Virus record (IMG/VR): IMGVR_UViG_3300015261_000002 | Span: 124,001 to 188,000 of that record | Length of the DNA: 64,000 nucleotides | Direction: 5' to 3' (one strand) | Shown here: piece after piece, positions 1 to 64,000 of the stretch | Layout of the letters: the number at the start of each line of letters is the position of its first letter | Numbering within the stretch: the stretch's first letter is position 1 | Translations under genes and position numbers: made by a program | The notes under the pieces: model-generated | The model's database searches: none | Seen by the model: only the letters and a program-made list of their open reading frames with translations | Told to the model about the DNA's origin: nothing

Positions 1-1
1 T

Positions 2-2728
2 GGCAATACCGAACATCACCTCGTTGTTTGCTGGTTGACGGATCACTATGGAAGCGATCGCAATCAGCGTAGTACCGAGACGTTGCAGGTAGCAGTAGTA
101 AGTACCCGTAGTACCCACCTTAACAGCGTAGTCACGATCCAGGATCGTTGTACGACCGTTCAGCACCACACGAGCACCTGCTGGCAAACGTACCCAGCCA
201 GTTTCGTTCACGTTGAAAGGATCAACCTTACCATTACCGCCGCCGACTTCAGTCATCAATGTAGCAAAACGACTGTTGCCCGGGAGATGCTGGAATACAC
301 CCCGAGCTGGTAAGAGCAGAGGTGGGTAGATTTCTTCAACGGTGTCAAATGCATCAGTGCCCTGATACAGCCGTGCCTTGTTAACAGTGCCTGCAACAAA
401 CGAAGGCGTTGCCGATGCAAAGTTGTTGACAGTAAAGCTCAGGTCGCCGTACACATCGCCAAAGGCGCGAGTAACAACAACGTTGAACGCACTGCCGTTA
501 GCAACTGCCAACAGGTCCGAGTACTTCAGCCAGACGTTATCACCCGAGGAGGAGACCCGGTTACCCGTCATGGCCGGCTGATTGCCCGGGGTCACCTGAT
601 ACAACTTCAGCCCATTGGTTTGGGTGTAGTTGATCGTAGCGGTCGACCCAGAGACTGTCAGACCCACTACAGCAGCTTCGGCATAGCAGAGACCATCACT
701 GATGACGAGCAGTGCTTTACCCGCCGTCAGACCAAACAGCTGGATCTGTGGAGAACGGTAAGCGGGGTCTTGCAATGGGTTGGCAATTGCCGCCCGTGCC
801 ATCGCACTACCGCTTGCAGCTTTGATCGCCATAACACTACCAATAGCCAGCGCTACAGGAGTACCCACGGTCAGGATGTGGTTATTGAACTGGAACGAGC
901 TTCTGCCAACAAAGTGGTTGTTCTCGTTGAAGACCAGTGCGGAGGTCACAACACCCGGGGTTACCCGATCCACATACACCGACATACCGGACGGCATATC
1001 CGCCATGTTTTCGTTGTTATCAACCGAATCAGGCAAACGAATCCCGAAGGTACCGTCCCCACTGAGGGTGCTCACGATGCTGTCAGATACCCAGCCATAT
1101 TCCTGCCAACCGAAGCGACCGGTTTTAGCACTTGCCCCATACACCAAGAAAGAGGTTTGACCCCCGCCGTTGGTATAAGGCACGATGCGCTCAGGCAAGA
1201 GACCAAAGCACGCATGACGACTGGGTGCGTAGATCTCGGGAACCGCCAGCTTAGGGTCCACCGTAGGCCGATTGGCCAACAGGAAGTCCTTTACACCCTT
1301 GTAGGTGGTAGCGAAACGTTTTACCCGCATGCCGTTCTTGGTTGAACAGGTTTTCACGAGTTCGCCGGAGGTCAGCATGGCACCTGGGTATTGGACCAGG
1401 TTCAACAGATCAAAGCGATTACCGTCCTTGAACCAGTTGGATTGACCCACAGGCAGCAGATCATTACCAAGTGTGTCTTTGGTACGGGTTCCCAATTGAC
1501 GGAAGGTAGACGTACCACCCGCCGCGAGACTGCCAGGGATAATCGACTGCATAAAACTGAACACCAGGTTACGGGTAGTCGCACCAAGTGTTGCAATAAC
1601 CGGCACAGCCACATGCATGTAGATCTCAGCGTTCTGAACGTTCCAGAACAACGTGGTCACCACGCCATGACTACCACCACCAATCGCGAGGGTCGCACCC
1701 GCTGGCAGGTTAACGTACTTCGTCAGGTCGATCACCTGGCTGCCGTTGGCCGAAGCGTTGTAGGCAGGCGTGTCAAAACGATCGAACAGGGCTTGGTACT
1801 GAGCGTTAACCAGGTCAACGAGGGTTGGATCGGTTGTTGGGTTTGCGGCGTAGAAGAACTTGTGGTTCAACGTCACCACGGCACCTGCTGAAGAACTCGA
1901 TACCGCCAAGCCTTTATAGACGTTGGTGGCAAAGAGGTTGAACAGCAGGTAGTTCTTGTTGCTGCCCGGCATGCCAAGCGAGTTCTTGTACTGGTAGATC
2001 TTGCGATCCGCCAATGGCTTGAAGAACACCACGGAACCATCCGAAGCATCCGCCCCTACCGTGTTCCAGGACGCGGTGAGGTAGTTCGAACTCAACCCCG
2101 GTACTTCGCCCAGCTTAGCACCTTTAGAACCCCCCAGTGGCATACTGGTAAAGATGGATTGGTTCAGGTACTGCCCGGTGTCCGAAGGTGGAGAGAACAC
2201 AAGACGGTCGCCGTTCAGCAACAGACCTGTTTTCTTGCTCGGGCCTAAGTAACGTACAGGCTCTACCCGAGTCGGTGTGGCAATCGGGTATTGGTCGGGA
2301 TAGAAGAAAGACGCAAACTGGTATAGATCGTTCAGCTGGTAATCGGCCAACACAAACGACGCGTTGTTTGCCACCAGAGACGCCTTGGCACCTTCAGGGG
2401 TTACAAAGGCTTGCACAGGAGCCAGGTTGATCTGTTCCTGCTTAGTAGCCGTCCGGAAGTTATCCTTCTTGCCCAAGCCAATCGACGCCCGCGTTTCCCC
2501 GTGTTGTGCACCCCGAGAGTTCAAGTGCGCATCAATAGGGACTGCAACGGTGTCTTCAAAGATCTGGACGTTCTGCCCAATGGACTCCAGTTTTTCTTCG
2601 TTGTTGCGATTGAATTCTTCCGTGGCCAGTCGAAGGGCGTAAGTGAGCTTGTTGAACTTCTTGATCACCTCACCAAACCGAGGCGCGGGGTTTTCGATGA
2701 ATGGCGGTTCCCCACCCTTAATAATCAT
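2..2728 (-). CDS. Tail/baseplate fibre protein (phiKZ gp131-family-like), 3' end runs off the window
   Basis: Not in the ORF track. Translated by hand from ATG 2728 (SD GGAGAG): MIIKGGEPPFIENPAPRFGEV..., open for 909 codons to the window edge. Carries AHLNSRGAQHGETRASIGLGKKDNFRTA...VTPEG, the motif shared with the neighbouring fibre paralogs. Confidence 0.8.
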   Translation of the reverse strand, partial: MIIKGGEPPFIENPAPRFGEVIKKFNKLTYALRLATEEFNRNNEEKLESIGQNVQIFEDTVAVPIDAHLNSRGAQHGETRASIGLGKKDNFRTATKQEQINLAPVQAFVTPEGAKASLVANNASFVLADYQLNDLYQFASFFYPDQYPIATPTRVEPVRYLGPSKKTGLLLNGDRLVFSPPSDTGQYLNQSIFTSMPLGGSKGAKLGEVPGLSSNYLTASWNTVGADASDGSVVFFKPLADRKIYQYKNSLGMPGSNKNYLLFNLFATNVYKGLAVSSSSAGAVVTLNHKFFYAANPTTDPTLVDLVNAQYQALFDRFDTPAYNASANGSQVIDLTKYVNLPAGATLAIGGGSHGVVTTLFWNVQNAEIYMHVAVPVIATLGATTRNLVFSFMQSIIPGSLAAGGTSTFRQLGTRTKDTLGNDLLPVGQSNWFKDGNRFDLLNLVQYPGAMLTSGELVKTCSTKNGMRVKRFATTYKGVKDFLLANRPTVDPKLAVPEIYAPSRHACFGLLPERIVPYTNGGGQTSFLVYGASAKTGRFGWQEYGWVSDSIVSTLSGDGTFGIRLPDSVDNNENMADMPSGMSVYVDRVTPGVVTSALVFNENNHFVGRSSFQFNNHILTVGTPVALAIGSVMAIKAASGSAMARAAIANPLQDPAYRSPQIQLFGLTAGKALLVISDGLCYAEAAVVGLTVSGSTATINYTQTNGLKLYQVTPGNQPAMTGNRVSSSGDNVWLKYSDLLAVANGSAFNVVVTRAFGDVYGDLSFTVNNFASATPSFVAGTVNKARLYQGTDAFDTVEEIYPPLLLPARGVFQHLPGNSRFATLMTEVGGGNGKVDPFNVNETGWVRLPAGARVVLNGRTTILDRDYAVKVGTTGTYYCYLQRLGTTLIAIASIVIRQPANNEVMFGIA

Positions 2729-2741
2729 AGCCACTCTCCGT

Positions 2742-2766
2742 TAAAATAGGGGGACCGAAGTCCCCC
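2742..2766 (-). terminator. Intrinsic terminator between fibre genes
   Basis: Minus strand GGGGGAC-UUCG-GUCCCCC followed by UAUUUU, directly after the stop of the 2774 gene. Confidence 0.9.
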
Positions 2767-2773
2767 GAATGCA

Positions 2774-5700
2774 TTAAGGCAACAGCTCACCTTGATGAAG
2801 GAATACAAACAAGCCTTCATCCTGAGGGTAGCCCGTGGACATAGGAATGGTCCCACCTTCACGGGTATAGCTCAGCAGCAAGTCGCCCACCATAAACGGT
2901 TGTTCACGAGTGATCGTCAGGATCTGACGGTCGTTGGTAACGATGGTCGCTACCCGCAGCATCGATCCGCTCTTACGAAGCTGTACTGCCGACAACAGAT
3001 ACTTCGGTGTCTCATCCTCGATCGTTGCGTACATGTAGAACGTTTTGTTTTGAGGCGCCGGATCCACATCCCGCAGGTCGATCGTACCACCCTGGATGGA
3101 GTAGGACGTGCCGTTGATCATCATCCGGATGTTGTCTTGGATAAAGAGCAACCAGCCCACTTCAGGATACACCGTCGTAGGGATAATGTAACCGACCCCC
3201 GACTTGGCATGAATCGCCGCACCACCGCCCGTGAACTGATACGGGAACAGGGTTTGGGTAATCAACTTGCCGTCAAAACCATCCTGGTTCGTGATACTGA
3301 GGTCTGTCATCCCCACACCTGGCCACATTACTGCCGCATCGCCCCGATCACGAGCAAGAGAACCCACTGCCAGGTTTTCAATCTGGCTGTTGCCCAGGTT
3401 CAAGTCAAAAGTGGTGATGGGTACTTGACGAGAAGTGGCCACCACATGTTCATAACCCGATGTGATCAAGAGTTTCAGGTAGTTACCATCCCGATAACCT
3501 GTCAGCAACGGCTTGGCGATGTAGATCGTATCCAGCTTTTGCCACTGCTCATACCCTTGCAGTACCGCCCAAGGGCACGTAGAGACATCAGCAGGTGCGG
3601 ACGCCCAGTTATAACTCGTAATGAGGTAAACCCCTGGGTGGTTGGCGTTAGGCGCCTCGACCACAGGAACCCCGATCAGCACACGAGACCGGAAACGAGC
3701 AGTGCCTTCAACAATCCAGTTGACCATAACCACCGAGTGATTCAAACCGCGGAACATCCCGCCGTTCTCTGCGCCCAGATGGTTGATCGTAAAGGACCAT
3801 TTGCTGGCATTGCCTGTGATCGCCCTGATTTGATCGATAACGTTCTGCCGGAAACCATAGAAGCTGGTGGCTGAATAGGTCGCTACCTTGTTGATCGCAT
3901 CGAGTGACTTGGTGTATGTCCGCGGGAAAGAGACCGCCACGTTTCCGCTTGCAGGCGCTCTTAACTGAGGGCACTCCGGCAGATGCTGACTTACCGGATA
4001 GAGACTCGAGTACCCACAGAAGCTTGCCGAACCGCTGCCTTGATCCACACCTGCCGCCGCCAGTTCTACTCCGGTACCTGTAATGCCCAACATGCCGTCG
4101 ACGCGTAGCAGGTTTGTGGAATAGATCTCGGTAGTCAGCGGGCGAGAGTTGATGTTTGGACCCAACGTTAAGTTGTTAACACCGTCCCGTACCGCATAAC
4201 CGCCGCTAACCTTCCGGAAGAACACCTTGCGCCGCAGATCAGGTGTCGACATGTCGGCCGCCCCGAAGACTTCACCGTCCGCTTCAAACGTCATGGACGA
4301 TGTGTACACGCCATTCTTAGTTGCAGGCTGAACAGAAGGGACGTGAAGCACATTGCGTTCAACCTGCGTGGTGTCGCTATCCAACAGTCGCGACATCCAT
4401 TGCTCGGCATTGGTGATGCCTTTCATCTTCAGGATGTTTAACCGACAAGGAAATTCAGCAGCCCCTTCAAACACGCAAGTTGAGACCATTTCACCCGTCG
4501 CCAAAATTACCGAGGACGGTTGCTGATAAGCGACCAACTGGTTGTAAAGATGTCGATATTGACGAATGTACGCTTCGCCGTCACTTACAGTAAAGTCAAG
4601 TGAGATAGGCGGGCTTTTATTCTGTCTGGACATCACACCAGTCGCGGGGTTAAAGATGTGGAACATCTCGGTGATCCCCGGCAGGATCTGAACAAAGAGC
4701 GGGTCGACCGGACGGTCATAGTAGACCATGTGGAAGTATTGAAGAGTATGGAAGTAGTGGTTACCACCTCCGCCAGTTTGTGGCCATGACAGGTTCAGGT
4801 CACGTCGCAAAATCGACAGCCAGGTAATAGGCTGTTGCATCGTGAAACGACCAAAGCGAACGACCTTGCCATTTGCATCCTTGTATACCTGCTGCGCCTG
4901 ATAGTCCAGCACACCGTTGTACTGAACGCCGTCCCAATCCTGGTAGGTCAGTGGAATAGGCTCCCACGCTACCGCAAGACCGTTTACTACGTCGGCCGTC
5001 TTCACACGATAGAAGCGGCTCTTCGGCACACCCTCGGCCGCCACGTACGCTTGCACCAACACCAGGTAGGCACCCATGTGGTGAATGGTAGCCTGGTCAT
5101 TACGACCAAACACTGGGGCGTTACCATATGGCGATCCGAAGAATGCCGTGAGTGCGCTCATGTCGCAGCGGACGTAAGCATGACCGCCTGGATCAAACGA
5201 ACCGTTGGTCAGACAGATAAACCAATCGTTGGTTCCCGCCACACCCGTCATGATGACCTTGTTACCACTGCCCGCAATGATGCGGTCAACATCGATACCG
5301 ATAGCCGTCAGTGCCGGTGGACGGTACTTGTAGTTGCTGTAGGTAACCCGGATGTTGTCCTTGTTGTAGTTCTCAACCACCGAGAAGTACAGCCCTTTAG
5401 TCCGACCATCGTTGTGGTTAGACAACACCATCATCAGACCGCTTGGCTCCAGGCAGATACCTGAGCATTCAGTCTGTTGACCCATGCCTTCAAACGAACC
5501 GCTGATGTTTGGAGGTAGGAAAGACTCACCGCTGTACGAACTGATCGGGAAGATACCCGCCAGCATCGCCTTATCGGTGTCTGGGACGTAGCTCTTGGCA
5601 AGGGCTACCACGCCATGGGGTGTACTGAGAACGTCGCTCCTGACGCCTGCCAGGTCCTCTGCAAGCGTAGCCGTGCGGTAGTTGTCATGGTTACCCATGT

Positions 5701-6370
5701 CGATATCGAACGCATCTGCTTCGTGAGGGTTGTTGTAGTTCTTGTCGTGCGCCTGCAACCGAGTCAACTGTCCATCACGCGCCGCGTACAACTTCTCATA
5801 GGCTGCGTCTACCGCTGCCGTCAGCTTGTCGTCGAAGTCAGGATCCCGAGTACTGCGGATACCTTCCAACTCAGCAAAGAAGTACGTGAAATCATACCAG
5901 TCCATGATTTCAGTTTTGATGTTGTGCGTGTGGTACTCAGGTGGCAGGGTAGGCGGAACGTAAAAGATTTTGCTCCAAGGGATCGGGGTCTTACCCTTGT
6001 GCATCTCGTCCAGCCATTCTTGCAGGTTGTTGCGGGGTACAAACCATGCACCGATGCTCTGGTAGTCGACAGTGATGAAATCGTTTCCTGCCAGGATTGC
6101 ATCAGACACACGGATAAAGGAACAAATAGAACGACCGGTGATCTCGCAGAAAGGAACGAACTCACCTTCAACGTAGTAGTCACGGTCACGGGTCAGAATA
6201 CCGCCCGCTTGGTTACGAACCACGAGCAGTCCGGGTTCGTTAAAGAAAGGGGACCCGTTAGGGATCGTCCAGTTCAAGGTCTTATCCTTGAGTGGGATCT
6301 TCTCGCCGGGGATCGTGTTGACTGGGTTGACACCGCGGATATCAAACACTAAGAGCGGAATGGAATCCAT
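2774..6370 (-). CDS. Tail/baseplate fibre protein (gp131-family-like), about 1198 aa
   Basis: Start probably ATG 6370 (MDSIPLL, SD AAGG). N-terminal P-x-x-SPFF module, NPH...MGNHDNYRTA motif, FLPPNISGSFEG and C-terminal GTIDLRDVDPAPQNKTFY are all shared with 6438..9995. Confidence 0.8.
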   Translation of the reverse strand: MDSIPLLVFDIRGVNPVNTIPGEKIPLKDKTLNWTIPNGSPFFNEPGLLVVRNQAGGILTRDRDYYVEGEFVPFCEITGRSICSFIRVSDAILAGNDFITVDYQSIGAWFVPRNNLQEWLDEMHKGKTPIPWSKIFYVPPTLPPEYHTHNIKTEIMDWYDFTYFFAELEGIRSTRDPDFDDKLTAAVDAAYEKLYAARDGQLTRLQAHDKNYNNPHEADAFDIDMGNHDNYRTATLAEDLAGVRSDVLSTPHGVVALAKSYVPDTDKAMLAGIFPISSYSGESFLPPNISGSFEGMGQQTECSGICLEPSGLMMVLSNHNDGRTKGLYFSVVENYNKDNIRVTYSNYKYRPPALTAIGIDVDRIIAGSGNKVIMTGVAGTNDWFICLTNGSFDPGGHAYVRCDMSALTAFFGSPYGNAPVFGRNDQATIHHMGAYLVLVQAYVAAEGVPKSRFYRVKTADVVNGLAVAWEPIPLTYQDWDGVQYNGVLDYQAQQVYKDANGKVVRFGRFTMQQPITWLSILRRDLNLSWPQTGGGGNHYFHTLQYFHMVYYDRPVDPLFVQILPGITEMFHIFNPATGVMSRQNKSPPISLDFTVSDGEAYIRQYRHLYNQLVAYQQPSSVILATGEMVSTCVFEGAAEFPCRLNILKMKGITNAEQWMSRLLDSDTTQVERNVLHVPSVQPATKNGVYTSSMTFEADGEVFGAADMSTPDLRRKVFFRKVSGGYAVRDGVNNLTLGPNINSRPLTTEIYSTNLLRVDGMLGITGTGVELAAAGVDQGSGSASFCGYSSLYPVSQHLPECPQLRAPASGNVAVSFPRTYTKSLDAINKVATYSATSFYGFRQNVIDQIRAITGNASKWSFTINHLGAENGGMFRGLNHSVVMVNWIVEGTARFRSRVLIGVPVVEAPNANHPGVYLITSYNWASAPADVSTCPWAVLQGYEQWQKLDTIYIAKPLLTGYRDGNYLKLLITSGYEHVVATSRQVPITTFDLNLGNSQIENLAVGSLARDRGDAAVMWPGVGMTDLSITNQDGFDGKLITQTLFPYQFTGGGAAIHAKSGVGYIIPTTVYPEVGWLLFIQDNIRMMINGTSYSIQGGTIDLRDVDPAPQNKTFYMYATIEDETPKYLLSAVQLRKSGSMLRVATIVTNDRQILTITREQPFMVGDLLLSYTREGGTIPMSTGYPQDEGLFVFLHQGELLP

Positions 6371-6386
6371 CACTTTAACCTTATTC

Positions 6387-6426
6387 AAAAGAAAGGAGGC
6401 CAGGGAGGTTAACTCCCCGGCTATCC
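6387..6426 (-). terminator. Intrinsic terminator between fibre genes
   Basis: Minus strand GCCGGGGAG-(5 nt loop)-CUCCCUGGC followed by CUCCUUUCUUUU. Confidence 0.8.
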
Positions 6427-6437
6427 GGACCTAAGTT

Positions 6438-9400
6438 TTAAGGAAGGATTTCACTCTGGTAGAACCAAGGGATTTGTCCTTCCTCGACGACCAAACCAGA
6501 CGAAGCTGGAATGGAGTTACCGCGTTTGAGCTCACTGATGCGGTGGCCGTTCATGGCAATCACGTTGTACCGGTCAATGGTAAGAATCTGACTGGCATTA
6601 GTGGTCACCTTGCCGACCCACAGTTGGTACTGACTTTCCAACCGCTTCAAGGTGGTGATCTCGTACTGAGCTGCACCGTCCCTGAGAAACGCATAAATGT
6701 AAAACGTTTTGTTCTGCGGAGCTGGGTCGATATCACGCAAGTCAACAGAGCCCGCCGGAAGTACAAACGGACGACCGTTGAAGATCACATTGATGTCAGT
6801 TTTGAAGAAGATCACCCAACCGGTTTGTGGATACACCGAACCTACCAGTGCATTGTTAACCGGACCCTGTTGAATCGTCGCCGCGCCACCCGTAATCGGT
6901 CCCCAGGCCCAGGCACGGCCGATACCGTTATCGGGTGTTACGCAGACGGTCGGTACACCCGTACTGGTGTCTTGACGAAGGTTACTGCTCCAACGACGGG
7001 TATTCCGGTCATTGTAGCTGAACTGCCAATCCAACGCGTACGAGTCACCCGGGGTATAGGACATGATCCCTGAACCGAAATACACCTGCAAGTTGTTGCC
7101 ATTCAGGTAGTACCGAACCCGCATCGGTCCGTGGTTCGACGACGCCGTTTCGTAGTTGAGGACAGCACCATAAATACGCGCGGTCGGTTGCAACGGAACA
7201 GCTTGGCCTTGACCCACACCATGGACTTTATCGAGCACAGTGTAACCTGTTACTTGATAACGACCGTTAACAGCAGCATAGGTCGGTTGGATGGTCATAA
7301 ACGTCGAGTACAACGTGTTGATATCCGCCCCGCCTGTCGGCGCGTATTGCACGCACACGCAAACCGGCAACCAACCCGCTCGTGCAGACATTGCCGAATA
7401 GGTTGGGTCGCAGATAACGATCAACTTAAACCGAGCCGCCATGGCCGGGAACTGGATCTCGTTCTTCAGCGCGTTGACAATCGCTTCGGGGTAGAGGACC
7501 TCCAGTGTAGGCACAATCGTTACCGTTCCATCGGCTTCAATGCGGTTGTTGTGGTTCGCCACCAAAAGCACGTCGTTCGGGTTGGCGGTATTGGCTGGCC
7601 AAGCAGTCCCTATGGTAGATCGATCGAAGTCTTTCGTCTGGCTGTTCATACAGAACGCACCATCACCCACATCGACGCCGTAGTTACTCAGCTCGTTGGT
7701 GTTAAACACCACCGTTGCCATACCAATACCCACTGGTGCGTTTACTGGTCGGATATCCCCCGTAAGTGGACGAGACGTCACAGTGCCCAACGGGATGTTG
7801 GTGACCTCCGGCCGTACTGCAAAGCGACCTGAGATCGTTTTGAAGAATGGCTTGGAGTAAATCTGCTGTCTCTGCCCAGCCGCCACGTAGAACTCACCCG
7901 TCGGTACGTAGGCGTGGTGCCTAACGTTAATCGACGACGCCAATGGGCTCGTAAGGATTTCGTTCCAGGAAAAGGTGACGAAGTCCTTAGCCAATCCCCA
8001 CAACCTTGAGATAGTCGTGTGTCGGGTATGAGTCCCCGGAATATTGACCACCAGTGCAGCACGCGGGAAGCCTTCGAAACCAGGAGACCCCGACGCCGCA
8101 TACCGACCGTCTGCCAGCACGTTGCCACCTTGGTTCTTGTAGAAGAAGGTCGCGTTATACATGGCCCGGTTTTGGAGGTACTGTGTAGGAGTACCACCTA
8201 CCACGTTGAAGTCAACAGTGAAGACCGGAGTCGCCGATGTCAAAGACATGACACCCGTGTTTGGATCAAAGTTGTAGTTGATTTCAGGAACATACGTGAA
8301 CGAGTTGTTCAACGTTGCACCCACGATCGACGCGTAAAACGCGATCATGAACTTCATCGCATACTGGCCCGGCACAGTCGGGTTCTCAGCCACCAAGATT
8401 GGCGACGAGCGGTACATACCGATCATGCCGTTCGAGGCTTGCGCAAACGGGAACAAGCACTTCGTTGTGAAACCGTTACCGTCCTTGATGTGGTCACACC
8501 AGCGGAAGTATGGCGAGTTGTTCCACTGCACGCCCTCGGCGTCCATAAACGACACGTTCTGATGAACAGGCGTTACAGGGATTTGCGCTTTAACGTCCGC
8601 CAGGTTTACACGGTAGAAGAACTTGAACCGCATGTCCTGACCCACGTATGGAGCAGCCTGCGGAGTTCCGGTTGAGGCGGTATGAAAAATGTAAATCCAT
8701 GGTCCGATCAACGCAATGCTGAGCCAAGGAAAGATCTCGCTGACACGACGAGACCCTGGGTTGGTAAAGATCGCACCCAGCAACCCGGTCAGGTTAATCG
8801 GGGAGTAAACGTGTTTCGCCGGATCCAGGGAACCGTTGGTTACCCCGATGTAGTACATCTCGCTGTCGCTGTCACCCACGAGGATAACGTCTTCACCACT
8901 GCCCTGAGCAACCGTGTTAACCACCGCCCCGTCGATGTTGATACGAGGGTGGTTGTACTTGTAGCCTGTGTACAGTAACTGCCCGGTAGCCGGATCTTCA
9001 GAATCTGTCAGCACTGAGTAGTACAGGCCTTTGGTACGTCCGTCGAAACGGTTCCACAAGTAGGCCATGGAGCCGTCAGACTCCAGCGTGATAGCAGCGG
9101 TCTCACTGAAACCACCAAAGCCCTCAAACGAACCGTCGATGTTCGCAGGGATGAAGTTCGTGTTACCGAAACGAGAGATCGGCAGCAAGCCGGTCTTCAG
9201 GTACTGCGAACTGTCAAAGCCGTAGTTCTCGATAATGGTCTCCAACCCTTGAGGGGTCAGGTGCATATCGCTACGAGCCTGCAACACGTTACCGCTGTTA
9301 GCGGTTTCGAAGTTGTCGACCTTTTCCAGATTGACTTGGAGTGCCGTCAAACCGTGTTCGTTGTTTGTCCGCATGTGGCGGGTCAAGAACTCGGTCAGCA

Positions 9401-9995
9401 TCTCGCTGTAGACGTTGATGTAGTGCGTCAGGAGGTCGTAGAAGTGGTCGATCCGGATCTGAGTCGGTTCACGACCGTTCGCTGCCTTCATGGCCAGGTA
9501 CAGGTCCATCACTTCCAGCGTATCCTGCCAGCACACAACCGTACGGATCAGGCTGTGGCTGTGGAGACGAGGCGGGAATACCACGGGTTTGTTCTTGAGG
9601 TTTTCCCAGAACACTGGACGATCGTCATTGACAGCCGAAAAGATCATTTGCAGCATGCGGTTGTCAATTAACGAGTATTCCCCAACGACGTGATAATCCA
9701 GCAGCACGTCGGTGAGGTCCGGATCCAGCAGCTCGATAAAGCAGGCCACCGATTGTCCGGCCAGATCAGTGAGGCGAGGCATAATGCTAAAGATCTGGTA
9801 ATGCACCCCCAGGTCAAGCGGTTTACCGTTTGGTGCTTTAACCGTCAGTGTCTTGGTGAAGAACGGCGCATGGTCTGGAACAATGATGCGAGACCAAATA
9901 CCTGCTGGGGTGGACTTAGGCTCATCGTAGATTTTGTTTTCCGGATTAAGCCCTTCAAGGTCCTCTTGATACTCACGGAGAATGGGGAAATGCAT
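6438..9995 (-). CDS. Tail/baseplate fibre protein (gp131-family-like), about 1185 aa
   Basis: Start probably ATG 9995 (MHFPILREY, SD AAGGA). Contains IVPDHAPFF, EHGLTALQVNLEKVDNFETA, FIPANIDGSFEG and GSVDLRDIDPAPQNKTFY; a clear paralog of 2774..6370. Confidence 0.8.
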   Translation of the reverse strand: MHFPILREYQEDLEGLNPENKIYDEPKSTPAGIWSRIIVPDHAPFFTKTLTVKAPNGKPLDLGVHYQIFSIMPRLTDLAGQSVACFIELLDPDLTDVLLDYHVVGEYSLIDNRMLQMIFSAVNDDRPVFWENLKNKPVVFPPRLHSHSLIRTVVCWQDTLEVMDLYLAMKAANGREPTQIRIDHFYDLLTHYINVYSEMLTEFLTRHMRTNNEHGLTALQVNLEKVDNFETANSGNVLQARSDMHLTPQGLETIIENYGFDSSQYLKTGLLPISRFGNTNFIPANIDGSFEGFGGFSETAAITLESDGSMAYLWNRFDGRTKGLYYSVLTDSEDPATGQLLYTGYKYNHPRINIDGAVVNTVAQGSGEDVILVGDSDSEMYYIGVTNGSLDPAKHVYSPINLTGLLGAIFTNPGSRRVSEIFPWLSIALIGPWIYIFHTASTGTPQAAPYVGQDMRFKFFYRVNLADVKAQIPVTPVHQNVSFMDAEGVQWNNSPYFRWCDHIKDGNGFTTKCLFPFAQASNGMIGMYRSSPILVAENPTVPGQYAMKFMIAFYASIVGATLNNSFTYVPEINYNFDPNTGVMSLTSATPVFTVDFNVVGGTPTQYLQNRAMYNATFFYKNQGGNVLADGRYAASGSPGFEGFPRAALVVNIPGTHTRHTTISRLWGLAKDFVTFSWNEILTSPLASSINVRHHAYVPTGEFYVAAGQRQQIYSKPFFKTISGRFAVRPEVTNIPLGTVTSRPLTGDIRPVNAPVGIGMATVVFNTNELSNYGVDVGDGAFCMNSQTKDFDRSTIGTAWPANTANPNDVLLVANHNNRIEADGTVTIVPTLEVLYPEAIVNALKNEIQFPAMAARFKLIVICDPTYSAMSARAGWLPVCVCVQYAPTGGADINTLYSTFMTIQPTYAAVNGRYQVTGYTVLDKVHGVGQGQAVPLQPTARIYGAVLNYETASSNHGPMRVRYYLNGNNLQVYFGSGIMSYTPGDSYALDWQFSYNDRNTRRWSSNLRQDTSTGVPTVCVTPDNGIGRAWAWGPITGGAATIQQGPVNNALVGSVYPQTGWVIFFKTDINVIFNGRPFVLPAGSVDLRDIDPAPQNKTFYIYAFLRDGAAQYEITTLKRLESQYQLWVGKVTTNASQILTIDRYNVIAMNGHRISELKRGNSIPASSGLVVEEGQIPWFYQSEILP

Positions 9996-10005
9996 ATCCA
10001 GTTCC

Positions 10006-10788
10006 TTAGCTGAGATTGAGGGTACCATTTGCCAGTTGGCGGAATGCCTCTTTCAGGACATCCATGGTAATGATGAGGTTCGCGCTGTTGCCGGCAAGGT
10101 CTGTCTTTTCAGCGGCTGCCATGTTTGGGGTCAGCGGCAGACCGATGTCGGATTTCTTCGCCAAGTGGGCTTCGATCAACGGCAACGAGATGTGTTCTTC
10201 CAGCAGCGACTTCAGCGTCACGCTTTGGCTGTTATCGGTGACCGCCAGGATGAGGCTCTTCAGTTGAGTCATCATCTCGTAGTAGTCGTAGGTCTGATCA
10301 GCTGGGTGATCATGCGGATCTGGTGGGAAGTCCACCGGGATGGTAACCGGGTCGATGTCTGCCCAGTCAGCCACACGAGGGGCGTTCACGATGTTGGCCA
10401 CCAGGGTAGCGAACGCCACTTCGTCAAGAACGAAAGGACCACCGATGGTGTCGTACTTAGGCATCAGTACATCGCCGGCCATAGGGCGCAGCATGATGAT
10501 CGAACCGAAGCAGTTACGGTTGTAGCCAGGAACCGCTGCACCATTCTGGTTGATGTAACCACCGATGAAACGATCAAAGGCATGACCGAAGCAGTAGTCG
10601 TAACCGAGGATCAAAGGATCAGCGCTGCCCTGACGATACAGTTCGAAGTTGCGGCTGAAGAAGGGGGCTGCACGGGGTACGAATTCGACACGGCCGCTTG
10701 CGAAGTCAGCGGTCTTAATGGTCTCCGTGGTGATACGGTTGTTGATGTTTTGTTGGAAGGGGTTCCATGCGTAAACAATGTTGGCCAT
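10006..10788 (-). CDS. Short fibre paralog (N-terminal anchor module only), probable fibre adaptor
   Basis: 260 aa. FVPRAAPFF module and AHLAKKSDIGLPLTPNMAAA match the fibre N-terminal modules; there is no distal domain. Confidence 0.65.
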   Translation of the reverse strand: MANIVYAWNPFQQNINNRITTETIKTADFASGRVEFVPRAAPFFSRNFELYRQGSADPLILGYDYCFGHAFDRFIGGYINQNGAAVPGYNRNCFGSIIMLRPMAGDVLMPKYDTIGGPFVLDEVAFATLVANIVNAPRVADWADIDPVTIPVDFPPDPHDHPADQTYDYYEMMTQLKSLILAVTDNSQSVTLKSLLEEHISLPLIEAHLAKKSDIGLPLTPNMAAAEKTDLAGNSANLIITMDVLKEAFRQLANGTLNLS

Positions 10789-10849
10789 TTCAAAGCTCCA
10801 GGACGCAATAAAAAGGGCATCTTATGACCTGCCCCACATAGTGATACCG

Positions 10850-10882
10850 GCCTCTACAGTAGCCTGTAGGGGCTAGTTTTTT
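10850..10882 (+). terminator. Terminator-like hairpin in the leader of the gp130-like/spanin operon
   Basis: GCCUCUACAG-UAGC-CUGUAGGGGC then UAGUUUUUU on the plus strand, 26 nt before ATG 10909. Confidence 0.6.
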
Positions 10883-10908
10883 CATAGAATCGTAAGGAGT
10901 CTAACCCA

Positions 10909-12147
10909 ATGTACACGTATAAAAGGGCGGTCGGGATCAACCGGCTGATGCCCAGAGGAGAAGAACTTTTAGACATCAGTGCTATTCAAACCAAGGATCT
11001 TTTTACCCAGTTTGATAAACTGATCATTGTCTTTCGCGATGAGTTGGCTTTTCAAGACGTTGCAATGGATGCTTCGTACTACCAGAACCAGCTCACTACC
11101 TTCACCGGTGTGATTCAGGATTGGTTGACCGCAAACGCCAGTGTCCCACTGATCACATCGAACAAACTGCCGGGTAGCGAGTACCGTTTCGTTACTTGCC
11201 ACGATATCCAGTACAAATGGTTCTCTCTGTTGCCGGGTGATGTCAGCCGCGGTGATGACCACCAGGAACACCTCACGGTTCACAATGCCCCAGACATCCG
11301 TGTGGTTAAAACGGATGGTTCGGCTGTGGAGTATGACAAGCTCGTCAGTCGCTCGCTGTGGACGGTTAACAACCACCTGGTACGAGCGGTAGAAGGTAAT
11401 GAGTGCATCTACCTGCTGAACGCTGGCAGACACTTCAACATCAACGACAACATCCATGTCACGAGCTTGAACTTCAATACGGTCTCTGAACTGAAGACCT
11501 ACCCGATCACCCGGGAGATGATCCAGTTCGAAGGCCATGACACCTACAACTTCCTCCACGTAACTTCCCCTGTGTCGCTGAAGGGCAAGACTGTGTGGGC
11601 GTCGATTGGTGGTCGCTTGTACCTCAACGATGTGTTGCAGGTGCGTGGTGAGAACTCGATGGCTGTACGCACCGAGCTGGTCGATTGGTTCTCTCGTATC
11701 TTTGATTCCAAAGACTGGCTCGACCTGGAGAACATCATTCCTCCAGAGCGTCAGGTGGTTAACGAGGACTTCTTCTCGACTGAAGACTTCTTTGTCAAGC
11801 TTTTGACCAACCCTTCAAGCTTCTTGATTGTGTTGGACAACCCTCACCTCTACACCGAGGTTAAACCGCTGATAACCTATCAGTATCCCTTCACGTATCT
11901 GACAGAAGAAAAACGCCCCCTCCCGTTACTGACTGGCGGTGGTCTCCTTCCTAAGTACTTCACCCGCAAGATTATCAACAGGAGACTTCTCGACATCAAT
12001 ATCGGGACTCAACGGAAATACCTCAACGAAAAGACCGGACCCTATAACGAAGGCCATGTCTTCCACGGGTACACCAACCGGTACAAACCGAGTACTCTCC
12101 ACACAGGGTATATTCTTAAAATACGTGGTCTGATTCAAGAGGACTAA
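10909..12147 (+). CDS. Virion structural protein (phiKZ gp130-like)
   Basis: 412 aa, SD AAGGAG. The MYTYKRAVG start, size and position beside the fibre genes fit this conserved family; family assignment from memory. Confidence 0.55.
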   Translation: MYTYKRAVGINRLMPRGEELLDISAIQTKDLFTQFDKLIIVFRDELAFQDVAMDASYYQNQLTTFTGVIQDWLTANASVPLITSNKLPGSEYRFVTCHDIQYKWFSLLPGDVSRGDDHQEHLTVHNAPDIRVVKTDGSAVEYDKLVSRSLWTVNNHLVRAVEGNECIYLLNAGRHFNINDNIHVTSLNFNTVSELKTYPITREMIQFEGHDTYNFLHVTSPVSLKGKTVWASIGGRLYLNDVLQVRGENSMAVRTELVDWFSRIFDSKDWLDLENIIPPERQVVNEDFFSTEDFFVKLLTNPSSFLIVLDNPHLYTEVKPLITYQYPFTYLTEEKRPLPLLTGGGLLPKYFTRKIINRRLLDINIGTQRKYLNEKTGPYNEGHVFHGYTNRYKPSTLHTGYILKIRGLIQED

Positions 12148-12151
12148 CCAC

Positions 12152-12700
12152 ATGGGTGCGGAGATCAAAGATATGTTCTTCACGGATAAGTTACGCGGCA
12201 TCGTCAGTACGTTGTTCATGCTGATCCTTATCGCTCTCGTTGCAGGCAGTTGGGCGTTTCCTCGCCAGACCTCCAGCAACCTCGATGAGAAGTCGCTTAA
12301 TACCCTCAATGAGGTCAGCGTGCAGCTCAAGAATGCTGCTGACAATTTCGAAAAACAGGCAAATGAATCGTCTCAACTCCGGGAAACCCTGAGTCGAACG
12401 TTTGAGATGCAAAAAGGTGAACGTGATGACGTCTATCTCAAAATCATGCAACGTTACGGGCTGGATCCCACCAAGCTGGAATCCACTCCGGGTAGTTTTA
12501 CTGGCTCTCCTGCTTCTTCTACCATTATCAATGTCGGGGTGCTCCCACCAGACGACGGTAAACGAAGCGTCAACGTATCTACAAGCTCAGGCCATACAGG
12601 TGGAGATCGACAGCTACAGGGCGCAGCTGGAAAGAACAAAGAGCGAGTTGACGAAAGTTCTGCCCCAGTTCCAGCAGGTGGATCCAAATCCCCCCATTAG
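12152..12700 (+). CDS. Putative i-spanin (Rz-like)
   Basis: 182 aa. One N-terminal TM helix (GIVSTLFMLILIALVAGSWAF), then a coiled-coil and a flexible S/G/P-rich tail. Overlapped by a lipoprotein gene in another frame. Confidence 0.7.
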   Translation: MGAEIKDMFFTDKLRGIVSTLFMLILIALVAGSWAFPRQTSSNLDEKSLNTLNEVSVQLKNAADNFEKQANESSQLRETLSRTFEMQKGERDDVYLKIMQRYGLDPTKLESTPGSFTGSPASSTIINVGVLPPDDGKRSVNVSTSSGHTGGDRQLQGAAGKNKERVDESSAPVPAGGSKSPH

Positions 12701-13016
12701 CCTTACAGGCCCTCTGACAGCCTTTCTTGAAGACAACGACTGCCTTAAGGCAGCGGACAAGAAATATTGTTACCAGCTGACCGTCACCCAACTGATCTTG
12801 ACGACACAAAAGTTGGATGAACAGAACCTGAGTAACTGGGCTGCCAAACAAACGATTGCGCAGTTGGTTTCGAATATCAACTTTATCATCTCCGGGCTGG
12901 AGAAAAAGAGTGACTCCCTGACACCCGCTGGGGTAAAGGCAGCTATTCAGAAAGCGATTGTGCCGTCAACACCCCCTCCTATCCAGACGTCCGTTCCGGA
13001 TAAACAACCGCAGTAA
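12426..13016 (+). CDS. Putative o-spanin (Rz1-like lipoprotein)
   Basis: ATG 12426 with SD AAGGTG. Hydrophobic signal RVVLLALLLLLPLSMSG|C, lipobox Cys at 12540-12542. Two periplasmic Cys and a Pro-rich C-terminus. Overlaps the i-spanin by 275 nt. Confidence 0.72.
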   Translation: MTSISKSCNVTGWIPPSWNPLRVVLLALLLLLPLSMSGCSHQTTVNEASTYLQAQAIQVEIDSYRAQLERTKSELTKVLPQFQQVDPNPPISLTGPLTAFLEDNDCLKAADKKYCYQLTVTQLILTTQKLDEQNLSNWAAKQTIAQLVSNINFIISGLEKKSDSLTPAGVKAAIQKAIVPSTPPPIQTSVPDKQPQ

Positions 13017-13064
13017 CGCAGCAACTAGGAAGTAATGGGTAATAATGGGATGTAATGCGTAATA

Positions 13065-13100
13065 GCCTAACCAGGAGCCCCTAAAGGCTCCTGGTTAGGT
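13065..13100. terminator. Bidirectional terminator between convergent spanin and holin-like genes
   Basis: Near-perfect 15-bp stem GCCTAACCAGGAGCC / GGCTCCTGGTTAGGT. Confidence 0.8.
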
Positions 13101-13114
13101 ATATGTACGGTTGG

Positions 13115-13720
13115 TCAGTATTGCGGTGGAGCAGGAGGACCTGGAGGTGGAGTCTCTGGTCGATCCGTCGAGCGACGTTGTTGATTGGTGTCATTCGGGT
13201 TAGCAACAAACCCCGTCATGGCGTTCTTCAACCGATCTTGCACACCGCGCACTTGCATGATCGTTGAAATGGTCTTGCTGGAGTTCATGAACGTCCACGC
13301 CACCACAATAGGTCCGACGTTGGCGATAAACATCGTGGTCTCGGAAGGCCACCCATTTCCACCGGTCACAGACTTGTACGTGGTGTACGCATTCACAATG
13401 GCGATGATGCACGTGGTTACAGCTGCCAAGATACCACCGGCATTACGCAACATCACCGACCACATACCAAAGACTTCACGCTCGATGCCGACTGGCGCAA
13501 CAGTGTGGGTGATCTTCTTTACCGTAGCGGCCTCTACAACAGGTGCTACAGCCGTTTGATCCTCCACGGCAGCTGCCAGTGCACCTTGTTCTTCAACAGG
13601 GCTTACCGGCGCTTCCAGGGGCACTACGACTTCTTCAACAACGGTCTTCACCACAGTACCTGGAGAGCGTGTTGTATCCACAACCTCCTCCCCTGGTTTT
13701 ACAGGTTCTTGGGTACTCAT
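13115..13720 (-). CDS. Two-TM membrane protein, holin candidate
   Basis: Start ATG 13720 (SD GGAG; ATGA overlap with the resolvase stop). Acidic P/V/A-rich N-tail, two hydrophobic segments (AGGILAAVTTCIIAIVNAY; MFIANVGPIVVAWTFM), charged Pro-rich C-tail. Adjacent to the spanin pair. Confidence 0.45.
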   Translation of the reverse strand: MSTQEPVKPGEEVVDTTRSPGTVVKTVVEEVVVPLEAPVSPVEEQGALAAAVEDQTAVAPVVEAATVKKITHTVAPVGIEREVFGMWSVMLRNAGGILAAVTTCIIAIVNAYTTYKSVTGGNGWPSETTMFIANVGPIVVAWTFMNSSKTISTIMQVRGVQDRLKNAMTGFVANPNDTNQQRRSTDRPETPPPGPPAPPQY

Positions 13721-14304
13721 TTCCATACTCCATAGTTCTTGGCAATCTGGATCGCACGGAAGAGCGTTACAGCACCGGCGTCAATGGTGTGTTCGTCTAC
13801 AACGGTGAGGTCAATGCCATTCCAGTCCAGCATAGGGAATTCCAACAACCCTTTGCGGACATCTTCCTTTTGAGTGCCTTTAAAGTTAGCACCCACCACT
13901 CCCTTGGCCAAATTAGGAAGCACCATACTCAAATGGATACCCCGTTCAATGTAACCACCCGACAACAGACCCACAAACTGAATCAACTGTTTGAAGGTCA
14001 ATGCTGACATCCCCAGGAAGTTATCTTCGCAGATACCTGTGTCCGGTTTGAAGATGTCGATGAGAGTATTGTTTGCACGTGCCAATCCATAGCTACGTGC
14101 AGCCACGCCAGTACCCGCAGTGTCGTCGTATTGCGCAGGAATGTCGTAGATGACCTTATCACCGTAAATGGTGTTCGCGTACAACAGCTTAAAGGGGGCT
14201 GGTTTAGCGATGTTGACATCTACAACAAACGCCCCCAGGTTAGTGGTAGACGGGTCGTTTCCTTGGACCCGTACCACATCGGGGGACTTTACGTCCTCAT
14301 GCAT
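13717..14304 (-). CDS. ruvC: RuvC-like Holliday junction resolvase
   Basis: 195 aa. N-terminal strand VQGNDPSTTNLG (RuvC G-x-D-P motif) and C-terminal DEHTIDAGAV (H-x-x-D-A). Confidence 0.8.
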   Translation of the reverse strand: MHEDVKSPDVVRVQGNDPSTTNLGAFVVDVNIAKPAPFKLLYANTIYGDKVIYDIPAQYDDTAGTGVAARSYGLARANNTLIDIFKPDTGICEDNFLGMSALTFKQLIQFVGLLSGGYIERGIHLSMVLPNLAKGVVGANFKGTQKEDVRKGLLEFPMLDWNGIDLTVVDEHTIDAGAVTLFRAIQIAKNYGVWK

Positions 14305-14906
14305 ATGAATCCTTTTTGTTCGCCATGCAGGATCTCGATAACAGCCACCATTGGTGACGGGTCCATCGGGAACTCTGCTGGCAGATCTTCACTTGGGCCT
14401 TTATAGACCAGTCGGAAGCCACCCACTGCACGATCACCCAGAGTGCCGGAAACCCAGCCGCCGAGAAATTGGTATGCGTTGAGCAGGTTCTTCAGGTCAA
14501 AGGCAACGTTGTTGTCGGTGCCGGTGGTGGGGTACGTATTACCCGAACCTACTGCATCGAGGAATTCCAGTTCAACCGCAGAGCCCAGTACAATCACAGG
14601 ACCCAGCAGTTCAGCGACTGCCACTTCACTGACCAGCGGGTTCTCGAGTGTCAGCGGACCGTCCACTGTAACAGGAGTAACCTTCGAGGTCTTGTTAACG
14701 AAGCTGGCAATCACTTCACGAGACTTGGGGTCGATCAGATCGATCTGCAACGTCATGTCCGTGTTCCAGAAGGTTTGAGACTTCTTGAACAGCGAAGCGT
14801 CTAACGAGGTCTGATAGAATCCGTTCGCCAGTGTAATTGCCTCGTCACTGGTCATCGCTGGAGTCAGTGGAACGTGCGCACCTTTAAGGATCTCAGGAAA
14901 CTCCAT
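14289..14906 (-). CDS. Conserved hypothetical, probably virion-associated
   Basis: Start probably ATG 14906 (MEFPEILK, G-rich SD); 205 aa, coupled to neighbours in the structural operon. Confidence 0.6.
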   Translation of the reverse strand: MEFPEILKGAHVPLTPAMTSDEAITLANGFYQTSLDASLFKKSQTFWNTDMTLQIDLIDPKSREVIASFVNKTSKVTPVTVDGPLTLENPLVSEVAVAELLGPVIVLGSAVELEFLDAVGSGNTYPTTGTDNNVAFDLKNLLNAYQFLGGWVSGTLGDRAVGGFRLVYKGPSEDLPAEFPMDPSPMVAVIEILHGEQKGFICMRT

Positions 14907-14916
14907 GAAACCCCCC

Positions 14917-15846
14917 TTAAGCGCCAGTAGTGGCGTTCGTGTGCAGCAGCATAGGTTCGCTGGCACCGTGGTCGAAGGCGTACTGGATACGTACGTTGTT
15001 CAGGGCAGCACGGGCATCACGCTCGGTGATGTAGTGGGCATAAACAGCGCTCAGTACTTCATCGTAACGAATGGTTGCACCTTGACCGATAGAACCATCC
15101 GTCTTGGTGTCGATACCGTAGGCAATACCCACTTCGTTTGGAGCAGCCAGGCTGGCGTCGCCAAACTTAACGCGGCAGGCGTTTTCCATTTCGCGCAGGT
15201 CGGTTTGATCCAACGAGCAATCGAGGATAGCCGAGTTGTTCATGTACTGGTTGCTGATCGGCACAGAACCGTTGCTGGTGAAGTCCACCGGCTGCGGATT
15301 GAACAGATCGTCTTTCACCGGGATGTAAGGAACCGGCGTTTCGTTGTTGTCGTCATCGCGGGTGATCACAACGACCTGAGGGTTGTAGCTGGCGAAGTTG
15401 ATAACCTTCAGCCAGTAGAACGCGTAGGCCACACCGTTGATGTCTTCAACAGTACGCATGCGATACTTCGCACGGTTGATGCTGTTGAGGTCGGCATCCA
15501 CCGGACGGCAGATAAACGGAATCGGTACAAACAGATTGCCGTCTTTCGGTTGGTGCTGGTTGACCTTCAGCAGGGTAGTACCCAGAGCGGTCTTACCAAC
15601 TGCATCCGCACCGCGAATACCGATGCCGAAATACTTCAGGCTGAAGTCATCACCGTTCTTCAGACCGATCGACTCTTCTGCCAGAATGCCGTGGAACTCG
15701 TTGAGGGTGGTCCACTGCGGCAGGGTGAAGTTTTGTTTGGTGTTGGAACACTTTGCGATCAGCCCACCCCAGGCTGTGTTGGTCACCGACTGAGTAGGAA
15801 CCTCAGAACGGTTCTGGTCTTGAAGTTCGGTTGCAGAAAGAGCCAT
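14917..15846 (-). CDS. Virion structural/baseplate protein (phiKZ gp139-like)
   Basis: About 309 aa. KYFGIGIRG...HQPKDGNLFVPIPF...YAFYWLK pattern typical of this jumbo-phage family; synteny. Confidence 0.6.
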   Translation of the reverse strand: MALSATELQDQNRSEVPTQSVTNTAWGGLIAKCSNTKQNFTLPQWTTLNEFHGILAEESIGLKNGDDFSLKYFGIGIRGADAVGKTALGTTLLKVNQHQPKDGNLFVPIPFICRPVDADLNSINRAKYRMRTVEDINGVAYAFYWLKVINFASYNPQVVVITRDDDNNETPVPYIPVKDDLFNPQPVDFTSNGSVPISNQYMNNSAILDCSLDQTDLREMENACRVKFGDASLAAPNEVGIAYGIDTKTDGSIGQGATIRYDEVLSAVYAHYITERDARAALNNVRIQYAFDHGASEPMLLHTNATTGA

Positions 15847-15858
15847 AATCAAAAATCC

Positions 15859-16260
15859 CTATAGTCGGGTTATGCGGAAACTGTTCTTAAAGCGCATAGA
15901 ATCCGGGGCTAACGTCACCACGACTGCGCTTCTTTCCAGAGTTAAATAACGAATGTCCTGGGCCAAGAGACGATGGCCGGTAAAACGATACACCCAATCT
16001 GCAATGAAGGCTTTATTGGGGTCGCTCTCAAGCTGTAGCCGGTACTCTGCGGGAATGTCCAGCGCACGGTAAGCGGTCAAGCCGCTCATGTCCGTGCGCT
16101 TGTAGACATACACCTGACCAGCCTTGCCGTCTTCAACGTAGAACACGGGATCGCCGTTCGCCTGTACCTGAGTAAAAGACAGGCTAACCGAATTGCGATC
16201 CTTGATCCTGTTGTCTTCACAGTAGCGTTCTTTAACTAACGCCAAGACTTTTCTGTTCAA
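15859..16260 (-). CDS. Small conserved virion-associated protein
   Basis: 133 aa, TTG start with SD GGAG, in the baseplate operon. Confidence 0.55.
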   Translation of the reverse strand: MNRKVLALVKERYCEDNRIKDRNSVSLSFTQVQANGDPVFYVEDGKAGQVYVYKRTDMSGLTAYRALDIPAEYRLQLESDPNKAFIADWVYRFTGHRLLAQDIRYLTLERSAVVVTLAPDSMRFKNSFRITRL

Positions 16261-16270
16261 GGTGCTCTCC

Positions 16271-18547
16271 TTAGAGATCGCCGTTAGGCTTTAAACCACC
16301 GTAGTAGGTGCGCGGGATAACCTTAGCCGGAACCACTGGATCTTCTTCAGGCGACAACAGGCCGTAGTAAGTCCCAGGAATGGTGTAACCGTCTTCAGGC
16401 TCCAACTCCCCGTAATAGGTAGGCGGAATAACCAGCGGTGCCAGAGCCCCATCTGGGAGCATACGCAGATAGCTGTTGTCATACAGCTTGATCGCATAGT
16501 CTGCCAGGTTGTTTGTCAGGTTAACTGGTTTGAAGATATCGTGCGTGATGATATCAATCTTCATCTCGCTATCCGCTACCAACACCGGATCCGGGTTACT
16601 GATGATCGGGATGTTTGCTTCCAGGGCATGGATGCTGTCCATGTTGGAATGCTGGGTAATCATGACGTTTTTGAAATCGCCATAACTGCCGTTACCAACC
16701 CCTACCCAACGAGAATCCCCTACAAAGGTTTCGTTGACCAGTTCCGTTTGATCCGTACCGTCGTTGATGTCTTTTACAATGTGAATCGTGTAGGACGACA
16801 ACTCAGACATGATGTCAATCAGATCGCTCTGTTTAACCCGTGTCGACGGCGTTGCGTTGGTATCCCACCCAGTCACCCTTTTAAAGATGTCCCAGGAGAA
16901 GTTACGCGCTTCCTCGGCGGTGTAATCAGTGAAGTCCAACTCGTAGGTTTTAAGCAACGAGTCGAAGTCACCGTATTCCGTCAGGTTAACGATACCCGAG
17001 TCATACATCAATTTGCAGCTGTTCTTCACCCGGGCTCTTTTGTTCAGATCGTAGAACTGACTGTAGAGCTTTTTATGCTTCCACATGGTTCCGTAGACTT
17101 CAGTGGCGTACTGGATCAAATAATCCGGGGCCAAGAAGGGGGCTACAGGGAACCAGAGCTTTTGGATGTCGGCGGCTACATAAGGACGAATGAAATCGGG
17201 ACCGCCGATCTCAATGATCTCGTCAATGGTCGGGGGCTTCAGTTTCAGAACGTTCTGGTAATACGCTGGTTCGATTACCAGGGGGCTTTTACCCTTGGCG
17301 TACTCTACCAGGTACTTCCAAATGTAATAGGCGTCTCCCACGGGCAGTCGGTATTGCTTACCGCTCTTGGGGTCAACCGTAATTACTTTGCCATTGAAGA
17401 TCTTGTTACCCGCCAGGTAGATCCACTCGTTGTACACGACCTTCATCAATGTATCGATGTGACGGTTCGTGTAGTCCATCATTGAGGACTCAAGCGCCTT
17501 GGTAGGCAGCTCGGAGTGCAGGCTGTACTTACCTTTGACCAGCGCATCGTCCAGATAGAAATCAGTCTGGTCGTAATTCTCCTTTGCCATCACCTGTTGC
17601 TTAGTGATCATGGCTTGGGTGTCAATAAACGAAGCAGTGCGACCGTAGACGTCTACCAGGTTCATTTGCATGCGACGGTACAGCGGTGTAGGGGTCAAGT
17701 CTTCCAGCTGTGTTTCAGTCGACGATACCATGTCAAACCGAGCCAACGGAATGTTAGCTTTCGTCAACAGGTTCTTCATCAACTTGTCAAACGTGTACTG
17801 CTGGCCGGGGTTGTTACGCACCCAAGCAATGTTACGAAACAACCACATCGTTTGTTCTTTGCTGAGGCTGCGCTTGTACTGCGAGAACTCACCAAAGGAA
17901 TCGATATGGCTCCACACGAAGAACTCGTGTGTATGACGTGTGTAGCAGTATTCCAGACGGATCGCGTGGATCGCACCCAGCAGGTGTGCATAGAGCTTTT
18001 CAAGCATCCACGTCAGGAACAAGTCGTCGGTTGTAACGTAGTCATTCTTCATCGAATGAATTACATCACTGTTGACGAACTCCTGCAATTTGGGGATGAG
18101 TTGCTCCTCGTTCCAAAGCACCAGACTCTTGTTGTAGCGCAGAATCTTATAGTCTTTGGCCTCGATGGTTTCAGAGTACGGGATTGGTGAGAGTATGCCG
18201 TTGATCAAAACAATTTGGCTTTGGTACTCATCGGCTAGCCGATTAAACCAGTACCCACCTTTACTGTACTCCCGATTTGTTGCGAGGTGCAGCTTCAAGT
18301 TCTCTTTGTTGAAAACAATCCGTTCACCAGTATCAATGGAATTAATCCACATGATCTCATCATTGGGGTGGTAATCCCCGTTGAGGTTCATGTAATAACG
18401 CCATGTCGTTTTGTCCGAAGATACGGAATACCCAGCGTCAGTCAACACCAGGTTATCTCGTTCGGCCAAGGCCTCGATTTTGATAACCATGGTTCGAACT
18501 AGGCTGAAAGTGTCCGTGTGATACTTATCCAGATCGACACTATTCAT
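16271..18547 (-). CDS. Virion structural/baseplate protein (phiKZ gp128-like)
   Basis: 758 aa, divergent from the portal as in phiKZ gp128/gp129; TWRYYMNLNGDYH N-terminal motif. Confidence 0.65.
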   Translation of the reverse strand: MNSVDLDKYHTDTFSLVRTMVIKIEALAERDNLVLTDAGYSVSSDKTTWRYYMNLNGDYHPNDEIMWINSIDTGERIVFNKENLKLHLATNREYSKGGYWFNRLADEYQSQIVLINGILSPIPYSETIEAKDYKILRYNKSLVLWNEEQLIPKLQEFVNSDVIHSMKNDYVTTDDLFLTWMLEKLYAHLLGAIHAIRLEYCYTRHTHEFFVWSHIDSFGEFSQYKRSLSKEQTMWLFRNIAWVRNNPGQQYTFDKLMKNLLTKANIPLARFDMVSSTETQLEDLTPTPLYRRMQMNLVDVYGRTASFIDTQAMITKQQVMAKENYDQTDFYLDDALVKGKYSLHSELPTKALESSMMDYTNRHIDTLMKVVYNEWIYLAGNKIFNGKVITVDPKSGKQYRLPVGDAYYIWKYLVEYAKGKSPLVIEPAYYQNVLKLKPPTIDEIIEIGGPDFIRPYVAADIQKLWFPVAPFLAPDYLIQYATEVYGTMWKHKKLYSQFYDLNKRARVKNSCKLMYDSGIVNLTEYGDFDSLLKTYELDFTDYTAEEARNFSWDIFKRVTGWDTNATPSTRVKQSDLIDIMSELSSYTIHIVKDINDGTDQTELVNETFVGDSRWVGVGNGSYGDFKNVMITQHSNMDSIHALEANIPIISNPDPVLVADSEMKIDIITHDIFKPVNLTNNLADYAIKLYDNSYLRMLPDGALAPLVIPPTYYGELEPEDGYTIPGTYYGLLSPEEDPVVPAKVIPRTYYGGLKPNGDL

Positions 18548-18569
18548 AGTTTAACTCGTGAGGTTTAAT

Positions 18570-21500
18570 ATGGGGTTCCAAACGCGCACTGCGACCCGTG
18601 GTAACACGACGGTCGACTACACCAAGATTCGTGAGAACATCAAGAATGTGTCGCCAGCCATTGCGGCTACCCTGCGCAACGCGACGCCTAAAAATGGGGT
18701 CGCTCCTGATCGTGAGGAAGCTGGTGGTACTAAGACCGTCAACGAATATAAGCTTCATCGGCTGAGTAACATCATCAGCAATAACATCAACTCGGCATAT
18801 GACCTTCGGTCTATCACGCCGATGATTGACAAGGCCAACCTGATCTGGAACACGATCATCCTGTACCCTAACGGGAAACAGGACAAGATGTTGACCTACG
18901 ACACGCTGAGTTCGAAAATCAAGAATGCGGCTTTGCACACCAGCCTACTGGGCATCTGGGACAATTATTACACCAATGACTATAAGATCGAGTCGCTTTT
19001 AAAGAAGATGCTCGACGATATCATGTGGAATACCGGCAGTTACGCGATCTTTAACCTGAGCCGTCCCGGCCTGGATTACTTGATCAACGGTTCCGAAGTT
19101 GATCCCTCCAAACGGAGTGGTAACGAAGAATTCATCAAGGCAAAGAGCGAACTGGATCGTGAGTTCGTAAGCCGTGATGGCAAGACCCTTGTGAAGAACA
19201 AGGGACGCTTTGTTCGCAACCCATTCGCGGCTAAGGCGGCTAACTCCGATAACGCCTCTGTCAGTGGCCTGGAAGCGTTGTTCACGACCGGTTCTGATCT
19301 GGCGGAAGAAGAGTTCTCCATCTTTGACCCGTCCAGCGATGAGGGCAAGCTGTTTAATATCACCATTACCGATAACCCGGCAGTGTTGTACCTCCAGAAG
19401 TTCCAGGAGGCTCGACGCGACCAGGACATCAAGTCGGTCATGGGGGCAGAGAGTTTTGATAACATCATCTCTTCTGCCATGATGACTCAGAAGCAGCGTG
19501 ACGCTGAAGCGGCTAAAGCCGAAGAAGACGCCAACAAGGGCGGCAAGAAGAAGGGCGGCGAAGGTAAGGCAGGTAAACCTGAACTGGCCACCACTCAGAA
19601 CCTGAACGAAGACCAGCTTAATGCTTTGAATGCTTCGGTGTTCAAGCCACGTAACCTGCGCAGTCAGTCGTTGCAGTTCATCAAGTCAAACGACTCGCTG
19701 AGCGTAGCACCTTACGGCCGTGGTCTGAGCTGGCATATTCCTTCTGAAGCGATCTTCCCGATCCACTTCAACGGCAGTAACGGCAAGATCGATGACTACA
19801 TCATCCTGCTCGATCCGGAAACTGGTGCGTTCCTGAAGAACACTGATGACCCAGAGTTCTACCAGTCGTTGGCGAAGAACAAAGACAGCATCACAAACAA
19901 GAACAAGATGGGCAGCGACAACTCGCTCGTCTCCAGTTTGCGTACGGTGCAGTCTGGCAAGCCGTGTGACTTCGACATGTCTGAGTTTGCTGACATGGCC
20001 GAGAAGAGCATTGTGCGTCAGTTCATCTCGTCTGTTTATAGCGACAAGGCCAACAGCATCAGCATTACCCTAGACGAAGAGGTCAACAAGATCTTCCTGG
20101 CGCGTATCTTTAAAGGCCAGGGTGTGCGTTGCCTGTACGTTCCGGGTGAAGCTGTTTCGTACGGTGCTATCAAGTTCAACCGTCTGGGCGTTGGTCAGTC
20201 CCTGACTCAAGCAGCAAAGATGCAGATTGCTCGTCTGGCAGCTTACGACGTAGCGGATGCATTGGCTAACCTGGAAGCAGCTCAGCCTCATACCGAGATG
20301 GTTATCAACATCGAGAAAGAGGACTCTGATCCAGAACACACCATTGCGCTTGCTCGTGCAACCTTCTTCGACACCAACCCTAAGCTGCACTCCATCCTGT
20401 CGACGGCCCAGCTGTCGGTTCCTCAGGTAGTGGATGCACTGCGGGAAGCGTCGCTGTCGGTTAAGGTAAACGCAGGCGACAACGTTCACTTGCCGACACC
20501 GGATATCACTACGCAGGGTAAACCTAAGGATAACTTCCAGCCGGTGGACCAGGCCAGTCGTGATGCCGTAATGAACTCCATCGCAAACTACTTCAACCTG
20601 CCTCGTGCATGGCTGGATGTATCGGACGATCAGAACAACTTCAAGATTGAAGCGGTGACTGAGTACGAGATGGTGTTCAACCAAGCTGTTAACTGGCAGG
20701 AAATGATCTGCGACTTCTTGATTGACTTCCAGCGTAAACATGCTCGAGTCAATGGTCCTCTGATGCAAGACCTTGTTCAGTGCATTCTGGAAAACAAGAA
20801 CCTGTGGAAGCCTGATAGCAAAGAAGCCCTGGAAGGCAGCGATGAGGAAAAGGTCAAGGTTATCCTGTCTGACTTCTTCTCCTCGGTTTATTGCTACCTG
20901 CCGGTGCCTACCAGTACTGAATCCACTAACAAGCTGAAGGAAAGCTTGGACGCGGTGACTGCATTGGTGGGTGCGTGGGAAGAGGCTGCGGGTAACAACG
21001 GTGTGCTGCCTCAGATCTTGAAGATGCTCAACATCAACTCCGAAGATTTCACCGACGCGGAAATCAAAGCGATGGTGAAGTCTGCTCTGACCACTGAAGC
21101 ATTCCGCAAGTTTAACTTGCCGATGCCGTTTGATGAGATTGTTAACGAAGGTAAAGGTGGCGGTATCGCTTCGCTTGTGCAGAAAATGCTGCATCAGCGC
21201 ATCAACACCGCTAGCTTCGTGGCAGACCTTATTGATGGGGTGGTTGACTCCAACAAGAAGCTCATTAAACAGTTTGGCAGTAAACTGGCGAAGAAACTTG
21301 AGCCGGACGAACCTGCTGCTGGGGGGGGAGGAGACAATGGTGGGTTGCCTGATGATGATAGCGCGCTTACTGGATCTCCTGATAATGATCTGGGTGCGGG
21401 TGCGGGTCCCGACGATCAAGACGTTGATAATCCTCTCGGGGATAACAGCGATCCTGATGCTGTTGATGCTGACTCCGATACGCCGACTGATAAAGACGAC

Positions 21501-21584
21501 GATGCGGAGCCTAAAGACGACAAGCCGGCTGATGATGAACCGGGTGGGAAGAACTTCAACCCATGGCCAGGTGACAAAGCGTAA
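18570..21584 (+). CDS. Portal protein candidate (phiKZ gp129-like)
   Basis: Start ATG 18570 (SD GAGG), about 1004 aa. Long acidic disordered C-tail, G-x-E processing motifs in the N-terminal third, and position divergent from the gp128-like gene. Confidence 0.72.
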   Translation: MGFQTRTATRGNTTVDYTKIRENIKNVSPAIAATLRNATPKNGVAPDREEAGGTKTVNEYKLHRLSNIISNNINSAYDLRSITPMIDKANLIWNTIILYPNGKQDKMLTYDTLSSKIKNAALHTSLLGIWDNYYTNDYKIESLLKKMLDDIMWNTGSYAIFNLSRPGLDYLINGSEVDPSKRSGNEEFIKAKSELDREFVSRDGKTLVKNKGRFVRNPFAAKAANSDNASVSGLEALFTTGSDLAEEEFSIFDPSSDEGKLFNITITDNPAVLYLQKFQEARRDQDIKSVMGAESFDNIISSAMMTQKQRDAEAAKAEEDANKGGKKKGGEGKAGKPELATTQNLNEDQLNALNASVFKPRNLRSQSLQFIKSNDSLSVAPYGRGLSWHIPSEAIFPIHFNGSNGKIDDYIILLDPETGAFLKNTDDPEFYQSLAKNKDSITNKNKMGSDNSLVSSLRTVQSGKPCDFDMSEFADMAEKSIVRQFISSVYSDKANSISITLDEEVNKIFLARIFKGQGVRCLYVPGEAVSYGAIKFNRLGVGQSLTQAAKMQIARLAAYDVADALANLEAAQPHTEMVINIEKEDSDPEHTIALARATFFDTNPKLHSILSTAQLSVPQVVDALREASLSVKVNAGDNVHLPTPDITTQGKPKDNFQPVDQASRDAVMNSIANYFNLPRAWLDVSDDQNNFKIEAVTEYEMVFNQAVNWQEMICDFLIDFQRKHARVNGPLMQDLVQCILENKNLWKPDSKEALEGSDEEKVKVILSDFFSSVYCYLPVPTSTESTNKLKESLDAVTALVGAWEEAAGNNGVLPQILKMLNINSEDFTDAEIKAMVKSALTTEAFRKFNLPMPFDEIVNEGKGGGIASLVQKMLHQRINTASFVADLIDGVVDSNKKLIKQFGSKLAKKLEPDEPAAGGGGDNGGLPDDDSALTGSPDNDLGAGAGPDDQDVDNPLGDNSDPDAVDADSDTPTDKDDDAEPKDDKPADDEPGGKNFNPWPGDKA

Positions 21585-21607
21585 ATAGCAAAAAAGAAAG
21601 AACCATA

Positions 21608-21656
21608 GCTAACCCTCCTAGCCTTTGCGGGCTAGGAGGGTTAGCCTTATGGCTGC
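21608..21656. terminator. Bidirectional terminator
   Basis: 16-bp perfect stem GCTAACCCTCCTAGCC / GGCTAGGAGGGTTAGC. Followed by TTATGGCTGC on the plus strand and by a U-rich run on the minus strand. Confidence 0.85.
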
Positions 21657-22277
21657 TTACTGCTGATCAGCAGCTTGTTCTGGTGCTGGTTCTTCAGCAA
21701 CTTCTTTCGCAGGAGTAACCGACGCACGCAGACGATCGGTCATTGCAACGACTGCCAGCAGAAGGCTTTCACCACGACCGGCGCTCAGGAGCTCTTCCAG
21801 TTGCTCGAAGGTGCTGACGGCATTGAAGCCAGCGGCGAGTTCTTCGTCGGTAGGACCGGCAGCCGGCACTTCCACTTCAACGCGCTTTTCAACGGGTTCG
21901 ATGGTCGAAGCCACGGCGGTCAGTACGCGGGACTTCATTTCACCCAGGGCGTCGGCCAGTTCGTTGCCAGCAGCCAGAGGTGCAGCTTCGGTCAGCAGGT
22001 CGGCGAAGTGGTTGGTCAGGGTGTCCAGGTCAGTGACCGTGGAAACGTTGTTCATGGCCGCTTCAGGGGTCATGCGTGCCGCTTCAGGTGCGGCTTCCAC
22101 CACAGGCTTGCCGGTGGCTGCGATCAGACGCTCTTTGATCAGGGAGACCAGACCGTCGCCGCTCGGGCAAGGGTCGTTCGCGTAACGCTGAGGGCGTGGA
22201 TAAACCTGCGTGAGGCGATGGTCGGCCAGCAGGTTCGCTACGTCGCCATTGGTGAGATGTGGGTAAGTACTAGACAT
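21657..22277 (-). CDS. Hypothetical protein, probably abundant; N-terminal module shared with 22381..22971
   Basis: 206 aa, Ala/Glu-rich, strong codon bias like the capsid gene; internal repeat NNVSTVTDLDTL / NAVSTFEQLEEL. Confidence 0.75.
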   Translation of the reverse strand: MSSTYPHLTNGDVANLLADHRLTQVYPRPQRYANDPCPSGDGLVSLIKERLIAATGKPVVEAAPEAARMTPEAAMNNVSTVTDLDTLTNHFADLLTEAAPLAAGNELADALGEMKSRVLTAVASTIEPVEKRVEVEVPAAGPTDEELAAGFNAVSTFEQLEELLSAGRGESLLLAVVAMTDRLRASVTPAKEVAEEPAPEQAADQQ

Positions 22278-22327
22278 CGTTTCTCTCTCTTTTGGTTACG
22301 GATGGGTTTCTACAAAGGATGTTAACA

Positions 22328-22374
22328 GGACAAAAAAATAAAAAGATGTTACCTGTGCCGTGTTACCGGCACAG
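22328..22374 (-). terminator. Intrinsic terminator in the accessory cassette
   Basis: CUGUGCCG stem, then a long U-tract ending UUUUUUGUCC. Confidence 0.75.
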
Positions 22375-22380
22375 TGTCTA

Positions 22381-22971
22381 CTAAATAACTTCGTGCAGTT
22401 CACTTCTTCTTGCCAGAAAGCAAAAGAAAGGTGTGAGACTTCGAGCCGTTCGTTCTTTGTTGATTTCCGCAAGGACCTGATTATCTTCTTTGGGGAAAAC
22501 GACACAGCAGTCACTAGGCAGCAGTGACGTTCTCGCAAGAGTATCGATACTGGTCGTCAGGAAGGTAGAGAACAGGTGTGACGCATCGTCACGGGAAGGC
22601 CAGGAACTAGGAAGGTTGCCATCCACTACCAATTTGTCATACAACGCTTCAAATGTATTGCGCATTTGATCAGGTGTGGTTGTAAACATCTTGTCGGGGA
22701 ATGGCATGATTTGTGGTAACGAGAACGACAACAGATCCGGATTGGGGTTACGTCGCTCTTTCGCGTCATCCCAACTCAAGTTAGGTCCCGACTTCTTCAG
22801 GCGACGCTGGATCTCGTAGACAAGTTCCAGACCGGTCGGTATTTCAATCCCCTCGAACTCCTTAGGAGGATTCTCGAAGTTGATCACACGATAACCGCCT
22901 AGCAAGATTGCCAGGTCTTCGTCGGTCAGGTGTTTGTAGCATTTCGGCGGTACGTCAGTAATGTCGGTCAT
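22381..22971 (-). CDS. Hypothetical protein; N-terminal module shared with 21657..22277
   Basis: 196 aa, SD GGAG; YKHLTDEDLAILL...PTGLELVYEIQRRL. Confidence 0.7.
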   Translation of the reverse strand: MTDITDVPPKCYKHLTDEDLAILLGGYRVINFENPPKEFEGIEIPTGLELVYEIQRRLKKSGPNLSWDDAKERRNPNPDLLSFSLPQIMPFPDKMFTTTPDQMRNTFEALYDKLVVDGNLPSSWPSRDDASHLFSTFLTTSIDTLARTSLLPSDCCVVFPKEDNQVLAEINKERTARSLTPFFCFLARRSELHEVI

Positions 22972-22980
22972 GCTATTCTC

Positions 22981-23343
22981 CTAATGAAGAGTAGGTGATT
23001 GAGGTGGGTTGTTGGCCGAGAAAATATAGACAGGGTCTGCGAGCAGGCTGTCGATCGGTTTAAGCAGGATTACCCAGTCTTTGAAGGGCTGATGTCTGTA
23101 GAAGCTTGCAAAGCTCCTGGGCAGCGTCTCAGGCGCTCCTACATAGAGAAACGCGTGGTAGTGAAGTAAAGTGTTAGCAAAGTCGTCTTCACTTACTACA
23201 ATGCGCAGTTCAGTGATAATATCCTTCGACTCACGGATACCTTCAGGCCAACCATCAACTACAATTGTCCCGGTAATGTAATCCAGGATTTGTTCAATGA
23301 TCTCCATCCCCATGAGTTTGGGATGGTGCAGTTTAAGCAACAT
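22981..23343 (-). CDS. Hypothetical protein
   Basis: 120 aa, SD GAGGA, in the accessory cassette. Confidence 0.6.
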   Translation of the reverse strand: MLLKLHHPKLMGMEIIEQILDYITGTIVVDGWPEGIRESKDIITELRIVVSEDDFANTLLHYHAFLYVGAPETLPRSFASFYRHQPFKDWVILLKPIDSLLADPVYIFSANNPPQSPTLH

Positions 23344-23360
23344 GTTAGATTCCTCGTAGG

Positions 23361-23397
23361 GGACAAAAAATAAAGGGAAGTGTAACCTCCCCTTTAT
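23361..23397 (-). terminator. Intrinsic terminator in the accessory cassette
   Basis: AUAAAGGGGAG-loop-CUUCCCUUUAU followed by UUUUUGUCC. Confidence 0.8.
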
Positions 23398-23404
23398 TCA
23401 CCGC

Positions 23405-23668
23405 TTAGGCCGCCTTGGCCATAAACAGGTTCAGCAAGTTGCCGTTGAACACCATGTGATCTTTCAGTGTTTTAGGGAACTGCTGAACTTCCATTTTTAC
23501 CAGTGGCTCGTAGAGGCGGGTGTCCAGGATTACCTGGTCGCCGCCTTCAACTGCACTGCTGTTACGCAGGCTTTCCAGTTTGTTGCGGAAACGGATCAAT
23601 TCCACTTCAGACTTAGGAAAGTCGCTGGTGGAGAAATCCATCAGCATGTCAAAGATTTTAGCGACCAT
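23405..23668 (-). CDS. Hypothetical protein
   Basis: 87 aa, SD AAGGAG. Confidence 0.65.
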   Translation of the reverse strand: MVAKIFDMLMDFSTSDFPKSEVELIRFRNKLESLRNSSAVEGGDQVILDTRLYEPLVKMEVQQFPKTLKDHMVFNGNLLNLFMAKAA

Positions 23669-23701
23669 GGTTAAACTCCTTTTAGAGGAGCCTAGGTGAG
23701 A

Positions 23702-24034
23702 TTACTTAGGCTCGTTTACGAAACAGTCAACGATCGAGCACACTGTGCCCGCTACTGCAACACCGAACAGGCCGGACATAGTCCCGCTGATGATCTTGCC
23801 GGTGTTGTTGATTTCTGCGGTACCCCAGAGAGTACCTACTGCATAACCAGCGACGCCGCCAGCAATGCCACCCAGGATCCCGCTGGCCAGGGGGCTGCCT
23901 TGAGCAACCGATGCTGCTGCACCCACCAGGGCACCGGCAACACCAGCGATTTGACCAACCTTGATACCTTCGTCACGCTGGCCACGGAAGGAGCGCATAA
24001 TGGATTCACGTTCTGCTTGGTTCATCGAGGACAT
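23702..24034 (-). CDS. Glycine-zipper membrane protein
   Basis: Start ATG 24034 (SD GGGAG), 110 aa. Repeated GxxxG/AxxxG hydrophobic segments (VGQIAGVAGALVGAAA, GILGGIAGGVAGYAVG, GTMSGLFGVAVAG). Confidence 0.7.
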   Translation of the reverse strand: MSSMNQAERESIMRSFRGQRDEGIKVGQIAGVAGALVGAAASVAQGSPLASGILGGIAGGVAGYAVGTLWGTAEINNTGKIISGTMSGLFGVAVAGTVCSIVDCFVNEPK

Positions 24035-24089
24035 AGTTGTAACTCCCATTGGGTTAAGATGTGAAAGACTTATTGTCTTAATCACCCAA

Positions 24090-24097
24090 GTAATATA
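24090..24097 (-). promoter_or_regulatory. phiKZ-type early (virion RNAP) promoter motif TATATTAC
   Basis: Exact TATATTAC on the minus strand, about 55 nt upstream of ATG 24034, in an AT-rich gap after a terminator; equals the published phiKZ early consensus. Confidence 0.65.
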
Positions 24098-24142
24098 GAC
24101 GTGAAACTAACTGTATCTTAAAAAAACAAAATGCGTAATAGA

Positions 24143-24174
24143 GGTAACCTACCGGGGCGACCCGGTAGGTTACT
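24143..24174 (-). terminator. Hairpin ending the nvRNAP operon
   Basis: Stem GTAACCTACCGGG / CCCGGTAGGTTAC, just after the 24190 stop. Confidence 0.75.
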
Positions 24175-24189
24175 TGCTCTAGTCTTGGA

Positions 24190-26517
24190 TTAGCACAGAG
24201 ACAGCAGGCACAGCGGCTTCTCACGCGATACGAAACGCAACGTCGCAACGTTACGATCAATCGTGGAGTAGCTGAACAACCACATGCCACCGCTTTCGGT
24301 AAAGCGCAGCAGTTTGTCGGTGATCATGACATCATCATCTTCAGTCATGGTTTCATCGAAACCGTCTTCAATCATCTTGAAGTATTCCGGCCATTTACTA
24401 CGCTTGATACGCACTGGCACGTTGGCTTCGAGATACGCTGGACCGGTACGCTTGTTGATCACATTGATATACATGTGACGACCGACGACAAGTTCCAGCT
24501 CACCTTTCAACAGATCAATCGCCGATGGCTCTTGACCTTCTTTCAGCTCGTAGGGGTTCGTGTAGTCAAACATGCGAACCGCTTCGTTCAGGTAGTTGGG
24601 CTTGTCGACCTCTACCAGGTGCAGCATGGTTTCTGGATCTTTTTCCTTGAGGTAATCGAGCAGTGCGCGATAGTCCGTCAGGATGTCGTTAACCGACAGA
24701 TGGCCGACACCATTCTTGTTTGGGTTGTAGCCCGCACAGTTGATGAGCCAGTTGTTGATCACCTGGGTCAGGTGAGTGCCGATGAACTTGATCAGATCCG
24801 GGCTGACTTTCTTCTGTGCTTCATAACGAGCCACAGCCGCTACCGCGTTCACGAAGCTTGCACGATCGTCGTTATCCTTGAACAGGAGTGCGAGGTCTTC
24901 GTACAGCGCGTCTTTCTCTTCCTTGCTGGTGCAGGTGTAGGTGTCCCAGTTAACAGCATGGAACCCAGTCGCATTGATCTTCGTGAAGTTTTTGGTCAGG
25001 CGTTCGTTGACGGTGTCGATCGTGTTTTCCAGACTTTTGCTGGAGTTGCTGACAACGGTGTCGGTGATCGCGATGACCGGTACTGCTTGTTGCAGCTTCT
25101 CAACCGTTTCGATTGGAATGTCCATGGTCTTTTCAACCACGACTTCTTCCAGCGGGAACGGCTTCACAACCCAGGAGTCATCCAGCTCGTCTGGGTTTTC
25201 CAGCAACGGCAGGAGTTTCGCCGGGTCCGTGAGGACAGTTTGCATATCAAGGCCCTCTTTGCGGACGATAGTACTGAACCAGCCACTGTCGTTCTCGAGG
25301 TCGATGATGACGATACGGAAGCAGTCTTTGAGAACTGTTTCTTCTGCCTTCTGTTCCTCGTGGCGACGGTAAGCATGTTGGATTTTCTTCCAATCAGTCT
25401 CCGGAATGAAGTAGTGATTGGGTTTGCCGATGTTGTAGAAGAATCGGCTGAGACGGAACTCGTTGCGGTTACCCGGGTTCAGGTTGTTGAAGTCCCCACG
25501 TACTTCATCCCAACTTTTCATGACCTCACCTCCAATAACAAGCGATCTGTCTTGTGGCGGGGCTTGATACTGACCCCGGCTGTTAGCGTTGTGTTGCACC
25601 ATGCGGTAGATATCTTGCATGGCTTCATCCTGATAAGCAGCCGACGGAAGCGCTTGCGGTTCGAACGAACGTTGGATGTAGTCGGACGCCGGACCATAGA
25701 GCATGGTGTAATCGGTACGGGTCGACTCTGGACGTTTGAACTCGAGGTTGTTGTAGGGCGACGTTTGGTTAAACACGTCGTACACAGCAGCCGCAGCTTC
25801 TTTAAAGTTCTCCAGGTTATTAATGCGTGCCTGGATGGACTTTGTCAGACGGTTGGTATAACGACGTCCATTCGGGGACTTCATTAACCAGTTGATCATT
25901 TCAAAGAACAAAATGTTGCGACAAGCAATAAACGCCATGTTCAGATACTCGGCTTGAGTCAGCTGATCACGGTTGCCATTCCGCAGCAGTTCAATCAGAC
26001 CTTTACCAAAGAACGGCATGGCGTTGATTGCAATGACACGGGTGAACTCGTGTTGCTTGTTAACGTCGTCGATAAACGCGTTGCGGATCTCATCGATCTG
26101 CTGCGCTTCGTTCAGACGAAAATCTTCACGGGCTTTACGGTACTCTTCAAAGAAAGGACCTGCCCGGTGATACACTTGTTGCAAGAACATCTGCATTGCA
26201 CCAGCGACCCGATCAATCAAGTAGGCTGTGCTGGTTGGATCGTTTTCCTGATTGGTACGGAGTGCCCGCAGTGCTTCATCTTCATAAAGACTGCCGGCAA
26301 CACCGCCCCAGTTGAAACCACCACCAGAACCTGCGTTGGTGTTGTTCAGGTTTTGCGACATGATGTTGCGAATAACATCACCGGGAGACATATTGGCGTT
26401 GTTATTTTGCAGGGGGTTTTGATACCCCGTCCGATTCATCGGGTTCAGGGGGTTATTACCCCCCATCGCGTTCCCGTCTGGAATCTGTACCGCAGCTGGG
26501 TTTGTTGGTTTAATCAT
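24190..26517 (-). CDS. Conserved hypothetical protein (phiKZ gp124-like position)
   Basis: 775 aa with an N/G/Q/P-rich N-terminus; immediately downstream of the nvRNAP beta-N gene as in relatives. Confidence 0.6.
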   Translation of the reverse strand: MIKPTNPAAVQIPDGNAMGGNNPLNPMNRTGYQNPLQNNNANMSPGDVIRNIMSQNLNNTNAGSGGGFNWGGVAGSLYEDEALRALRTNQENDPTSTAYLIDRVAGAMQMFLQQVYHRAGPFFEEYRKAREDFRLNEAQQIDEIRNAFIDDVNKQHEFTRVIAINAMPFFGKGLIELLRNGNRDQLTQAEYLNMAFIACRNILFFEMINWLMKSPNGRRYTNRLTKSIQARINNLENFKEAAAAVYDVFNQTSPYNNLEFKRPESTRTDYTMLYGPASDYIQRSFEPQALPSAAYQDEAMQDIYRMVQHNANSRGQYQAPPQDRSLVIGGEVMKSWDEVRGDFNNLNPGNRNEFRLSRFFYNIGKPNHYFIPETDWKKIQHAYRRHEEQKAEETVLKDCFRIVIIDLENDSGWFSTIVRKEGLDMQTVLTDPAKLLPLLENPDELDDSWVVKPFPLEEVVVEKTMDIPIETVEKLQQAVPVIAITDTVVSNSSKSLENTIDTVNERLTKNFTKINATGFHAVNWDTYTCTSKEEKDALYEDLALLFKDNDDRASFVNAVAAVARYEAQKKVSPDLIKFIGTHLTQVINNWLINCAGYNPNKNGVGHLSVNDILTDYRALLDYLKEKDPETMLHLVEVDKPNYLNEAVRMFDYTNPYELKEGQEPSAIDLLKGELELVVGRHMYINVINKRTGPAYLEANVPVRIKRSKWPEYFKMIEDGFDETMTEDDDVMITDKLLRFTESGGMWLFSYSTIDRNVATLRFVSREKPLCLLSLC

Positions 26518-26540
26518 TACACACTCCTAACACCCCCTGA

Positions 26541-28202
26541 TCAAGCAAAGGGTTCACGGTAGCGTAGGCGCTTATCCGTCTTCAGGTACAGCCACTTCAG
26601 CGATGGATCCAACGCTGTTGTTTTGCCTTGAATCAGATACACACATGGGTTGAGATAACCTCGACCATCCGGGTAGGGTCCAGTTACCCGAAGGAAGCTG
26701 TTGACAAATGCAATCGACGCGTGTGCGCTACCTGCACTGTCTGTGGTGTCAAATTCACCACGCTTCTTCGCTTTGGTCGAATTCGTGTAAACACGATGTT
26801 GAGGCATGCAACCCAACACATAGTCCACGTAAGGGCAATCGGTTGGTGTCGCTTCCTGAATGAGATTGGTTGTGCGCGAATTGTCAATCTCCTTAATGTG
26901 AAAGTTGTTAGTCAGGAAACGAGCCACCTTTTTCTGGTTTAGCTCGGAGTTGTTTTTGATTTCGTGCTTGAACTTGTTGGCGGCTGTGATCAGCTTGTCC
27001 AACGTGAACTCCAAGCTAGCCAGTTCCTTGTGGAACATGTCCGCTCGATCCGTGGTTTGTACAATCTCACTACGGTTAGCGATGATGTAGTTGAACAACT
27101 CAAACATGTTGCTCACTACGATCGACTGGCTGGCAAACTTCTTAATCGAGTCTTCGTCGAGGTACTCGTTAATGGAATCAAAGTGCTCGTTCATCAAGCG
27201 CATGATGTAATCATTGCTGTCACCGGATTTAACCGAGCAACGACCAATGATCAACTTCCAGTAGTTCGGGTTATCGATGTTGTCAATATCGAAGTACGAC
27301 GAAAGGCAATCGACTACGAACAACAGAGCACTGGCATACTGCAAGCCCATTGCACTGAGTTCTTTACGTTTGCTCGATTTGTTGCGAATTGCGATGCCGT
27401 AGTCATGGGGAACAAACTCCCCCAGGTACTTGGCATTACCGGAGCGACTTGCGCGGGTAAAGATCTCCCAGCGGTCTTCCGGACGGCATTCCGATAGCAG
27501 TACGTCGATAGGTGCGATTTCATAATCACACTCACCAAAGATATCGATTGCCTTGCTGAACCCCATGTCAGCAAAGGTATACCATGCCAACAACGGCATA
27601 GGGGTTTTCGTATCGGTGATCTTGCGCGACTCAGTCGGGCTGTAGAAGCGGTTAGCCGCCAGGTTCAGCTCGGTGGTCTTGTACGTGATGTTACCCGTGT
27701 CACTAAGGACCTGGGAGAACTTGAAGTGCTCGGTACCGATCTTGAACTTAAAGCCCAACACCTTAACAAACAAGGCGTTCTCTTTGGTAACCGGCAAACC
27801 ACGCTCTGCCAACACGATTTGCAAGCTGTACTGCGTCCCCCGCAGCCACAGGTCACCATAGACATCGGTATACGGCAGCATGGTGTACTGCTGCATCTCG
27901 ATGATCTCACCAGCGCGGTTGACGTATTCAAACTTCAACTTAACCGGGTACAGGGTTTCCTTGTGGATGTCGAACAGCTTTGTACTGCTTTGAATCAAGT
28001 GGCCGATGTACTCATCAGGATCGACTTCGTCAACACCGATAAAGAACACGCCACGTTTTTCGATACTCTTGAAGATCATCTTCAGAGCATTCTCGTAATA
28101 GTAGACAGCACCCTCAAATTCGTTTTGATGAAATCCCTCTGTGATCGTTGAGTTAAACCGAGGCATTGAATTATCAATGGCTTTGGCTAATTTCAGTGAC
28201 AT
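26541..28202 (-). CDS. Non-virion RNA polymerase beta subunit, N-terminal part (phiKZ gp123-like)
   Basis: 553 aa. N-terminus AIDNSMPRFNSTITEG and C-terminal HASIAFV...PDGRGYLNP match gp123 (HASIAEV...PDGRGRLN); two genes downstream of the capsid gene. Confidence 0.9.
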   Translation of the reverse strand: MSLKLAKAIDNSMPRFNSTITEGFHQNEFEGAVYYYENALKMIFKSIEKRGVFFIGVDEVDPDEYIGHLIQSSTKLFDIHKETLYPVKLKFEYVNRAGEIIEMQQYTMLPYTDVYGDLWLRGTQYSLQIVLAERGLPVTKENALFVKVLGFKFKIGTEHFKFSQVLSDTGNITYKTTELNLAANRFYSPTESRKITDTKTPMPLLAWYTFADMGFSKAIDIFGECDYEIAPIDVLLSECRPEDRWEIFTRASRSGNAKYLGEFVPHDYGIAIRNKSSKRKELSAMGLQYASALLFVVDCLSSYFDIDNIDNPNYWKLIIGRCSVKSGDSNDYIMRLMNEHFDSINEYLDEDSIKKFASQSIVVSNMFELFNYIIANRSEIVQTTDRADMFHKELASLEFTLDKLITAANKFKHEIKNNSELNQKKVARFLTNNFHIKEIDNSRTTNLIQEATPTDCPYVDYVLGCMPQHRVYTNSTKAKKRGEFDTTDSAGSAHASIAFVNSFLRVTGPYPDGRGYLNPCVYLIQGKTTALDPSLKWLYLKTDKRLRYREPFA

Positions 28203-28212
28203 GGATGCTCCG

Positions 28213-29349
28213 TTATGCTGTTAGCAGCTTATACCCCGTGATTGCCACACCTGCCAAGGTGCCTACGGCTTTCGCAAAATCCCCCCAGGAGTTCTGCGCG
28301 CCCTTCTGTTTTACAAGCTCAGTGTTCGCCTTGTTCACTGTATCCTTAATGCGACTCTCAAACTTAAACAAGTCCGAGGCCATTTTGCCGCTATGCTTCA
28401 AGGTATTGGATTCCATACGGTGCTCCAGCTTGATCGCATTAACCTCAATTCGGTGATCTTCTTTTAACTTCGTGATCTCTGTATTTAGGCGAAAGGCATT
28501 GGTTTCTGACTTGGCAAGCGCTTCAGTCAGATTTTGGATTTGGGTACGCATACTGCTGTTGTCTTTGTTAAGGTCTCGGTTCTTGCTCTCTGCCGTCAAG
28601 AACCGCTCTGTATTACCTCCTGCATCACACTCGGCTTTGGTTTTGAACAGACCTAATTGTGTCAGTTTAAGATCGTCCAATTCGCCGAAGGCGTAATATT
28701 GGGTCCCCCGTGGTTCAATACCGCGGGAAATGCCAACATACAATCCGGGTTGTTTGTTTACATCATAGTCAACCGGTACCTCAGTCGATTTACCCATGAT
28801 GTTCGTATAGAGTGGTTTGTTAACCCGCTGCGGGTCGTTTACGTAAACAAAGTAGTGCAACGCTGCCTTGCCCTGCATGGATTCATCACCTGGGTTCTCA
28901 AAGAGTTCCTTCATGGTGAATGCCGGAGTGTTCAGGCAAGGTTGGTTCAGATTCTCTCCGCCAACGTACAGGGTAATGCCCATCAGCTCACTGTGGATCG
29001 CGTTGTTGCGTTCCACCAGGCCTTTGTGCAGGTCCAGCTGTACTCGCAGGCTGGCGGGCATCCGGATGTGGTATTCGGTGTTCACCTTCTTCAGGCGTTC
29101 GTGCTCCTTACTCAGTTCAGTCAGGATAGCTTTATCCAGCTTAGTGAGTGCGGCGTTCACGTCAATCACGAGGTTGTCCAGATAGACGTTCTCAATGACT
29201 ACGTGGATCTGTTGTTCATTGACAAAGGTGGCTTCTGCACCACGTTGGACAATATAGCTCAAACCACCCTTGACCTTTACAATGATCTCTTTGCTCGAGA
29301 TATTGGTGATCCGGTAGTTGAGCTGAAAGCAATTCAATTCAGTAGTCAT
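28213..29349 (-). CDS. Conserved hypothetical protein (phiKZ gp122-like position)
   Basis: 378 aa with a C-terminal coiled coil and a hydrophobic end; lies between the capsid and nvRNAP genes. Confidence 0.6.
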   Translation of the reverse strand: MTTELNCFQLNYRITNISSKEIIVKVKGGLSYIVQRGAEATFVNEQQIHVVIENVYLDNLVIDVNAALTKLDKAILTELSKEHERLKKVNTEYHIRMPASLRVQLDLHKGLVERNNAIHSELMGITLYVGGENLNQPCLNTPAFTMKELFENPGDESMQGKAALHYFVYVNDPQRVNKPLYTNIMGKSTEVPVDYDVNKQPGLYVGISRGIEPRGTQYYAFGELDDLKLTQLGLFKTKAECDAGGNTERFLTAESKNRDLNKDNSSMRTQIQNLTEALAKSETNAFRLNTEITKLKEDHRIEVNAIKLEHRMESNTLKHSGKMASDLFKFESRIKDTVNKANTELVKQKGAQNSWGDFAKAVGTLAGVAITGYKLLTA

Positions 29350-29447
29350 GGTGGGAACCTCTATCGACTTCCTTAAAAGCCTATTTGTAATACGTAGTCT
29401 GCTCTAATAATGTAGGTTTAAAAAATTATAACAAGAATACAAAATCC

Positions 29448-29496
29448 AAAAAAAAGACATAACCCCCTCCCCCACCCGAAGGCAGAGGAGGAGGGT
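29448..29496 (-). terminator. Major capsid gene terminator
   Basis: Long GC-rich stem with a UUCG loop, followed by UAUGUCUUUUUUU. Confidence 0.9.
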
Positions 29497-29516
29497 ATGT
29501 TCTATTCCCTTTACAG

Positions 29517-29588
29517 GGGTTACCGCAGCCTTACAACACCACGGAGCCTACTCAGGAGAAAGTACTCCGTAGTAGGCTGCCGCAACCC
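29517..29588 (-). other. Long nested stem-loop in the capsid mRNA 3' UTR
   Basis: GGGUUGC/GUAACCC, GCAGCCU/AGGCUGC, ACUACGGAG/CUCCGUGGU and UACUU/GAGUA stack into about 28 bp, starting right after the TAA-TAA double stop. Confidence 0.65.
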
Positions 29589-29591
29589 TTA

Positions 29592-31784
29592 TTACGGGTT
29601 TACAGGTGCGTTACCTTCGGTAGCGGTAACCAGCTTGTCGATGCCGTCGGTCAGACCTTGGACTTCAACAACCTGTTTAGCCAGCTTGGTCAGCAGGCCA
29701 TCGTCACCCAGGAACTCGTGAGCATCTTCGATGATCAGCGAGCCGATGATGACGTTCAGCGGCCAGTGACGGTAGGTAGGCATGGTCATGACCACACCGA
29801 AGTCCTGTTGGTCACGAGTCACGTTACCCTGCACGACGATGTTCTCTTTCGAGATGTTCACGCCGATGCCGCCCAGCGGGTTGATGAAGTCGTTGGTGGA
29901 GGTGTTCTTCGGAACGATCAGCAGTTGGCCGATTTGGCTGTCGAAGTTGGTCTCAACGATTTGCATCGGGGTCACTGGACCCAGGGAACGAGCGTCGCCC
30001 GAACGCATCAGGAAGCGCGCCAGGTTCTGGTGAACCACGACGGTCCACTCGATCTTGTCGGTGCCACCGTATTCAGCGATCGCAGCCAGGCCGGACTTGG
30101 TGTTCAGCGCAGCGGTGATATCGCTGATTTCGTTCAGGAACACAGCAGCAACGTTGTCGAACACGTCGGCCGAGTCCAGGGACGATACACGGTCCTTGAT
30201 CTTGAACGAACGGTTGATGGCCGCAGCCGAAACGTAGTGCTGACCAGGCAGGACGTTGGAGCCCTGTTGGTTACCAACAACTGGAGAGCCGTCGATCGAG
30301 GTGATGTACTTCAGGTGTTCCTGAGCCACATCGAACGCTTTCTTCGAGCACTGGTTGTTGATCGCGATCGACATCTGCTGAATCGCGAAGTCCAGGGAAC
30401 CCTGGTTGACGTCGTCAGCCGATACTGGGTACTTGACCGAGACCGGGCTGTTGCGACGAACGGACAGACGCTTGTCGGCATCGAACACTTCGATACGGTA
30501 GCCGAAGTTACCACGCGAGGTGTTGGAGACGTTACCGCCCATGTCGATACCAGTAACGGCACCGGCAGTCAGCAGCTTGATCAGAGCCTTTTGAGTGGCG
30601 TCAGCTTTGTGCATGGTGACAACGTTGCCGTTGGTCAGGTCACGCAGGCCGTGGACGGTCACTTGACCCGAGTTCAGACGCAGCTCGTTGGTCTGGCGCT
30701 GGTAGTTGCCGTTCATGCTGATGTTCAGCAGAGGCTCGTAGCCGGCGGTTTTGAACGCAGCGAACAGGGTTTCGCCGACGGTGGCGCCGGTTTTGTCCAG
30801 AACGCTGAAGCCTGGCAGAGCGCGCAGGTGCAGGTTCACTTCACGGTCGTCGGACGACTGGCCTTGGCTGGTAGGGCCGAAGGTGTTGTTCGAAATCGCG
30901 ATGGTGTTCACGAAGAAGTTGACCGCGGTGTTGCCCAGCTTGGCGGAAGCCAGCAGTTCTTTGATGACGAGCGAGTTGGACTCGAGTTCGTCGGTGCTGG
31001 TCCATGGACGTTGGCCAGGAACCTGGGTCAGAGCCAGGAAGTTCGGAATGGTGTTCGGAACTTTCAGGTACTGAGTAGCGTGGGAGCTACGGTTGTAGGC
31101 GTCTGCTTCCGGGTAGGTCGCAGTAGTCGGAGCAACGATGGCCGCGTCGACGAAGAAGTCGCGGTTGTCGTCGTCAGCGTCTTCTGGGTAAACAGCGTGC
31201 ACGGCCAGGACTTCGTCCTTGAACATGTCGCCGGTACGCAGCAGACCGAAGATCGGACGCAGTTCGGAAGCCGACTGCCAGGCCGAGTTGCCGTAGGCGT
31301 ACGAACCGATACCCGCAGCGCGGACTACCAGGTTGGCGCCTTCGTCTTCGTAACGAACGGTGATGGTGGAGAACAGCGCTTCAGCGCCCGGGGTTTGCAG
31401 GTGCGACTGAGCGTTCAGCGTCAGGTTCGCAGCCTTGATGTCCATCTCGCTGCCTTTGAAGTTCTGGAGCGAGAAACCCTCGATACCAGTTACTTCGGCC
31501 AGAGCCTTGGCAGCTTCGTTCATGACCGCCATTTCGGTGCCCGGCACGCCTTTACGGTTCAGGGAACCGGCGAACGCGTCGAACTGCTTTGGCGTGATGG
31601 AGTTGAACAGGGTGGTGAGCTGATGGCTTTCAACGCCGGCAACGGATTTGAGACCGGTGCTGAAGACGTCGAAGCTTTCAGCGCCGATGACGCTGTTGAG
31701 TTGTTGGTTGCCCAGGGCTTCGCGGACGGCGCTGAAGAGGTTTCCGGTATTCTTCAGTGACGCAGTGACTTGTTTAAAGGCCAT
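29592..31784 (-). CDS. Major capsid protein (phiKZ gp120-like)
   Basis: 730 aa, extreme codon bias. Propeptide with repeated G-x-E sites (E36, E52, E84, E102); C-terminal VMTMPTYRHWPLNVIIG. Sits between DnaB and the nvRNAP gene as in phiKZ. Confidence 0.93.
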   Translation of the reverse strand: MAFKQVTASLKNTGNLFSAVREALGNQQLNSVIGAESFDVFSTGLKSVAGVESHQLTTLFNSITPKQFDAFAGSLNRKGVPGTEMAVMNEAAKALAEVTGIEGFSLQNFKGSEMDIKAANLTLNAQSHLQTPGAEALFSTITVRYEDEGANLVVRAAGIGSYAYGNSAWQSASELRPIFGLLRTGDMFKDEVLAVHAVYPEDADDDNRDFFVDAAIVAPTTATYPEADAYNRSSHATQYLKVPNTIPNFLALTQVPGQRPWTSTDELESNSLVIKELLASAKLGNTAVNFFVNTIAISNNTFGPTSQGQSSDDREVNLHLRALPGFSVLDKTGATVGETLFAAFKTAGYEPLLNISMNGNYQRQTNELRLNSGQVTVHGLRDLTNGNVVTMHKADATQKALIKLLTAGAVTGIDMGGNVSNTSRGNFGYRIEVFDADKRLSVRRNSPVSVKYPVSADDVNQGSLDFAIQQMSIAINNQCSKKAFDVAQEHLKYITSIDGSPVVGNQQGSNVLPGQHYVSAAAINRSFKIKDRVSSLDSADVFDNVAAVFLNEISDITAALNTKSGLAAIAEYGGTDKIEWTVVVHQNLARFLMRSGDARSLGPVTPMQIVETNFDSQIGQLLIVPKNTSTNDFINPLGGIGVNISKENIVVQGNVTRDQQDFGVVMTMPTYRHWPLNVIIGSLIIEDAHEFLGDDGLLTKLAKQVVEVQGLTDGIDKLVTATEGNAPVNP

Positions 31785-31845
31785 GACTCGAATCCTTTAC
31801 TGAGGATGATTGCAAATATATATTTGTCTGTGTATTAGCGCTACA

Positions 31846-31855
31846 CATAAAATAC
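31846..31855 (-). promoter_or_regulatory. Candidate late (nvRNAP) promoter GTATTTTATG
   Basis: Contains the phiKZ late core TATG, about 60 nt upstream of the capsid ATG. Identical 10-mer at 61323-61332; ATTTTATG at 57547-57554. Confidence 0.55.
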
Positions 31856-31862
31856 AGTGAAG

Positions 31863-32411
31863 TTACGGGTTTTGTATGCTAACCAGTTTGTAAACCTCTG
31901 CCAAGGTAAATTCACCCTGGTTAGGTTTTGGGATTTTGCCGTTGTGGGATTCCATGTACCCCACCTTAGCAAAAATGGTTTCCAGCAAGGCGCCGGAGAA
32001 TGTGACACACTCCAGCGTGTCGAAGCCAGGGGCCTTTGAAGCATTCTCCCCATTAAATAGAAAGATAATGGTGTTCATGCCCGCATCGATGCAGCTGAAC
32101 GACTTCGCTTCGTTGGCAATCGCGGATAAGCTTTCACCGTCCAGGCTATTAAATGCAGCCTCGACCATGCCGGCGTTATACCCTTCACCAAACATGTGTT
32201 TAGGGTCGAGCATCAGAACGCCGAGCTGTTGAGCCACGATGTATTGAAACTTCAGGATGCTTGCGATCTCACCAAAGGTCAACTTCTGATGATATGTTGA
32301 CAGCTTAGCAACATCGCTGTAAGGAATCGATTGACTGGCCAGCAAACGTTGCATTTCGCTGGTCAGGTAAAAAATACGGACTGACTTCCCTTGAGGGGTC
32401 TTAAGAATCAT
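31863..32411 (-). CDS. Conserved hypothetical protein between DnaB and capsid
   Basis: 182 aa, SD AGGAG; syntenic with the small gene at this position in relatives. Confidence 0.65.
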   Translation of the reverse strand: MILKTPQGKSVRIFYLTSEMQRLLASQSIPYSDVAKLSTYHQKLTFGEIASILKFQYIVAQQLGVLMLDPKHMFGEGYNAGMVEAAFNSLDGESLSAIANEAKSFSCIDAGMNTIIFLFNGENASKAPGFDTLECVTFSGALLETIFAKVGYMESHNGKIPKPNQGEFTLAEVYKLVSIQNP

Positions 32412-32417
32412 TTTCAG

Positions 32418-32427
32418 CTCCTAGGAG
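32418..32427. promoter_or_regulatory. Palindromic Shine-Dalgarno shared by two divergent genes
   Basis: CTCCTAGGAG gives AGGAG on both strands, 7 nt from ATG 32435 (+) and 6 nt from ATG 32411 (-). Confidence 0.7.
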
Positions 32428-32434
32428 TTTCCTA

Positions 32435-33982
32435 ATGAACGATTTATTGGTACTGGTTAAGTTGTTGTCCGCGTTGTATCAGGCTAAAAAGCTGAAGGAC
32501 ACCAACCTAATCACGGAACTGGTAGATACGTTAAACGATTTGCCTGTCCCCAACTCCGACGTCTTTACTCAAGACAAGGGTATCCGAGATAGCATTCGCG
32601 CAACTATCCGCTGGCTGTTGGAACAGCCCGAAGAAGATGTACTGGTCATAAAATCATCGTTGTTGCAACGTGTCAGCATGTTTGTCAAGAACGATGAAAG
32701 CTTGAAGGAAGCAATTACCCACGGTCTGGAAGACTATCCGTCTGATGAACAGACGCGAAAGGTTATCTACCAGCACATTTCTGAGATCCGTCTGAACTCG
32801 GAAGGTGAAGAGTTCTCCAAGAAGTTCAAGAAGGCCATCAAGGACTTTTACTTCAAAGACATCAACGACATGGGTAAAGACGATTGGGCTAACCTAATCG
32901 ACTTGGTACAGGCCGGTGTTAACCAAGGTCTGGAAGAACGGCAATCTGAAATTGTTGCACAGGTGACGTCTGAGACGCCTGACTCGTTTAATGCCATCAT
33001 TGACATGGCCAAACGCGAGAACAGTCTCGAAGGCATCATGAAGTCAGGTATCCAAGGTTTGAACCAATCCTTGAATCCTGATGGTGGTTTCCGCCGTGGC
33101 AAGATGTACATGATTGAAGCATTGACTAACCGGGGTAAGTCTCTCGCTACAAGTCACATGGTGGCTAGTATTGGTCTGTACAACAAACCGATGCTGCGGG
33201 ATAAGGCCAAGATCCCTACGATCCTCCTGGAGTCTGCTGAAGACACCATGGACCTGATCATCATGCGCATGTACAAGCTGGCGCTCTCAGCCCGTCACGG
33301 CATTGCTGCTGACTTCCAATCTGCTGAGAACATGGACATCGTTGATGCCATCGTTAGCTGCTTTAAAGAAAACGGTTGGTATCTCATCATCAACCAAATT
33401 GATTCCAGTAAAGACTCGGCTAACACCATGTTTGCCCGCTGCCGTCAACTGGAACTTAAAGGTCACGAAATTATCTTCTGGGCCTACGACTACTGCGGTC
33501 TGCAAAACATCGACAAGATCCCTGGTGAAACAAAGTCCGACAAACTGCAACTGCATTTCCGGAAGATCAGGGGTTTCATCATTGCTCGCGGTATCTGCTT
33601 CCTGACACCTCATCAACTCTCGCCAGCGGCGAAGATGAAGCTCCAGGAGTCGGACGAAGAATCCGAGGTGTACTTTGCTCGTGAAGTTTCCGGTAAGTCG
33701 CTTACTGAAACCTCGACAAAGATCACCAACGAAGTGGATGTGGTAATTACCATCCATGTGGCCAAAACATCCTTCAAGGTTTACTTCACTTGGTGTGTGG
33801 GTAAACAACGGGGCGAAGGGTGCTTGCCAGAAGAACGGTTCGGGATCTATGATTTGCATCCAGAGAAAGGTCTTGAACACGACATCAACAAGAAACCAGC
33901 ATTCCGACGCAGCTTGACTCAACGACTAAACGCCAACGGCGATCTCGAAAATGATTTTGATTCGTTTGAAGTAGCAGCATAA
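32435..33982 (+). CDS. dnaB: DnaB-like replicative helicase (phiKZ gp118-like)
   Basis: 515 aa. GGFRRGKMYMIEALTNRGKS (Walker A), LLESAED, FWAYDY (Walker B) and PHQLS motifs; no intein. Confidence 0.92.
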   Translation: MNDLLVLVKLLSALYQAKKLKDTNLITELVDTLNDLPVPNSDVFTQDKGIRDSIRATIRWLLEQPEEDVLVIKSSLLQRVSMFVKNDESLKEAITHGLEDYPSDEQTRKVIYQHISEIRLNSEGEEFSKKFKKAIKDFYFKDINDMGKDDWANLIDLVQAGVNQGLEERQSEIVAQVTSETPDSFNAIIDMAKRENSLEGIMKSGIQGLNQSLNPDGGFRRGKMYMIEALTNRGKSLATSHMVASIGLYNKPMLRDKAKIPTILLESAEDTMDLIIMRMYKLALSARHGIAADFQSAENMDIVDAIVSCFKENGWYLIINQIDSSKDSANTMFARCRQLELKGHEIIFWAYDYCGLQNIDKIPGETKSDKLQLHFRKIRGFIIARGICFLTPHQLSPAAKMKLQESDEESEVYFAREVSGKSLTETSTKITNEVDVVITIHVAKTSFKVYFTWCVGKQRGEGCLPEERFGIYDLHPEKGLEHDINKKPAFRRSLTQRLNANGDLENDFDSFEVAA

Positions 33983-33998
33983 AGAACTAGAATGGAGC

Positions 33999-34048
33999 TT
34001 AATACCCTATCCGCTCATAGGAGCGGATAGGGTATTAATTATAGCCGC
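33999..34048. terminator. Bidirectional terminator
   Basis: 18-bp perfect stem TTAATACCCTATCCGCTC / GAGCGGATAGGGTATTAA followed by TTATAGCCGC. Confidence 0.85.
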
Positions 34049-34057
34049 TACAACGAT

Positions 34058-34201
34058 CTACAGCACGCGCAGGGCGCTTTCAATCAAAAGCTTGTGATCT
34101 TCCTTTGCAAGCTCCTTTCGCTCCTCCTGCTGCTTTTTAGACGGCTTGGGGAGAAGCAAACCCAATAAGGAGACTTTTTTCTTTGCAAGGTCATTTAACA
34201 T
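34058..34201 (-). CDS. Small basic protein (47 aa)
   Basis: ATG 34201 with SD AAAGGGG: MLNDLAKKKVSLLGLLLPKPSKKQQEERKELAKEDHKLLIESALRVL. Confidence 0.45.
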   Translation of the reverse strand: MLNDLAKKKVSLLGLLLPKPSKKQQEERKELAKEDHKLLIESALRVL

Positions 34202-34227
34202 AATTGCTAATTCCCCTTTACAGCAGA

Positions 34228-34346
34228 ACAAGGAAACCCTTAGCGTAGCTAAGGGGCTAGTTAATATCAGCCAACTCCCCTCTCCCACCCCCCTGGTTTC
34301 CCAAGAGTTTTACTCTTTCGAGCATAGGCATAGGAGAGCGGCTGAA
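34228..34346 (-). other. Multi-stem RNA structure plus terminator downstream of the gp101-like gene
   Basis: Closing helix CAGCCGCUCUCC / GGGGAGUUGGCUG encloses AAGAGU-AAA-ACUCUU and UGG-GAAA-CCA. It is followed by CCCUUAGC-UAC-GCUAAGGG-UUUCCUUGUU. Confidence 0.45.
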
Positions 34347-34349
34347 GAT

Positions 34350-35708
34350 TTATTCCGCAGCAATTTCCTCATCAGAGATAAACAACCCCAAAAGGGCTTT
34401 CTCCCTGAAGGTAGGTTGCCCAGCACTCTGGGTATCCATTTGCCACTCAGACTTGATGAAGTGCACAGTCCCTTCTTTATACACCAGGTTGTTACTACCA
34501 CTCATGTAGTAATAACGCACTGGCATAGCCGGGTCAATCAACGAGGCATCGGAGTTGTGCCAAGCAACCTGTACCAGGTTACCGTCGTTTCTGGCGTTCT
34601 CCGACAAATGCTTGCAGAGGTTGTTGGTAGGCTGCCCATGGTAGCCCATCATCTCTTCCCCACTTGCACGCTTGGATGTCTGGTACTCGGACAGGGAGTC
34701 AGCACGGGTGGTCATGGCTTGACCTTTGTTGTAGTACACGCCAGTCTCAGCCATGGCCGCATCAGAGGTGATAATGCGCTTACCCGTACCCACGTTCTGC
34801 TTCTTGATGTCAGAGCCGTCTTTCGTAGCCCCTCCACCTGTTGACAGAACCGTCAGCACCTTCCCTTCCAGGTAGTACGAACGCTTCAGCGTCGGTATTA
34901 CGTCTTCCGGTACCCGATATACGTTCAGCACCTTAGGAGCGCGCTCGTAGCGACCTGTGCGGTACAGCGGGTAGATCCACCACATACCCTTCCGGTAGTA
35001 ACAACCCAACCCCGTGTTGTAGAAACCAAACTCATCGTGTTCCTGGATCCACATGGCCAACTTCACCAACGGCACTGCCGCAGGAATAGCCACATGACTG
35101 AAGATCCTGGCATTATCCACCGGCTCTTCGATGTTGACCCCTTTAAAGCTGTCAGGGCCCGGCAAGGAGATAGCCGAACCGTATTGCGTCAGGATACCGT
35201 GGAGCAGATCCTTCAGAGACGTCATCAACACAGTGTCAGCAACCAGTTCGTTGCGGAGGAGGGCATAACCCGTCTCAAACAACTGGAAGGTCACCGTGAT
35301 CATGTTGGTTTCGTCTTTGGTGCTGAGGTCAGCCAGGGCGGAGTTACCACCCTGCATCTCAGGATCCGCATCACCCAAAGGCACTGCACGCCAACGACGC
35401 ATGATCTGCCGGATACCAATACGCTCGGTCACTTCAATAAAGAGGTTATCCTTATTGGGCAACACTTTGCGCATGTAGACACCTGGCTGGATCTGAGCCT
35501 GAAGCCTGGCGTTATCACTGTGGGAGACCCCACCCCCATGGGCAGGACCAAATAGCGACAGACAGGCAAACCCGTTAGGGATCAACAGAGGGATCTGTTC
35601 GGTAGGCGTCACTACCATGGCTTCCATGGTAAAGACTCGCTCAGTACCAACGTTATCCAACGCATTGGCATGAGCGATGATGTTGCCTATCGGCTTTGGC
35701 ATTTCCAT
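34350..35708 (-). CDS. Baseplate hub-like virion protein (phiKZ gp101-like)
   Basis: 452 aa, last gene of the gp98-gp101-like run; GLGCYYRKGMWWIYPLY motif; synteny and size. Confidence 0.6.
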   Translation of the reverse strand: MEMPKPIGNIIAHANALDNVGTERVFTMEAMVVTPTEQIPLLIPNGFACLSLFGPAHGGGVSHSDNARLQAQIQPGVYMRKVLPNKDNLFIEVTERIGIRQIMRRWRAVPLGDADPEMQGGNSALADLSTKDETNMITVTFQLFETGYALLRNELVADTVLMTSLKDLLHGILTQYGSAISLPGPDSFKGVNIEEPVDNARIFSHVAIPAAVPLVKLAMWIQEHDEFGFYNTGLGCYYRKGMWWIYPLYRTGRYERAPKVLNVYRVPEDVIPTLKRSYYLEGKVLTVLSTGGGATKDGSDIKKQNVGTGKRIITSDAAMAETGVYYNKGQAMTTRADSLSEYQTSKRASGEEMMGYHGQPTNNLCKHLSENARNDGNLVQVAWHNSDASLIDPAMPVRYYYMSGSNNLVYKEGTVHFIKSEWQMDTQSAGQPTFREKALLGLFISDEEIAAE

Positions 35709-35711
35709 GGG

Positions 35712-36449
35712 TCAGTCTCCTTTGAAGATCCAGTCATTCGTGTCTTGCGAAGTGTCCACAAAACTGAGACTGTCTGAGGAGATCCGCGAAGGAAAGAAGT
35801 TACCGGGCGCCGGAGCTTGGTGGTCGATCATGTACTGCTGGTTCTCATGACCTTCCAATTCGTCCAGGTGGCTGACAAAGCTGATATCCTGGCCCACACC
35901 TTTATTCAGCATGGGGGTCATGGTAAACAGCATACCCAAGGAAGCTAGACCCATGCCCTCATGTTGCTTCGACTCTTTACCGGCATCACGGATCGCCTGG
36001 TTAGTGACAAAGGGCTTGATCTTCTTGTAAGAAGGAAACAGCATGTAAGCCAGGTGCTCCAGAGAACGCAGTTCCTCACGAGGAGGAGACTTGAACTCTG
36101 GAACCGTTCTGATCATCTCACACCACAGCGCCAAGTACTCCTGGATGCTTTCGTAAATACTTGGCACTGTTTCGTTGGCTTTGTTAAACCCCAGTTCATC
36201 CGGGGTCAAAACGTTTGGGAGGAACCCCAGGATCTGGGGCACCTTCATTTGTCGCAGCTGGGGTTCGTCGTAGTAGTTATGGTCGTTCGCAAACCCGGCC
36301 TGGTTGTTGTGATAACGACCACGCAGGTCCTCGATCGACATCAAACTCTTAGGCGCTACCCAGATACCGTAAACGCGATGGTTCAAAATGCCGTACAGCT
36401 CAATCAACCGAGACCGTACAGCACCGTAACGAGGATAAAGCATTTTCAT
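35712..36449 (-). CDS. Conserved hypothetical protein (phiKZ gp100-like)
   Basis: 245 aa; synteny. Confidence 0.55.
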   Translation of the reverse strand: MKMLYPRYGAVRSRLIELYGILNHRVYGIWVAPKSLMSIEDLRGRYHNNQAGFANDHNYYDEPQLRQMKVPQILGFLPNVLTPDELGFNKANETVPSIYESIQEYLALWCEMIRTVPEFKSPPREELRSLEHLAYMLFPSYKKIKPFVTNQAIRDAGKESKQHEGMGLASLGMLFTMTPMLNKGVGQDISFVSHLDELEGHENQQYMIDHQAPAPGNFFPSRISSDSLSFVDTSQDTNDWIFKGD

Positions 36450-37735
36450 AGCGGAGGTCCGAACTTACGGCTCACCTGAATCAACAGCAACAGGATTGCG
36501 CCGTGGTAGAGTTGTTTCCACTTGTCCAGTTTGAAATACCCCTCGCAGTATTTCAGGAGTCTCTCCCGATCTACCATCTGGTTCTTCAGGGCATCTACCA
36601 CCAGGTGTTCGAATTCATTCTGGGGCAGTCCCTCGTAAAACTCAGGGGTGAACAAGTAGGCAGTTGTGTATTGCGGACTGGAGGCGAGTAGCGGGAAGCC
36701 GTCCATGTTGAAGTACATACGCTGGATCTCGTAACGCTCTGGATCGGCAACCACCACCCAATCAAACTTGCTGGAACGCAAGTTCCCGTATTGACGGGTA
36801 TTGATAAGCCGGTTGGTCGACACAATAGTGATCGTCGAGTTCTTGGCGACCGGGAGGAGATTGAAGTCACCTCGCATCAGCACTTCCCAGATCGTAATAT
36901 CCCCGAAGCCACCGTATTCCCGTCCACCGTATTGGGTGGAGAACAGGTTGATCGGAGGATACGACGTACGCAGGTCCGAAGGCATTTGACCGGCCAGGAA
37001 CTTAACCAGGTATTGGTCGTAGATCTTGCGGCCGTTCTTGTCTTCCCAGGAGATGGTTCGTTCCGGGTTCCAGTAGAAGTTGTTCATGATGTAGTTGGCA
37101 ATCGTCAGCCGCCAATCGAACAGCTTCTTTGCCGTACCGAACTCAGGGGTGGTAATGATCGCCACACCACCGTGCAGCACCGAGTCCTTCGAATAAACGA
37201 GTTCTTCAACTACCCGGATGTTCAACTGCGCCATGAGCTCTTCGGTAAGGATACCGAGTTTCTCAAACGTGCAGAGGTACACCTTGTTCGAGGTGTCGTT
37301 ACGGATTTCTGGCTGTTCCTTGATGTGGTAGAGACCCGCTCGGCCTTCACCCGCATCCATGATTGCAACGTCCCACTGAAGGGGGTTGAGGTCAAAGGCA
37401 AGCCACATCTCAAACGTGGTTGCACTTTCAGCCTTGGTCGGATCAAAGGCGTAAGCATCTGCATCGAGCTGCTTACCGACCAGGTTCTTGATACGGCTGT
37501 AGCTTTGATACACGGCGTCGTTAGACGGCTGGAACTGACTCAGCTCCTCATCCGGCATCAGTTTGCGGCGATAGTACTCCATCAGACGCGGGGTACCATC
37601 GACCATCGACAGCAAAGACGTCTCAGGCGTATAGGCCGAGTCTACGATGCTGTGTCTGTAGGTATTGCTGTAGATCTTGGGACGTTCCGGTTCTGGCGGA
37701 ACTTGCTGCCCCAGAGCAGTTGTCTTCAAACTCAT
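36446..37735 (-). CDS. Virion structural protein (phiKZ gp99-like)
   Basis: 429 aa, ATGA-coupled; synteny and size. Confidence 0.6.
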   Translation of the reverse strand: MSLKTTALGQQVPPEPERPKIYSNTYRHSIVDSAYTPETSLLSMVDGTPRLMEYYRRKLMPDEELSQFQPSNDAVYQSYSRIKNLVGKQLDADAYAFDPTKAESATTFEMWLAFDLNPLQWDVAIMDAGEGRAGLYHIKEQPEIRNDTSNKVYLCTFEKLGILTEELMAQLNIRVVEELVYSKDSVLHGGVAIITTPEFGTAKKLFDWRLTIANYIMNNFYWNPERTISWEDKNGRKIYDQYLVKFLAGQMPSDLRTSYPPINLFSTQYGGREYGGFGDITIWEVLMRGDFNLLPVAKNSTITIVSTNRLINTRQYGNLRSSKFDWVVVADPERYEIQRMYFNMDGFPLLASSPQYTTAYLFTPEFYEGLPQNEFEHLVVDALKNQMVDRERLLKYCEGYFKLDKWKQLYHGAILLLLIQVSRKFGPPL

Positions 37736-39249
37736 TGGCGTCTGTCCTCTACCAATACGTAACTGTTAAGACCGAGGTTCATCATGTACCGGGTAGGGTT
37801 GTGGCCCGGCAGGCCTAAGCCTTTATCGATGTCCTTGCGGATCCGTTGAATATCATTCAGCCATGGCTTCGGCAACAGGTCCCAGCGATACCACGGGAAA
37901 ATAGCCGGCAACAGGTTGAGGTCTTGCGGGTTCTTTGCGAGATCCTCCCAGAAGTCGTCTGTGTAGTCGCGCACCGAATAATCGAGTGTTACCACGATGT
38001 GATGGACATTCTTCATTGTAGGCAGTCTGGAGAGCCTTACAGAGCCTGTCTCATCCATGCTCAGCTGTGTGGGCAAGATACGCAGGTTGTTGCTGAATAC
38101 CCACACCAGGAACGGCGTGGCGTATTGCGTGAATGCCACCTTGTGACGACGGAGCATGTAAGCCTTTACCTGCTCATTCCATTTAAAGCCTGGAATGTCG
38201 AAGATATTGACCAGCTCCTGGTTCTCGATGTTTTCAACCGCCAGTCGTGCTTGAATGATCGGCTGTACAAAAGGAACCCGCTTCATGACCCAAGGATCAT
38301 GTTTAGGCAGTTTCAGGAAGTAAGGGGCTTCCTGCTGACGGGTTGTCTGGTTAGACAAACCCCAGGCCACCTCAGGCGCTACCCGTACGTTGAATGGGCG
38401 ATTGAACTGCTCATTCGGGATAGGGATCCACTTCTCGGGAATCTCATCCTGGTAGATGTCGAGCGGGTAAAAGAACTCCCAGTTCGTGAACTCGTTAAAG
38501 TAGAAGGAGTATCTGAATTCAACTTCAAACTTACTGCTGCTACCACGACGAGCACGTTGGATTTCAGCATCCTGGAACTGGATACCGATGTAGTCCAAAC
38601 GCTGGGGTACTACGAGACGCTTGTTCTTGCCGGCGACGTTAGAGATCGTGGTAAACGGCACCTGGCAGTACTTGTTGAACCAAGCTCCGAACTCAGGGGT
38701 GGTGGGGTCGTTCTTCAGGAGCAGGGCATGGACGTCCTGCATGCAGGCCAGAATGCTGTTGTTAACGCCCAGATGTACGGTGGCGCTGAACGCCATGTCA
38801 GCCATCTGGTTATCGCGTGTACGGTTGATACGGCGCTGGTAGTGCTCAGCCAACTTGCTGCTGTTAAACGAAGCCACTACGGAGACGTTCACCTTAATGC
38901 CGGAGAACGCTGGATAGAGCCCCATAGGCTCTTCGTCATCGGTTAACCATACCGGGCGTTCGGTCGGTTCACGACGCTGGTTGGAATAACCGGTGTTAAA
39001 TGGGGTGTCTTCTTTCTCGACAACGATATAAAGTTTATTGCGGAAAATACCGTCAGTTGCCATGTCACCACGGAAACCGTCATCACTGTTGCTGCCGATC
39101 ATCTTGGCAACGTCGTTCTCGCCATTGTAAATAATTTGCGAGGCGTTGTCCAAGCTGTAGTACTTGAGAACTTGTCTGAGGGAATCCAGCACTGCTGGAC
39201 GGAAGAACGAAGCATAGTCGTCTTCAGACATAACGATTGATTTCAGCAT
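37732..39249 (-). CDS. Virion structural protein (phiKZ gp98-like)
   Basis: Start probably ATG 39249 (MLKSIVMS), 505 aa; synteny and size. Confidence 0.6.
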   Translation of the reverse strand: MLKSIVMSEDDYASFFRPAVLDSLRQVLKYYSLDNASQIIYNGENDVAKMIGSNSDDGFRGDMATDGIFRNKLYIVVEKEDTPFNTGYSNQRREPTERPVWLTDDEEPMGLYPAFSGIKVNVSVVASFNSSKLAEHYQRRINRTRDNQMADMAFSATVHLGVNNSILACMQDVHALLLKNDPTTPEFGAWFNKYCQVPFTTISNVAGKNKRLVVPQRLDYIGIQFQDAEIQRARRGSSSKFEVEFRYSFYFNEFTNWEFFYPLDIYQDEIPEKWIPIPNEQFNRPFNVRVAPEVAWGLSNQTTRQQEAPYFLKLPKHDPWVMKRVPFVQPIIQARLAVENIENQELVNIFDIPGFKWNEQVKAYMLRRHKVAFTQYATPFLVWVFSNNLRILPTQLSMDETGSVRLSRLPTMKNVHHIVVTLDYSVRDYTDDFWEDLAKNPQDLNLLPAIFPWYRWDLLPKPWLNDIQRIRKDIDKGLGLPGHNPTRYMMNLGLNSYVLVEDRRQ

Positions 39250-39264
39250 GGGCCTACGCTCATT

Positions 39265-39309
39265 AAAGAAATAAAAAGATAAGTAGTGGAAGGGGTTACC
39301 TTCCACTAC
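39265..39309 (-). terminator. Intrinsic terminator
   Basis: GUAGUGGAAGG-loop-CCUUCCACUAC followed by UUAUCUUUUUAUUU. Confidence 0.85.
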
Positions 39310-39324
39310 CAACCAGTGAGGGTG

Positions 39325-40023
39325 TTACTTCCAGCGAACAGGGGCAACAAGACCGTCTACAAACTGGAGGATCAGCAGATTGGAAATGCCATCCTTCAAC
39401 TGACAGACAACCTCTGCCTCGGCGAAGTCTTCTGCCGACAGCGACATCTTGAACCCCAACGAGTTTACAAACGTGGAGGCCTTTTCTGCCAGGTCATCGG
39501 GCACGCGTTCTTCTGGTGCATCCGCCGCTTCGAAGATTTTACCCGCCAGCGCCAGACGCACACGCTGTTCTTCGAGATCGACCGCAATGCATTCCTTGGA
39601 ACGCTCAGGAGCATCTTTGTTCTTGACGGTAAAGATCAGGACGCCCGTCAGGCTGATGCTCGATTCCAACATCGGAACCGACACCTGGTACTGGGCTTTA
39701 CTACCGAACTCGACCACGGCACCTTCAACGTCGTAGTCCACCTTATCCAACAGGTGAAGGTCGTACGCGTCAGCGAGTTCCTGGATAACAAGGTTCAGTG
39801 GATCACCCTCACGCGCCGATACTTCTGGCGCACGACGGACCATGACTTGCAAGAGGTTACCCTTGTTCATCTTGGCCTTTTGGGTCTGACCATCTTTCTC
39901 AACGAAAAAGACTGCGGCAGATTCCGACTCCGATTCTGCACGGAGCACTGAGTAACCCTGAGGGAGCTGCTTCTTGAGTCTTTCAAGAAACACTGGGTGG
40001 ACGTTTTCCAAAGCCATTGCCAT
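39325..40023 (-). CDS. Hypothetical virion-associated protein
   Basis: 232 aa, TAATG-coupled to the upstream head gene (SD AAGGAG). Confidence 0.6.
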   Translation of the reverse strand: MAMALENVHPVFLERLKKQLPQGYSVLRAESESESAAVFFVEKDGQTQKAKMNKGNLLQVMVRRAPEVSAREGDPLNLVIQELADAYDLHLLDKVDYDVEGAVVEFGSKAQYQVSVPMLESSISLTGVLIFTVKNKDAPERSKECIAVDLEEQRVRLALAGKIFEAADAPEERVPDDLAEKASTFVNSLGFKMSLSAEDFAEAEVVCQLKDGISNLLILQFVDGLVAPVRWK

Positions 40024-41450
40024 TACTCCTTCTTAGCTTTTTCGTCAGGTTTGTCAGCAGCTTCGTTGGGGAAGATCTTGCTGTTGATACCGGCAGCGGC
40101 TTTGCGGATCCCACTGACCAGTTTCTTGTGAGCAGTAACCTTTTCCTTAAGCCCCTTGAGACTGTCTTTGGCAGCAGCGATCTTTTCCTGGGTCGACTTC
40201 CGGGTGGTGGCAACAACTTCCTTGTTGGCCTCGTCTTTACCCGAAACATTACTGGCTGCGGTTTTCAGCTCAGCAAGTTTCTGTTGAGCAAGGTTCATCG
40301 CCTCACCGAGTGCAGCACCGTAACCGCTCTGCTTGTTCAGCAGACCCAACAGCTTGTCGAGTGCAGTGGCTGCATCTGCCTTACTGTTAAGACCGCCTAC
40401 GATGGCACTGAATGCACCAGAAGGATCGGATTCAGCCGCCAGCTTAACCAGGCCTGCTTTAGCCACCGAGTTGATTTGATCACCCGTAGTCGCCTTGGCA
40501 GCAGCCAGGTCTTTCTTGTTGGCCTCAGCTGCATCAACCGTGGCTTTATTCGTATCCTTTTCATCGGACGAAGTGAACCACTCCTTAATAGCTTTGAAAG
40601 ACTCTGAGATCGTTTCCCAGGCCTTTGTAGCCATTTCCTTGATACCATCCAGGATTGCGCCTTCAGTACCCTCTACAGCGCTCATACGAGCGTTGCGCGC
40701 ACTGGCTACGCCAATGAGGTAGTTCGACGCAAAGGTGTTCTGGCCGTTCAGGTAATCTTCCATACCCTGGAGGAGTTGCAGCGGGTGATCGAACTTGCAA
40801 CCGCAGTCACAATCATCGTTCCGTTGGCAGTCTTCCGGTTCGTCGAAATCAACCACCGGGGCTTCTGGCAGATCTTCCAACTGGGAAGGGGCAAACTCTT
40901 CTGCACCCATTACCATACCGAGACGGCTGGTCACAAACACATCGACGATGTTCAGCACCCGTTCCGCGTACTCCATTTGGCGGATGTTTGCGTTCATGCA
41001 TTCGATGTTTGGTTGTTCATGGCCTTCGTAGATCTCCATGAAGTAGCGAAGACCTTTGTGAGCGAACTCGATCCAGTCATTGACGGCGGCACCGCTCAGG
41101 TGGTCAGAGTTCTTGTTACCGAGCGCGCAGACCTGCATGGCCACATTACGCTCTGGATTACGACCGCCATTCTGGAGGTCAGCCAGCAGTTCGCCGAGGT
41201 ATTGATTGACGAGGGTATTGACAAGCAACTCACTCGCATCGTAATACGCCAGGCGGCTTTCAATAGCGGACACAATGGAGCACATCCGCTCTTTGACACG
41301 GTCGGTATCCGTCGCTTCACCCTCGAACACATAATCGAGTCCGATGGAGCGCAGGAGGTCAACCATCACCGGGTTATTCTCGGCGGTCAGTTTACCAGCT
41401 CTGCCGGTCAGCATGAGGCCAACCAACCCCAATTCAAAGTACAAATTCAT
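40023..41450 (-). CDS. Head/ejection protein, processed paralog family
   Basis: Start ATG 41450 (MNLYFELG, SD GGAGAAGG), 475 aa. AVEGTE|GAILDGIKEMATKAWETISESFKAIKEWF, then a K/A-rich helical C-terminus. Confidence 0.65.
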   Translation of the reverse strand: MNLYFELGLVGLMLTGRAGKLTAENNPVMVDLLRSIGLDYVFEGEATDTDRVKERMCSIVSAIESRLAYYDASELLVNTLVNQYLGELLADLQNGGRNPERNVAMQVCALGNKNSDHLSGAAVNDWIEFAHKGLRYFMEIYEGHEQPNIECMNANIRQMEYAERVLNIVDVFVTSRLGMVMGAEEFAPSQLEDLPEAPVVDFDEPEDCQRNDDCDCGCKFDHPLQLLQGMEDYLNGQNTFASNYLIGVASARNARMSAVEGTEGAILDGIKEMATKAWETISESFKAIKEWFTSSDEKDTNKATVDAAEANKKDLAAAKATTGDQINSVAKAGLVKLAAESDPSGAFSAIVGGLNSKADAATALDKLLGLLNKQSGYGAALGEAMNLAQQKLAELKTAASNVSGKDEANKEVVATTRKSTQEKIAAAKDSLKGLKEKVTAHKKLVSGIRKAAAGINSKIFPNEAADKPDEKAKKE

Positions 41451-41460
41451 TCCCTTCTCC

Positions 41461-41946
41461 TCACAAATACTTGATGGCCACGGTACCGCGGTAGTAGGTG
41501 GCACGGCGCGCAGTGACGTACAGGTAACCATCACTGGTCCCCAATTCCACTTCAAAGCGTCCCAGGTCGCTCAACCCCACCAGCCGCATCCAATTGAAGA
41601 ACAGCTGACTCACCTCATCGCCAGGCTCAGCCTGATCGGCGTCAGTCAGTGTAATGATGGGTTCTTCGACACAACCATCTACCAGGCCTTCGAGGGGCAG
41701 GAGGTCACCTTGCTCAGGCTCACCAAAGGTAATGCCGCTGATATCCTGAGGGATACCTTTGAAGAGTTCCCCCAGGTCTACCTTTTCGATCATCAGGCCG
41801 GCGCCTACGGTGCCTTGTTCAACGTAGGTAAAGATGTTGTCACTCACAGAACGACCAACGCCAAAGCGTGGGTTCAATCCATCAATACCCTGTTGCTCCA
41901 TGGCTTTGGCAACCAACAAAGTTTTGTTAAAGCAATTCAAGCGCAT
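41461..41946 (-). CDS. Hypothetical protein in the head-protein operon
   Basis: 161 aa, acidic, closely spaced with neighbours. Confidence 0.6.
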   Translation of the reverse strand: MRLNCFNKTLLVAKAMEQQGIDGLNPRFGVGRSVSDNIFTYVEQGTVGAGLMIEKVDLGELFKGIPQDISGITFGEPEQGDLLPLEGLVDGCVEEPIITLTDADQAEPGDEVSQLFFNWMRLVGLSDLGRFEVELGTSDGYLYVTARRATYYRGTVAIKYL

Positions 41947-41952
41947 AATGGA

Positions 41953-43008
41953 TTACCCTTTGACGTCGATGCTGCTCGACACAATGCTGGACGCGGTGTT
42001 GTAGACCTTGAACACGAGAGTCTCCAAGAGCTTGATACCCGCCATGCCATTGCGAATGATCTCTTCCAGGCTGTGGGCAATCGCTTTAGCAGCGGCCTGA
42101 TCTTCAGCCTCGGCTTTCTTCGAGAACGCCAGACTGGTATTGAGGCCCTTGATAAAGACCTTTTCCAGCTCTACCGATTTCGTGATCATGCCCTGGAACT
42201 TGGTGTTCATTGTGTCCAGGCTTTTGGCAACCGAACGGGTGGTGGTTTCGCTGCTAATAAAGCCAGCGTTCTTGTCGGATTCCAGCAGATCAGGATCGGC
42301 CTTCAGCGACAGCTTACCGTGCGATGTGATCGACACAGTTGTACCGCCGATATAAGGAGCAGGGTCCTTACCAAAGATCTTGATCAGCGCATCGTGGTGC
42401 TCTTTAAAGAGCTTTTCCATGGCGTCCTTGGTATGGCTCAGCTGCTTGCCAGTAAACAGGGCTTCAGCCTTACGAGCGGTATCACCCACTTCCTTGATGT
42501 ACTCTTCGACCTTACCGGTTGCAGCAGTCCAGTCTGCAATGGCTTTGGTCATCCAATCCAGGTTAGCCGGGATCTTGGCCTTGCTGGCCCACAGGTTCAT
42601 GTAACCCTGGGGATAATGCGTGAAGTGTTTCCTGACCCCGTTCTTATCCAGCTTAGCGATCAGGTCTTTGTTCTTGCGTGCAGCCACTTCTTTCTTGCCG
42701 GTGAAGAAACTGAACACCCACTTGAAGAAGTTCTTTACAGCGGTGATAAGCGAAGACACCATATCACCAATCCAGCTCATGAACCCTTCGGTGCCTTCAA
42801 CACTGTCGAGGTTCTTTTGGCGGGGGATATGGGAAAAGACGTACTGGTAATAGAGACACTCATTACCGGAGACTTTGTCGTATTCGTCAGACAAGTCATC
42901 GATCTTGTCGTCTGGAGCATCCACAACGCTTTCAGGATTCTCGGCGTTGTAGAGTGCTTCAACTGTTGGGGTATTGATAAAACGTCGAGCAAGCACTGGT
43001 TGCGTCAT
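41953..43008 (-). CDS. Head/ejection protein, processed paralog family
   Basis: Start ATG 43008 (MTQPVL), 351 aa; SVEGTE|GFMSWIGDMVSSLITAVKNFFKWVFSFF. Confidence 0.7.
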   Translation of the reverse strand: MTQPVLARRFINTPTVEALYNAENPESVVDAPDDKIDDLSDEYDKVSGNECLYYQYVFSHIPRQKNLDSVEGTEGFMSWIGDMVSSLITAVKNFFKWVFSFFTGKKEVAARKNKDLIAKLDKNGVRKHFTHYPQGYMNLWASKAKIPANLDWMTKAIADWTAATGKVEEYIKEVGDTARKAEALFTGKQLSHTKDAMEKLFKEHHDALIKIFGKDPAPYIGGTTVSITSHGKLSLKADPDLLESDKNAGFISSETTTRSVAKSLDTMNTKFQGMITKSVELEKVFIKGLNTSLAFSKKAEAEDQAAAKAIAHSLEEIIRNGMAGIKLLETLVFKVYNTASSIVSSSIDVKG

Positions 43009-43072
43009 GGTAAAAGTACCTGTTAAAAAGGATATGTAGCAAAACCTATAGCATTCCTCAAAAAACCATATA

Positions 43073-43114
43073 GCAGCCATAAGACTACTAAGGGGGATTG
43101 CTCCCCCTTAGTAG
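43073..43114 (-). terminator. Hairpin terminator
   Basis: 13-bp stem CUACUAAGGGGGA-GCAA-UCCCCCUUAGUAG followed by UCUUAUGGCUGC. Confidence 0.85.
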
Positions 43115-43149
43115 CTACCTTACGGTGGTACAGCAACCGCTACGTCGAC

Positions 43150-44418
43150 TTAGAAGCCGATGTGAGCAGCAACGCAGTCCAGCGTAGCGCCAGCGGCGTT
43201 GACGGCCACTTTGGTCACGTTGGTGGCCATGCTCGAAGTCGAGCTGTAAACAGCCTTGACCAGGTTGACCTGACCGTTGACTTCAGCCGACTTGTCGGCG
43301 TCGCCAGCTTTGATCGAGTTCAGGGAACCGATCACGCGATCACGCTCAGCAGCGCTGAAAGCCTTGGCCACTTTGGTGTTGCGCAGGAACGCGCCGACGC
43401 CACGGACTTCGGAGATCGCTTTCAGCAGGCCAGCCTTGTCGGTTTTGGCCTTGACTTCGCCGGTGGTCAGCTTCTTGGCTTCCGGATCCTTCATCACAAC
43501 CATTTTCAGGGAGCGAGCAGCGGCAGCGGCTTCGGCCATGGTTTTGATTTCGGCATCGCTGTACGAAACCTGGATGCGGATACCGTTCATCACGCCGATC
43601 AGGACGTCATGGGAACCAGCCTTCTTCTCGTTGTACTTGCCGGCCGCCTTGGCGTCGGTTTTGACAGCGGAGATCAGACCGGTGTAAGCCGACTTGAAGT
43701 CTTCCAGGCTGATGCCGGAAACGTTTTTGCCCAGCTCGGTCAGCTTGGCGATCGCGCCTTGGGTGGCTTCGAAGCCTGCGGATTTCACAGTGCCCAGGCC
43801 GCCTTTGGCGTAGTCGACGTAGATGTTCCAGCCGCCCAGCTTGACCATCTCTTTCAGCTTGGCGCCGTCTTCCAGGCGCTTCTTCAGGGTGTCGCAACGG
43901 CGCTCGAGGCCGGCGGCCTTGTCGAAGATCGACACGAAGAAACCGATGACGGTGTTGAAGATGTGCTTGATGAACTCGACGGCTTTCTTGCCGTACTCCT
44001 TGATGGAGTCCATGATGCTTTCCATGCCCTCGCGAGCATGCATCTGAGCGGTCGACGCGTCGGTGATGGATTCAGCACCCATGCGCTCGCCCTGGATGTT
44101 GGCACCCAGTTTGTTGCCGAGTTTCACGCCACGGTTGTAGAGGTGGGCGAAAGCCAGGCCGCTGAAGTTGCCGGAGTTGATCAGGGATTCCATGCCTTCG
44201 ACGACTTCGGTCGCTTCTTCGACGGCTTCTTCCAGATCGTCCATCTTGTCGACCAGCGCTTCAACTTGCTGCGACTGCTCTTCGATGGCCACGGTGACTT
44301 CGGCGATTTCGGTTTTCACCGCTTCTTCGACGGCTTCAACGACTGCTTCACCACCGGCGCCTTGCAGCTCCAGTTCTTCAGCGCCAGTGTACATGTTCAG
44401 AAGATCAATACCGGACAT
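43150..44418 (-). CDS. Abundant head/inner-body protein (phiKZ gp93 / SPN3US gp53-54 family-like)
   Basis: 422 aa, capsid-like codon bias. Glu-rich propeptide with several G-x-E sites ending EGME|SIMDSIKEYGKKAVEFIKHIF. Confidence 0.8.
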   Translation of the reverse strand: MSGIDLLNMYTGAEELELQGAGGEAVVEAVEEAVKTEIAEVTVAIEEQSQQVEALVDKMDDLEEAVEEATEVVEGMESLINSGNFSGLAFAHLYNRGVKLGNKLGANIQGERMGAESITDASTAQMHAREGMESIMDSIKEYGKKAVEFIKHIFNTVIGFFVSIFDKAAGLERRCDTLKKRLEDGAKLKEMVKLGGWNIYVDYAKGGLGTVKSAGFEATQGAIAKLTELGKNVSGISLEDFKSAYTGLISAVKTDAKAAGKYNEKKAGSHDVLIGVMNGIRIQVSYSDAEIKTMAEAAAAARSLKMVVMKDPEAKKLTTGEVKAKTDKAGLLKAISEVRGVGAFLRNTKVAKAFSAAERDRVIGSLNSIKAGDADKSAEVNGQVNLVKAVYSSTSSMATNVTKVAVNAAGATLDCVAAHIGF

Positions 44419-44472
44419 AGCTATGTATCCTTTTTCGTTAACGAAGGAAAATTGTGTGTTTAATTAAACGGT

Positions 44473-45486
44473 TTACGCGAAAACACCAAGCACACCATGA
44501 ATGTACCTGTCGGTGTAGCTGACCACCCGAGGAGTGAATCCGCTATAGAATGCCAACGCATTCGCCTCACCAGAGAGAATCTTCTCACCCTCTGCCATGG
44601 CACTTGAACTAACCTTGTCCAACTTACTCAGGTTAGCGTCAACGGTTTTCACCATATCCGACCAGCTCTTGATAAAGGCCAAGTAGCTGTCGTACGACGA
44701 CTTCAAGCGTTTGTGCATAGAGTTGATCTTGTCCAGCTTGTTCAACAGCGCGTTGACTTCAGACTTGGATAAGGTCGTGGAGGACCCCGCCTCAGCAGGT
44801 GCGTCACCACCTATAACATATTTCGGGTGTTTGCCGTCGCCGTAGACGCATTCCCAGACTTTGCCACCTGGCAGAGTGTCAGAGAACGTCGTGTCGCCTT
44901 TTGAATGCGGCAACTTGAACGGAGGATACTTCAACGCCTCGAACTCCTCCACAATCGCGAAGATGTTCTCAGAGGTTGAAGCACCCTTGAGCTTACGGAC
45001 GACAATCAGCTGCTTGTCCAGGTAACTCAGAATTTCTTTGCTGTGCTTATCCAGTGCATCCAACGTGCTCAGCAGAGTGTCCATATCATGCCCAATATGG
45101 CCAACATCGCCATTCGAGGTGATAAGGGCAATCGTGGTCTTGCTGAGGTTCAGCTCGTGATCTTCGATCTTGCTGAAGCTTTGCGTCAGCTTTTTGATCA
45201 AGGTATCGTTGTCGCTGAAAGCACGGTACAAGCCAGCTCCTGCCGCGCCAAGGGCTTTGCCAAACAGGTCGACAGTCTTACCGCCTACCCACTTGCTGAC
45301 TTCAAAGAGGCCAGCGCCAAGTTCTTTGGCGTTCTCCATAAAGTCTTCATTGCCTTCGACCCGGATCTTCATCCGGTGAGGTTCCGCGAGCAACAGGTTA
45401 CCTGCTTTGTGCAGATCGTTCTGTTCCTCACGGGTCTCCAGATGGTTCTCCAGGCAGGTTTGATATAACCGATGGGTGTTGCTCAT
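44473..45486 (-). CDS. Head protein, processed paralog family
   Basis: 337 aa; VEGNE|DFMENAKELG. Confidence 0.65.
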   Translation of the reverse strand: MSNTHRLYQTCLENHLETREEQNDLHKAGNLLLAEPHRMKIRVEGNEDFMENAKELGAGLFEVSKWVGGKTVDLFGKALGAAGAGLYRAFSDNDTLIKKLTQSFSKIEDHELNLSKTTIALITSNGDVGHIGHDMDTLLSTLDALDKHSKEILSYLDKQLIVVRKLKGASTSENIFAIVEEFEALKYPPFKLPHSKGDTTFSDTLPGGKVWECVYGDGKHPKYVIGGDAPAEAGSSTTLSKSEVNALLNKLDKINSMHKRLKSSYDSYLAFIKSWSDMVKTVDANLSKLDKVSSSAMAEGEKILSGEANALAFYSGFTPRVVSYTDRYIHGVLGVFA

Positions 45487-45497
45487 GTCCAGCCTCC

Positions 45498-46811
45498 TTA
45501 GGGCGTGTTGGCCTTAACCGAGAGGTTAGACAGCTCGATCAAGCCGTGGATGATCAAGGTCAGGTAGCTGGTCAGAGCGGCGCGCAGGTTCAGCAGCTCC
45601 ATTTGGTTACGACGAACAATCGAGGAGAAGGCAGTGAGTACCTTGTCTTTCAGTTCATCGTCCATCTGCGACTCGTAGATACCTTTGGCAACATCGTTGT
45701 AATCGCTGTCCGCCAGTTTGTACTTGTCGCCGGCCTCGTACACCTTGCTCCATTCCTTCAGCAGTTCTTTCAAATGCTTTGCAATGATCTTGATCTGCTG
45801 GGACGATAGGCTCTTCACTTCATTACCCAGTTTCGGGTAAATCACTTCAGAACTGTTTTCGAAGCCGGTGAGTTCTTCGTTGAGGTAGATGTAGAGGAAC
45901 TGATCCACATCTTCCGGCGTGTGCATCCGATAGTTCGGCTTGCTCTGGCGGATATCGATGAAGTACGCACCACCCATCAGCTCCACGGATTGTTTCGCAG
46001 TAACACGACCCGTAGAGAAGTCCTTGTTGACCTTGTTACATTCCTTGAACGGTGTCGACGGCAGTTGCGACGGCAGGTCCAGGAAACGCTCCAGGCCAAG
46101 TTGTTGATCCAAGCCCGCAAACCCGCCAAAGAAGCTCAGGACGGCGTTCATGTTGTTCTTGCTGTTGAGGTAGTAGTTCGAGCTCACCGCCGAGATAGTG
46201 CGGCTCAGCTTGCTCACATCACCTGTCCAGTCACCGGAGATCTGACCATTGATCTTGAACAGGTTAAACAGACGAGCGCCCAGCAACAGGTTCTCACGAC
46301 CTTCATCGAAGCGCGGGGTGGTTTCAATCCCACGTTCCAATGCGTCCACCGCTTCAATCAAACTGTCATGGGTTTGAGTAAAGACGATGTAGGCTTCTTT
46401 AAAGCCGTCGTTGATGCGAACCACTACTTCCTTGGACTTACGGAAGAAGTCACCCAGGAAGCTCTCACAGCCCATCAGGCGCGTCAGAAGGTAATCTTCC
46501 GGCATGAGGGTGCGTCCGAGCGCTTCAGCGCCCTCAACAGCGTCCAAACCGCTTACAGGCGGAATGTCGACATTGGAACGTACCAACGAACCGTCCATGG
46601 CGTTTGCCAGCTCGGGTGTCACCTGGTGAGGTTCAGTGCCTTCAAGCACCGCCTTAACCATGTTGACACGATCCTTGCTGTCATCCAGACGGTTCTGGAA
46701 GCGATCGAGATCACCGGTGTCTTTGGCCAGGCTGACAATCTCCGCAGACTTAACAGCGGAGATAGCGGCCATTTCGGCCGCCAGCTGGAGTTCCTGGTTA
46801 ATTTGACCCAT
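45498..46811 (-). CDS. Head protein (phiKZ gp92-like position)
   Basis: Start ATG 46811 (MGQINQEL), 437 aa; GTE, GAE and MGCE|SFLGDFF motifs. Confidence 0.65.
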   Translation of the reverse strand: MGQINQELQLAAEMAAISAVKSAEIVSLAKDTGDLDRFQNRLDDSKDRVNMVKAVLEGTEPHQVTPELANAMDGSLVRSNVDIPPVSGLDAVEGAEALGRTLMPEDYLLTRLMGCESFLGDFFRKSKEVVVRINDGFKEAYIVFTQTHDSLIEAVDALERGIETTPRFDEGRENLLLGARLFNLFKINGQISGDWTGDVSKLSRTISAVSSNYYLNSKNNMNAVLSFFGGFAGLDQQLGLERFLDLPSQLPSTPFKECNKVNKDFSTGRVTAKQSVELMGGAYFIDIRQSKPNYRMHTPEDVDQFLYIYLNEELTGFENSSEVIYPKLGNEVKSLSSQQIKIIAKHLKELLKEWSKVYEAGDKYKLADSDYNDVAKGIYESQMDDELKDKVLTAFSSIVRRNQMELLNLRAALTSYLTLIIHGLIELSNLSVKANTP

Positions 46812-47316
46812 AGTAGGCTTCTCCTCCAAGCAGCAGGAAGATACGCCCGACAACACCAGCGCCTACACCTGCCATGAGACGATAGAGATCGTTGTCGAAG
46901 ACTTTGTCCCCATCCTGCAAGAAGGCCGCATGGCCACCTGTACGGGAGGTAGGGGTATAAGTGCCGTAACGGCTGCTGGCAGCATCCTGGAGTTTGTTTT
47001 CCTGGATACCAACAGAGGTGATCAGCTGACGATGACCACAACGACCATTCAGGTAATGAATGATGTCGCGGATCAGTTCAGACAAAGGACCCTTGCCGTT
47101 GTCGAAGTTGACTTCCATCCACCCTGCAAAGGAAGTACCGCACAGGGCAGTGACTTCGCGCAGGGTCTCGATGGTTACGTCACCTTTCATGATGAGCTCA
47201 AAATCCTGGTACGCATCCTGACGGAGGTACTTCAGGTTCTTGAACATGGTTGCCAGTTCACCTTCACTCAGGTTAGCACTGACGTACCCGTTGTTACCCC
47301 GGCGAAATTCAGGCAT
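46798..47316 (-). CDS. Conserved hypothetical protein (phiKZ gp91-like position)
   Basis: Start ATG 47316 (MPEFRRG), 172 aa, overlap-coupled on both sides. Confidence 0.6.
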   Translation of the reverse strand: MPEFRRGNNGYVSANLSEGELATMFKNLKYLRQDAYQDFELIMKGDVTIETLREVTALCGTSFAGWMEVNFDNGKGPLSELIRDIIHYLNGRCGHRQLITSVGIQENKLQDAASSRYGTYTPTSRTGGHAAFLQDGDKVFDNDLYRLMAGVGAGVVGRIFLLLGGEAYYGSN

Positions 47317-48190
47317 AGTCGGCCTCGATCTCTGCAATGGTGTGGTCGTTGCGAATGATCTTGTCCTGGTAGATCTCGATACGGCGATCGAGGTCAGGGT
47401 CATTCGTGCCGTTGCGCTTGTTGATCGCCTGGGAGATCTTCATCGCAAAGTACTCGTTGTCACGACGCATCTTCTCGATACGCATGCCCTGAATCTTGCT
47501 CCAGCCCAGACCCCACCAGAACATCGGGTTAACCAGGTGAACACCGAAACCCTTGTTCAGCAGGTCGACTTGCGTCTTGCCGCCGGTGCTTTCCATAACG
47601 TCCAGGGACGTCTGGGTGATTTCGATGTCCGGCAGGTTGTTCATGTTCTTCATGATCAACGACGCGCCGCGCAGCAGGTCAACGGTGAAGTTGTTGTAGA
47701 ACAGCGCAGTGCCGTTGATGAACTTCATGTCGATCGGTTGCAGGTAACGCTCCGGCTCAACACCCTGGTTGTTCATGGTCAACAGTACGTCGTAGATCAT
47801 GCGGGTGTAACGCAGCCAGAAGTTCAGGTACTCGATGACGTTCAGCAGGTTCGCTTGCTTGACGGTCATCAGCTTACCGTCCCACAGGCTTTCCTTGTAG
47901 CTGTTGACCGCTTTGGTCAGCTCGGTGGTCAGTGCATCGAGAGCGCCGAGACCGTGCTTGTTGATACCGACCAGATCGCCACCACGGAAGCCAGCGGAGT
48001 TGACCGCCTTCTTCAGGGAGCGGGTGATGACCCAATGCTCAGCCTGATCGCTCAGGTCGATATCGTTCATCTCGATGTTTTCCAGACCTGCCTTCAGGTC
48101 TTCACCGGCTACCTTGATGCTCAGGATAGCAGACAGGATTTCGTTCTTCTTTACCGCTTTGACTTTCCCGATGTAGGAGAAAATATCCAT
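47309..48190 (-). CDS. Inner-body/head protein (phiKZ gp90-like)
   Basis: About 293 aa, TGATG-coupled, SD GGAGG; size and position follow the gp89-like gene. Confidence 0.65.
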   Translation of the reverse strand: MDIFSYIGKVKAVKKNEILSAILSIKVAGEDLKAGLENIEMNDIDLSDQAEHWVITRSLKKAVNSAGFRGGDLVGINKHGLGALDALTTELTKAVNSYKESLWDGKLMTVKQANLLNVIEYLNFWLRYTRMIYDVLLTMNNQGVEPERYLQPIDMKFINGTALFYNNFTVDLLRGASLIMKNMNNLPDIEITQTSLDVMESTGGKTQVDLLNKGFGVHLVNPMFWWGLGWSKIQGMRIEKMRRDNEYFAMKISQAINKRNGTNDPDLDRRIEIYQDKIIRNDHTIAEIEADYA

Positions 48191-49287
48191 CACATGCCTC
48201 CGTTCAGCAACTTGACCAGGTCCGCCAGGGTGTTGGAGCCCGAATCTTTCTTCGATTTGATGGCGATATCCTTGCGGGTGTAAATTTCCGGCATATCGCT
48301 GCCATGGGTGTAGAAGGTGTAGATACCGCGATCTTCGTTGCAGACCACGATGGTGTTTGCCACCACAGCCTTGAAGATACCTTCACGCGACTTTGGATCA
48401 CGGAAGCGTTTACCGATGTCCAGTTCCAGCTGGGTAGCTGCTTCCTGGGAGATGATGAACGAGTTGGCCATGCTGTTGAAGCTGACCACGCCGGTACGCA
48501 CAGCAGTGAGCTTGTTACCGGTTTCACGACGCAGGGCTTCTTTGTAGTAGCCCGACATCTCTTCGTTCTTGATGTTGAAGCGTTCCTTGATGATGTCCTT
48601 GCCGCTGAGGAACTCAGGGTAGGTGATCTCACGGGTCTTGGCCATGGTCAAGCGAGCAAAGAAGCCCTCTTCGATCTTGGCAGCAGAGAAGGTACGCTTG
48701 AGGTCCTTCGTGGACATCGGCACCGGGATCTGACGGAAGGTCAGTGGGAAGTCGATCTTGCCACCACGTTCGGTGTGCAGGGTAGCGTTAACCACCTTAC
48801 CGATCGCGAGCGGGGTGTACTCTTGCAGGTCGGGCATGGTTTTGCCGCCGACTTGAACGTAGTCCTGCTCGGGGTTTTTCTTTGCTTCGTTCGGGATGTT
48901 GTCGTCGAAAGCTTCGCAGCCTTGGATCGACATCATGCCGGCACGGTTCGGGTTGATGGAACCGATAATGTCCTTGATCTGCACGCCCATCGACACGGTG
49001 CCTTCCAGCGCCAGGTGAGTCAGGGTGGCGACCACGTCACGCATCATGACGATTTGCATGAGGTCGGACATGAATTCCTGGTGCAGAAGGGACTGTTCAA
49101 CGCCGACCATTGGCGCAATGATCGCGCGGTTTGCGCTCTGATGCACCGATGTGGTCGAGACCACATTGTATGAACGTTGAACCTGGCCCGCCACTTTGGC
49201 GGCGGAGTTTATGTCTTTGCTATCGGGATAAAACTTACTTGCAATGTCCAGCAGGTAAGACCCCAGCCCTAATACGTTACCAATCAT
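48190..49287 (-). CDS. Inner-body/head protein (phiKZ gp89-like)
   Basis: 365 aa; IQGCE|AF processing motif; divergent from the gp88/gp87-like pair. Confidence 0.65.
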   Translation of the reverse strand: MIGNVLGLGSYLLDIASKFYPDSKDINSAAKVAGQVQRSYNVVSTTSVHQSANRAIIAPMVGVEQSLLHQEFMSDLMQIVMMRDVVATLTHLALEGTVSMGVQIKDIIGSINPNRAGMMSIQGCEAFDDNIPNEAKKNPEQDYVQVGGKTMPDLQEYTPLAIGKVVNATLHTERGGKIDFPLTFRQIPVPMSTKDLKRTFSAAKIEEGFFARLTMAKTREITYPEFLSGKDIIKERFNIKNEEMSGYYKEALRRETGNKLTAVRTGVVSFNSMANSFIISQEAATQLELDIGKRFRDPKSREGIFKAVVANTIVVCNEDRGIYTFYTHGSDMPEIYTRKDIAIKSKKDSGSNTLADLVKLLNGGM

Positions 49288-49320
49288 TTTTAATTACCTT
49301 CATTAATGGGAGCCAGAGAA

Positions 49321-50397
49321 ATGGCGGATGATCCTAATCTGTATAGCGGGTGGTACGACAAGACCCCAGGGAATGAAGAACCCAAAGGCGATCTGACCAG
49401 TCAGACGTTTGACGACTGGCTTGAATACGCGTTTCGAGAAAACGGCGGACCGGGTTACTCGAGCGCACTGATCAGCATGCTGAAAGGGGTACGAATTCTA
49501 GGCCCTGGGAACCAGTTGGCTCCCATCCCCGACGACACCATAGGATTAGTCTTTATTAACCGGCCGTTGTTGAACTTATCCGACGAAAACGTTGTAAAAC
49601 ATCCTCAAATGTTGCCGCTTTACAACCCAACTCGAAATACCCTGCAACATTACGTGAAGGGGTTACTCGATCCGGTGTGGGGAAGAGCGAACAGTGGTAA
49701 CAGCGAAATGCTCGATCCGTTGTATCCCTGGATGGGTTGTTTGACAAACCTGTGCAAGGTGTCCTCGGGCTTTCCTGACGTCAACATGCCTGTCGAGAAA
49801 TCGACCCCCGGTATTCGTAAAGAAGTCTATCAGTACCCCAACGGGATCCTGAAGGTGAACTACGACTACGACATGCGACTCACCTTTCACAACCCCAAGC
49901 CTAACGTGGTGCCGTTTATCTTCGACGTGATCAACCACTACATCGAAGGGGTGACGTTGGGTGACGAAGGTATGGAACCCTACCCGGAAGCGCTGATCCA
50001 GAACTACCGCGATTATGATGTGCGCATCTATCACATCATCATGAACAAGAACATGCGCAGTATTGAAGGGATCTACTGCAACGGCTACTCCTGGCCTAAC
50101 ACTTATCCGTCGGGTGCTTTCAGTACCATCGACCGTACGCAGAACAGTTTGCGTGGCCAGGGGCAGGATGAAGTAGAGATCAACTTCCCGAGTGTTATCT
50201 TCCGCTATAACAATTTGCGTCTTGCGGACATGTTTAACCGCACGACGCTGTTCTTCAATCCAAACATGAACCCTCGTGTTCGCGAGAACAACTATCGCAA
50301 GTTGAAATTCAGTGAGTACTACGCGGCTAACTATGCGTTGTGCTATCCATGGATTAACGTGAACTCGATGGAAATGGAATACTGGGGTGCTAAGTAA
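49321..50397 (+). CDS. Virion structural protein (phiKZ gp88-like; tube/baseplate)
   Basis: Start ATG 49321 (SD GGGAG), 358 aa; FINRPLLNLS and SGFPD motifs; precedes the large baseplate gene. Confidence 0.6.
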   Translation: MADDPNLYSGWYDKTPGNEEPKGDLTSQTFDDWLEYAFRENGGPGYSSALISMLKGVRILGPGNQLAPIPDDTIGLVFINRPLLNLSDENVVKHPQMLPLYNPTRNTLQHYVKGLLDPVWGRANSGNSEMLDPLYPWMGCLTNLCKVSSGFPDVNMPVEKSTPGIRKEVYQYPNGILKVNYDYDMRLTFHNPKPNVVPFIFDVINHYIEGVTLGDEGMEPYPEALIQNYRDYDVRIYHIIMNKNMRSIEGIYCNGYSWPNTYPSGAFSTIDRTQNSLRGQGQDEVEINFPSVIFRYNNLRLADMFNRTTLFFNPNMNPRVRENNYRKLKFSEYYAANYALCYPWINVNSMEMEYWGAK

Positions 50398-53328
50398 ATG
50401 GCCGACATTACACAACGAGAACTGATCGCACTGGCCAACAACCCTATTCGTGGGGTCAACCGTGTGATCAACCAGATCGAAGAGAACTACTTCGGTCGAT
50501 CGGTAAAACTGAACAGCAAGAGCCACCCGTTTGTCTTTGGTACCGACATCATCCTCGGAACCGCCCACGGTATCTTGAACCGTGTTGACGATGCGGTGGC
50601 TAAACTGTTCCCCGCTCATGCACGCAGTACTGCTGATCTCAGCCGGCACATGTCGGAAGAAGAGCAGGTCGGGATGTTTGGTACCCCGGCGATCATGGAC
50701 CTGCAATACGCGATCAACACCGACGTCTACATGTCGTTGGCAAAAGACGTAACGATCACCCTCGGCAAAAGTACCTTCACGTACAAAATGCTGTTGCTGC
50801 CGAAGGACACCGAACTGACCTTTGGTGGTTACACCTTTGCGATCGAGAACGGTATTGAAATCCGTTACAGCGAGCAGACGGGCTACCAGGTCGTCTACGA
50901 TGACAGCACGAACAATCCGCTGAACCCGATCTCGAACAACCTCCTGAAGCGAGTGGTGACCCCTAACGGTTACCTGACGATCGTTATCCCGTGCCGTCAG
51001 TTGATGTGCCAGCCTACCGAGAATCTGACGTCGAACATCAGCTCGGGTTGTGCCGGTGATATCGACTTCATTGACTATCTGTTTGCCGTTCGTGCATTCC
51101 AGACGGTCAATGGCATCAAGACGGAAATCCCGGTTACCTACAACCAGGATGTCTTCGACCCTAACACGGTCACCATGGCATTGAGCCTGGATGTCAGCAA
51201 CCAGCGGTTCAATTACCGTATCCCGGATGTCTACATTGCCAACGGCCTGGGCATCGGTTCGATCGACATCTATACCTACACGACGAAGGGTGAACTGTCG
51301 AAAGACTTTACCCAGACTGCGTTGCCGGATGTTGGGGTTAACTACCAGGACTATCGTTTTGGTGCAGGTACCCTCGGTCCGTTCTCTAACGCACTGAAGT
51401 CGTCAGGCGGTATGGCATGGCGGGCAATGACGCCGACGTCGGGTGGTAGCAATGCCATTCCTTTTGCTCAGATGAAGGCTTCCTTTATCATGGGTCGTCG
51501 TCAGCGCAATCTGCCGATCACCGAAAACAACCTGGTGGGTACCGTGGAGAACTACGGCTACAACTCGGTTAAGGCGATCGACTACATGACGAAGCGTAGC
51601 TACTCGTTGACCAAGGAACTTCGGATCCAGGACAACAAGAAGCTGTTTGCTCCCATGGGTTGCTTTGTTGGCAGTTACCTGGCATCGGTTAACAGTCTCA
51701 TTGGTAGCGGTGTGGTGATCGACAATGGTCAGCGTATTACCATCCCGCACAACGTGCTGTTTGATATCAGCCAGCCAACTACGGTCCTGATCAACCAGGT
51801 CACGAAGAACAACTACGAAGCCAGAAGCAACGAAGCCAAGGTAGACCTGGTAGCGTCGACGACTCTCGTCTATACACCGTTCTACTACGTTATGGACCTG
51901 ACGAACAACCAGGCTGTGTTGCGTACCTACCACCTCGACCAACCTAAGTTCCAAAGCCAGACGTTTAAGGCTGAGAACAGCTTGCTGGGTATCGACGTGG
52001 GTGTGGGCTCTGTGGCCATCGAGCAGAATGACTCGGGTTACCTGATCACGATTGTGACGGCATCGGGTAAGAGCTATAAGGAACTGGACGACTCCACGTT
52101 GGGCCTCCAGCTCTCTGTACAGCCTGAAGACACAAACAGCCTGGCCAGTATTGCAGCCACCCTGTACGGCCTCACAGAAGACGGTGAACGTATCTGGCAG
52201 TTCGCACTCGACAGTCGTTTCGATGTTGATGTGAATGACGTGATGTACTTCACAAACTTCGTGCAGTTCGGTAACACCCAACCGACCACCGGCGTTCCAC
52301 TGGATCTGACGATGACGTTTATCTTCACCTTCCAAGGCGATAAGGCTAACACAGCGACCGACTCGGATGACAAGATTGACCAAAGTCTGTTCCCAGTGCC
52401 GATGGTGGCTATCATCGAAACTCAGTACAGTGTTGTGTTGGGCAAGAAGATGGGTAACCTGTACAGCCGTATCCGTCCTCTCGTAGGCGAAGCGCAGTAC
52501 AAGAAGTATGGCGTCGACGTTCCGCTTGTGTATCAGGAAACGATCTACAAGCGTGACGAGAATAAAGAGATCATCTTTATCGATGGTGTTGCTCAAGTTG
52601 AGCACGAAGTGGGTGAGGTCATGTACGACAAGAACGTACCGCCTCGCATCATGCTGGAATACACCAAAGACGACTACATGCTTGATGGTGAAGGCAACTA
52701 CATCGAAGTGGCTCCTCGTGAGAAACTCTATCACTGGGACTTCATCGGTTTCGACGGTGCGTACTTCTTCAGTCATGATGCCTATGACATGCAGTTTGCC
52801 CAAGAGACCAAGGACTACTTCGTTGATGTCATCAGTCAGGACATGGCTTACTTTGCATCGTCCTCGCTTGATCAGACTAGCCTGGTCTACCAACCGCGCA
52901 ACAAGCTGGGCTACCAGAAGGTGGTCGTCAACAGCAACTACACCTCGTACCTCCGTCAGGATCTGAGCTTTGTGGTCACCTACTACCTCACGTCAGCGGG
53001 TATGAAGAACCAGAGCCTGAAGAGTTCCCTGGAAGCCAGTACTCCACGGACACTCAACGAAGGGTTGTTTGGAGCGACAACCTTCAGTGCCAACGACTTG
53101 GCGTTCCAATTGAAGGACGGTACCTCCCGAGAAGTGGTTGCGGTTAAACTGAGTGCCATCGCAGGTGACAGTACTGTGGATGTCATCAGTAACGCTGACT
53201 CCCTGACGGGCTTCAGTGTTCGTAAACTGTTGCAGGTGAGTTCGGACGGCTTGCTGTCGATCAAGGAAGACATCGACATCGTGTTCTTGCCGCATGACGT
53301 TTCCATGGTCAACATGGGTCCGGTGTAA
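50398..53328 (+). CDS. Large baseplate wedge-like protein (phiKZ gp87-like)
   Basis: 976 aa, beta-rich; size and plus-strand position inside the head-gene block match gp87. Confidence 0.7.
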   Translation: MADITQRELIALANNPIRGVNRVINQIEENYFGRSVKLNSKSHPFVFGTDIILGTAHGILNRVDDAVAKLFPAHARSTADLSRHMSEEEQVGMFGTPAIMDLQYAINTDVYMSLAKDVTITLGKSTFTYKMLLLPKDTELTFGGYTFAIENGIEIRYSEQTGYQVVYDDSTNNPLNPISNNLLKRVVTPNGYLTIVIPCRQLMCQPTENLTSNISSGCAGDIDFIDYLFAVRAFQTVNGIKTEIPVTYNQDVFDPNTVTMALSLDVSNQRFNYRIPDVYIANGLGIGSIDIYTYTTKGELSKDFTQTALPDVGVNYQDYRFGAGTLGPFSNALKSSGGMAWRAMTPTSGGSNAIPFAQMKASFIMGRRQRNLPITENNLVGTVENYGYNSVKAIDYMTKRSYSLTKELRIQDNKKLFAPMGCFVGSYLASVNSLIGSGVVIDNGQRITIPHNVLFDISQPTTVLINQVTKNNYEARSNEAKVDLVASTTLVYTPFYYVMDLTNNQAVLRTYHLDQPKFQSQTFKAENSLLGIDVGVGSVAIEQNDSGYLITIVTASGKSYKELDDSTLGLQLSVQPEDTNSLASIAATLYGLTEDGERIWQFALDSRFDVDVNDVMYFTNFVQFGNTQPTTGVPLDLTMTFIFTFQGDKANTATDSDDKIDQSLFPVPMVAIIETQYSVVLGKKMGNLYSRIRPLVGEAQYKKYGVDVPLVYQETIYKRDENKEIIFIDGVAQVEHEVGEVMYDKNVPPRIMLEYTKDDYMLDGEGNYIEVAPREKLYHWDFIGFDGAYFFSHDAYDMQFAQETKDYFVDVISQDMAYFASSSLDQTSLVYQPRNKLGYQKVVVNSNYTSYLRQDLSFVVTYYLTSAGMKNQSLKSSLEASTPRTLNEGLFGATTFSANDLAFQLKDGTSREVVAVKLSAIAGDSTVDVISNADSLTGFSVRKLLQVSSDGLLSIKEDIDIVFLPHDVSMVNMGPV

Positions 53329-53329
53329 A

Positions 53330-53388
53330 GCAGCTATAAACCATGCCTACCCTACCTCCCGCAAAGGAGGTAGGGTAGGTTATGGCCG
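53330..53388. terminator. Bidirectional terminator
   Basis: 14-bp stem CCTACCCTACCTCC / GGAGGTAGGGTAGG flanked by GCAGCTATAA and TTATGGCCG. Confidence 0.85.
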
Positions 53389-53395
53389 GTACAAC

Positions 53396-54154
53396 TTATT
53401 CCGCAGGCTGTTCCATCGGAGTCCCTGGGTACTTCAGGTTCAGGTATTCCGCAAACATGAACGGCAGCTTCAACTTGTTGCACATGTCGCTCGTGCGCCA
53501 AGAGAAGTCCTTCAGACTGTAACCCGTCAACTTCAGGTCAGGCTTGAAGGTACCTTCCAGATAGCTGGAGTGCGCCTTAGCCATGATGTCCTTGAACTCG
53601 TTAACAAAGAGGTAGTCCCCGTTGATGACGATATCCGGAACACGGTTGAGTTGATCCCACGAGGTGAGCGAACCGTCTTTCAACTTCTGCTCAGCTTCGT
53701 AGAAGTAGTCGCCGGTGTACGCGGTGTATTTCAACACCTCGCAACGGAACTCGTTCAGACGTTCCTGGCTCTCCACCGTGAAGTCAGCTGCGAGCAGCTC
53801 TTTCATTGTGGTGTTGACGACCTGGTCGATGTAGGCGTAAATGACCTCGAAGTACTCGCGGGTTTCTTTCAGCTCGCCCAGTTGCTTGCGTGCTTCTTCA
53901 ACGGGCAGGCCTGCATACAGCACAACAGACTTGTTCGTTTCAGGAAAGCATTCGGACAACTGAACAATCAGCGAGTTAGCCCGAGAGCTACTACCCCAGA
54001 TACCGCGGATGATCTTTGTAGCGACCGGCAGTGGAAGACCTTCGTCTTCCATCGCGGTGATCAGGGATTCGAGTTCGTCGATGTACGTCTGAGTCGTGAC
54101 ATCAGCCACACCCTTCAGTTTGACGATCTCTTCCCACATGGCTGCTCGGCTCAT
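53396..54154 (-). CDS. Head-associated hypothetical protein
   Basis: 252 aa, ATGA-coupled to 54151..55665. Confidence 0.6.
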   Translation of the reverse strand: MSRAAMWEEIVKLKGVADVTTQTYIDELESLITAMEDEGLPLPVATKIIRGIWGSSSRANSLIVQLSECFPETNKSVVLYAGLPVEEARKQLGELKETREYFEVIYAYIDQVVNTTMKELLAADFTVESQERLNEFRCEVLKYTAYTGDYFYEAEQKLKDGSLTSWDQLNRVPDIVINGDYLFVNEFKDIMAKAHSSYLEGTFKPDLKLTGYSLKDFSWRTSDMCNKLKLPFMFAEYLNLKYPGTPMEQPAE

Positions 54155-55665
54155 AGCAATTTACCTGCTCCGATTTGCTTGGTGAAGTTGTTGAGGTTGG
54201 TCTTAACCCCACCAATATCACTTTGGATGGCGAAGTTCACGTTGGCGGTCAACTTCTCGCCAAACGTTTTTGCATCGGCATCCTTGATGAACACACGACC
54301 TTCGATGATCGGGCTCAGACCGCGAGAGCGTGCCTCAGCAACGATCTTCTCGACCGCCTCGATATCGCCGACCACACCACTGTAGTAGTAGGCATGGATG
54401 CGACCGTACCATTCAACCAGGCTGACGATCTGCCGTTCAACGCGGAGAACTTCCTTGTTGATGGAGTAGCACATCTGGCTGAAGTTACGGCAAGCGACGC
54501 TCAACATCTGGTAGTCGGATAGCAGTTGCGGTGCGTTGTAGTAGGTCGCCATCGCGCTGATCTTTTCAGAGTCAGACTTGTCGATGATCTCGCCTAGTGC
54601 TTTCCAGTTGACTTTCGAGATATCAACCTCGTCGTCCACCAGTTCCTGGTAACGCACGTTCAGACGCTGGATCTCGAGCAGGGTAGCGGACACATCCACA
54701 CCGGCTACAGTCGAAGCACTTGCCACAACTTCGGTCTTCAGGCGGTTCTGTACCTGGTCAAACTTGTTGGCCAGTTCTTCGTTCGAGAAGTCAAGGCTAT
54801 ACAGATCCTTGTACAGTTTGCTCATGAGACCAGAGATCTCTTCAACGCCAAAGGTCAGCAGCGTTTCGTTCATTGCCTTGGTGATAACAATCACTTCGGT
54901 AGACGATTCACCGGCGACGTGGTTACCCGACTTGTGACGCACACGAGAACGGTTGTACTCGTCGAGGATCACTTTCTTCAGACGCTTCTGAGCGATCGTA
55001 ACCTTGTCAGTGGCCTGCTTGATCTTCACGTTCAGCTGCTGGATCAACGGAACACTGGCCGCCAGCTTCTTCACTTGATCGATATCGCTATCGAGCTTGT
55101 TCTTCAGCAGGTGGATCTGTGCAACACGATCCTTGTCCTTTGGCAGGCTGCCGAGGAACTTCTCGACGTTGTACTCAGCGACGTTGAAGCCAAAGCTGAT
55201 CAGCGTGTCTTCGAACTCTTTCTTCAGATCGCCGAGGCTGTCATTGATGGCTTTGGTGATCCGTTCCGACTTGCGGAAACCGAAGATCCCTTTAACCATG
55301 TCGACAACCCAGTCGATGGCCATGCGGATGTAACGAATGATGGTTTCGATGAAGTCTTTGAAACCGGTGTAGACCGCACTGAAGAAGCCTTCAGCGCCCA
55401 TGCGAGCGTTGCGCTCCGAAGGGAACGGGTCATAGTTCTCGACGCCTTTGAGTTTGAGGTGGCGGGCAACCTGCTTGGAGAAACGACCGAGGCTCAGTTG
55501 TTCGGAACCCATCACCATAACGGTGGCGTTGTTCTGTTCACTGACCTGGTAGTATTCAGTCAGGTCGATACGTTGTTTGTTTTCGCCAGGCTGATACGAA
55601 TCAACCGGCTCCGCATTACCGTACTGCTGGTAATCGTCAATCTTGGTAGTGGCGGAGTCACTCAC
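54151..55665 (-). CDS. Head/ejection protein, processed family
   Basis: 504 aa; RMGAE|GFFSAVYTGFKDFIETIIRYIRMAIDWV, followed by coiled coils. Confidence 0.7.
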   Translation of the reverse strand: MSDSATTKIDDYQQYGNAEPVDSYQPGENKQRIDLTEYYQVSEQNNATVMVMGSEQLSLGRFSKQVARHLKLKGVENYDPFPSERNARMGAEGFFSAVYTGFKDFIETIIRYIRMAIDWVVDMVKGIFGFRKSERITKAINDSLGDLKKEFEDTLISFGFNVAEYNVEKFLGSLPKDKDRVAQIHLLKNKLDSDIDQVKKLAASVPLIQQLNVKIKQATDKVTIAQKRLKKVILDEYNRSRVRHKSGNHVAGESSTEVIVITKAMNETLLTFGVEEISGLMSKLYKDLYSLDFSNEELANKFDQVQNRLKTEVVASASTVAGVDVSATLLEIQRLNVRYQELVDDEVDISKVNWKALGEIIDKSDSEKISAMATYYNAPQLLSDYQMLSVACRNFSQMCYSINKEVLRVERQIVSLVEWYGRIHAYYYSGVVGDIEAVEKIVAEARSRGLSPIIEGRVFIKDADAKTFGEKLTANVNFAIQSDIGGVKTNLNNFTKQIGAGKLL

Positions 55666-56053
55666 GGCCGGCCTCCAGTTCTTTTACCAGGTAGTCGGTC
55701 AGAACGGAGCAGGCCGGCAGCTCGCCAACGTCCACGTCATTCACGATGGTGGTGAACTCTTTCTTGCACGGCAGGGTGCCGGTGTTCATCATCACACCGT
55801 TCAGCATGCCGATGCGCACTTGAGCGGTCTTGTGGATCAGCGGGGCTGGGATAGGGGATACCTTGTTCCACTTGTCGAGCATGGCCCAGGCTTTCTCATC
55901 CATCTCGGTGGTCCAACCGCCCAGACGGTACGAACGACGGATCAGGGCACGGGCGAACGGTTCGGCCAGCAGCTTGCTCTGCTCGATGGGACAGGTGATA
56001 CCTTTTTCGGTCAGGGCTTTCTTGAATTCAACAACATGGATCAAATGCGACAT
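55658..56053 (-). CDS. Small conserved hypothetical protein
   Basis: 131 aa, overlap-coupled in the operon. Confidence 0.6.
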   Translation of the reverse strand: MSHLIHVVEFKKALTEKGITCPIEQSKLLAEPFARALIRRSYRLGGWTTEMDEKAWAMLDKWNKVSPIPAPLIHKTAQVRIGMLNGVMMNTGTLPCKKEFTTIVNDVDVGELPACSVLTDYLVKELEAGRE

Positions 56054-56080
56054 GGTAGAGTTCCTTGCAAGGGGAGAGGG

Positions 56081-57484
56081 TTAGAATTCGTACGTCTTGT
56101 TTTCTTCTGGACTCTTGTCCGTTCCGTCACGACGCGCTTTCAGGTTGGCCAGTTTTACAGCAATGGTGTTCACCTCGTGGTTGGCGACCACAGAAGTGTA
56201 ATGTTCAACTTCTTGGGCTTTAAAGTCAGACTGACTGAACACCCAACCCATGAAGCGGTGGATCACGGTACTCTCATACCAAGGACGCAGGTCTTTCGCA
56301 TGGTTCAGCAGTTGCTGCACTTCATCTGCCAGGGCATTCTTTTCAGAGGCCGGCATCTTCGTGTCCTCTTTCAGCTTTTGGATCAGCTGACGGACAGCAT
56401 CTTCAAACCGACGGTGGTCAGCGTTATAGACGCCCGAGTAACCTTTGCTGAAGTAGTTCAGAACAAAGATAAACATATAGAAGACCATGGCCATGAACAA
56501 AGCACCGGCGACGCCGATAGAGATCGTTACCGAGAGCCAGGCAGGCAATGCAATGATCGTGGTCACTGCGGCAATCATCAGGCTGTTGACAACCGTTTGG
56601 ATGCAACCCTGGTCAGTCAGGATGCCGATCGCTGCGATAATGCCCTTGTCACAGCCCATGCGGATGGCGTACATGTCAGCCACAACTTCGGACGACATCG
56701 ACTCAACCCCTACCGACAAACTGCGTCGCATATTACGTTGGGCGATTAATTTATCGAAGTAGAGGAAGACAGTCTTGTCATCCTGTTCTTGGGCGAGCAT
56801 TTGCAGCTCACCTTGTTTGGCCGCTGGAACATCCAGCAGAGAAGCAACATCCTTGAGCACTACAACGCGATCTGAGACGTCTTTAGCCTCGCGATAGTAG
56901 AGCAGGGCGCTCTTCAGGTAGAGGTTGTCAGACGCGACTGTGAGCAGCATCATGCAACCGCTGAACACATGACCGAGTTCGTGGGCGATCGCACCTGCCA
57001 GGATACCCGGCAACGGTACGCCAAACTTCTTCACCTTATCGGCTGGGAAGGTAGCGTTCAGGTCAGGGTTGATCTGGAAGGTCACGGGTACGGTTTGGAA
57101 GGAACCGAGGACCTTACCACTGGTGTAATCGATGCCACCTTTAAACACCTTGTCCTTGTTCTGGGTAAACCAGCGGTACAGGGTGGTTTGAGTTGGCTTC
57201 AGCAGGTCGTCTACCAGTGCGTTGTTCAGCACATGGTTGGGGGAGAAGTAACCGGCGTCAACAGACAGGTTTCCGCTCTTGGAGAACTTCATGTCCACGT
57301 TCTTGAAACCCGTGAACTCCTCGATGAGGTCTTTGATGCCTGGGATGGCTTCTTTACTCAGAACACCGTCGGGACCAATCTGACTTTCGAGGTACAGCGA
57401 CAGCTTGCGGTAGAAGTCAGTGGACTGGAAGTTAATGAACTCCAACCCTCCGACGGGTCGTTTCAAAAAATCCATCGAGATCAT
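56081..57484 (-). CDS. Membrane-anchored HExxH zinc metallopeptidase-like protein in the head operon
   Basis: 467 aa. GAIAHELGH plus downstream SEVVADMYA (gluzincin/M48-like E-x-x-A-D), then a hydrophobic stretch of about 50 aa. Confidence 0.65.
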   Translation of the reverse strand: MISMDFLKRPVGGLEFINFQSTDFYRKLSLYLESQIGPDGVLSKEAIPGIKDLIEEFTGFKNVDMKFSKSGNLSVDAGYFSPNHVLNNALVDDLLKPTQTTLYRWFTQNKDKVFKGGIDYTSGKVLGSFQTVPVTFQINPDLNATFPADKVKKFGVPLPGILAGAIAHELGHVFSGCMMLLTVASDNLYLKSALLYYREAKDVSDRVVVLKDVASLLDVPAAKQGELQMLAQEQDDKTVFLYFDKLIAQRNMRRSLSVGVESMSSEVVADMYAIRMGCDKGIIAAIGILTDQGCIQTVVNSLMIAAVTTIIALPAWLSVTISIGVAGALFMAMVFYMFIFVLNYFSKGYSGVYNADHRRFEDAVRQLIQKLKEDTKMPASEKNALADEVQQLLNHAKDLRPWYESTVIHRFMGWVFSQSDFKAQEVEHYTSVVANHEVNTIAVKLANLKARRDGTDKSPEENKTYEF

Positions 57485-57567
57485 GCACCTGTACTCCTCA
57501 AAGATATTTATTACTGGGACGCCATTGGTATAGCGCTAAAAGCGGGCATAAAATGCAGGATAAACCC

Positions 57568-59427
57568 ATGACACAAAATCTTTCACCAATTATCGCGAAA
57601 GTCTGCAAACATGCTCATTATTCAGAGCATCGCTGGGACAAAACCAAAGACCTCCTCACAGCGAAGATCACGAACATCCATGAGGACGGTACTCGGTCGA
57701 CAACCTTTAAGTCCTACGAGAATTACAAGCAGCCGTTCTGGATCATTAAGGAACAGCATCGCAAGTTCAACCAACCAAAGGACTACATCGAAGAACGGTA
57801 CGTCAGGGAATACCGTTGCAATCGTCGTCAGATTCCATTTGAAGTCAAGAAGCAGTTGTTTGGGGCAGCTGATCGCAGTGCTTCGATTTATGACATCAAG
57901 TCGGGCAAAGGTATTCAATACGTGTTTGGTCTTGACCAGACGCCTGCGGTGCATTTGAAGCAACAGTTCTTTAAACGGTATGCGGAATACCAGGAAAAAG
58001 AAAAGTACACCATTGCGGCATTCGACGTTGAAGCCGACATGGAAGCGATTGGTGAAGTGAAACCGATCATGATGGCTTCGGTCACTATGAAGGACAAAGC
58101 TTACTTCGCCGGGTGCCGGGGTTGGTATCAGTCTCGGCAGGACAAGATTGACCCGAAGGTTCGTTTAACTGACTTTGCGATTTTAGCGGAGTTAAAAGCG
58201 GCCGAGAAGAAGTACCTGCAAGAACACTTGGATCGTCGAGGTTGCACGATTGAGTATGAGTTGTTCGATACACCGGGTCAGGTAGCCTTTGCTTGTATTC
58301 AGAAGTTCCACGAGTGGGAACCAGACTGGGTACTGAGCTGGAACGCCGCTTACGATATGGAAGCGTGTGAGCGTGCATTGCGGTCCGAGGGTTATAACCT
58401 GGCCGACGTGTATTGCGATCCTCGTGTTCCAAAAGAGTATCGGATGTATGAACTTAACCTGGGTCGTACACACAAGGTTAAAGAGAACGGCGACCGTACT
58501 CCTCTCGAACCTCAAGAGAAGTTCCCAACCGTTCGTTGTGTAGCAACATGGCAGTGGGCTGATGCCATGTCGGGTTATGCCATCAAGCGATTCTCTTCGG
58601 GTAAGCTCGAGAGTTACTCGCTGGAGGCGACTGCGCAACGGGAGAAGGTCAAGGGTAAGCTGTACACCGAAGAAGGCGCTGATAAGCTCCCAGGGTCTCC
58701 TCAGTGGCATCGATACATGCAGAAGCATTATCCGTATCTGTATTCGATGTACAACATTGGCGATAACTTCCCAATCGAAGAGATCAACGAAACCACGCTG
58801 GACTTTGTACTGTCGATTCCAATGCTGCTGCGTTATTCGGAGTATTTCAACTTCGTTTCGCAACCACGTTTGATTGCAGATACCTTGTCCTTTATTGCGC
58901 GTGAGCATGGTTACGTTTGGGGCAGCACTCCTGCTAAACGGGATAAAGTCTTTACTGACCGACTGCCGACTCTCGACAACTGGATTGCACTTCTCGATAC
59001 TGAGAAGAACGCAGACATGGGTCGGGCAATCTTTATCGGTCTGGATGACGTTATCAGTGCGGGTCGTGGTCTTACTGACGACCTTGACGTTGAAGGGGCG
59101 TACCCAACCGGTACACTGGCTTCTAACGCAGCGAACAAAACCACGCAGATGGAGGTGTATGCCATTCAGGGTGCTAATGACATGAAGTTCCGGGAGATTG
59201 CCGTGAACTATGCCAGCAGTACTCAAGCGAATGCCATGGGTCTGAGTCACGCACTGTTCCGTTTCCCACAAGCCGACAAACTGCAATCTGAGTTTGAGAA
59301 AGGTTTGGAAGAACTGGGTTATGCAGACATGTTGAAGCAACTGCGTGAAAGTGCAGAGAAAGCAAAAGCAGAACGAGAAGCACGTCAAGCCAAAGTCCTA
59401 CCAGAAGTACTGAAAGAAGCGGCGTAA
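57568..59427 (+). CDS. Split family-B DNA polymerase, exonuclease plus motif-A subunit (phiKZ gp82-like)
   Basis: Start ATG 57568 (SD AGGA), 619 aa. ExoI AAFDVEAD, ExoII SWNAAYD, ExoIII MYNIGD and motif-A-like DLDVEGAYPT; no motif B or C. Confidence 0.88.
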   Translation: MTQNLSPIIAKVCKHAHYSEHRWDKTKDLLTAKITNIHEDGTRSTTFKSYENYKQPFWIIKEQHRKFNQPKDYIEERYVREYRCNRRQIPFEVKKQLFGAADRSASIYDIKSGKGIQYVFGLDQTPAVHLKQQFFKRYAEYQEKEKYTIAAFDVEADMEAIGEVKPIMMASVTMKDKAYFAGCRGWYQSRQDKIDPKVRLTDFAILAELKAAEKKYLQEHLDRRGCTIEYELFDTPGQVAFACIQKFHEWEPDWVLSWNAAYDMEACERALRSEGYNLADVYCDPRVPKEYRMYELNLGRTHKVKENGDRTPLEPQEKFPTVRCVATWQWADAMSGYAIKRFSSGKLESYSLEATAQREKVKGKLYTEEGADKLPGSPQWHRYMQKHYPYLYSMYNIGDNFPIEEINETTLDFVLSIPMLLRYSEYFNFVSQPRLIADTLSFIAREHGYVWGSTPAKRDKVFTDRLPTLDNWIALLDTEKNADMGRAIFIGLDDVISAGRGLTDDLDVEGAYPTGTLASNAANKTTQMEVYAIQGANDMKFREIAVNYASSTQANAMGLSHALFRFPQADKLQSEFEKGLEELGYADMLKQLRESAEKAKAEREARQAKVLPEVLKEAA

Positions 59428-59428
59428 A

Positions 59429-59477
59429 GCAGCTATAAACCCTCCTACTCCCTTTGTCGGGGAGTAGGAGGGTTTAT
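59429..59477. terminator. Bidirectional terminator
   Basis: 18-bp stem ATAAACCCTCCTACTCCC / GGGAGTAGGAGGGTTTAT preceded by GCAGCT. Confidence 0.85.
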
Positions 59478-59512
59478 TCACGATCGATGCTCAGAACGCC
59501 TTACAGACGTTA

Positions 59513-60592
59513 TTAAGCAGCGATACCAAAGACCTTGTTCAGGGCATTGGACGCTTCGGTCACGCGGGTGTAGTTGGCTTCGATCAGCTTGGACGCTTTA
59601 ACGCCAGTACCAACGATCACACGCAGAGCGGCGATGTCTTTCTGGAGTTCAGTTTTGTCTTTCGCTTCTTTGGCCTTCTTCATCTTCGCTTCAGCGCTGG
59701 CCAGCAGTTTCTCGATGGCCGACTTCTTGTTCTTGAATTCGTCGGAGAACGCCTTCAGGGACACGATGTTGGTGGCGCAGTCTTTGCTGAACTGGATGGC
59801 AGCAGCAGGCTCGGTGATGGAGGTGGCTTTTTCCAGCTTGGCCAGGAACTGAGCGTCCCGGGTCATGAACTTGGTAACCAGGCCAGCCATGTCGATGGCG
59901 TTGTCGGTGAAGTCGGTGTTACCCGACAGGTGACCGGCGGCTTGCTTTTCCTTGTCGCTGCCCTGGGAAGTGGCGAGGGTCAGGAATGCTTTCTTCGCCT
60001 TCACAGCCGCAGCCACAACGTTGGCCAGAGTTGCTTGAGCCTTCTTGTTCATCTTGCCCATTTCTTTCAGGGCAGCCTTGACGGCGTCGCGCTTCTCTTT
60101 CAGGCCCTTCTTCTTGGCGTCAGCGATTTCTTTCGCAGTTGCTTCGGAAACGTTGCCGGCCATCGCGTTCAGTTGCTTGTCGGCGGTGGCTTCGTCCTGG
60201 GTACCCGAAACAGCGGCTTGGAGTTCAGCAGCGTTTTCGTTGCACGCTTCTTTGGCCACTTCAGCGTCTTTGGCGCTGTCACGGTTGAAGAAGAAGTCCC
60301 AGATGGACTTGAAGGTTTTAGCGATGTAGTCATACACCGCTTTGAAGCCGTTGCCGATGGCGGAGAACACGCCTTCGTTACCGGTCACTTGAGCGCCGGT
60401 AATAATGCCAGCAGCACTGAGCACGCCTTGAGCATAACGCTGAGCGTCAGTCAGGGAGATCGATTCGGTACCCGCAACGTCCAGCTGTTCAGCCGTATCG
60501 TTGAGGGCGTCGAACATGATCTCGACGTGCGGTACGTCGGGGAGACCAAAGCCGTCGCCATCAGGTTGGTAGGAGCCTTCTACGTATTCCAT
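59513..60592 (-). CDS. Abundant head/ejection protein paralog
   Basis: 359 aa, capsid-like codon bias; AGTE and TGNE|GVFSAIGNGFKAVYDYIAKTFKSIWDFFF; K/A-rich body like 40023..41450. Confidence 0.7.
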   Translation of the reverse strand: MEYVEGSYQPDGDGFGLPDVPHVEIMFDALNDTAEQLDVAGTESISLTDAQRYAQGVLSAAGIITGAQVTGNEGVFSAIGNGFKAVYDYIAKTFKSIWDFFFNRDSAKDAEVAKEACNENAAELQAAVSGTQDEATADKQLNAMAGNVSEATAKEIADAKKKGLKEKRDAVKAALKEMGKMNKKAQATLANVVAAAVKAKKAFLTLATSQGSDKEKQAAGHLSGNTDFTDNAIDMAGLVTKFMTRDAQFLAKLEKATSITEPAAAIQFSKDCATNIVSLKAFSDEFKNKKSAIEKLLASAEAKMKKAKEAKDKTELQKDIAALRVIVGTGVKASKLIEANYTRVTEASNALNKVFGIAA

Positions 60593-60641
60593 TTGTTCGA
60601 TCCTTGCGGGGAGGGGGTTATGATGTATTGACGGCGGTGGA

Positions 60642-61271
60642 TTAGACGTTGGTCAGGTAGCGGAAGTACTGGGTAACGTTTTCTTTACCCTTGCGATTCA
60701 GGTCAGTGATAACACTGGCCAGGTCGATCAGCGAGTGCAACTTGTACCGCGCTTCCCAGTTCTTGGCGACCATGGTCAAGAACGCGAGGTAGGTGTGGTA
60801 CAGGCGGATGGTCTGGGCAGGGTACTTCTTGTCCAGTCCCACGGTGTAACGGAATGCCAGGCCGCTGGAGAACACATCAGCGTTCTGACGGATGACGGTC
60901 AGCAGGTCGTCGGTAACGACAACGAACTGTTCGAAATCGAGGCGCATGGAGTTGCCGATCGTTTCAATGAAACTGATCTGTTCGTCCTGCTCTTCCTTCT
61001 TGTCCTTGAAGCGGCGACGACCGGCCAAGAATTCGATGTGGCGGTTGATACGAGTGACCATGATGTCAGTCGTGGTATCGCCCTTAGCGTTGACCATCTT
61101 GGCAATGCCGATGACCATTGGCTCAGGTTCGAAAGTAGCCTCAGCAGGAGCAGCAGCTTTGGCAGGTTGGGTGATAACAGCAGGGGCTTTAGCAGCAGGT
61201 GCGGCAACCTCCTTTGCTTCATCACCACTGAGATCTTCGCTCTCAGGTGGCGTGTATTCATTTTTGCTCAT
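60642..61271 (-). CDS. Conserved hypothetical protein (phiKZ gp79-like position)
   Basis: 209 aa with an A/P-rich N-tail and a helical C-terminal domain. Confidence 0.6.
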   Translation of the reverse strand: MSKNEYTPPESEDLSGDEAKEVAAPAAKAPAVITQPAKAAAPAEATFEPEPMVIGIAKMVNAKGDTTTDIMVTRINRHIEFLAGRRRFKDKKEEQDEQISFIETIGNSMRLDFEQFVVVTDDLLTVIRQNADVFSSGLAFRYTVGLDKKYPAQTIRLYHTYLAFLTMVAKNWEARYKLHSLIDLASVITDLNRKGKENVTQYFRYLTNV

Positions 61272-61322
61272 GGAAAGGGCCCTTTCGTAGAGAGTTATAG
61301 GCTACCGTAAATACGGTTTCAG

Positions 61323-61369
61323 CATAAAATACGCCTCCACCCCTAGGGTCCGCTGGGACCCTAGAGGCG
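61323..61369 (-). terminator. Hairpin followed by a candidate late promoter
   Basis: CGCCUC...CUAGGGUCC-loop-GGACCCUAG...GAGGCG then UAUUUUAUGC; the GTATTTTATG 10-mer is identical to the one upstream of the capsid gene. Confidence 0.6.
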
Positions 61370-61377
61370 AAAGGTAT

Positions 61378-61914
61378 CTAAAACAGTTTCTTGTCCAAAC
61401 CCAGCTGTCGCATAACTTCCAGCACGTCTTTGTTGGTATCCCCAACCTTTGGCATTTTGGTATTACCATTTGACTCAGGTGGGTTATCCTGCTTGTCCCG
61501 CTGACTACGTCCTTCACCCACACCCGTGATCAAGTCATCGATCATAAACATGGGCATTTCCATGTAATCCCTTAACGGCATGATCTCATGGAGTTTGTAG
61601 AACCCATACTTCTTAGCGACAGACTTAATTGACCACTCATGGTAGAACTCGTTCTCCTCAGGAATGTAGAGAACCGAAGAGAACGGATCCATGGTGGCAG
61701 GGGTGTAGTAGTTCATGTTCAAGTCATGCAACATGGACTCGTTAAACGACATCGCCTCTGGGGTAACATCCTTCATGGACTTACCCAGAAGCGAATTGTT
61801 TACCTGGTTGAACGCGGGACTGAAGACAATCCGATTGTTGACGCGCTCTATTATTGCGAGAGGGCTTCGGATTTGACTTTGTTTTGGACGGCCGTCTGCT
61901 TGAGCATTGACCAC
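61378..61914 (-). CDS. Conserved hypothetical protein (phiKZ gp78-like position), start uncertain
   Basis: Up to 178 aa from GTG 61914; a later ATG is possible. LRDYMEMP motif resembles baseplate-hub chaperone partners. Confidence 0.5.
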   Translation of the reverse strand: MVNAQADGRPKQSQIRSPLAIIERVNNRIVFSPAFNQVNNSLLGKSMKDVTPEAMSFNESMLHDLNMNYYTPATMDPFSSVLYIPEENEFYHEWSIKSVAKKYGFYKLHEIMPLRDYMEMPMFMIDDLITGVGEGRSQRDKQDNPPESNGNTKMPKVGDTNKDVLEVMRQLGLDKKLF

Positions 61915-63578
61915 TGGGTGAGGGTAAAAAAACTCATCACCGGATCGATAGGCGTGTAGCCCAGCTTACGATCCAGGAGGTTTTCGGGGTCTTCCAGGTC
62001 GGCCATGTTCTTGCGGCACTTCGGACACACGTAGTTACGCACACCAAAGAAGGTACGCGACATGTACGGGGTCTTGTTCAGCACGAACTTGACGAGGTTA
62101 CGGTTGAGGTCTTCGTGGTCACGCAGTACATCGAGAAGACCGCCGTTGAAGTCGTTCGGTTCGATTTCGCTGCGGTTGAACACCGTTTCCTTTTCGTCGG
62201 TGTTTTCTGCCGGCAGGTCGACCTGACGTTGCACCCAGTGGATGAACTCGGTAGAACCGAGGTTGTTGTGAACCATCGTCACCTGAGTTTGGTATTCGGC
62301 CGGATCGATCAACTTCGTACGCAGCTCAGCCAACTCAGGGTTGATCTCGCCGATAAAGAAGTCGAACGCGTCGAAGGCTTCAGCCAGGGTAGGCGGTGCA
62401 CATTCCAGGTACATCGTTCTGTCGTCGTTGTACACGCGGTTGCTTTCGAGACCGTAGGTCGAAGCACGGCTCATGGCACGCGTTTCTTCCATGGTGTACT
62501 TCGCATGGCCGTTCAGCAGGTTGGCGTAGATCGCCTCATCAGCATCGCTGGTGATGTGGTGACGATGACGCAGCAGCTTGCTTGCCTGCACCAACTTGAA
62601 GGCTTCCCAATCACAGCTGCCGGAGAAGCAACGGAGGTTGAGGTTGATACCCTTGGCGTTGGTGGACTCGATGAGCGCACTGATGATGGCATCCATGTCG
62701 GTCAGCAGGATCACGTTGGACAGCTGATTGAAGTCAGCCAGGTCAGTAACGCTGGAGTTCGTGATACGCTTCGCGATGAAGTTCCAGATCACACGGATCG
62801 ATGCAATGCGAGCCAGGACGGCGCTGTTGTTGCCGATCTGCTGTACATAGCCGGTGATGGTCCGGCGGATGTCGTTCAGCAGCGAGCCCATCTCGGTGTG
62901 GTTAGTCCGCGAGAAAGCGAACATCGCAAACGAGTCACGGCAGAGAACGTCGAAGGCCAGCTTGTCGGCACCGGGTGCTGTGGTTTTACGCGCAGCACGA
63001 CGACGCATGTTTTCACGAGCCGAGAAGCCTTCGGTCTGAGCAGAAGGACGTTTACCGACGACGTCACCGGTGTTTACACCGCCACGGTTGGCGACGTTGC
63101 TGAGACCCGGCTCATTCATGATCGAGGTACGAACTTTCAGCTCGTCCTGGATCTCCGACATGAACGCATACATGTCGGCAGCGTGTGCCATGACCTGGTC
63201 AGAGGTCTTGCCCGGGAACTTCTCTTCGATGTACGCCATCCAGTCCGCTTCAGCCTTCTTGAAGACCGACTCAGGGATGCGCTCTTCCTCGTACATGGCC
63301 TTGGAGCCACTGAAGGTCAACCAACGGCCAATGACGCTCTGGGCCTTCTGGATGTCTTCCTTGCGGTTACCGAGGAACACAGTGAGGAAACCACCGTCTT
63401 GACGTTCTTCTTCGGAGAGGTCGCGGAGGACTTCATCTTCAGGAGCCAGGACTTGCTTCATCGTGGTGTTTTGAGCGGTGTGTACGTCGTGGTGCGTTGG
63501 AGTTGATGCAGTCGGTGCAGGAGTTGCATCAGCACCTTGAACAGACGTCTCAACCGGATCTTGAGGTTCAGTACTCAT
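61851..63578 (-). CDS. Conserved protein (phiKZ gp77-like; possible baseplate-hub assembly protein)
   Basis: 575 aa, SD AGGAAG; CFSGSC and CPKC cysteine pairs; acidic N-tail. Confidence 0.6.
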   Translation of the reverse strand: MSTEPQDPVETSVQGADATPAPTASTPTHHDVHTAQNTTMKQVLAPEDEVLRDLSEEERQDGGFLTVFLGNRKEDIQKAQSVIGRWLTFSGSKAMYEEERIPESVFKKAEADWMAYIEEKFPGKTSDQVMAHAADMYAFMSEIQDELKVRTSIMNEPGLSNVANRGGVNTGDVVGKRPSAQTEGFSARENMRRRAARKTTAPGADKLAFDVLCRDSFAMFAFSRTNHTEMGSLLNDIRRTITGYVQQIGNNSAVLARIASIRVIWNFIAKRITNSSVTDLADFNQLSNVILLTDMDAIISALIESTNAKGINLNLRCFSGSCDWEAFKLVQASKLLRHRHHITSDADEAIYANLLNGHAKYTMEETRAMSRASTYGLESNRVYNDDRTMYLECAPPTLAEAFDAFDFFIGEINPELAELRTKLIDPAEYQTQVTMVHNNLGSTEFIHWVQRQVDLPAENTDEKETVFNRSEIEPNDFNGGLLDVLRDHEDLNRNLVKFVLNKTPYMSRTFFGVRNYVCPKCRKNMADLEDPENLLDRKLGYTPIDPVMSFFTLTQWSMLKQTAVQNKVKSEALSQ

Positions 63579-63601
63579 GTACTACTTCCTTGCTTAAGGG
63601 G

Positions 63602-64000
63602 TTAGTTAACTTGTTTGGCGCCAATGTCTTCATAGGCGTCTTCAGGCAACACGGTGCCTTCCAGCGGCTTGCTGGCTGCCGGTGCGGCGGAAGGCGAGAC
63701 AGTGCGGTAGGTCGCAGCAACGATGGCCATACGCTCACCGTGCAGACGCATGCCGAAGGTGTAGTTGTCTTCGTCCTGGCCTTTGTGTTCGCGGACGTAT
63801 TCGTTGATGATTTCTTCGCGAGGACGCAGCACACCTTCCATAACGGACGGGATGTCGAATTCCATCACTTCGGCGAGGGTGTCGGTGTAGTGGACGAACA
63901 GTGAGATGTAATCGTCGACTTCCTGGCCTTTGTTGATGAACTCGAAGATGGCATGAACGTCTTCGGCGATCGAGACGATCTTCTGATCGAAGAGGTTGAT
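63602..64000 (-). CDS. Hypothetical protein, 5' end beyond the window
   Basis: The frame of the 63602..63868 ORF stays open to base 64000 (...INLFDQKIVSIAEDVHAIFEF...). Confidence 0.7.
   Translation of the reverse strand: MNLFDQKIVSIAEDVHAIFEFINKGQEVDDYISLFVHYTDTLAEVMEFDIPSVMEGVLRPREEIINEYVREHKGQDEDNYTFGMRLHGERMAIVAATYRTVSPSAAPAASKPLEGTVLPEDAYEDIGAKQVN

What the first reader, a model, noticed from the sequence alone, without database searches (positions are those of the whole stretch)
21657..24100. Early-promoter accessory cassette inserted into the conserved morphogenesis block
Five small minus-strand genes (110, 87, 120, 196 and 206 aa) with no motif I recognise sit between the portal and the gp124-like gene. 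They follow an exact TATATTAC phiKZ early consensus and are split by their own terminators. Early, lineage-specific small genes in jumbo phages typically act in host takeover, anti-defence or exclusion. This is the best candidate for an undescribed functional module in the window, though its function is not shown by the sequence.
Basis: partly seen in the sequence, partly recalled or inferred. Interest (0 to 1): 0.68.

Follow-up and report, generated by a model that had tools for sequence, protein, structure and literature searches.

The report
Early accessory gene island in jumbo phage
Five small genes of unknown function lie behind a conserved early-type promoter at a spot that jumbo phages related to phage EL fill with changing sets of small genes; the structure is real, but it is an ordinary kind of phage accessory island and its function is still unknown.

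Summary
Five minus-strand genes of 110, 87, 120, 196 and 206 aa (g1 to g5) lie between a gp124-like gene and the portal. They follow an exact TATATTAC element and are punctuated by strong hairpin terminators.

The promoter call is strengthened. About 60 nt around the element are invariant in five relatives that differ by 15-25% elsewhere. The element is recognisable at the same position in phage EL, Erwinia phage RisingSun and metagenomic relatives. A promoter of the same class precedes the adjacent operon, which encodes a non-virion RNA polymerase subunit, an early gene in phiKZ.

The interpretation needs correction in three respects.
- The cassette is the tail of an early gene block, not an insertion into a purely late block.
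- The site is a variable island across this phage group (0.9 kb to more than 10 kb, 1 to about 17 genes).
- g1, a glycine-zipper membrane protein, is conserved across EL, RisingSun and Miami. Only g2 to g5 are restricted to this clade.

g4 and g5 are paralogs. They share a previously undescribed N-terminal domain of about 55 aa joined to fast-diverging C-terminal parts, and relatives carry 1 to 4 copies.

No sequence or fold search gave a functional match. Host interaction is inferred, not shown.

The parts
29406..29424 (-). Promoter of the same class (an exact match to the published EL consensus) upstream of the neighbouring early operon: a 378-aa gene, the non-virion RNA polymerase beta-like subunit and the 775-aa gene.
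   Evidence: Exact match to WTTTYAAACCTACATTATY, the only one in the window, with 0.04 expected by chance. The same element lies at the same position in EL, RisingSun, L012 and L013.
26541..28202 (-). 553-aa homolog of phiKZ gp123 and EL gp80 (non-virion RNA polymerase beta-like subunit). It marks the upstream genes as an early block.
   Evidence: tblastn gives 66% identity to EL gp80 and E 6e-15 to phiKZ gp123. gp123 is listed as a non-virion polymerase subunit made from early genes in PMC8287921.
24190..26517 (-). 775-aa gene resembling EL gp81 and phiKZ gp124. It is the last gene of the upstream operon and forms the right border of the island.
   Evidence: PHROG 13213 at E 9e-151. 39% identity to EL gp81 and 30% to RisingSun gp86.
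24120..24172 (-). Terminator T0 of the upstream operon: a 12-bp stem (24145-24172) followed by a spacer and a T run.
   Evidence: Free energy -21 kcal/mol, z -4.85. The stem is conserved in the relatives with compensatory changes.
24062..24126 (-). Early-type promoter block. It contains TAAGATACAG, a TTTCAC element and CTATATTAC (TATATTAC at 24090-24097), followed by TTGGGTGA and the start of the 5' UTR.
   Evidence: Searches show a unique exact match to the extended consensus. The block is invariant across L004-L008. It is recognisable after the gp124-like gene in EL, RisingSun, L012, L013, L019-L023, L026 and L033. The published consensus sequences are in PMC7058600. The T-rich element plus extended -10 box are described in PMC8244752.
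23702..24034 (-). g1: a 110-aa glycine-zipper membrane protein, the conserved anchor gene of the island.
   Evidence: 18% Gly. Hydrophobic segments at residues 23-71 and 80-108, with repeated GxxxG motifs. 72-76% identity in close relatives. Profile hits to EL gp82 (E 4e-12), Miami gp043 (E 4e-8), and after iteration RisingSun gp87 and Miami gp041. Present in 20 of 21 complete islands surveyed.
23405..23668 (-). g2: an 87-aa soluble protein, present in some genomes and absent from others.
   Evidence: Present in L004 and L005 and absent from L006-L008, where g1 runs straight into the terminator. Also found in L013, L022 and L023. Only 9 homologs among 5.8 billion proteins.
23365..23394 (-). 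Internal terminator T1 after g2. The g3 ribosome-binding site follows about 20 nt later, which leaves no room for a promoter.
   Evidence: -17.1 kcal/mol, z -4.8. Conserved with compensatory changes in all relatives.
22981..23343 (-). g3: a 120-aa acidic alpha/beta protein. It is well conserved and lies 10 nt upstream of g4.
   Evidence: 83% mean column identity across six genomes. 13 homologs, all within the clade. The AlphaFold2 model has pLDDT 83 and pTM 0.78. No fold match was found.
22381..22971 (-). g4: a 196-aa two-domain protein with the shared N-terminal domain (about residues 9-62) and a fast-evolving C-terminal alpha/beta domain (85-196).
   Evidence: g4 and g5 profiles hit each other at 1e-7 and 4e-5. 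The model has pLDDT 78, about 90 in the C-domain. dN is 0.61 against 0.087 for the neighbouring gene. No fold match was found.
22332..22377 (-). Internal terminator T2 after g4.
   Evidence: -17 kcal/mol, z -4.6. L006 and L008 carry an entirely different stem sequence at the same place.
22283..22325 (-). Conserved 43-nt block between T2 and the g5 start. It may be the g5 5' UTR or a regulatory element, and its function is unknown.
   Evidence: Nearly identical in 5 of 6 genomes and replaced in L008. No second copy in the window.
21657..22277 (-). g5: a 206-aa protein with the shared N-terminal domain followed by a long acidic, Ala/Glu-rich region (net charge -17).
   Evidence: Only 10 homologs, all within the clade. 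dN 0.43. A full-length ortholog occurs in L012 and L019-L022.
21595..21646 (-). Terminator T3: a 17-bp stem between the convergent genes g5 and portal.
   Evidence: -34.7 kcal/mol, z -6.3. The relatives show compensatory changes in the central stem.
18558..21584 (+). Portal gene (1008 aa), the left border of the island.
   Evidence: PHROG 3004 at E 1e-214. tblastn hits phiKZ gp129 and records annotated as portal proteins.

Best explanation
The region is one early-type transcription unit that occupies a conserved variable locus of EL-related nucleus-forming jumbo phages (Chimalliviridae).

A promoter of the class recognised by the injected virion RNA polymerase sits directly after the terminator of the neighbouring operon, which encodes a subunit of the non-virion RNA polymerase. 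Transcription would run through g1 and g2, a first hairpin terminator, g3 and g4, a second terminator, then g5, and stop at a very strong terminator facing the portal gene. There is no room for a promoter between the first terminator and g3. The distal genes must therefore be reached by read-through, which would give graded expression with g1 highest.

g1 is a small inner-membrane glycine-zipper protein kept at this site across the wider phage group. g3, g4 and g5 are soluble acidic proteins. g4 and g5 belong to a paralog family built from a conserved N-terminal two-helix domain of about 55 residues and exchangeable, fast-diverging C-terminal parts.

The most likely role is accessory. I expect the products to bind host or phage partners early in infection, with the shared N-terminal domain docking to a common partner and the variable C-terminal part giving specificity.

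What is shown: the gene structure, the promoter class and its conservation, the terminators, the paralogy, the variable content of the site, and the fast divergence and mosaicism.
What is inferred: early timing, read-through, membrane location of g1, and any host-directed function.
For: Promoter:
- The extended motif matches exactly and uniquely.
- About 60 nt are invariant in five relatives whose flanking genes have proportions of synonymous differences (pS) near 0.5.
- The element lies at the same position in EL, RisingSun and about 12 metagenomic relatives.
- It fits the published early consensus sequences of 201phi2-1, OBP and phiKZ, and the T-rich element plus extended -10 box architecture.
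- A second promoter of the same class precedes the operon that holds the phiKZ gp123 homolog. Non-virion polymerase genes are early in phiKZ.

Operon layout:
- Four stable hairpins each followed by a T run, with compensatory changes in relatives.
- Only about 20 nt separate T1 from the g3 ribosome-binding site, and 10 nt separate g3 from g4.

Accessory nature:
- In 21 complete loci the island ranges from 0.9 to 6.2 kb, and exceeds 10 kb in EL.
- g2 is present in some genomes and absent from others.
- g2, g3 and g5 each have only 9-13 homologs among 5.8 billion proteins.

Paralog family:
- The g4 and g5 profiles hit each other.
- The N-domain occurs in proteins of 73-316 aa with unrelated C-terminal parts. 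The island survey extends the range to 619 aa.
- Every such protein on a contig long enough to judge lies in this island.
- Islands carry up to 4 copies.

Fast divergence and mosaicism:
- dN is 0.61 for g4 and 0.43 for g5, against 0.087 for the 775-aa gene.
- Nucleotide identity falls to 40-65% over g4 and g5, against 80-95% in the flanks.
- The nearest relative switches from L004/L005 to L007 at the g3/g4 border.
Against: - There are no expression data, because the phage is known only from a metagenome. Early timing rests on motif class alone. In 201phi2-1, promoter class did not always predict the expected timing of non-virion polymerase genes.
- Several more distant relatives (L024, L027, L028, L032, L036) have no recognisable copy of the promoter directly after the gp124-like gene.
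- dN/dS is below 1 for every gene, so positive selection is not shown.
- The proportion of synonymous differences is also higher in g3-g4 (0.64 and 0.72, against 0.51 in the 775-aa gene; g5 is 0.58). The divergence may therefore reflect exchange of old alleles by recombination rather than an arms race.
- No sequence or fold search gave any functional hint.
- The broad conservation of g1 would also fit a core, non-accessory role.
Confidence: 0.6

Rival explanations
1. The genes encode late morphogenesis or virion-associated proteins, for example portal-proximal, head-internal or ejected proteins. In this view the shared N-terminal domain of g4 and g5 is a packaging or targeting signal, as in the polymorphic internal-protein locus of phage T4.
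For: The cassette lies next to the portal and close to the major capsid gene. The family has a conserved N-terminal module with variable C-terminal parts and several paralogs in one locus, which resembles the layout of T4 internal proteins (from my own knowledge of T4). g1 has weak compositional resemblance to the glycine-rich membrane segments of tape-measure proteins (E above 0.2).
Against: The promoter is of the early class and is shared with the RNA polymerase subunit operon. None of the five proteins matches a structural PHROG. RisingSun gp87 is not mentioned anywhere in the main text of the paper that reports the lysate proteome, which is weak evidence. g2 to g5 are absent from EL, RisingSun, OBP, Miami and phiKZ.
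Confidence: 0.12
2. The island is mostly dispensable cargo. In this view g2 to g5 are recombination-shuffled ORFans under relaxed constraint with no specific role, and only g1 and the promoter are functional.
For: Content varies greatly between relatives. g2 is present in some genomes and absent from others. The island is mosaic, with a breakpoint at the g3/g4 border. dN/dS is higher for g4 and g5 (0.31 and 0.37) than for the neighbouring gene (0.10). Nothing is detectably related to any known family.
Against: All five genes keep intact reading frames, with dN/dS well below 1, in six genomes whose synonymous sites are near saturation. g3 has 83% column identity with long invariant stretches. 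The N-domain keeps nearly invariant positions across very distant members. The AlphaFold2 models are confident for g3 and for the g4 C-domain.
Confidence: 0.18
3. The island is mainly a superinfection-exclusion or membrane-remodelling module centred on g1. In this view g1 inserts into the inner membrane early and either blocks entry of a second phage or acts on the membrane vesicle that first encloses the injected genome.
For: g1 is the first and presumably most strongly expressed gene after the early-type promoter. It is strongly hydrophobic with glycine zippers. It is the only island gene kept across EL, RisingSun, Miami and nearly all metagenomic relatives. Small early membrane proteins mediate exclusion in T4, for example Imm and Sp (from my own knowledge).
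Against: g1 has no homology to any known exclusion protein and no Pfam glycine-zipper match. The topology is predicted from hydropathy alone. This explanation says nothing about g2 to g5.
Confidence: 0.1

Closest known systems
phiKZ-type early operons driven by the AT-rich virion RNA polymerase promoter (TATATTAC and its extended forms in 201phi2-1, OBP and N1M2)
   Same: The -10-like element is identical. The upstream T-rich element and the downstream GTG match the published consensus sequences. The promoter is followed by small hypothetical genes, as reported for the early promoters of 201phi2-1.
   Different: This phage is only about 20% identical to phiKZ in the portal and belongs to the EL branch. 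The published EL consensus (TTTYAAACCTACATTATY) is a variant of the same motif. The window carries one copy of each variant. Timing has not been measured in any EL-like phage, as far as my searches of the held paper library showed.
The run of small genes EL gp82 to about gp99, the single gene RisingSun gp87, and the sets OBP_128-131 and Miami gp040-043, all at the same genomic site
   Same: All lie between the gp124-like gene and the portal, on the same strand, and consist of small hypothetical genes. EL gp82, RisingSun gp87, and Miami gp041 and gp043 are homologs of g1. EL and RisingSun carry the same promoter element.
   Different: g2 to g5 and the N-terminal domain family are absent from these cultured phages. 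The gene number ranges from 1 to about 17.
Hyperplastic regions of T4-like phages: early ORFan clusters between conserved core modules
   Same: Conserved flanks with content that varies from genome to genome. The genes are small, of unknown function and sit behind early-type promoters. There is evidence of mosaic recombination.
   Different: This is a different phage family with a different transcription machinery, a phage-encoded multisubunit polymerase. The comparison with T4 rests on my own knowledge and was not tested here.
The T4 internal-protein locus and, more generally, polymorphic families with a constant N-terminal module and variable C-terminal parts
   Same: Several paralogs sit in one locus and share a short N-terminal module attached to unrelated C-terminal domains.
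   Different: There is no sequence relationship. The module here is a folded two-helix domain of about 55 residues, not a 10-residue targeting peptide. The promoter class argues against packaging into the head.

Membership tests
Chimallivirus early (virion RNA polymerase) promoter | AT-rich -10-like element TATATTAC | tested here: met
   Exact match at 24090-24097 (-), the only one in 64 kb.
Chimallivirus early (virion RNA polymerase) promoter | Extended consensus: a T-rich element about 10 nt upstream and GTG about 4 nt downstream, as in 201phi2-1, OBP and N1M2 | tested here: met
   TTTNANNNNTATATTACNNNNGTG matches with 0 mismatches. The consensus sequences are from PMC7058600. The T-rich element upstream of -19 is described in PMC8244752.
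Chimallivirus early (virion RNA polymerase) promoter | Conserved in relatives beyond the neutral expectation, at the same genomic position | tested here: met
   The block is invariant in L004-L008. It is recognisable in EL, RisingSun, L012, L013, L019-L023, L026 and L033. It is not found directly after the gp124-like gene in L024, L027, L028, L032 and L036.
Chimallivirus early (virion RNA polymerase) promoter | Transcription starts here early in infection and depends on the virion polymerase | not testable with these tools
   The genome comes from a metagenome, and my searches of the paper library found no transcript data for EL-like phages.
Intrinsic (factor-independent) terminators | A stable GC-rich hairpin followed by a T run, with the stem kept by compensatory changes | tested here: met
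   Four sites with -17 to -35 kcal/mol and z -4.6 to -6.3. Stem sequences differ between relatives but stay paired. At T0 and T2 the T run is separated from the stem by 8-15 nt, so the simple scan missed them.
Variable accessory island (hyperplastic region) | Conserved flanking genes with gene content that differs between related genomes | tested here: met
   In 21 complete loci the island holds 1 to 9 genes in 0.9-6.2 kb, and EL exceeds 10 kb.
Glycine-zipper membrane proteins (Pfam Gly-zipper families) | Match to a curated glycine-zipper model | tested here: not met
   No Pfam match apart from DUF6297 at E 0.04, below its cut-off. The GxxxG repeats and the hydropathy are seen directly in the sequence, so g1 resembles these proteins but is not filed as a member.
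Virion structural proteins of phiKZ-like phages | Homology to known structural families, or universal conservation across the family | tested here: not met
   No structural PHROG matches any of g1 to g5. g2 to g5 are absent from EL, RisingSun, OBP, Miami and phiKZ. g1 is conserved only in the EL, RisingSun and Miami branch. Presence in virions could not be tested.
SAP / HeH / LEM-like helix-extension-helix domains (considered for the g4/g5 N-terminal domain) | Sequence match to the family models, or a fold match | tested here: not met
   Across 21 members the best LEM hit is E 0.75 and there is no SAP hit. No match to PDB sequences. The fold search was dominated by the C-domain, so the N-domain fold was barely tested.
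Known anti-phage defence families (PADLOC) | Match to a defence-system protein model | tested here: not met
   Only chance-level hits at E 0.025 or weaker. No library of anti-defence proteins was available.

The most novel reading that the evidence does not exclude
The N-terminal domain of about 55 residues shared by g4 and g5 defines an undescribed, island-restricted polymorphic protein family of EL-related jumbo phages. In this reading the domain is a common docking module that delivers interchangeable C-terminal effector domains to one hub. Candidate hubs are the early infection vesicle, the nuclear shell or its import machinery, the ribosome, or a host defence complex. The copies would be diversified and swapped by recombination under host pressure. 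g1 would then be the conserved membrane component of the same early system.
Probability: 0.2. Interest if true: 0.7.

Novelty: new member of a known kind. Interest (0 to 1): 0.4.

Why it matters
Nucleus-forming jumbo phages are studied for their cell-biology-like infection cycle and as therapeutic candidates. Most of their early genes are nevertheless unannotated.

This analysis identifies one fixed genomic address, between the gp124-like gene and the portal, where EL-related phages keep a conserved early-type promoter and a conserved small membrane protein while exchanging the other genes. It also defines a new modular protein family confined to that address. This gives experimenters a short list: EL gp82 and RisingSun gp87 in cultured phages, and g3, g4 and g5 as synthetic genes. 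It also gives them a natural variable slot for engineering.

It does not reveal a new mechanism by itself.

Tried and rejected
- **Near-identity DNA search of the region against 50,697 phage records:** no match. tblastn of g1 against the same records: no match. The low-complexity filter probably removed the EL gp82 similarity that profile searches detect.
- **Family scans of all five proteins (Pfam, PHROGs, NCBIfam, PADLOC):** nothing above chance. Pfam scans of ten larger island proteins from relatives, including N-domain proteins of 292-619 aa, also found nothing.
- **PDB sequence-profile searches for g1, g5 and the N-domain:** nothing.
- **Fold searches of the g3 and g4 models:**
  - Foldseek E-values were 0.2 or higher: g3 against both PDB and BFVD, g4 against PDB only. 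The best VIA-align Z was 4.3 for both models.
  - These values are far below the level at which a shared fold can be claimed.
  - The top lists for g3 and the g4 C-domain overlap, which suggested a common fold. A profile-profile comparison gave 0.2% probability, so I dropped that idea.
- **Complex prediction of g3 with the g4 N-domain:** this was motivated by their conserved adjacency. It returned no verdict (score 0.00), which is no evidence either way.
- **Two hits in the g4 profile search:** P0027 (a 5692-aa repeat protein) and P0038 are repeat or low-complexity artefacts.
- **Scan of viral contigs with the N-domain alignment:** failed because the alignment has no stretch conserved enough.
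- **Conserved 43-nt block upstream of g5:** searched as a possible recurring promoter, but there is no second copy in the window.
- **Rfam and tRNA scans of the window:** nothing found.
- **Link to the phiKZ lysis cassette:** checked and dismissed, because that cluster lies elsewhere, around gp143.


Full report
**What the window is**

The window is part of a 224.7-kb uncultured viral contig, IMGVR_UViG_3300015261_000002. Its closest cultured relatives are Pseudomonas phage EL and Erwinia phage RisingSun. Identity is 39% and 30% in the 775-aa gene and about 55% in the portal. It is therefore a new EL-branch member of the phiKZ-like, nucleus-forming jumbo phages.

**The observation**

The five minus-strand ORFs are present exactly as described.
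- For g1, the 110-aa form is the right one. Its ATG and the GGAG eight bases upstream are conserved in all relatives, whereas the upstream alternative starts are not.
- The left border is the portal, a homolog of phiKZ gp129.
- The right border is the homolog of EL gp81 and phiKZ gp124.
- All five genes are kept as intact reading frames in related genomes, with dN/dS of 0.12 to 0.37. They are real genes.

**The promoter**

TATATTAC as a bare 8-mer is not significant: one match against 0.45 expected. Four further lines of evidence make it convincing.
- The element sits inside an exact match to the longer consensus TTT-N-A-N4-TATATTAC-N4-GTG, derived from the published 201phi2-1 and OBP motifs. 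This is the only such match in 64 kb.
- About 60 nt, from TAAGATACAG through the TTTCAC element and CTATATTAC into the 5' UTR, are invariant in five relatives. The flanking genes of those relatives have proportions of synonymous differences (pS) near 0.5.
- The same element lies 100-140 nt after the stop of the gp124-like gene in EL (upstream of gp82), RisingSun (upstream of gp87) and about a dozen metagenomic relatives with only 30-60% protein identity.
- Its architecture, with conserved blocks near -10, -20 and -30, matches the mapped early promoters of phiKZ and 201phi2-1.

A second promoter of the same class, an exact match to the published EL consensus, lies at 29406-29424. It precedes a three-gene operon whose middle gene is the homolog of phiKZ gp123, a subunit of the non-virion RNA polymerase. 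That enzyme is made from early genes. This is the best internal argument that the motif class is early in this phage as well.

The cassette is not an early island inserted into a late block. The layout on the minus strand is:
1. major capsid gene;
2. early-type promoter, then the 378-aa gene, the polymerase subunit and the 775-aa gene, ending at terminator T0;
3. early-type promoter, then g1 and g2, ending at T1;
4. g3 and g4, ending at T2;
5. g5, ending at T3, which faces the convergent portal gene.

The cassette is thus the distal part of an early block that lies between the capsid and portal genes throughout this phage group.

**Terminators and operon logic**

All four hairpins are far more stable than shuffled controls. 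They keep their pairing through compensatory changes. At T2, L006 and L008 carry a completely different stem sequence at the same position.

Only about 20 nt separate the T run of T1 from the g3 ribosome-binding site, and g3 and g4 are 10 nt apart. No promoter fits there, so g3 to g5 must depend on read-through. I infer, but have not shown, graded expression with g1 highest.

In the genomes that lack g2, g1 runs directly into T1. g2 is therefore a clean insertion or deletion inside the first unit.

A 43-nt block between T2 and g5 is conserved in five of six genomes. It has no second copy in the window and its role is unknown.

**The site is a variable island**

Cultured phages carry different gene sets between the gp124-like gene and the portal:
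- RisingSun has 1 small gene.
- OBP has 4 and Miami has 4.
- EL has about 17.

In 21 complete loci from IMG/VR the island spans 0.9 to 6.2 kb and holds 1 to 9 genes.

Within the window's own clade, nucleotide identity is 80-95% in the flanks but falls to 40-65% over g4 and g5. The nearest relative also switches from L004/L005 (g0 through g3) to L007 (g4 through the portal), which indicates a recombination breakpoint at the g3/g4 border.

**The proteins**

*g1 (110 aa)*
- It is 18% glycine, with hydrophobic segments at residues 23-71 and 80-108 full of GxxxG repeats, and a basic N-terminus.
- Profile searches link it to EL gp82, RisingSun gp87, and Miami gp041 and gp043. It is found in 20 of 21 complete islands.
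- It is the conserved anchor gene of the island and is not lineage-specific. It matches no curated glycine-zipper model.

*g2 (87 aa)*
- It is soluble and occurs sporadically, with only 9 homologs.

*g3 (120 aa)*
- It is well conserved, with 83% column identity and 13 homologs.
- It gives a confident alpha/beta model (pLDDT 83) with no meaningful structural neighbour.

*g4 (196 aa) and g5 (206 aa)*
- They are paralogs through their first 55-60 residues. The g4 and g5 profiles hit each other at 1e-7 and 4e-5.
- The shared pattern is roughly Y-x-H-L-T-x-x-D-L-A-x-L-L, then P-x-G-x-x-L, then I-x-x-R-L.
- In the g4 model this region forms two helices joined by a long loop. A disordered linker and a confident C-terminal alpha/beta domain follow. 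That domain also has no structural neighbour.
- g5 continues into an Ala/Glu-rich region with net charge -17.

**The N-terminal domain family**

An exhaustive profile search of 1.84 billion representative proteins found three full-length g4 representatives. It also found ten proteins of 73-316 aa that share only the N-domain. Two further hits are artefacts.

Every one of these on a contig long enough to judge lies in the same island. The two on contigs of about 2.5 kb could not be placed by their flanks. One of those contigs (L017) also carries a g1 homolog.

Iterated searches show 1 to 4 copies per island, 75 to 619 aa long. None occurs in EL, RisingSun, OBP, Miami or phiKZ. No Pfam family matches the N-domain or any of the ten larger island proteins scanned, seven of which carry the N-domain. 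This is an undescribed, locus-restricted modular family.

**Rates of change**

Non-synonymous divergence is 0.087 in the 775-aa gene, 0.10-0.19 in g1 to g3, 0.61 in g4 and 0.43 in g5. The C-terminal parts change faster than the N-domain: pN/pS is 0.65 against 0.37 in g4.

Synonymous divergence is also higher in g3 and g4. dN/dS stays below 1 throughout. The data therefore fit exchange of long-diverged alleles by recombination at least as well as they fit positive selection. An arms race is not demonstrated.

**Mechanism and confidence**

I commit to an early-type accessory operon at a conserved variable locus. Its parts are a conserved small membrane protein and a set of soluble acidic proteins. 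Two of these share a docking-type N-terminal domain with exchangeable C-terminal parts, and they most likely bind host or phage partners early in infection (confidence 0.6 for the architecture and timing class, lower for the function).

The rivals are:
- virion-associated proteins with an N-terminal targeting module (0.12);
- largely dispensable shuffled cargo (0.18);
- a g1-centred exclusion or membrane module (0.10).

The first cannot be tested here. The second is not met for g2 to g5 and only partly approached by g1.

**Novelty and score**

Early ORFan clusters behind TATATTAC-type promoters, and variable islands between conserved phage modules, are known kinds of feature. The new elements are:
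- the recognition of this particular address as a group-wide variable slot with a conserved promoter and anchor gene;
- the N-domain family.

No function emerged. Interest is 0.4.

Noticed in passing
window 29406-29424 (-): An exact copy of the published EL promoter consensus lies between the major capsid gene and the 378-aa gene. It heads the operon that contains the non-virion RNA polymerase beta-like subunit. The same element is at the same place in EL, RisingSun, L012 and L013.
   Followed up: partly
window about 22970 (g3/g4 border); L003-L008: The nearest relative switches from L004/L005 (775-aa gene through g3) to L007 (g4 through the portal). This indicates a recombination breakpoint inside the cassette.
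   Followed up: partly
window 22283-22325 (-): A 43-nt block between terminator T2 and the g5 start codon is nearly identical in five of six genomes and replaced by unrelated sequence in L008. It has no second copy in the window, and its function is unknown.
   Followed up: partly
window about 21160-21584 and about 19100-19960 (portal gene): Two stretches of the portal gene are much more divergent between close relatives (59-84% and 61-71% nucleotide identity) than the rest of the gene (85-92%). One is the 3' end next to the island.
   Followed up: no
L018 8001-8555 and 8607-9632; L026 13713-14261 and 14299-15270: In these relatives the domain that is N-terminal in g4 and g5 lies at the C-terminal end or in the middle of longer ORFs. 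This could be domain shuffling, gene fusion or miscalled start codons.
   Followed up: no
L014 5674-6892 (same in L036); also L030 and L032 just after the gp124-like gene: In L014 and L036 the island begins with two paralogous genes of about 200 aa that have histidine-rich motifs (H-x-x-H-F-x-D-V and F-H-D-L-F). The first island gene of L030 and L032 begins with a similar N-terminal sequence. The one scanned (L014 5674-6279) has no Pfam match. No promoter element was found directly after the gp124-like gene in L014, L036 or L032, whereas L030 has CTATATTAC there.
   Followed up: partly
L014 8768-9409, L016 1958-2458, L017 1855-2457: The last island gene in these relatives belongs to another small family. 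It has an acidic, low-complexity N-terminal half and a conserved C-terminal motif (A-D-P-x-V-D-x-T-L-K ... N-F/L-M-R). It occupies the position that g5 holds in the window.
   Followed up: no
L030 (IMGVR_UViG_3300015261_000001, 238 kb): The metagenome that yielded the window's contig also yielded a second, distantly related EL-like jumbo phage (38% identity in the 775-aa protein). Two members of the group therefore co-occurred in one sample.
   Followed up: no

What the first reader, a model, noticed from the sequence alone, without database searches (positions are those of the whole stretch)
40023..60592. Five to seven head proteins expose an aromatic amphipathic helix right after the last G-x-E
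Predicted mature N-termini read GFMSWIGDMVSSLITAVKNFFKWVFSFF, GFFSAVYTGFKDFIETIIRYIRMAIDWV, GVFSAIGNGFKAVYDYIAKTFKSIWDFFF, SIMDSIKEYGKKAVEFIKHIFNTVIGFF and GAILDGIKEMATKAWETISESFKAIKEWF. The 44473 and 45498 genes have weaker versions. The paralog family itself is known (phiKZ gp93, SPN3US gp53/54). The inference is that proteolysis unmasks membrane-binding helices, so that ejected proteins can bend inner membrane to build the early phage infection vesicle described for phiKZ-like phages.
Basis: partly seen in the sequence, partly recalled or inferred. Interest (0 to 1): 0.62.

Follow-up and report, generated by a model that had tools for sequence, protein, structure and literature searches.

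The report
Conserved helix after head-protein cleavage site
Six related internal head proteins of a new giant (phiKZ-like) phage each start their mature form with a strongly two-faced, aromatic helix. The pattern is real and conserved across the family, but the evidence favours a role in packing against other head proteins rather than in shaping host membrane.

Summary
All five quoted peptides are in the window on the minus strand, each directly after a G-x-E. Each ranks above the 99th percentile of helical hydrophobic moment for this phage's 215 predicted proteins. They are not independent coincidences. One inherited 45-residue module (cut site plus helix) occurs in exactly six proteins of the genome: five in the window and one outside it. 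The two "weaker" genes are confirmed as weaker.

The module is the most conserved block in all four families examined. It recurs in 98 of 102 representatives of the gp93-like PF12699 subfamily. It also coincides with mass-spectrometry-verified mature N-termini of Salmonella phage SPN3US gp53 and gp54.

AlphaFold models suggest that acidic propeptide helices bundle with this helix, so unmasking by proteolysis is plausible. Membrane bending is untested, and several facts argue against it:
- phiKZ gp86 has the same feature but stays on the capsid wall, and structural alignment to its solved structure indicates the helix is ordered in a bundle.
- Head-retained paralogs carry the helix too.
- Its polar face is almost as conserved as its hydrophobic face.
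- It is not cationic.

My best reading is a maturation-switch helix used for protein-protein packing. Lipid contact after ejection remains a minority possibility.

The parts
59513..60592 (-). Gene for a 359-aa internal head protein. It has an acidic propeptide (residues 1-73, pI 4.1), a G-N-E cut site at residues 71-73 and a basic mature part (pI 9.3).
   Evidence: ORF and translation. phrog_21850, 9e-44. 41 homologs. Charge split. AF2 model pLDDT 82.9, pTM 0.81.
60287..60373 (-). Post-cut aromatic amphipathic segment of the 59513 gene. Moment 0.67, 9 aromatics in 30 residues.
   Evidence: It is the most conserved block of the family, with entropy 0.76-0.98 against 2-3 elsewhere. In the AF2 model residues 70-72 have pLDDT below 50, and the helix runs 79-129.
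54151..55665 (-). Gene for a 504-aa head protein, the positional counterpart of phiKZ gp86, SPN3US gp47 and RisingSun gp59. G-A-E cut site at residues 90-92.
   Evidence: phrog_14541 'virion structural protein'. Synteny anchored by gp87-gp90 homologs. RisingSun gp59 at 1.7e-136. Some homologs carry PF12699.
55306..55389 (-). Post-cut aromatic amphipathic segment of the 54151 gene. Moment 0.66, 7 aromatics.
   Evidence: The block around the cut is the most conserved in 34 homologs, with entropy 0.48-0.94.
43150..44418 (-). Gene for a 422-aa PF12699 internal head protein (gp93-like). It has four conserved G-x-E sites, ending at residues 14, 77, 116 and 133. The propeptide has pI 4.1 and the mature part pI 9.5.
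   Evidence: Pfam 135 bits. phrog_5750. Invariant G/E columns. Charges. AF2 model pLDDT 88.6, pTM 0.82.
43936..44019 (-). Post-cut amphipathic segment of the 43150 gene. Moment 0.62, 5 aromatics.
   Evidence: In 98 of 102 subfamily representatives the aligned site is [SAGT]-x-E followed by such a helix. AF2 puts the cut inside one long helix, 121-183.
41953..43008 (-). Gene for a 351-aa head protein (ATG start model). G-T-E cut site at residues 72-74. Propeptide pI 4.3, mature part pI 9.4.
   Evidence: 27 homologs.
42703..42786 (-). Post-cut segment of the 41953 gene. It is the most hydrophobic of the set: 8 aromatics and a Wimley-White interfacial free energy of -5.1 kcal/mol over 19 residues (0.2 percentile).
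   Evidence: Nearly invariant across 27 homologs, with entropy 0.28.
40023..41450 (-). Gene for a 475-aa head protein with a long acidic propeptide (263 residues, net charge -24). G-T-E cut site at residues 261-263.
   Evidence: phrog_27616, 2e-86.. Homolog of RisingSun gp73.
40575..40661 (-). Post-cut amphipathic segment of the 40023 gene. Moment 0.62, but it is glutamate-rich and interfacially unfavourable (+2.6 kcal/mol).
44473..45486 (-). Gene for a 337-aa weak PF12699 member. The helix after G-N-E (residue 47) is weak: moment 0.47, 89th percentile. It is not hit by the module HMM.
45498..46811 (-). Gene for a 437-aa PF12699 member. The helix after it has moment 0.58 and 6 aromatics. The module HMM does not hit it.

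Best explanation
The window holds the inner-body and vertex-complex gene block of a new chimallivirus-like jumbo phage. Its nearest isolates are Erwinia phages RisingSun and Joad, at about 48% amino-acid identity.

Six paralogous head proteins share one inherited module: a G-x-E cut site for the gp175-type prohead protease, followed within 0-6 residues by a long helix with a straight aromatic hydrophobic stripe.

The proposed mechanism is a maturation switch.
1. In the precursor, strongly acidic propeptide helices pack on this stripe and neutralise the basic body of the protein.
2. The protease cuts at several G-x-E sites.
3. The acidic pieces leave, or stay on the shell as they do in phiKZ.
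4. The freed stripe of the now basic mature protein then packs against other head proteins and lies among the DNA, forming the inner body or vertex complexes.

What is shown: the module itself, its conservation, the acidic/basic split, and the match of the cut position with MS-verified homologs.

What is inferred: that the propeptide covers the stripe (from AF2 secondary structure and bundle alignments, without coordinates), and that the freed stripe is used for protein contacts (by analogy with the solved phiKZ gp86). Later contact of the same stripe with lipid in the ejected members is allowed but not required.
For: - A module HMM hits exactly 6 of 215 proteins at E below 3e-4, with the next hit at E = 0.92. 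The same six positional homologs are hit in RisingSun.
- The helix is the most conserved block in four families.
- Its polar face is almost as conserved as its hydrophobic face, and both are far more conserved than the rest of the mature protein. This points to sequence-specific contacts all round the helix.
- In the five strong basic members (40023, 41953, 43150, 59513 and the out-of-window copy) the propeptides have pI 4.1-4.4 and the mature parts pI 9.0-9.5. 54151 is near neutral, at 4.9 and 7.8.
- In the AF2 model of 43150, the long helices 24-81 (propeptide), 121-183 (which spans the cut) and 374-419 are aligned together to four-helix bundles: 152 residues, rmsd 3.0, Z 10.
- In the AF2 model of 59513, the cut lies in a low-confidence loop, and bundle matches span residues 15-340.
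- phiKZ gp86 (PDB 8y6v chain G) has the same feature, with moment 0.76 after I-S-Q-E at residue 116. It is a capsid-wall vertex-complex protein. Its model begins near the verified cut, and its bundle is joined by a helix of gp162. The structural alignment to the 43150 model begins at entry residue 120.
- Head-retained phiKZ gp162 also carries such a helix.
Against: - No coordinates were available, so burial of the stripe in precursor or mature form was not measured.
- The homodimer prediction gave no verdict.
- The gp86 analogy rests on synteny and a middling structural score. Z is 8.5, below the roughly 13 noise level for helical proteins, and sequence homology of 54151 to gp86 could not be shown.
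- High hydrophobicity plus aromatic richness is unusual for an ordinary soluble bundle helix. The joint moment-and-hydrophobicity rank is 2e-5 to 8e-4 of proteome windows, and interfacial free energy is negative in 5 of 8 copies. This would suit a lipid interface.
- The periodicity is 3.62-3.67 residues per turn, not a heptad.
Confidence: 0.5

Rival explanations
1. Cleavage unmasks a membrane-active N-terminal helix. After ejection it inserts into the interface of inner-membrane lipid and anchors the basic, DNA-bound proteins to the early infection vesicle, or helps form or stabilise that vesicle. The logic is the same as for adenovirus protein VI. The specific claim that the helices bend the membrane to build the vesicle is a narrower subset, which I put at about 0.1.
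For: - The moment is at the 99th percentile or above, together with high mean hydrophobicity and 4-9 aromatics.
- The Wimley-White interfacial free energy is -1.8 to -5.1 kcal/mol for five copies.
- The hydrophobic stripe is straight, at 3.62-3.67 residues per turn.
- SPN3US gp47, in the same gene position as 54151, has a fully apolar segment right after its verified cut (Kyte-Doolittle 2.58). Its authors speculated that it contacts host membrane.
- phiKZ and Goslar homologs are injected, colocalise with membrane dye at the vesicle, and pull down membrane proteins.
- The role of these proteins is stated to be unknown.
- The best structural analogue of the 59513 bundle is apolipophorin III, at Z 11.1, which is within noise for helical bundles.
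Against: - The helices are not cationic. The HeliQuest discriminant is 0.59-0.96, never above 1.34, and the 40023 copy is interfacially unfavourable.
- Polar-face residues are conserved.
- The same helix is present in capsid-retained gp86 and gp162.
- Injected inner-body proteins are reported to move on with the DNA to the nucleus, while the virion polymerase stays at the pole.
- Inference from membrane biophysics: a wedge inserted from the vesicle lumen bends the bilayer the wrong way for enclosing that lumen.
- Cryo-tomography has been read as the tail tube and DNA inflating the vesicle.
- No sequence match to solved fusion peptides was found.
Confidence: 0.25
2. The conserved block exists mainly for the assembly machinery. 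It may be a docking surface (exosite) for the prohead protease on the primed side of the cut, or a capsid-targeting signal recognised by the scaffold or shell. Its amphipathic character would then be incidental.
For: - Conservation spans both sides of the cut and includes polar residues.
- All six substrates share it.
- Several conserved G-x-E sites per propeptide indicate tight coupling to the protease.
- Propeptide parts of phiKZ gp93 and gp162 bind the shell.
Against: - Other protease substrates, such as SPN3US gp45 and gp50, lack such a helix after their cuts.
- The upstream G-x-E sites in the same propeptides are not followed by one.
- 30 residues of strict helical periodicity is far more than a protease subsite needs.
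- In T4 and SPN3US the targeting role is assigned to the N-terminal end of the propeptide.
Confidence: 0.12
3. This is a chance or compositional artefact. Every helix in an all-helical protein is amphipathic, and G-x-E is common.
For: - There are 253 G-x-E sites in the proteome.
- These proteins are almost wholly helical.
Against: - In most of these proteins it is the top-ranked helix.
- It is the most conserved block.
- It is detected by one HMM in exactly six proteins.
- It recurs in 98 of 102 remote representatives.
Confidence: 0.02

Closest known systems
phiKZ-like internal head (inner body) proteins, Pfam PF12699: phiKZ gp92-97, gp162 and gp163; SPN3US gp53 and gp54; Goslar gp53-58
   Same: - Same gene block and order.
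- Pfam hits for three of the genes.
- Acidic propeptides cut at small-x-E sites.
- An amphipathic helix directly after the last cut. This is MS-verified in SPN3US gp53 and gp54, with moments 0.74 and 0.76, and is present in phiKZ gp93-97.
   Different: - Identity is only 20-48%.
- Four of the seven genes fall below Pfam detection.
- The helices here are aromatic and near neutral, whereas phiKZ's are aliphatic and lysine-rich with 0-2 aromatics.
phiKZ gp86 / Goslar gp65, vertex-binding complex proteins (PDB 8Y6V chain G; 11fg)
   Same: - Gene position matches 54151.
- A small-x-E cut is followed by an aromatic amphipathic helix with moment 0.76.
- The helical-bundle fold aligns with the 43150 model over 213 residues.
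- There is a weak sequence hit of 59513 to a PDB chain titled 'PVC Protein gp65' (entry 11fg), E = 0.012. I take this chain to be Goslar gp65, from its name and its length of 934 residues, but the entry's source was not checked.
   Different: - Sequence homology of the 54151 family to gp86 or gp65 could not be shown.
- gp86 is a fixed capsid-wall component, not known to be ejected.
- SPN3US gp47, at the same position, has an apolar transmembrane-like segment instead.
Adenovirus protein VI, a maturation-protease-processed internal capsid protein with a membrane-lytic N-terminal amphipathic helix. This comparison comes from my own knowledge and was not tested here.
   Same: - It is an internal capsid protein cut by the maturation protease next to an amphipathic helix.
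- It is released at entry.
   Different: - There is no homology.
- Membrane activity of the phage helices is untested.
- The phage proteins are large basic bundles present in hundreds to thousands of copies.
- The host membrane is enclosed, not lysed.
Exchangeable apolipoproteins (apolipophorin III, PDB 1aep)
   Same: - It is the top structural match of the 59513 model: Z 11.1, 144 of 153 residues aligned, rmsd 3.7.
- It is an up-and-down bundle of amphipathic helices.
   Different: - Z is below the roughly 13 level at which helical-bundle matches become informative.
- The aligned range, 105-359, excludes the post-cut segment.
- There is no sequence similarity.

Membership tests
Pfam PF12699 (phiKZ-like internal head proteins) | Score above the Pfam gathering cut-off of 27 bits | tested here: met
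   43150 scores 135.1 bits, 45498 scores 128.9 and 44473 scores 32.0. This applies to these three genes only.
Pfam PF12699 (phiKZ-like internal head proteins) | The same cut-off, applied to 40023, 41953, 54151 and 59513 | tested here: not met
   No hit at E up to 0.1. These four are tied to the family only by the shared module HMM (E 1e-5 to 3e-4), by PF12699 hits on four 54151 homologs, by BFVD fold matches and by synteny.
Pfam PF12699 (phiKZ-like internal head proteins) | N-terminal propeptide removed by the gp175-type prohead protease at small-x-E | tested here: inconclusive
   Conserved G-x-E columns. A gp175 homolog in the genome at 5e-21. Agreement in position with MS-verified SPN3US sites. 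Actual cleavage in this phage was not observed.
Pfam PF12699 (phiKZ-like internal head proteins) | Packaged in the head at high copy; many members ejected | not testable with these tools
   Known only for phiKZ, Goslar and SPN3US, from the papers read.
Lipid-binding amphipathic helices (HeliQuest criteria) | High hydrophobic moment with a hydrophobic face | tested here: met
   Moment 0.60-0.67 and mean hydrophobicity 0.31-0.69.
Lipid-binding amphipathic helices (HeliQuest criteria) | Discriminant 0.944*moment + 0.33*charge above 1.34 (0.68-1.34 counts as possible) | tested here: not met
   The discriminant is 0.59-0.96 for seven copies and -0.22 for 44473, with net charge -2 to +1. Five of eight copies fall in the 'possible' band and none in the 'lipid-binding' band.
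Lipid-binding amphipathic helices (HeliQuest criteria) | Favourable interfacial partitioning (Wimley-White) | tested here: inconclusive
   Clearly negative for five of eight copies (-1.8 to -5.1 kcal/mol over 19 residues), marginally negative for 45498 (-0.9), and positive for 40023 and 44473.
Lipid-binding amphipathic helices (HeliQuest criteria) | Measured binding to bilayers | not testable with these tools
   Needs liposome assays.
Protease-unmasked membrane-active capsid proteins (adenovirus VI type) | Helix masked in the precursor and freed by the maturation cut | tested here: inconclusive
   AF2 secondary structure and bundle alignments place propeptide helices alongside the helix. No coordinates or contact maps were available.
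Protease-unmasked membrane-active capsid proteins (adenovirus VI type) | Membrane disruption or remodelling by the mature form | not testable with these tools
Vertex-binding complex protein gp86/gp65 (for gene 54151) | Sequence or fold homology to phiKZ gp86 or Goslar gp65 | tested here: inconclusive
   Gene position matches. The profile of 34 homologs finds neither protein in the PDB. Local HMM alignments line up the cut site but are not significant, at E 0.012-0.016.

The most novel reading that the evidence does not exclude
The maturation cut creates, on a whole set of basic DNA-coating ejection proteins, a conserved N-terminal membrane-seeking helix. After ejection, hundreds to thousands of these helices would tether the incoming genome to inner-membrane lipid and stabilise, seal or help pinch off the early infection vesicle. 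That would be the first phage counterpart of the protease-primed membrane-active capsid proteins of animal viruses. It would also give the PF12699 family the function it still lacks.
Probability: 0.2. Interest if true: 0.8.

Novelty: new member of a known kind. Interest (0 to 1): 0.45.

Why it matters
[quoted passage not shown] The same work asks how the lipid of the early infection vesicle is shaped.

The conserved cut-site-plus-helix module is the one feature shared by all these diverged paralogs. None of the papers I searched or read applies the word 'amphipathic' to these proteins. The nearest remark is a predicted transmembrane segment in SPN3US gp47.

The module therefore offers a small, precise target for mutagenesis, about 30 residues long. 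That experiment could separate an assembly role from a membrane role. If the helix is only a packing element, the finding is a useful annotation rule for predicting mature N-termini in this family, and no more than that.

Tried and rejected
- A megablast search of the locus against phage genomes found nothing. Relatives are visible only at protein level.
- A Foldseek search of the 59513 model against the PDB found nothing at E up to 0.001.
- A homodimer prediction for mature 43150 (residues 134-422, two copies) gave no verdict, with score 0.00 against a mark of 0.42. It counts neither for nor against self-association.
- I recalled a resemblance to the influenza HA2 fusion peptide. The 37-residue post-cut segment finds no fusion peptide, or anything else significant, among PDB sequences. 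The idea is dropped as a membership claim.
- The phiKZ gp162 helix 163-181, which joins the gp86 bundle, is not the equivalent helix. It lies in an intermediate fragment. The amphipathic helix of gp162 is near residues 274-295.
- A profile of the 54151 family against the PDB found neither gp86 nor gp65.
- The periodicity test gave 98-99.5 degrees against 100 for controls. It excludes a heptad coiled coil but is too coarse to tell lipid binding from straight-bundle packing.
- The 2012 phiKZ proteolysis paper (PMC3323674) is not held, so phiKZ cut sites are taken second-hand.
It was redone from coordinates.

Full report
**What is in the window.**
- The region 40-61 kb is a minus-strand block of head genes in a 224.7 kb, 51.6% GC phage genome, held as one contig. 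The window is C1:124001-188000.
- Nothing matches at DNA level in the phage collection.
- At protein level the nearest isolates are Erwinia phages RisingSun and Joad (about 48% identity) and Pseudomonas phage EL (about 41%).
- The genome also occurs in an ENA metagenome assembly.
- Gene order matches RisingSun gp57-gp73, phiKZ gp84-gp97 and SPN3US gp45-gp54. Clear homologs of phiKZ gp87, gp88, gp89 and gp90 anchor the synteny.
- A homolog of the phiKZ head maturation protease gp175 lies elsewhere in the genome, at C1:25173-26033.

**The observation.** All five quoted peptides exist, each directly after a G-x-E.
- Measured against every 30-residue segment of the phage's 215 predicted proteins, they lie at the 99.1st to 99.9th percentile of helical hydrophobic moment. 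They carry 4-9 aromatic residues.
- The amphipathic pattern starts at the second residue after the cut and holds for about 30 residues.

**One module, six copies.** I built an HMM from 45 alignment columns around the cut and helix of the 59513 family.
- It finds exactly six of the 215 proteins at E below 3e-4, each aligned at its cut site. The next hit is at E = 0.92.
The sixth is a 332-residue paralog outside the window, at C1:62231-63229.
- The same HMM picks the six positional homologs in RisingSun.
- The excess of strong helices after G-x-E (9 of 253 sites against 2.5 expected) therefore reflects shared ancestry, not repeated coincidence.

**Conservation.**
- In the 59513 family (34 sequences, down to 27% identity), the 54151 family (34 sequences) and the 41953 family (27 sequences), the cut site plus helix is the least variable block of the protein.
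- A full scan of 1.84 billion cluster representatives with the gp93-like 43150 protein returned 106 relatives. For the distant ones, only the N-terminal half, which includes this block, still aligns.
- In 98 of the 102 long enough to align, a small-x-E lies at the aligned site and is followed by a helix. The median moment is 0.60, the median aromatic count is 5 and the median net charge is +2.
- Both faces of the helix are conserved well above the rest of the mature protein, and the polar face is almost as conserved as the hydrophobic one.

**Do the cuts happen there?** This cannot be tested for this phage.
- In SPN3US, mass spectrometry places the mature N-termini of gp53 and gp54 at the equivalent positions. 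The segments that follow have moments of 0.74 and 0.76.
- phiKZ gp93 to gp97 show the same arrangement after I/V-S-x-E, but with aliphatic, lysine-rich helices.
- The gp93-like family has four conserved G-x-E sites in its propeptide. This agrees with the multiple cuts seen in SPN3US gp53.

**Structure.**
- AlphaFold2 with these alignments gives confident models: 59513 has pLDDT 82.9 and pTM 0.81, and 43150 has pLDDT 88.6 and pTM 0.82.
- In 59513 the cut lies in a low-confidence loop (residues 70-72). The segment after it is the start of one 51-residue helix.
- In 43150 the cut lies inside a 63-residue helix.
- Structural alignments to small four-helix bundles span the propeptide helices, this helix and the C-terminal helix together. 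In the precursor the propeptide therefore probably lies along the stripe.
- Propeptides are strongly acidic (pI 4.1-4.4) and the mature parts basic (pI 9.0-9.5) in the five strong basic members. 54151 is near neutral.
- I had no coordinates, so burial is inferred, not measured.

**The membrane idea.** In favour:
- the very high moment combined with high hydrophobicity and aromatic content;
- negative Wimley-White interfacial free energies for five copies;
- a straight stripe of 3.62-3.67 residues per turn;
- the apolar segment after the verified cut of SPN3US gp47, which its authors thought might touch host membrane;
- published evidence that phiKZ and Goslar homologs are injected and sit at the vesicle.

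Against:
- the helices are near neutral, and none reaches the HeliQuest lipid-binding threshold;
- the polar face is conserved;
- phiKZ gp86 carries the strongest such helix (moment 0.76), yet it is an ordered component of the vertex-binding complex on the capsid wall. Its solved structure begins near its cut and contains a helix bundle that another protein's helix joins;
- phiKZ gp162, reported to stay in the head, has the helix too;
- injected inner-body proteins are reported to leave with the DNA for the phage nucleus;
- by general membrane physics (inference), helices wedged into the lumen-facing leaflet would bend the bilayer away from enclosing that lumen;
- reviews attribute vesicle inflation to the tail tube and DNA.

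**Verdict.** The feature is real, inherited and family-wide, and it is a good predictor of mature N-termini. I read it chiefly as a maturation switch. An acidic propeptide covers an aromatic stripe until the protease removes it. The stripe then makes protein contacts in the filled head. I give this 0.5. A post-ejection lipid role for the ejected members remains possible at about 0.25. The specific vesicle-bending claim is at about 0.1.

Among the papers I could search, none describes these helices as amphipathic or membrane-binding. The function of the family is openly stated to be unknown. The hypothesis is therefore worth a bench test even though present evidence leans against it.

Noticed in passing
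window 56081-57484 (-): This 467-aa head protein is the positional homolog of phiKZ gp84, SPN3US gp45 and RisingSun gp57. It has an HExxH motif at residue 168 and two truly hydrophobic transmembrane-like segments: residues 295-313 (Kyte-Doolittle 1.87) and 323-341 (2.40). The motif and one hydrophobic peak are conserved in all three relatives. It has no Pfam hit. A priori it is a better candidate for membrane insertion at ejection than the amphipathic helices.
   Followed up: partly
genome contig C1:62231-63229 (+), outside the window: A sixth strong copy of the cut-site-plus-helix module, in a 332-aa paralog of the 59513 gene. The module HMM scores it at 2e-22. It has moment 0.61 and 9 aromatics, and it sits far from the main head-gene block.
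   Followed up: partly
window 43150-44418 (-), residues 12-14, 75-77, 114-116 and 131-133: Four invariant or nearly invariant G-x-E sites lie in the propeptide of the gp93-like family. The propeptide is therefore probably chopped into several acidic pieces, as reported for SPN3US gp53.
   Followed up: partly
window 40023-60592, and the paralog outside the window: There is a sharp charge split. Propeptides have pI 4.1-4.4 and net charge -9 to -24. Mature parts have pI 9.0-9.5 in the five strong basic members. The mature parts of 44473 and 45498 are acidic, and that of 54151 is near neutral. This suggests DNA-coating roles for the basic ones.
   Followed up: partly
window 46798-47316 (-): This is the positional homolog of the phiKZ vertex-complex protein gp91. 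It ends in a hydrophobic glycine- and leucine-rich stretch (residues 147-165, Kyte-Doolittle 1.77).
   Followed up: no
window 41344-43026 (+): A 560-codon open frame lies on the opposite strand and overlaps the 40023 and 41953 genes. Codon scoring and homology favour the minus-strand genes, so it is a shadow ORF that naive length-based gene calling picks up.
   Followed up: yes
genome contig C1:81509-81700 (-), outside the window: A 63-aa predicted protein weakly matches the helix part of the 54151 module HMM, at E = 7e-4 in a 215-protein search.
   Followed up: no

What the first reader, a model, noticed from the sequence alone, without database searches (positions are those of the whole stretch)
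56081..57484. Membrane-anchored zinc metalloprotease-like protein leading a head/ejection operon
It has an intact HELGH, a downstream EVVAD third-ligand motif and two probable TM helices, an M48-like arrangement. It lacks an obvious G-x-E propeptide yet is co-transcribed with a processed head protein. Inference: a second, membrane-acting protease that is ejected or made late, to process phage or host membrane proteins during entry or vesicle formation. Homologues probably exist in other phiKZ-like phages, but I know of no demonstrated activity.
Basis: partly seen in the sequence, partly recalled or inferred. Interest (0 to 1): 0.6.

Follow-up and report, generated by a model that had tools for sequence, protein, structure and literature searches.

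The report
Phage head M48-like zinc metalloprotease
This jumbo-phage gene is the local copy of a conserved virion-head protein (the phiKZ gp84 / SPN3US gp45 family) with an intact M48-type zinc-protease site, a short cleavable targeting peptide and a hydrophobic hairpin; the family and its protease-like look are already published, but its activity and target have never been tested.

Summary
The ORF is real at 56081-57484, but it lies on the minus strand (467 aa).

**Confirmed**
- HELGH (aa 168-172), EVVAD (aa 266-270) and a 55-residue hydrophobic hairpin (aa 293-347) are all present.
- In 140 relatives as low as 15% identity, H168, E169, G171, H172 and E266 are invariant.
- The N-domain model (pLDDT 90) ranks ZMPSTE24, Ste24p, BepA and three minigluzincins first among 48,161 PDB chains.
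- Twenty of 104 distant members hit Pfam Peptidase_M48.

**Wrong**
G13-L14-E15 is conserved (P1 is E in 138/140; P3 is G, S or A in 130).
- It aligns with the mapped prohead-protease site ASE-20 of SPN3US gp45.

**Identity**
- The protein is the orthologue of phiKZ gp84, SPN3US gp45 and EL gp52. This is Chimalliviridae core gene cg22, a head protein.
- Iyer et al. 2021 already called it an uncharacterised zincin-like metallopeptidase; their example, AMR59696.1, is 100% identical to gp45.

**Best reading**
- It is a head-packaged, N-terminally processed, probably active M48-like protease.
- Ejection and action at a membrane remain inference.

It is a new member of a known, functionally untested family.

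The parts
56081..57484 (-). Gene for the 467-aa protein (P0001), orthologue of phiKZ gp84 / SPN3US gp45 / EL gp52
   Evidence: ORF list and translation. PHROG phrog_2767, E 1.2e-82. EL gp52 at 47.5% identity with the same gene order. phiKZ gp84 found by profile plus synteny. SPN3US gp45 at E 2.3e-46.
57440..57484 (-). Predicted 15-residue N-terminal propeptide ending in G13-L14-E15, a prohead-protease site that resembles a capsid-targeting sequence
   Evidence: P1 is E in 138/140 members and P3 is G/S/A in 130. It aligns with the SPN3US gp45 ASE-20 site (PMC10052503). Residues 1-19 have pLDDT below 50. The genome encodes a gp175-like prohead protease.
56600..57427 (-). Zincin catalytic domain (aa 20-295): five-stranded sheet, active-site helix, helical insert, glutamate helix
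   Evidence: AF2 domain model with pLDDT 89.9. VIA-align top rows are ZMPSTE24 Z 8.2, Ste24p 8.0, BepA 7.0, proabylysin 6.8, selecase 6.5 and projannalysin 6.2.
56969..56983 (-). HELGH: two zinc-ligand histidines and the catalytic glutamate (aa 168-172)
   Evidence: H, E, G and H are invariant in 140 diverse members.
56675..56689 (-). EVVAD: E-x-x-A-D glutamate-helix motif carrying the predicted third zinc ligand E266 (aa 266-270)
   Evidence: E266 is invariant, D270 is kept in 139/140 and A269 in 127/140. E. coli HtpX, BepA, YcaL and LoiP carry the same E-x-x-A-D motif.
56444..56608 (-). Hydrophobic helical hairpin (aa 293-347), a probable two-helix membrane anchor that continues directly from the glutamate helix
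   Evidence: Kyte-Doolittle 19-residue means reach 2.4. The model has helices 265-311, 313-322 and 325-349. The stretch is present in all 140 members, but its sequence is not conserved and its length varies (5th-95th percentile 27-60 residues).
56129..56437 (-). C-terminal helical domain (aa 350-452) opening with near-invariant Y353 and R359
   Evidence: Model helices 356-373, 379-399, 407-417, 420-434 and 438-452. Y353 is kept in 135/140 and R359 in 139/140.
55658..56053 (-). Second gene of the block (131 aa), counterpart of phiKZ gp85 / EL gp53
   Evidence: phrog_14520 'virion structural protein', E 9e-23. Same position in EL, OBP, phiKZ and SPN3US.
54151..55665 (-). Third gene (504 aa), counterpart by position of phiKZ gp86 / EL gp54 / SPN3US gp47; G-x-E motifs at aa 53, 74 and 90
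   Evidence: phrog_14541 'virion structural protein', E 6e-107. Motifs found. SPN3US gp47 is a processed, essential candidate ejection protein (PMC5694885).
53396..54154 (-). Fourth gene (252 aa), in the position of EL gp55; function unknown
   Evidence: Start overlaps the previous gene by 4 nt. No PHROG hit. Gene order as in EL, OBP and AH04.
53346..53379 (.). 15-bp GC-rich hairpin in the gap between the convergent gene blocks; a candidate end of the transcription unit
   Evidence: Terminator-like scan; sequence read.
57485..57552 (.). 68-bp divergent intergenic region shared with the DNA polymerase gene (57553-59427, + strand); presumed promoter region
   Evidence: The same divergent arrangement is seen in EL, OBP, AH04 and SPN3US.

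Best explanation
The gene encodes this phage's orthologue of phiKZ gp84 / SPN3US gp45, a core protein of phiKZ-like (Chimalliviridae) jumbo phages.

It is made with a short N-terminal targeting peptide. It is incorporated into the prohead, and the phage's own prohead protease trims it after G13-L14-E15.

The mature protein is a divergent M48-type gluzincin. H168, H172 and E266 would hold a zinc ion, and E169 would activate water. The glutamate helix runs straight into a hydrophobic helical hairpin that returns to a C-terminal helical domain.

Most likely it is a catalytically active, low-copy head-internal protease. It would leave the capsid with the DNA and insert its hairpin into a host-derived membrane (the inner membrane or the early-infection vesicle), where it would cut a host or co-injected phage protein.

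Shown here: the anatomy, the conservation, the fold class, the orthology and the presence of the processing site.
Shown by others in orthologues: head location and N-terminal cleavage.
Inferred: catalytic activity, ejection, membrane insertion and the substrate.
For: Motifs and hairpin are present.

Conservation:
- H168, E169, G171, H172 and E266 are invariant in 140 members at 15-44% identity.
- The family is large: 1861 clusters at 50% identity, nearly all 415-470 aa.

Fold and family:
- The domain model has pLDDT 89.9.
- The top nine of 48,161 PDB chains are all zinc peptidases, and the top six are M48 or minigluzincins.
- 20 of 104 distant members hit PF01435. P0262 (25.2 bits) and P0273 (21.4 bits) exceed the 20.3-bit cut-off across both motif helices.
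- The ESM Atlas points the same way.

Orthology and synteny with EL gp52, OBP_100, phiKZ gp84 and SPN3US gp45.

Head location and processing:
- The phiKZ record notes 'structural head protein'.
- SPN3US gp45 is a head protein cleaved at ASE-20 by gp245 (PMC10052503 Table 2; PMC5694885).
- That site aligns with E15, and the S/A/G-x-E pattern is conserved.
- The genome has a gp175-like protease.

Importance:
- It is core gene cg22 (PMC10299810 supplement).
- PHIKZ084 has no transposon insertions after trimming (PMC12676376 Table S2).

A membrane role is suggested by the universal hydrophobic stretch. The SPN3US counterpart of a neighbouring gene, gp47, is a candidate ejection protein with a transmembrane helix (PMC5694885).
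Against: No protease activity, zinc binding, ejection or membrane association has been shown for any member.

This protein itself has no Pfam hit. Foldseek gave no match at E <= 0.001. The VIA-align Z scores (6-8) lie in the range the tool calls 'middling', and the two best rows have rmsd of about 9 A.

hhalign against four E. coli M48 paralogues aligned only the HExxH helix, at probability 49%.

I could not read model coordinates, so the geometry of the metal site was not measured.

The hydrophobic stretch ranges from about 27 to 60 residues, and phiKZ gp84 has only about 28. A two-span hairpin is therefore not certain for every member.

gp84 is not named among the injected or early-vesicle proteins in the Mozumdar preprint.

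The TnSeq zero may be a locus effect, since orf85-86 also have zero insertions yet tolerate deletion.
Confidence: 0.55

Rival explanations
1. It is a second maturation protease that works inside the prohead. It would cut head or inner-body proteins during assembly and is not meant to leave the capsid. This is the suggestion of Iyer et al. 2021.
For: It is head-located and has a targeting-type propeptide (PMC5694885, PMC10052503). phiKZ-like heads undergo extensive proteolysis. Iyer et al. propose this role for AMR59696.1, which is identical to SPN3US gp45.
Against: All 14 cleavage sites mapped in SPN3US heads are attributed to gp245 and fit its A-x-E motif. Substrates stay uncut in gp245 mutants, and recombinant gp245 cuts gp53 in vitro (PMC10052503). 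No orphan cleavage therefore calls for a second enzyme. This reading also does not explain a hydrophobic hairpin conserved in every member.
Confidence: 0.2
2. It is a membrane tether or assembly factor. The hairpin would hold the nascent prohead, or its initiation complex, on the inner membrane, and the protease site would serve in release or quality control.
For: SPN3US proheads of protease mutants stay bound to the inner membrane (PMC10052503 introduction). The hairpin is universal. The protein is a core gene without transposon insertions.
Against: The mature, hairpin-bearing protein is found in purified DNA-filled heads and virions (PMC10052503 Table 2). It is therefore not left behind on the membrane. 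Removing 15-20 N-terminal residues cannot free a C-terminal-side anchor. There is no direct evidence.
Confidence: 0.12
3. It is a structural head protein that has kept a protease-like fold but no longer has catalysis (a pseudo-enzyme).
For: The databases call it only 'virion structural protein'. No activity has been reported.
Against: The four catalytic and ligand residues plus G171 are invariant across 140 members at 15-20% identity. D270, R275, G277 and R359 are at least 95% conserved. Dead enzymes usually drift at these positions.
Confidence: 0.06

Closest known systems
phiKZ gp84 / SPN3US gp45 / EL gp52 / OBP_100 family (Chimalliviridae core gene cg22; PHROG 2767; the 'zincin-like metallopeptidase' of Iyer et al. 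2021)
   Same: Full-length homology, the same length class, and the same position beside a divergent DNA polymerase gene and upstream of the gp85- and gp86-type genes. It also shares the HExGH...ExxAD motifs, the hydrophobic stretch and the N-terminal S/A/G-x-E site.
   Different: Only 47.5% identical to the nearest cultured relative (EL) and about 15-20% to phiKZ gp84. Its hydrophobic stretch is among the longest (55 residues, against about 28 in phiKZ). It has a 20-residue charged C-terminal tail that most members lack.
Peptidase family M48 (Ste24/ZMPSTE24, HtpX, BepA, LoiP, YcaL; Pfam PF01435)
   Same: HExxH followed by a Glu in an E-x-x-A-D helix. The spacing is long: 93 residues here, against 78 in HtpX and 60 in BepA. 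It has the best structural matches, and distant family members pass Pfam's threshold.
   Different: This protein does not itself reach the Pfam threshold. The hydrophobic helices lie after the glutamate helix, not before or around the site as in HtpX, and they do not form a seven-helix chamber as in Ste24. It has a five-stranded N-terminal sheet region and a C-terminal helical domain of its own. It is packaged in a virus head.
Minigluzincins (proabylysin, projannalysin, selecase)
   Same: These minimal soluble scaffolds of the M48/M56 catalytic core align over about 100 residues at rmsd 3.4-4.0 A, Z 6.2-6.8.
   Different: They have about 105 residues and no membrane segment. The phage domain is about 275 residues, with a roughly 60-residue helical insert between the two motif helices.
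T4 internal head proteins carrying a capsid-targeting sequence (IPI-III, Alt)
   Same: A short N-terminal peptide is removed by the prohead protease after a Glu. The comparison with the T4 targeting sequence was made for SPN3US gp45 (PMC5694885). The idea of an enzyme stored in the head and delivered with the DNA comes from my own knowledge of T4.
   Different: There is no sequence relationship. None of the T4 proteins is a metalloprotease or carries a hydrophobic hairpin.

Membership tests
phiKZ gp84 / SPN3US gp45 family (Chimalliviridae core gene cg22) | Full-length sequence homology to named members | tested here: met
   tblastn finds EL gp52 at 47.5% identity over 96% of the query, E 2e-127. 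A family profile finds phiKZ gp84 (E 1.7e-5) and SPN3US gp45 (E 2.3e-46). hhalign of gp45 against the family gives probability 98.6%.
phiKZ gp84 / SPN3US gp45 family (Chimalliviridae core gene cg22) | Conserved gene order: first gene of a block with gp85- and gp86-type genes, next to the DNA polymerase gene (divergent in EL, OBP, AH04 and SPN3US), convergent with the gp87-type baseplate gene | tested here: met
   Window ORFs compared with EL, OBP, phiKZ, AH04 and SPN3US.
phiKZ gp84 / SPN3US gp45 family (Chimalliviridae core gene cg22) | Physical presence in the virion head | not testable with these tools
   Known only for orthologues: the phiKZ record note and SPN3US mass spectrometry (PMC10052503). 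The window comes from an uncultured IMG/VR record.
Substrates of the phiKZ-type prohead protease (gp175 / gp245) | S/A/G-x-E motif near the N-terminus, at the position cleaved in an orthologue | tested here: met
   G13-L14-E15 aligns with ASE-20 of SPN3US gp45. P1 is E in 138/140 members and P3 is G/S/A in 130.
Substrates of the phiKZ-type prohead protease (gp175 / gp245) | The protease is encoded in the same genome | tested here: met
   A phiKZ gp175 homologue lies at G000:C1:25401-26036 (32% identity, E 1.9e-20).
Substrates of the phiKZ-type prohead protease (gp175 / gp245) | Observed cleavage of this protein | not testable with these tools
   This needs virion mass spectrometry.
Peptidase family M48 (Pfam PF01435) | HExxH zinc-binding and catalytic motif | tested here: met
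   HELGH at aa 168-172, invariant in the family.
Peptidase family M48 (Pfam PF01435) | Third ligand Glu in an E-x-x-A-D helix some 60-95 residues downstream | tested here: met
   EVVAD at aa 266-270. The same motif is seen in E. coli HtpX, BepA, YcaL and LoiP. The median family spacing is 91 residues.
Peptidase family M48 (Pfam PF01435) | Match to the Pfam model above its gathering score (20.3 bits) | tested here: not met
   There is no PF01435 hit for this protein, even at E <= 10, and none in its genome. The threshold is met only by distant relatives: 20 of 104 at E <= 0.01, with P0262 at 25.2 bits and P0273 at 21.4 bits.
Peptidase family M48 (Pfam PF01435) | Fold of the catalytic domain resembles solved M48 structures | tested here: inconclusive
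   M48 and minigluzincin chains fill ranks 1-6 of 48,161 (Z 8.2-6.2). However, Z is moderate, rmsd is about 9 A for the two best rows, and Foldseek E values are above 0.1.
Peptidase family M48 (Pfam PF01435) | Membrane topology of a known M48 subfamily (seven-helix chamber of Ste24, or N-terminal helices plus helices between the motifs as in HtpX) | tested here: not met
   The only hydrophobic segment is aa 293-347, after the glutamate helix. The HtpX layout is seen.
Peptidase family M48 (Pfam PF01435) | Zinc-dependent endopeptidase activity | not testable with these tools
   No biochemical data exist for any family member in the papers I searched.

The most novel reading that the evidence does not exclude
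The protein would be a virion-delivered membrane protease. It would be stored in the head, injected with the genome, and anchored by its hairpin in the inner membrane at the entry site or in the early-infection vesicle. There its cleavage of a host membrane protein or a co-injected phage protein would be needed to build, maintain or open that vesicle. This would be the first phage-injected integral-membrane metalloprotease, and a handle on how nucleus-forming phages make their first compartment.
Probability: 0.25. Interest if true: 0.75.

Novelty: new member of a known kind. Interest (0 to 1): 0.4.

Why it matters
This is one of the roughly 70 genes shared by all nucleus-forming jumbo phages. 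It received no transposon insertions in phiKZ, and its catalytic residues are frozen across a very large, very diverged family. Yet nobody has tested what it cuts.

Combining three scattered published facts with the anatomy found here gives a concrete, testable picture. The published facts are its head location, its N-terminal trimming and the 'zincin-like' call. The anatomy adds M48-type motifs and fold and a universal hydrophobic hairpin.

If it is ejected and acts at a membrane, it bears on the open question of how the early-infection vesicle forms. If not, it is a second head protease whose substrates are unknown.

For annotation, it shows that labels such as 'SDR family oxidoreductase' on this family are wrong.

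Tried and rejected
**Searches that gave nothing useful**
- Pfam on the protein itself: no meaningful hit.
- Pfam on 68 close relatives: only scattered weak hits.
- Pfam on EL, OBP, AH04, FLC9, pEa37 and phiKZ orthologues: nothing.
- PDB sequence searches with the protein and with two profiles: nothing relevant.
- Megablast against phage genomes: no match.
- Foldseek against PDB with both models: no match at E <= 0.001.
- VIA-align with the full-length model: swamped by generic helical bundles matching aa 267-401. ZMPSTE24 was only rank 35, so the N-domain was folded alone.
- hhalign of the family N-domain against an alignment of four E. coli M48 paralogues: only the HExxH helix aligned, probability 49%. 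The profile was thin, so this does not support membership by itself.

**Literature**
- Searches for gp84, PHIKZ084 or orf84 found nothing in main texts. Only two supplementary tables mention it.
- The Thomas et al. 2012 phiKZ head-proteome paper is not held, so whether phiKZ gp84 itself was seen cleaved could not be checked.

**Not possible or not used**
- Model coordinates are not exposed, so ligand distances could not be measured.
- The sigma-70 promoter scan is uninformative here. It found 2 hits against 2.5 expected, and these phages use their own polymerases.
- The reads tools, complex prediction and alternative genetic codes were not used, because no claim needed them.

**Rejected idea**
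- The TnSeq zero for PHIKZ084 does not prove essentiality. The dispensable orf85-86 also have zero insertions.
Full report
**What is there.** The coordinates 56081-57484 bound a 467-codon ORF, but it reads on the minus strand. The ATG is at 57484 with GAGGAG nine bases upstream, and the stop is at 56081. The + strand translation of the same interval is full of stops. The protein (P0001) has these features:
- HELGH at aa 168-172
- EVVAD at aa 266-270
- a hydrophobic stretch at aa 293-347 with two Kyte-Doolittle peaks of 1.98 and 2.40.

The window is part of a complete 224.7-kb uncultured virus record with terminal repeats. Its closest cultured relative for this protein is Pseudomonas phage EL, at 47.5% identity.

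**Surroundings.** The gene is the first of four tightly packed minus-strand genes, with gaps of 27, -8 and -4 nt:
- a 131-aa protein (phrog_14520, virion structural)
- a 504-aa protein (phrog_14541, virion structural)
- a 252-aa protein with no family hit.

A 15-bp GC-rich hairpin (53346-53379) sits in the gap before the convergent 976-aa gene. That gene is the counterpart of phiKZ gp87, a baseplate wedge protein (PMC13250141). Upstream, 68 bp away and divergent, is the DNA polymerase gene. This layout recurs in EL (gp51-55), OBP (099-103), AH04 (100-104) and SPN3US (gp44-47). phiKZ keeps the gp84-86 block and the convergent gp87, but there the polymerase gene (gp82) is co-oriented and gp83 lies between. 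'Leading an operon of virion proteins' is therefore a fair description.

**Identity.**
- PHROG 2767 (function unknown) matches at E 1e-82.
- A family profile finds phiKZ gp84 (E 1.7e-5, plus synteny and a full-length alignment) and SPN3US gp45 (E 2.3e-46).
- The phiKZ record notes gp84 as a 'structural head protein'.
- Prichard et al. list phiKZ gp084 as core gene cg22 of the nucleus-forming phages, 'putative virion structural protein' (PMC10299810 supplement).
- An exhaustive profile search found 1861 clusters at 50% identity (1441 at E <= 1e-10), nearly all 415-470 aa.

**The protease site is under strong selection.** In 140 representatives at 15-44% identity to the window protein, H168, E169, G171, H172 and E266 are invariant. 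D270 is kept in 139/140, R359 in 139, G277 in 139, G127 in 139, Y353 in 135, R275 in 133 and A269 in 127. A chance HExxH would not behave this way, and neither would a dead enzyme.

**Fold and family.** The full-length AF2 model has pLDDT 79.8 and pTM 0.77. Its structure search was dominated by generic helical bundles.

The N-domain alone (aa 18-298) gave pLDDT 89.9. Against 48,161 PDB representatives its nine best matches are all zinc peptidases:

| Chain | Z | Aligned residues / rmsd |
|---|---|---|
| ZMPSTE24 | 8.2 | 161 / 9.2 A |
| Ste24p | 8.0 | |
| BepA | 7.0 | 109 / 3.2 A |
| proabylysin | 6.8 | |
| selecase | 6.5 | |
| projannalysin | 6.2 | |
| SPRTN | 5.8 | |
| DPP III | 5.6 | |
| BlaR1 | 5.3 | |

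The individual scores are moderate, and Foldseek is not significant. The coherence of the list is the evidence.

Sequence gives an independent link:
- Of 104 distant members scanned against Pfam, 20 hit Peptidase_M48 at E <= 0.01. No other family was hit by more than one member.
- Two of ten members re-examined exceed Pfam's gathering score, with matches covering both motif helices.
- The E-x-x-A-D form of the third-ligand motif is the one seen in E. coli HtpX, BepA, YcaL and LoiP.
- The ESM Atlas gives the same pointer.

The window protein itself has no Pfam hit, and a thin E. coli profile aligned only the HExxH helix. I therefore call it M48-like: a divergent branch attached to M48 through its relatives. 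It is not a member by Pfam's own criterion. Its topology also differs from known M48 enzymes, because the only hydrophobic segment follows the glutamate helix.

Residues 1-19 are disordered in the model and contain G13-L14-E15.
- Across 140 members, P1 is E in 138 and P3 is G (58), S (47) or A (25).
- The median distance from the start is 12.5 residues.
- This is the S/A/G-x-E pattern of the phiKZ-type prohead protease.
- In SPN3US, gp45 is a head protein of 'unknown function' and a substrate of prohead protease gp245, cut at ASE-20. Its 20-residue propeptide was compared to the T4 capsid-targeting sequence (PMC5694885; PMC10052503 Table 2).
- SPN3US E20 falls in the same alignment column as E15.
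- The window's genome encodes a gp175-like protease.

The protein is thus itself predicted to be a processed head protein.

**Prior art.** Iyer et al. [quoted passage not shown] AMR59696.1 is SEGD1_047. It is 100% identical to SPN3US gp45 and matches this family at 98.6% probability. One phage record already labels its orthologue 'peptidase' (AH04). The SPN3US papers do not mention a metalloprotease or zinc. I found no report of activity.

**Function.** The phiKZ TnSeq tables show zero insertions in PHIKZ084 after trimming (1242 bp, against a genome-wide average of one per 42 bp). However, orf85-86 also show zero and yet tolerate deletion, so the locus may be intolerant for other reasons.

The hydrophobic stretch is present in every member, unconserved in sequence, and typically about 42 residues (5th-95th percentile 27-60). 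This fits a two-helix membrane hairpin that puts both soluble domains on the same side. The short forms, such as phiKZ gp84 at about 28 residues, leave room for a re-entrant or single-span arrangement.

SPN3US gp47, which occupies the position of the third gene, is an essential, processed candidate ejection protein with a transmembrane helix (PMC5694885). All mapped head cleavages in SPN3US are accounted for by gp245. That weakens the 'second maturation protease' idea.

My best reading is a head-stored, ejected, membrane-inserting protease. The ejection and membrane steps are inference. gp84 is not among the injected or early-vesicle proteins named in the Mozumdar preprint.

**A structural lead, not a result.** With the full-length model, the weak ZMPSTE24 alignment runs from model residue 42 to 364 and chain residue 229 to 470. 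Arg465 of ZMPSTE24 lies at its catalytic site (bioRxiv 10.1101/2020.08.17.254532). The near-invariant R359, just after the hairpin returns, may be its counterpart. This needs coordinates to check.

**Verdict.** The gene is a new member of a known, conserved, functionally untested family.

Noticed in passing
window 53346-53379: A perfect 15-bp GC-rich inverted repeat (9 G-C pairs, 4-nt loop) sits exactly in the 67-bp gap between the convergent gene blocks. It lacks a clear T run, so it may be a bidirectional, factor-independent stop for the phage polymerases or an RNA-stability element.
   Followed up: partly
window 50398-53328 (+) and 49306-50397 (+): These are counterparts of phiKZ gp87 (a baseplate wedge protein in the 2026 phiKZ structural atlas) and gp88. 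The 'head/ejection' block is therefore convergent with baseplate genes, as in phiKZ, EL and SPN3US.
   Followed up: partly
P0077 (WP_142126521.1) and Aeromonas phage ZPAH34 hit H34: Public records name EL-like members of this family 'SDR family oxidoreductase'. Nothing in Pfam or in the fold supports that, so it looks like a propagated misannotation.
   Followed up: partly
Cluster of phiKZ gp84 (P0112-P0122): Ten short fragments at least 90% identical to phiKZ gp84 are deposited as 'Klebsiella pneumoniae' proteins on contigs of 230-680 bp. This is most likely phiKZ DNA carried over into those assemblies.
   Followed up: no
P0235 (839 aa), P0221 (628 aa), P0225 (575 aa): A few family members are much longer. 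In P0235 the family match covers residues 412-837, so about 410 unrelated residues precede it. This could be a fusion or a mis-called start.
   Followed up: no
window 53294-54385 (+), 55643-56749 (+), 56969-57571 (+): Long ORFs (200-368 aa) lie antisense to the virion-protein genes. The one tested (53294-54385) has no PHROG hit. They are probably shadow ORFs rather than genes.
   Followed up: partly
G000:C1:25401-26036 (-), outside the window: This is a homologue of the phiKZ head maturation protease gp175 (32% identity, E 1.9e-20). It is the enzyme expected to trim this protein and the 504-aa neighbour, which has G-x-E motifs at aa 53, 74 and 90.
   Followed up: partly
phiKZ orf84-88 in TnSeq Table S2 of PMC12676376: Five consecutive genes (084-088) have zero insertions after trimming, although orf85-86 can be deleted. 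The whole convergent locus seems intolerant of the transposon, perhaps through read-through into the essential baseplate genes.
   Followed up: no
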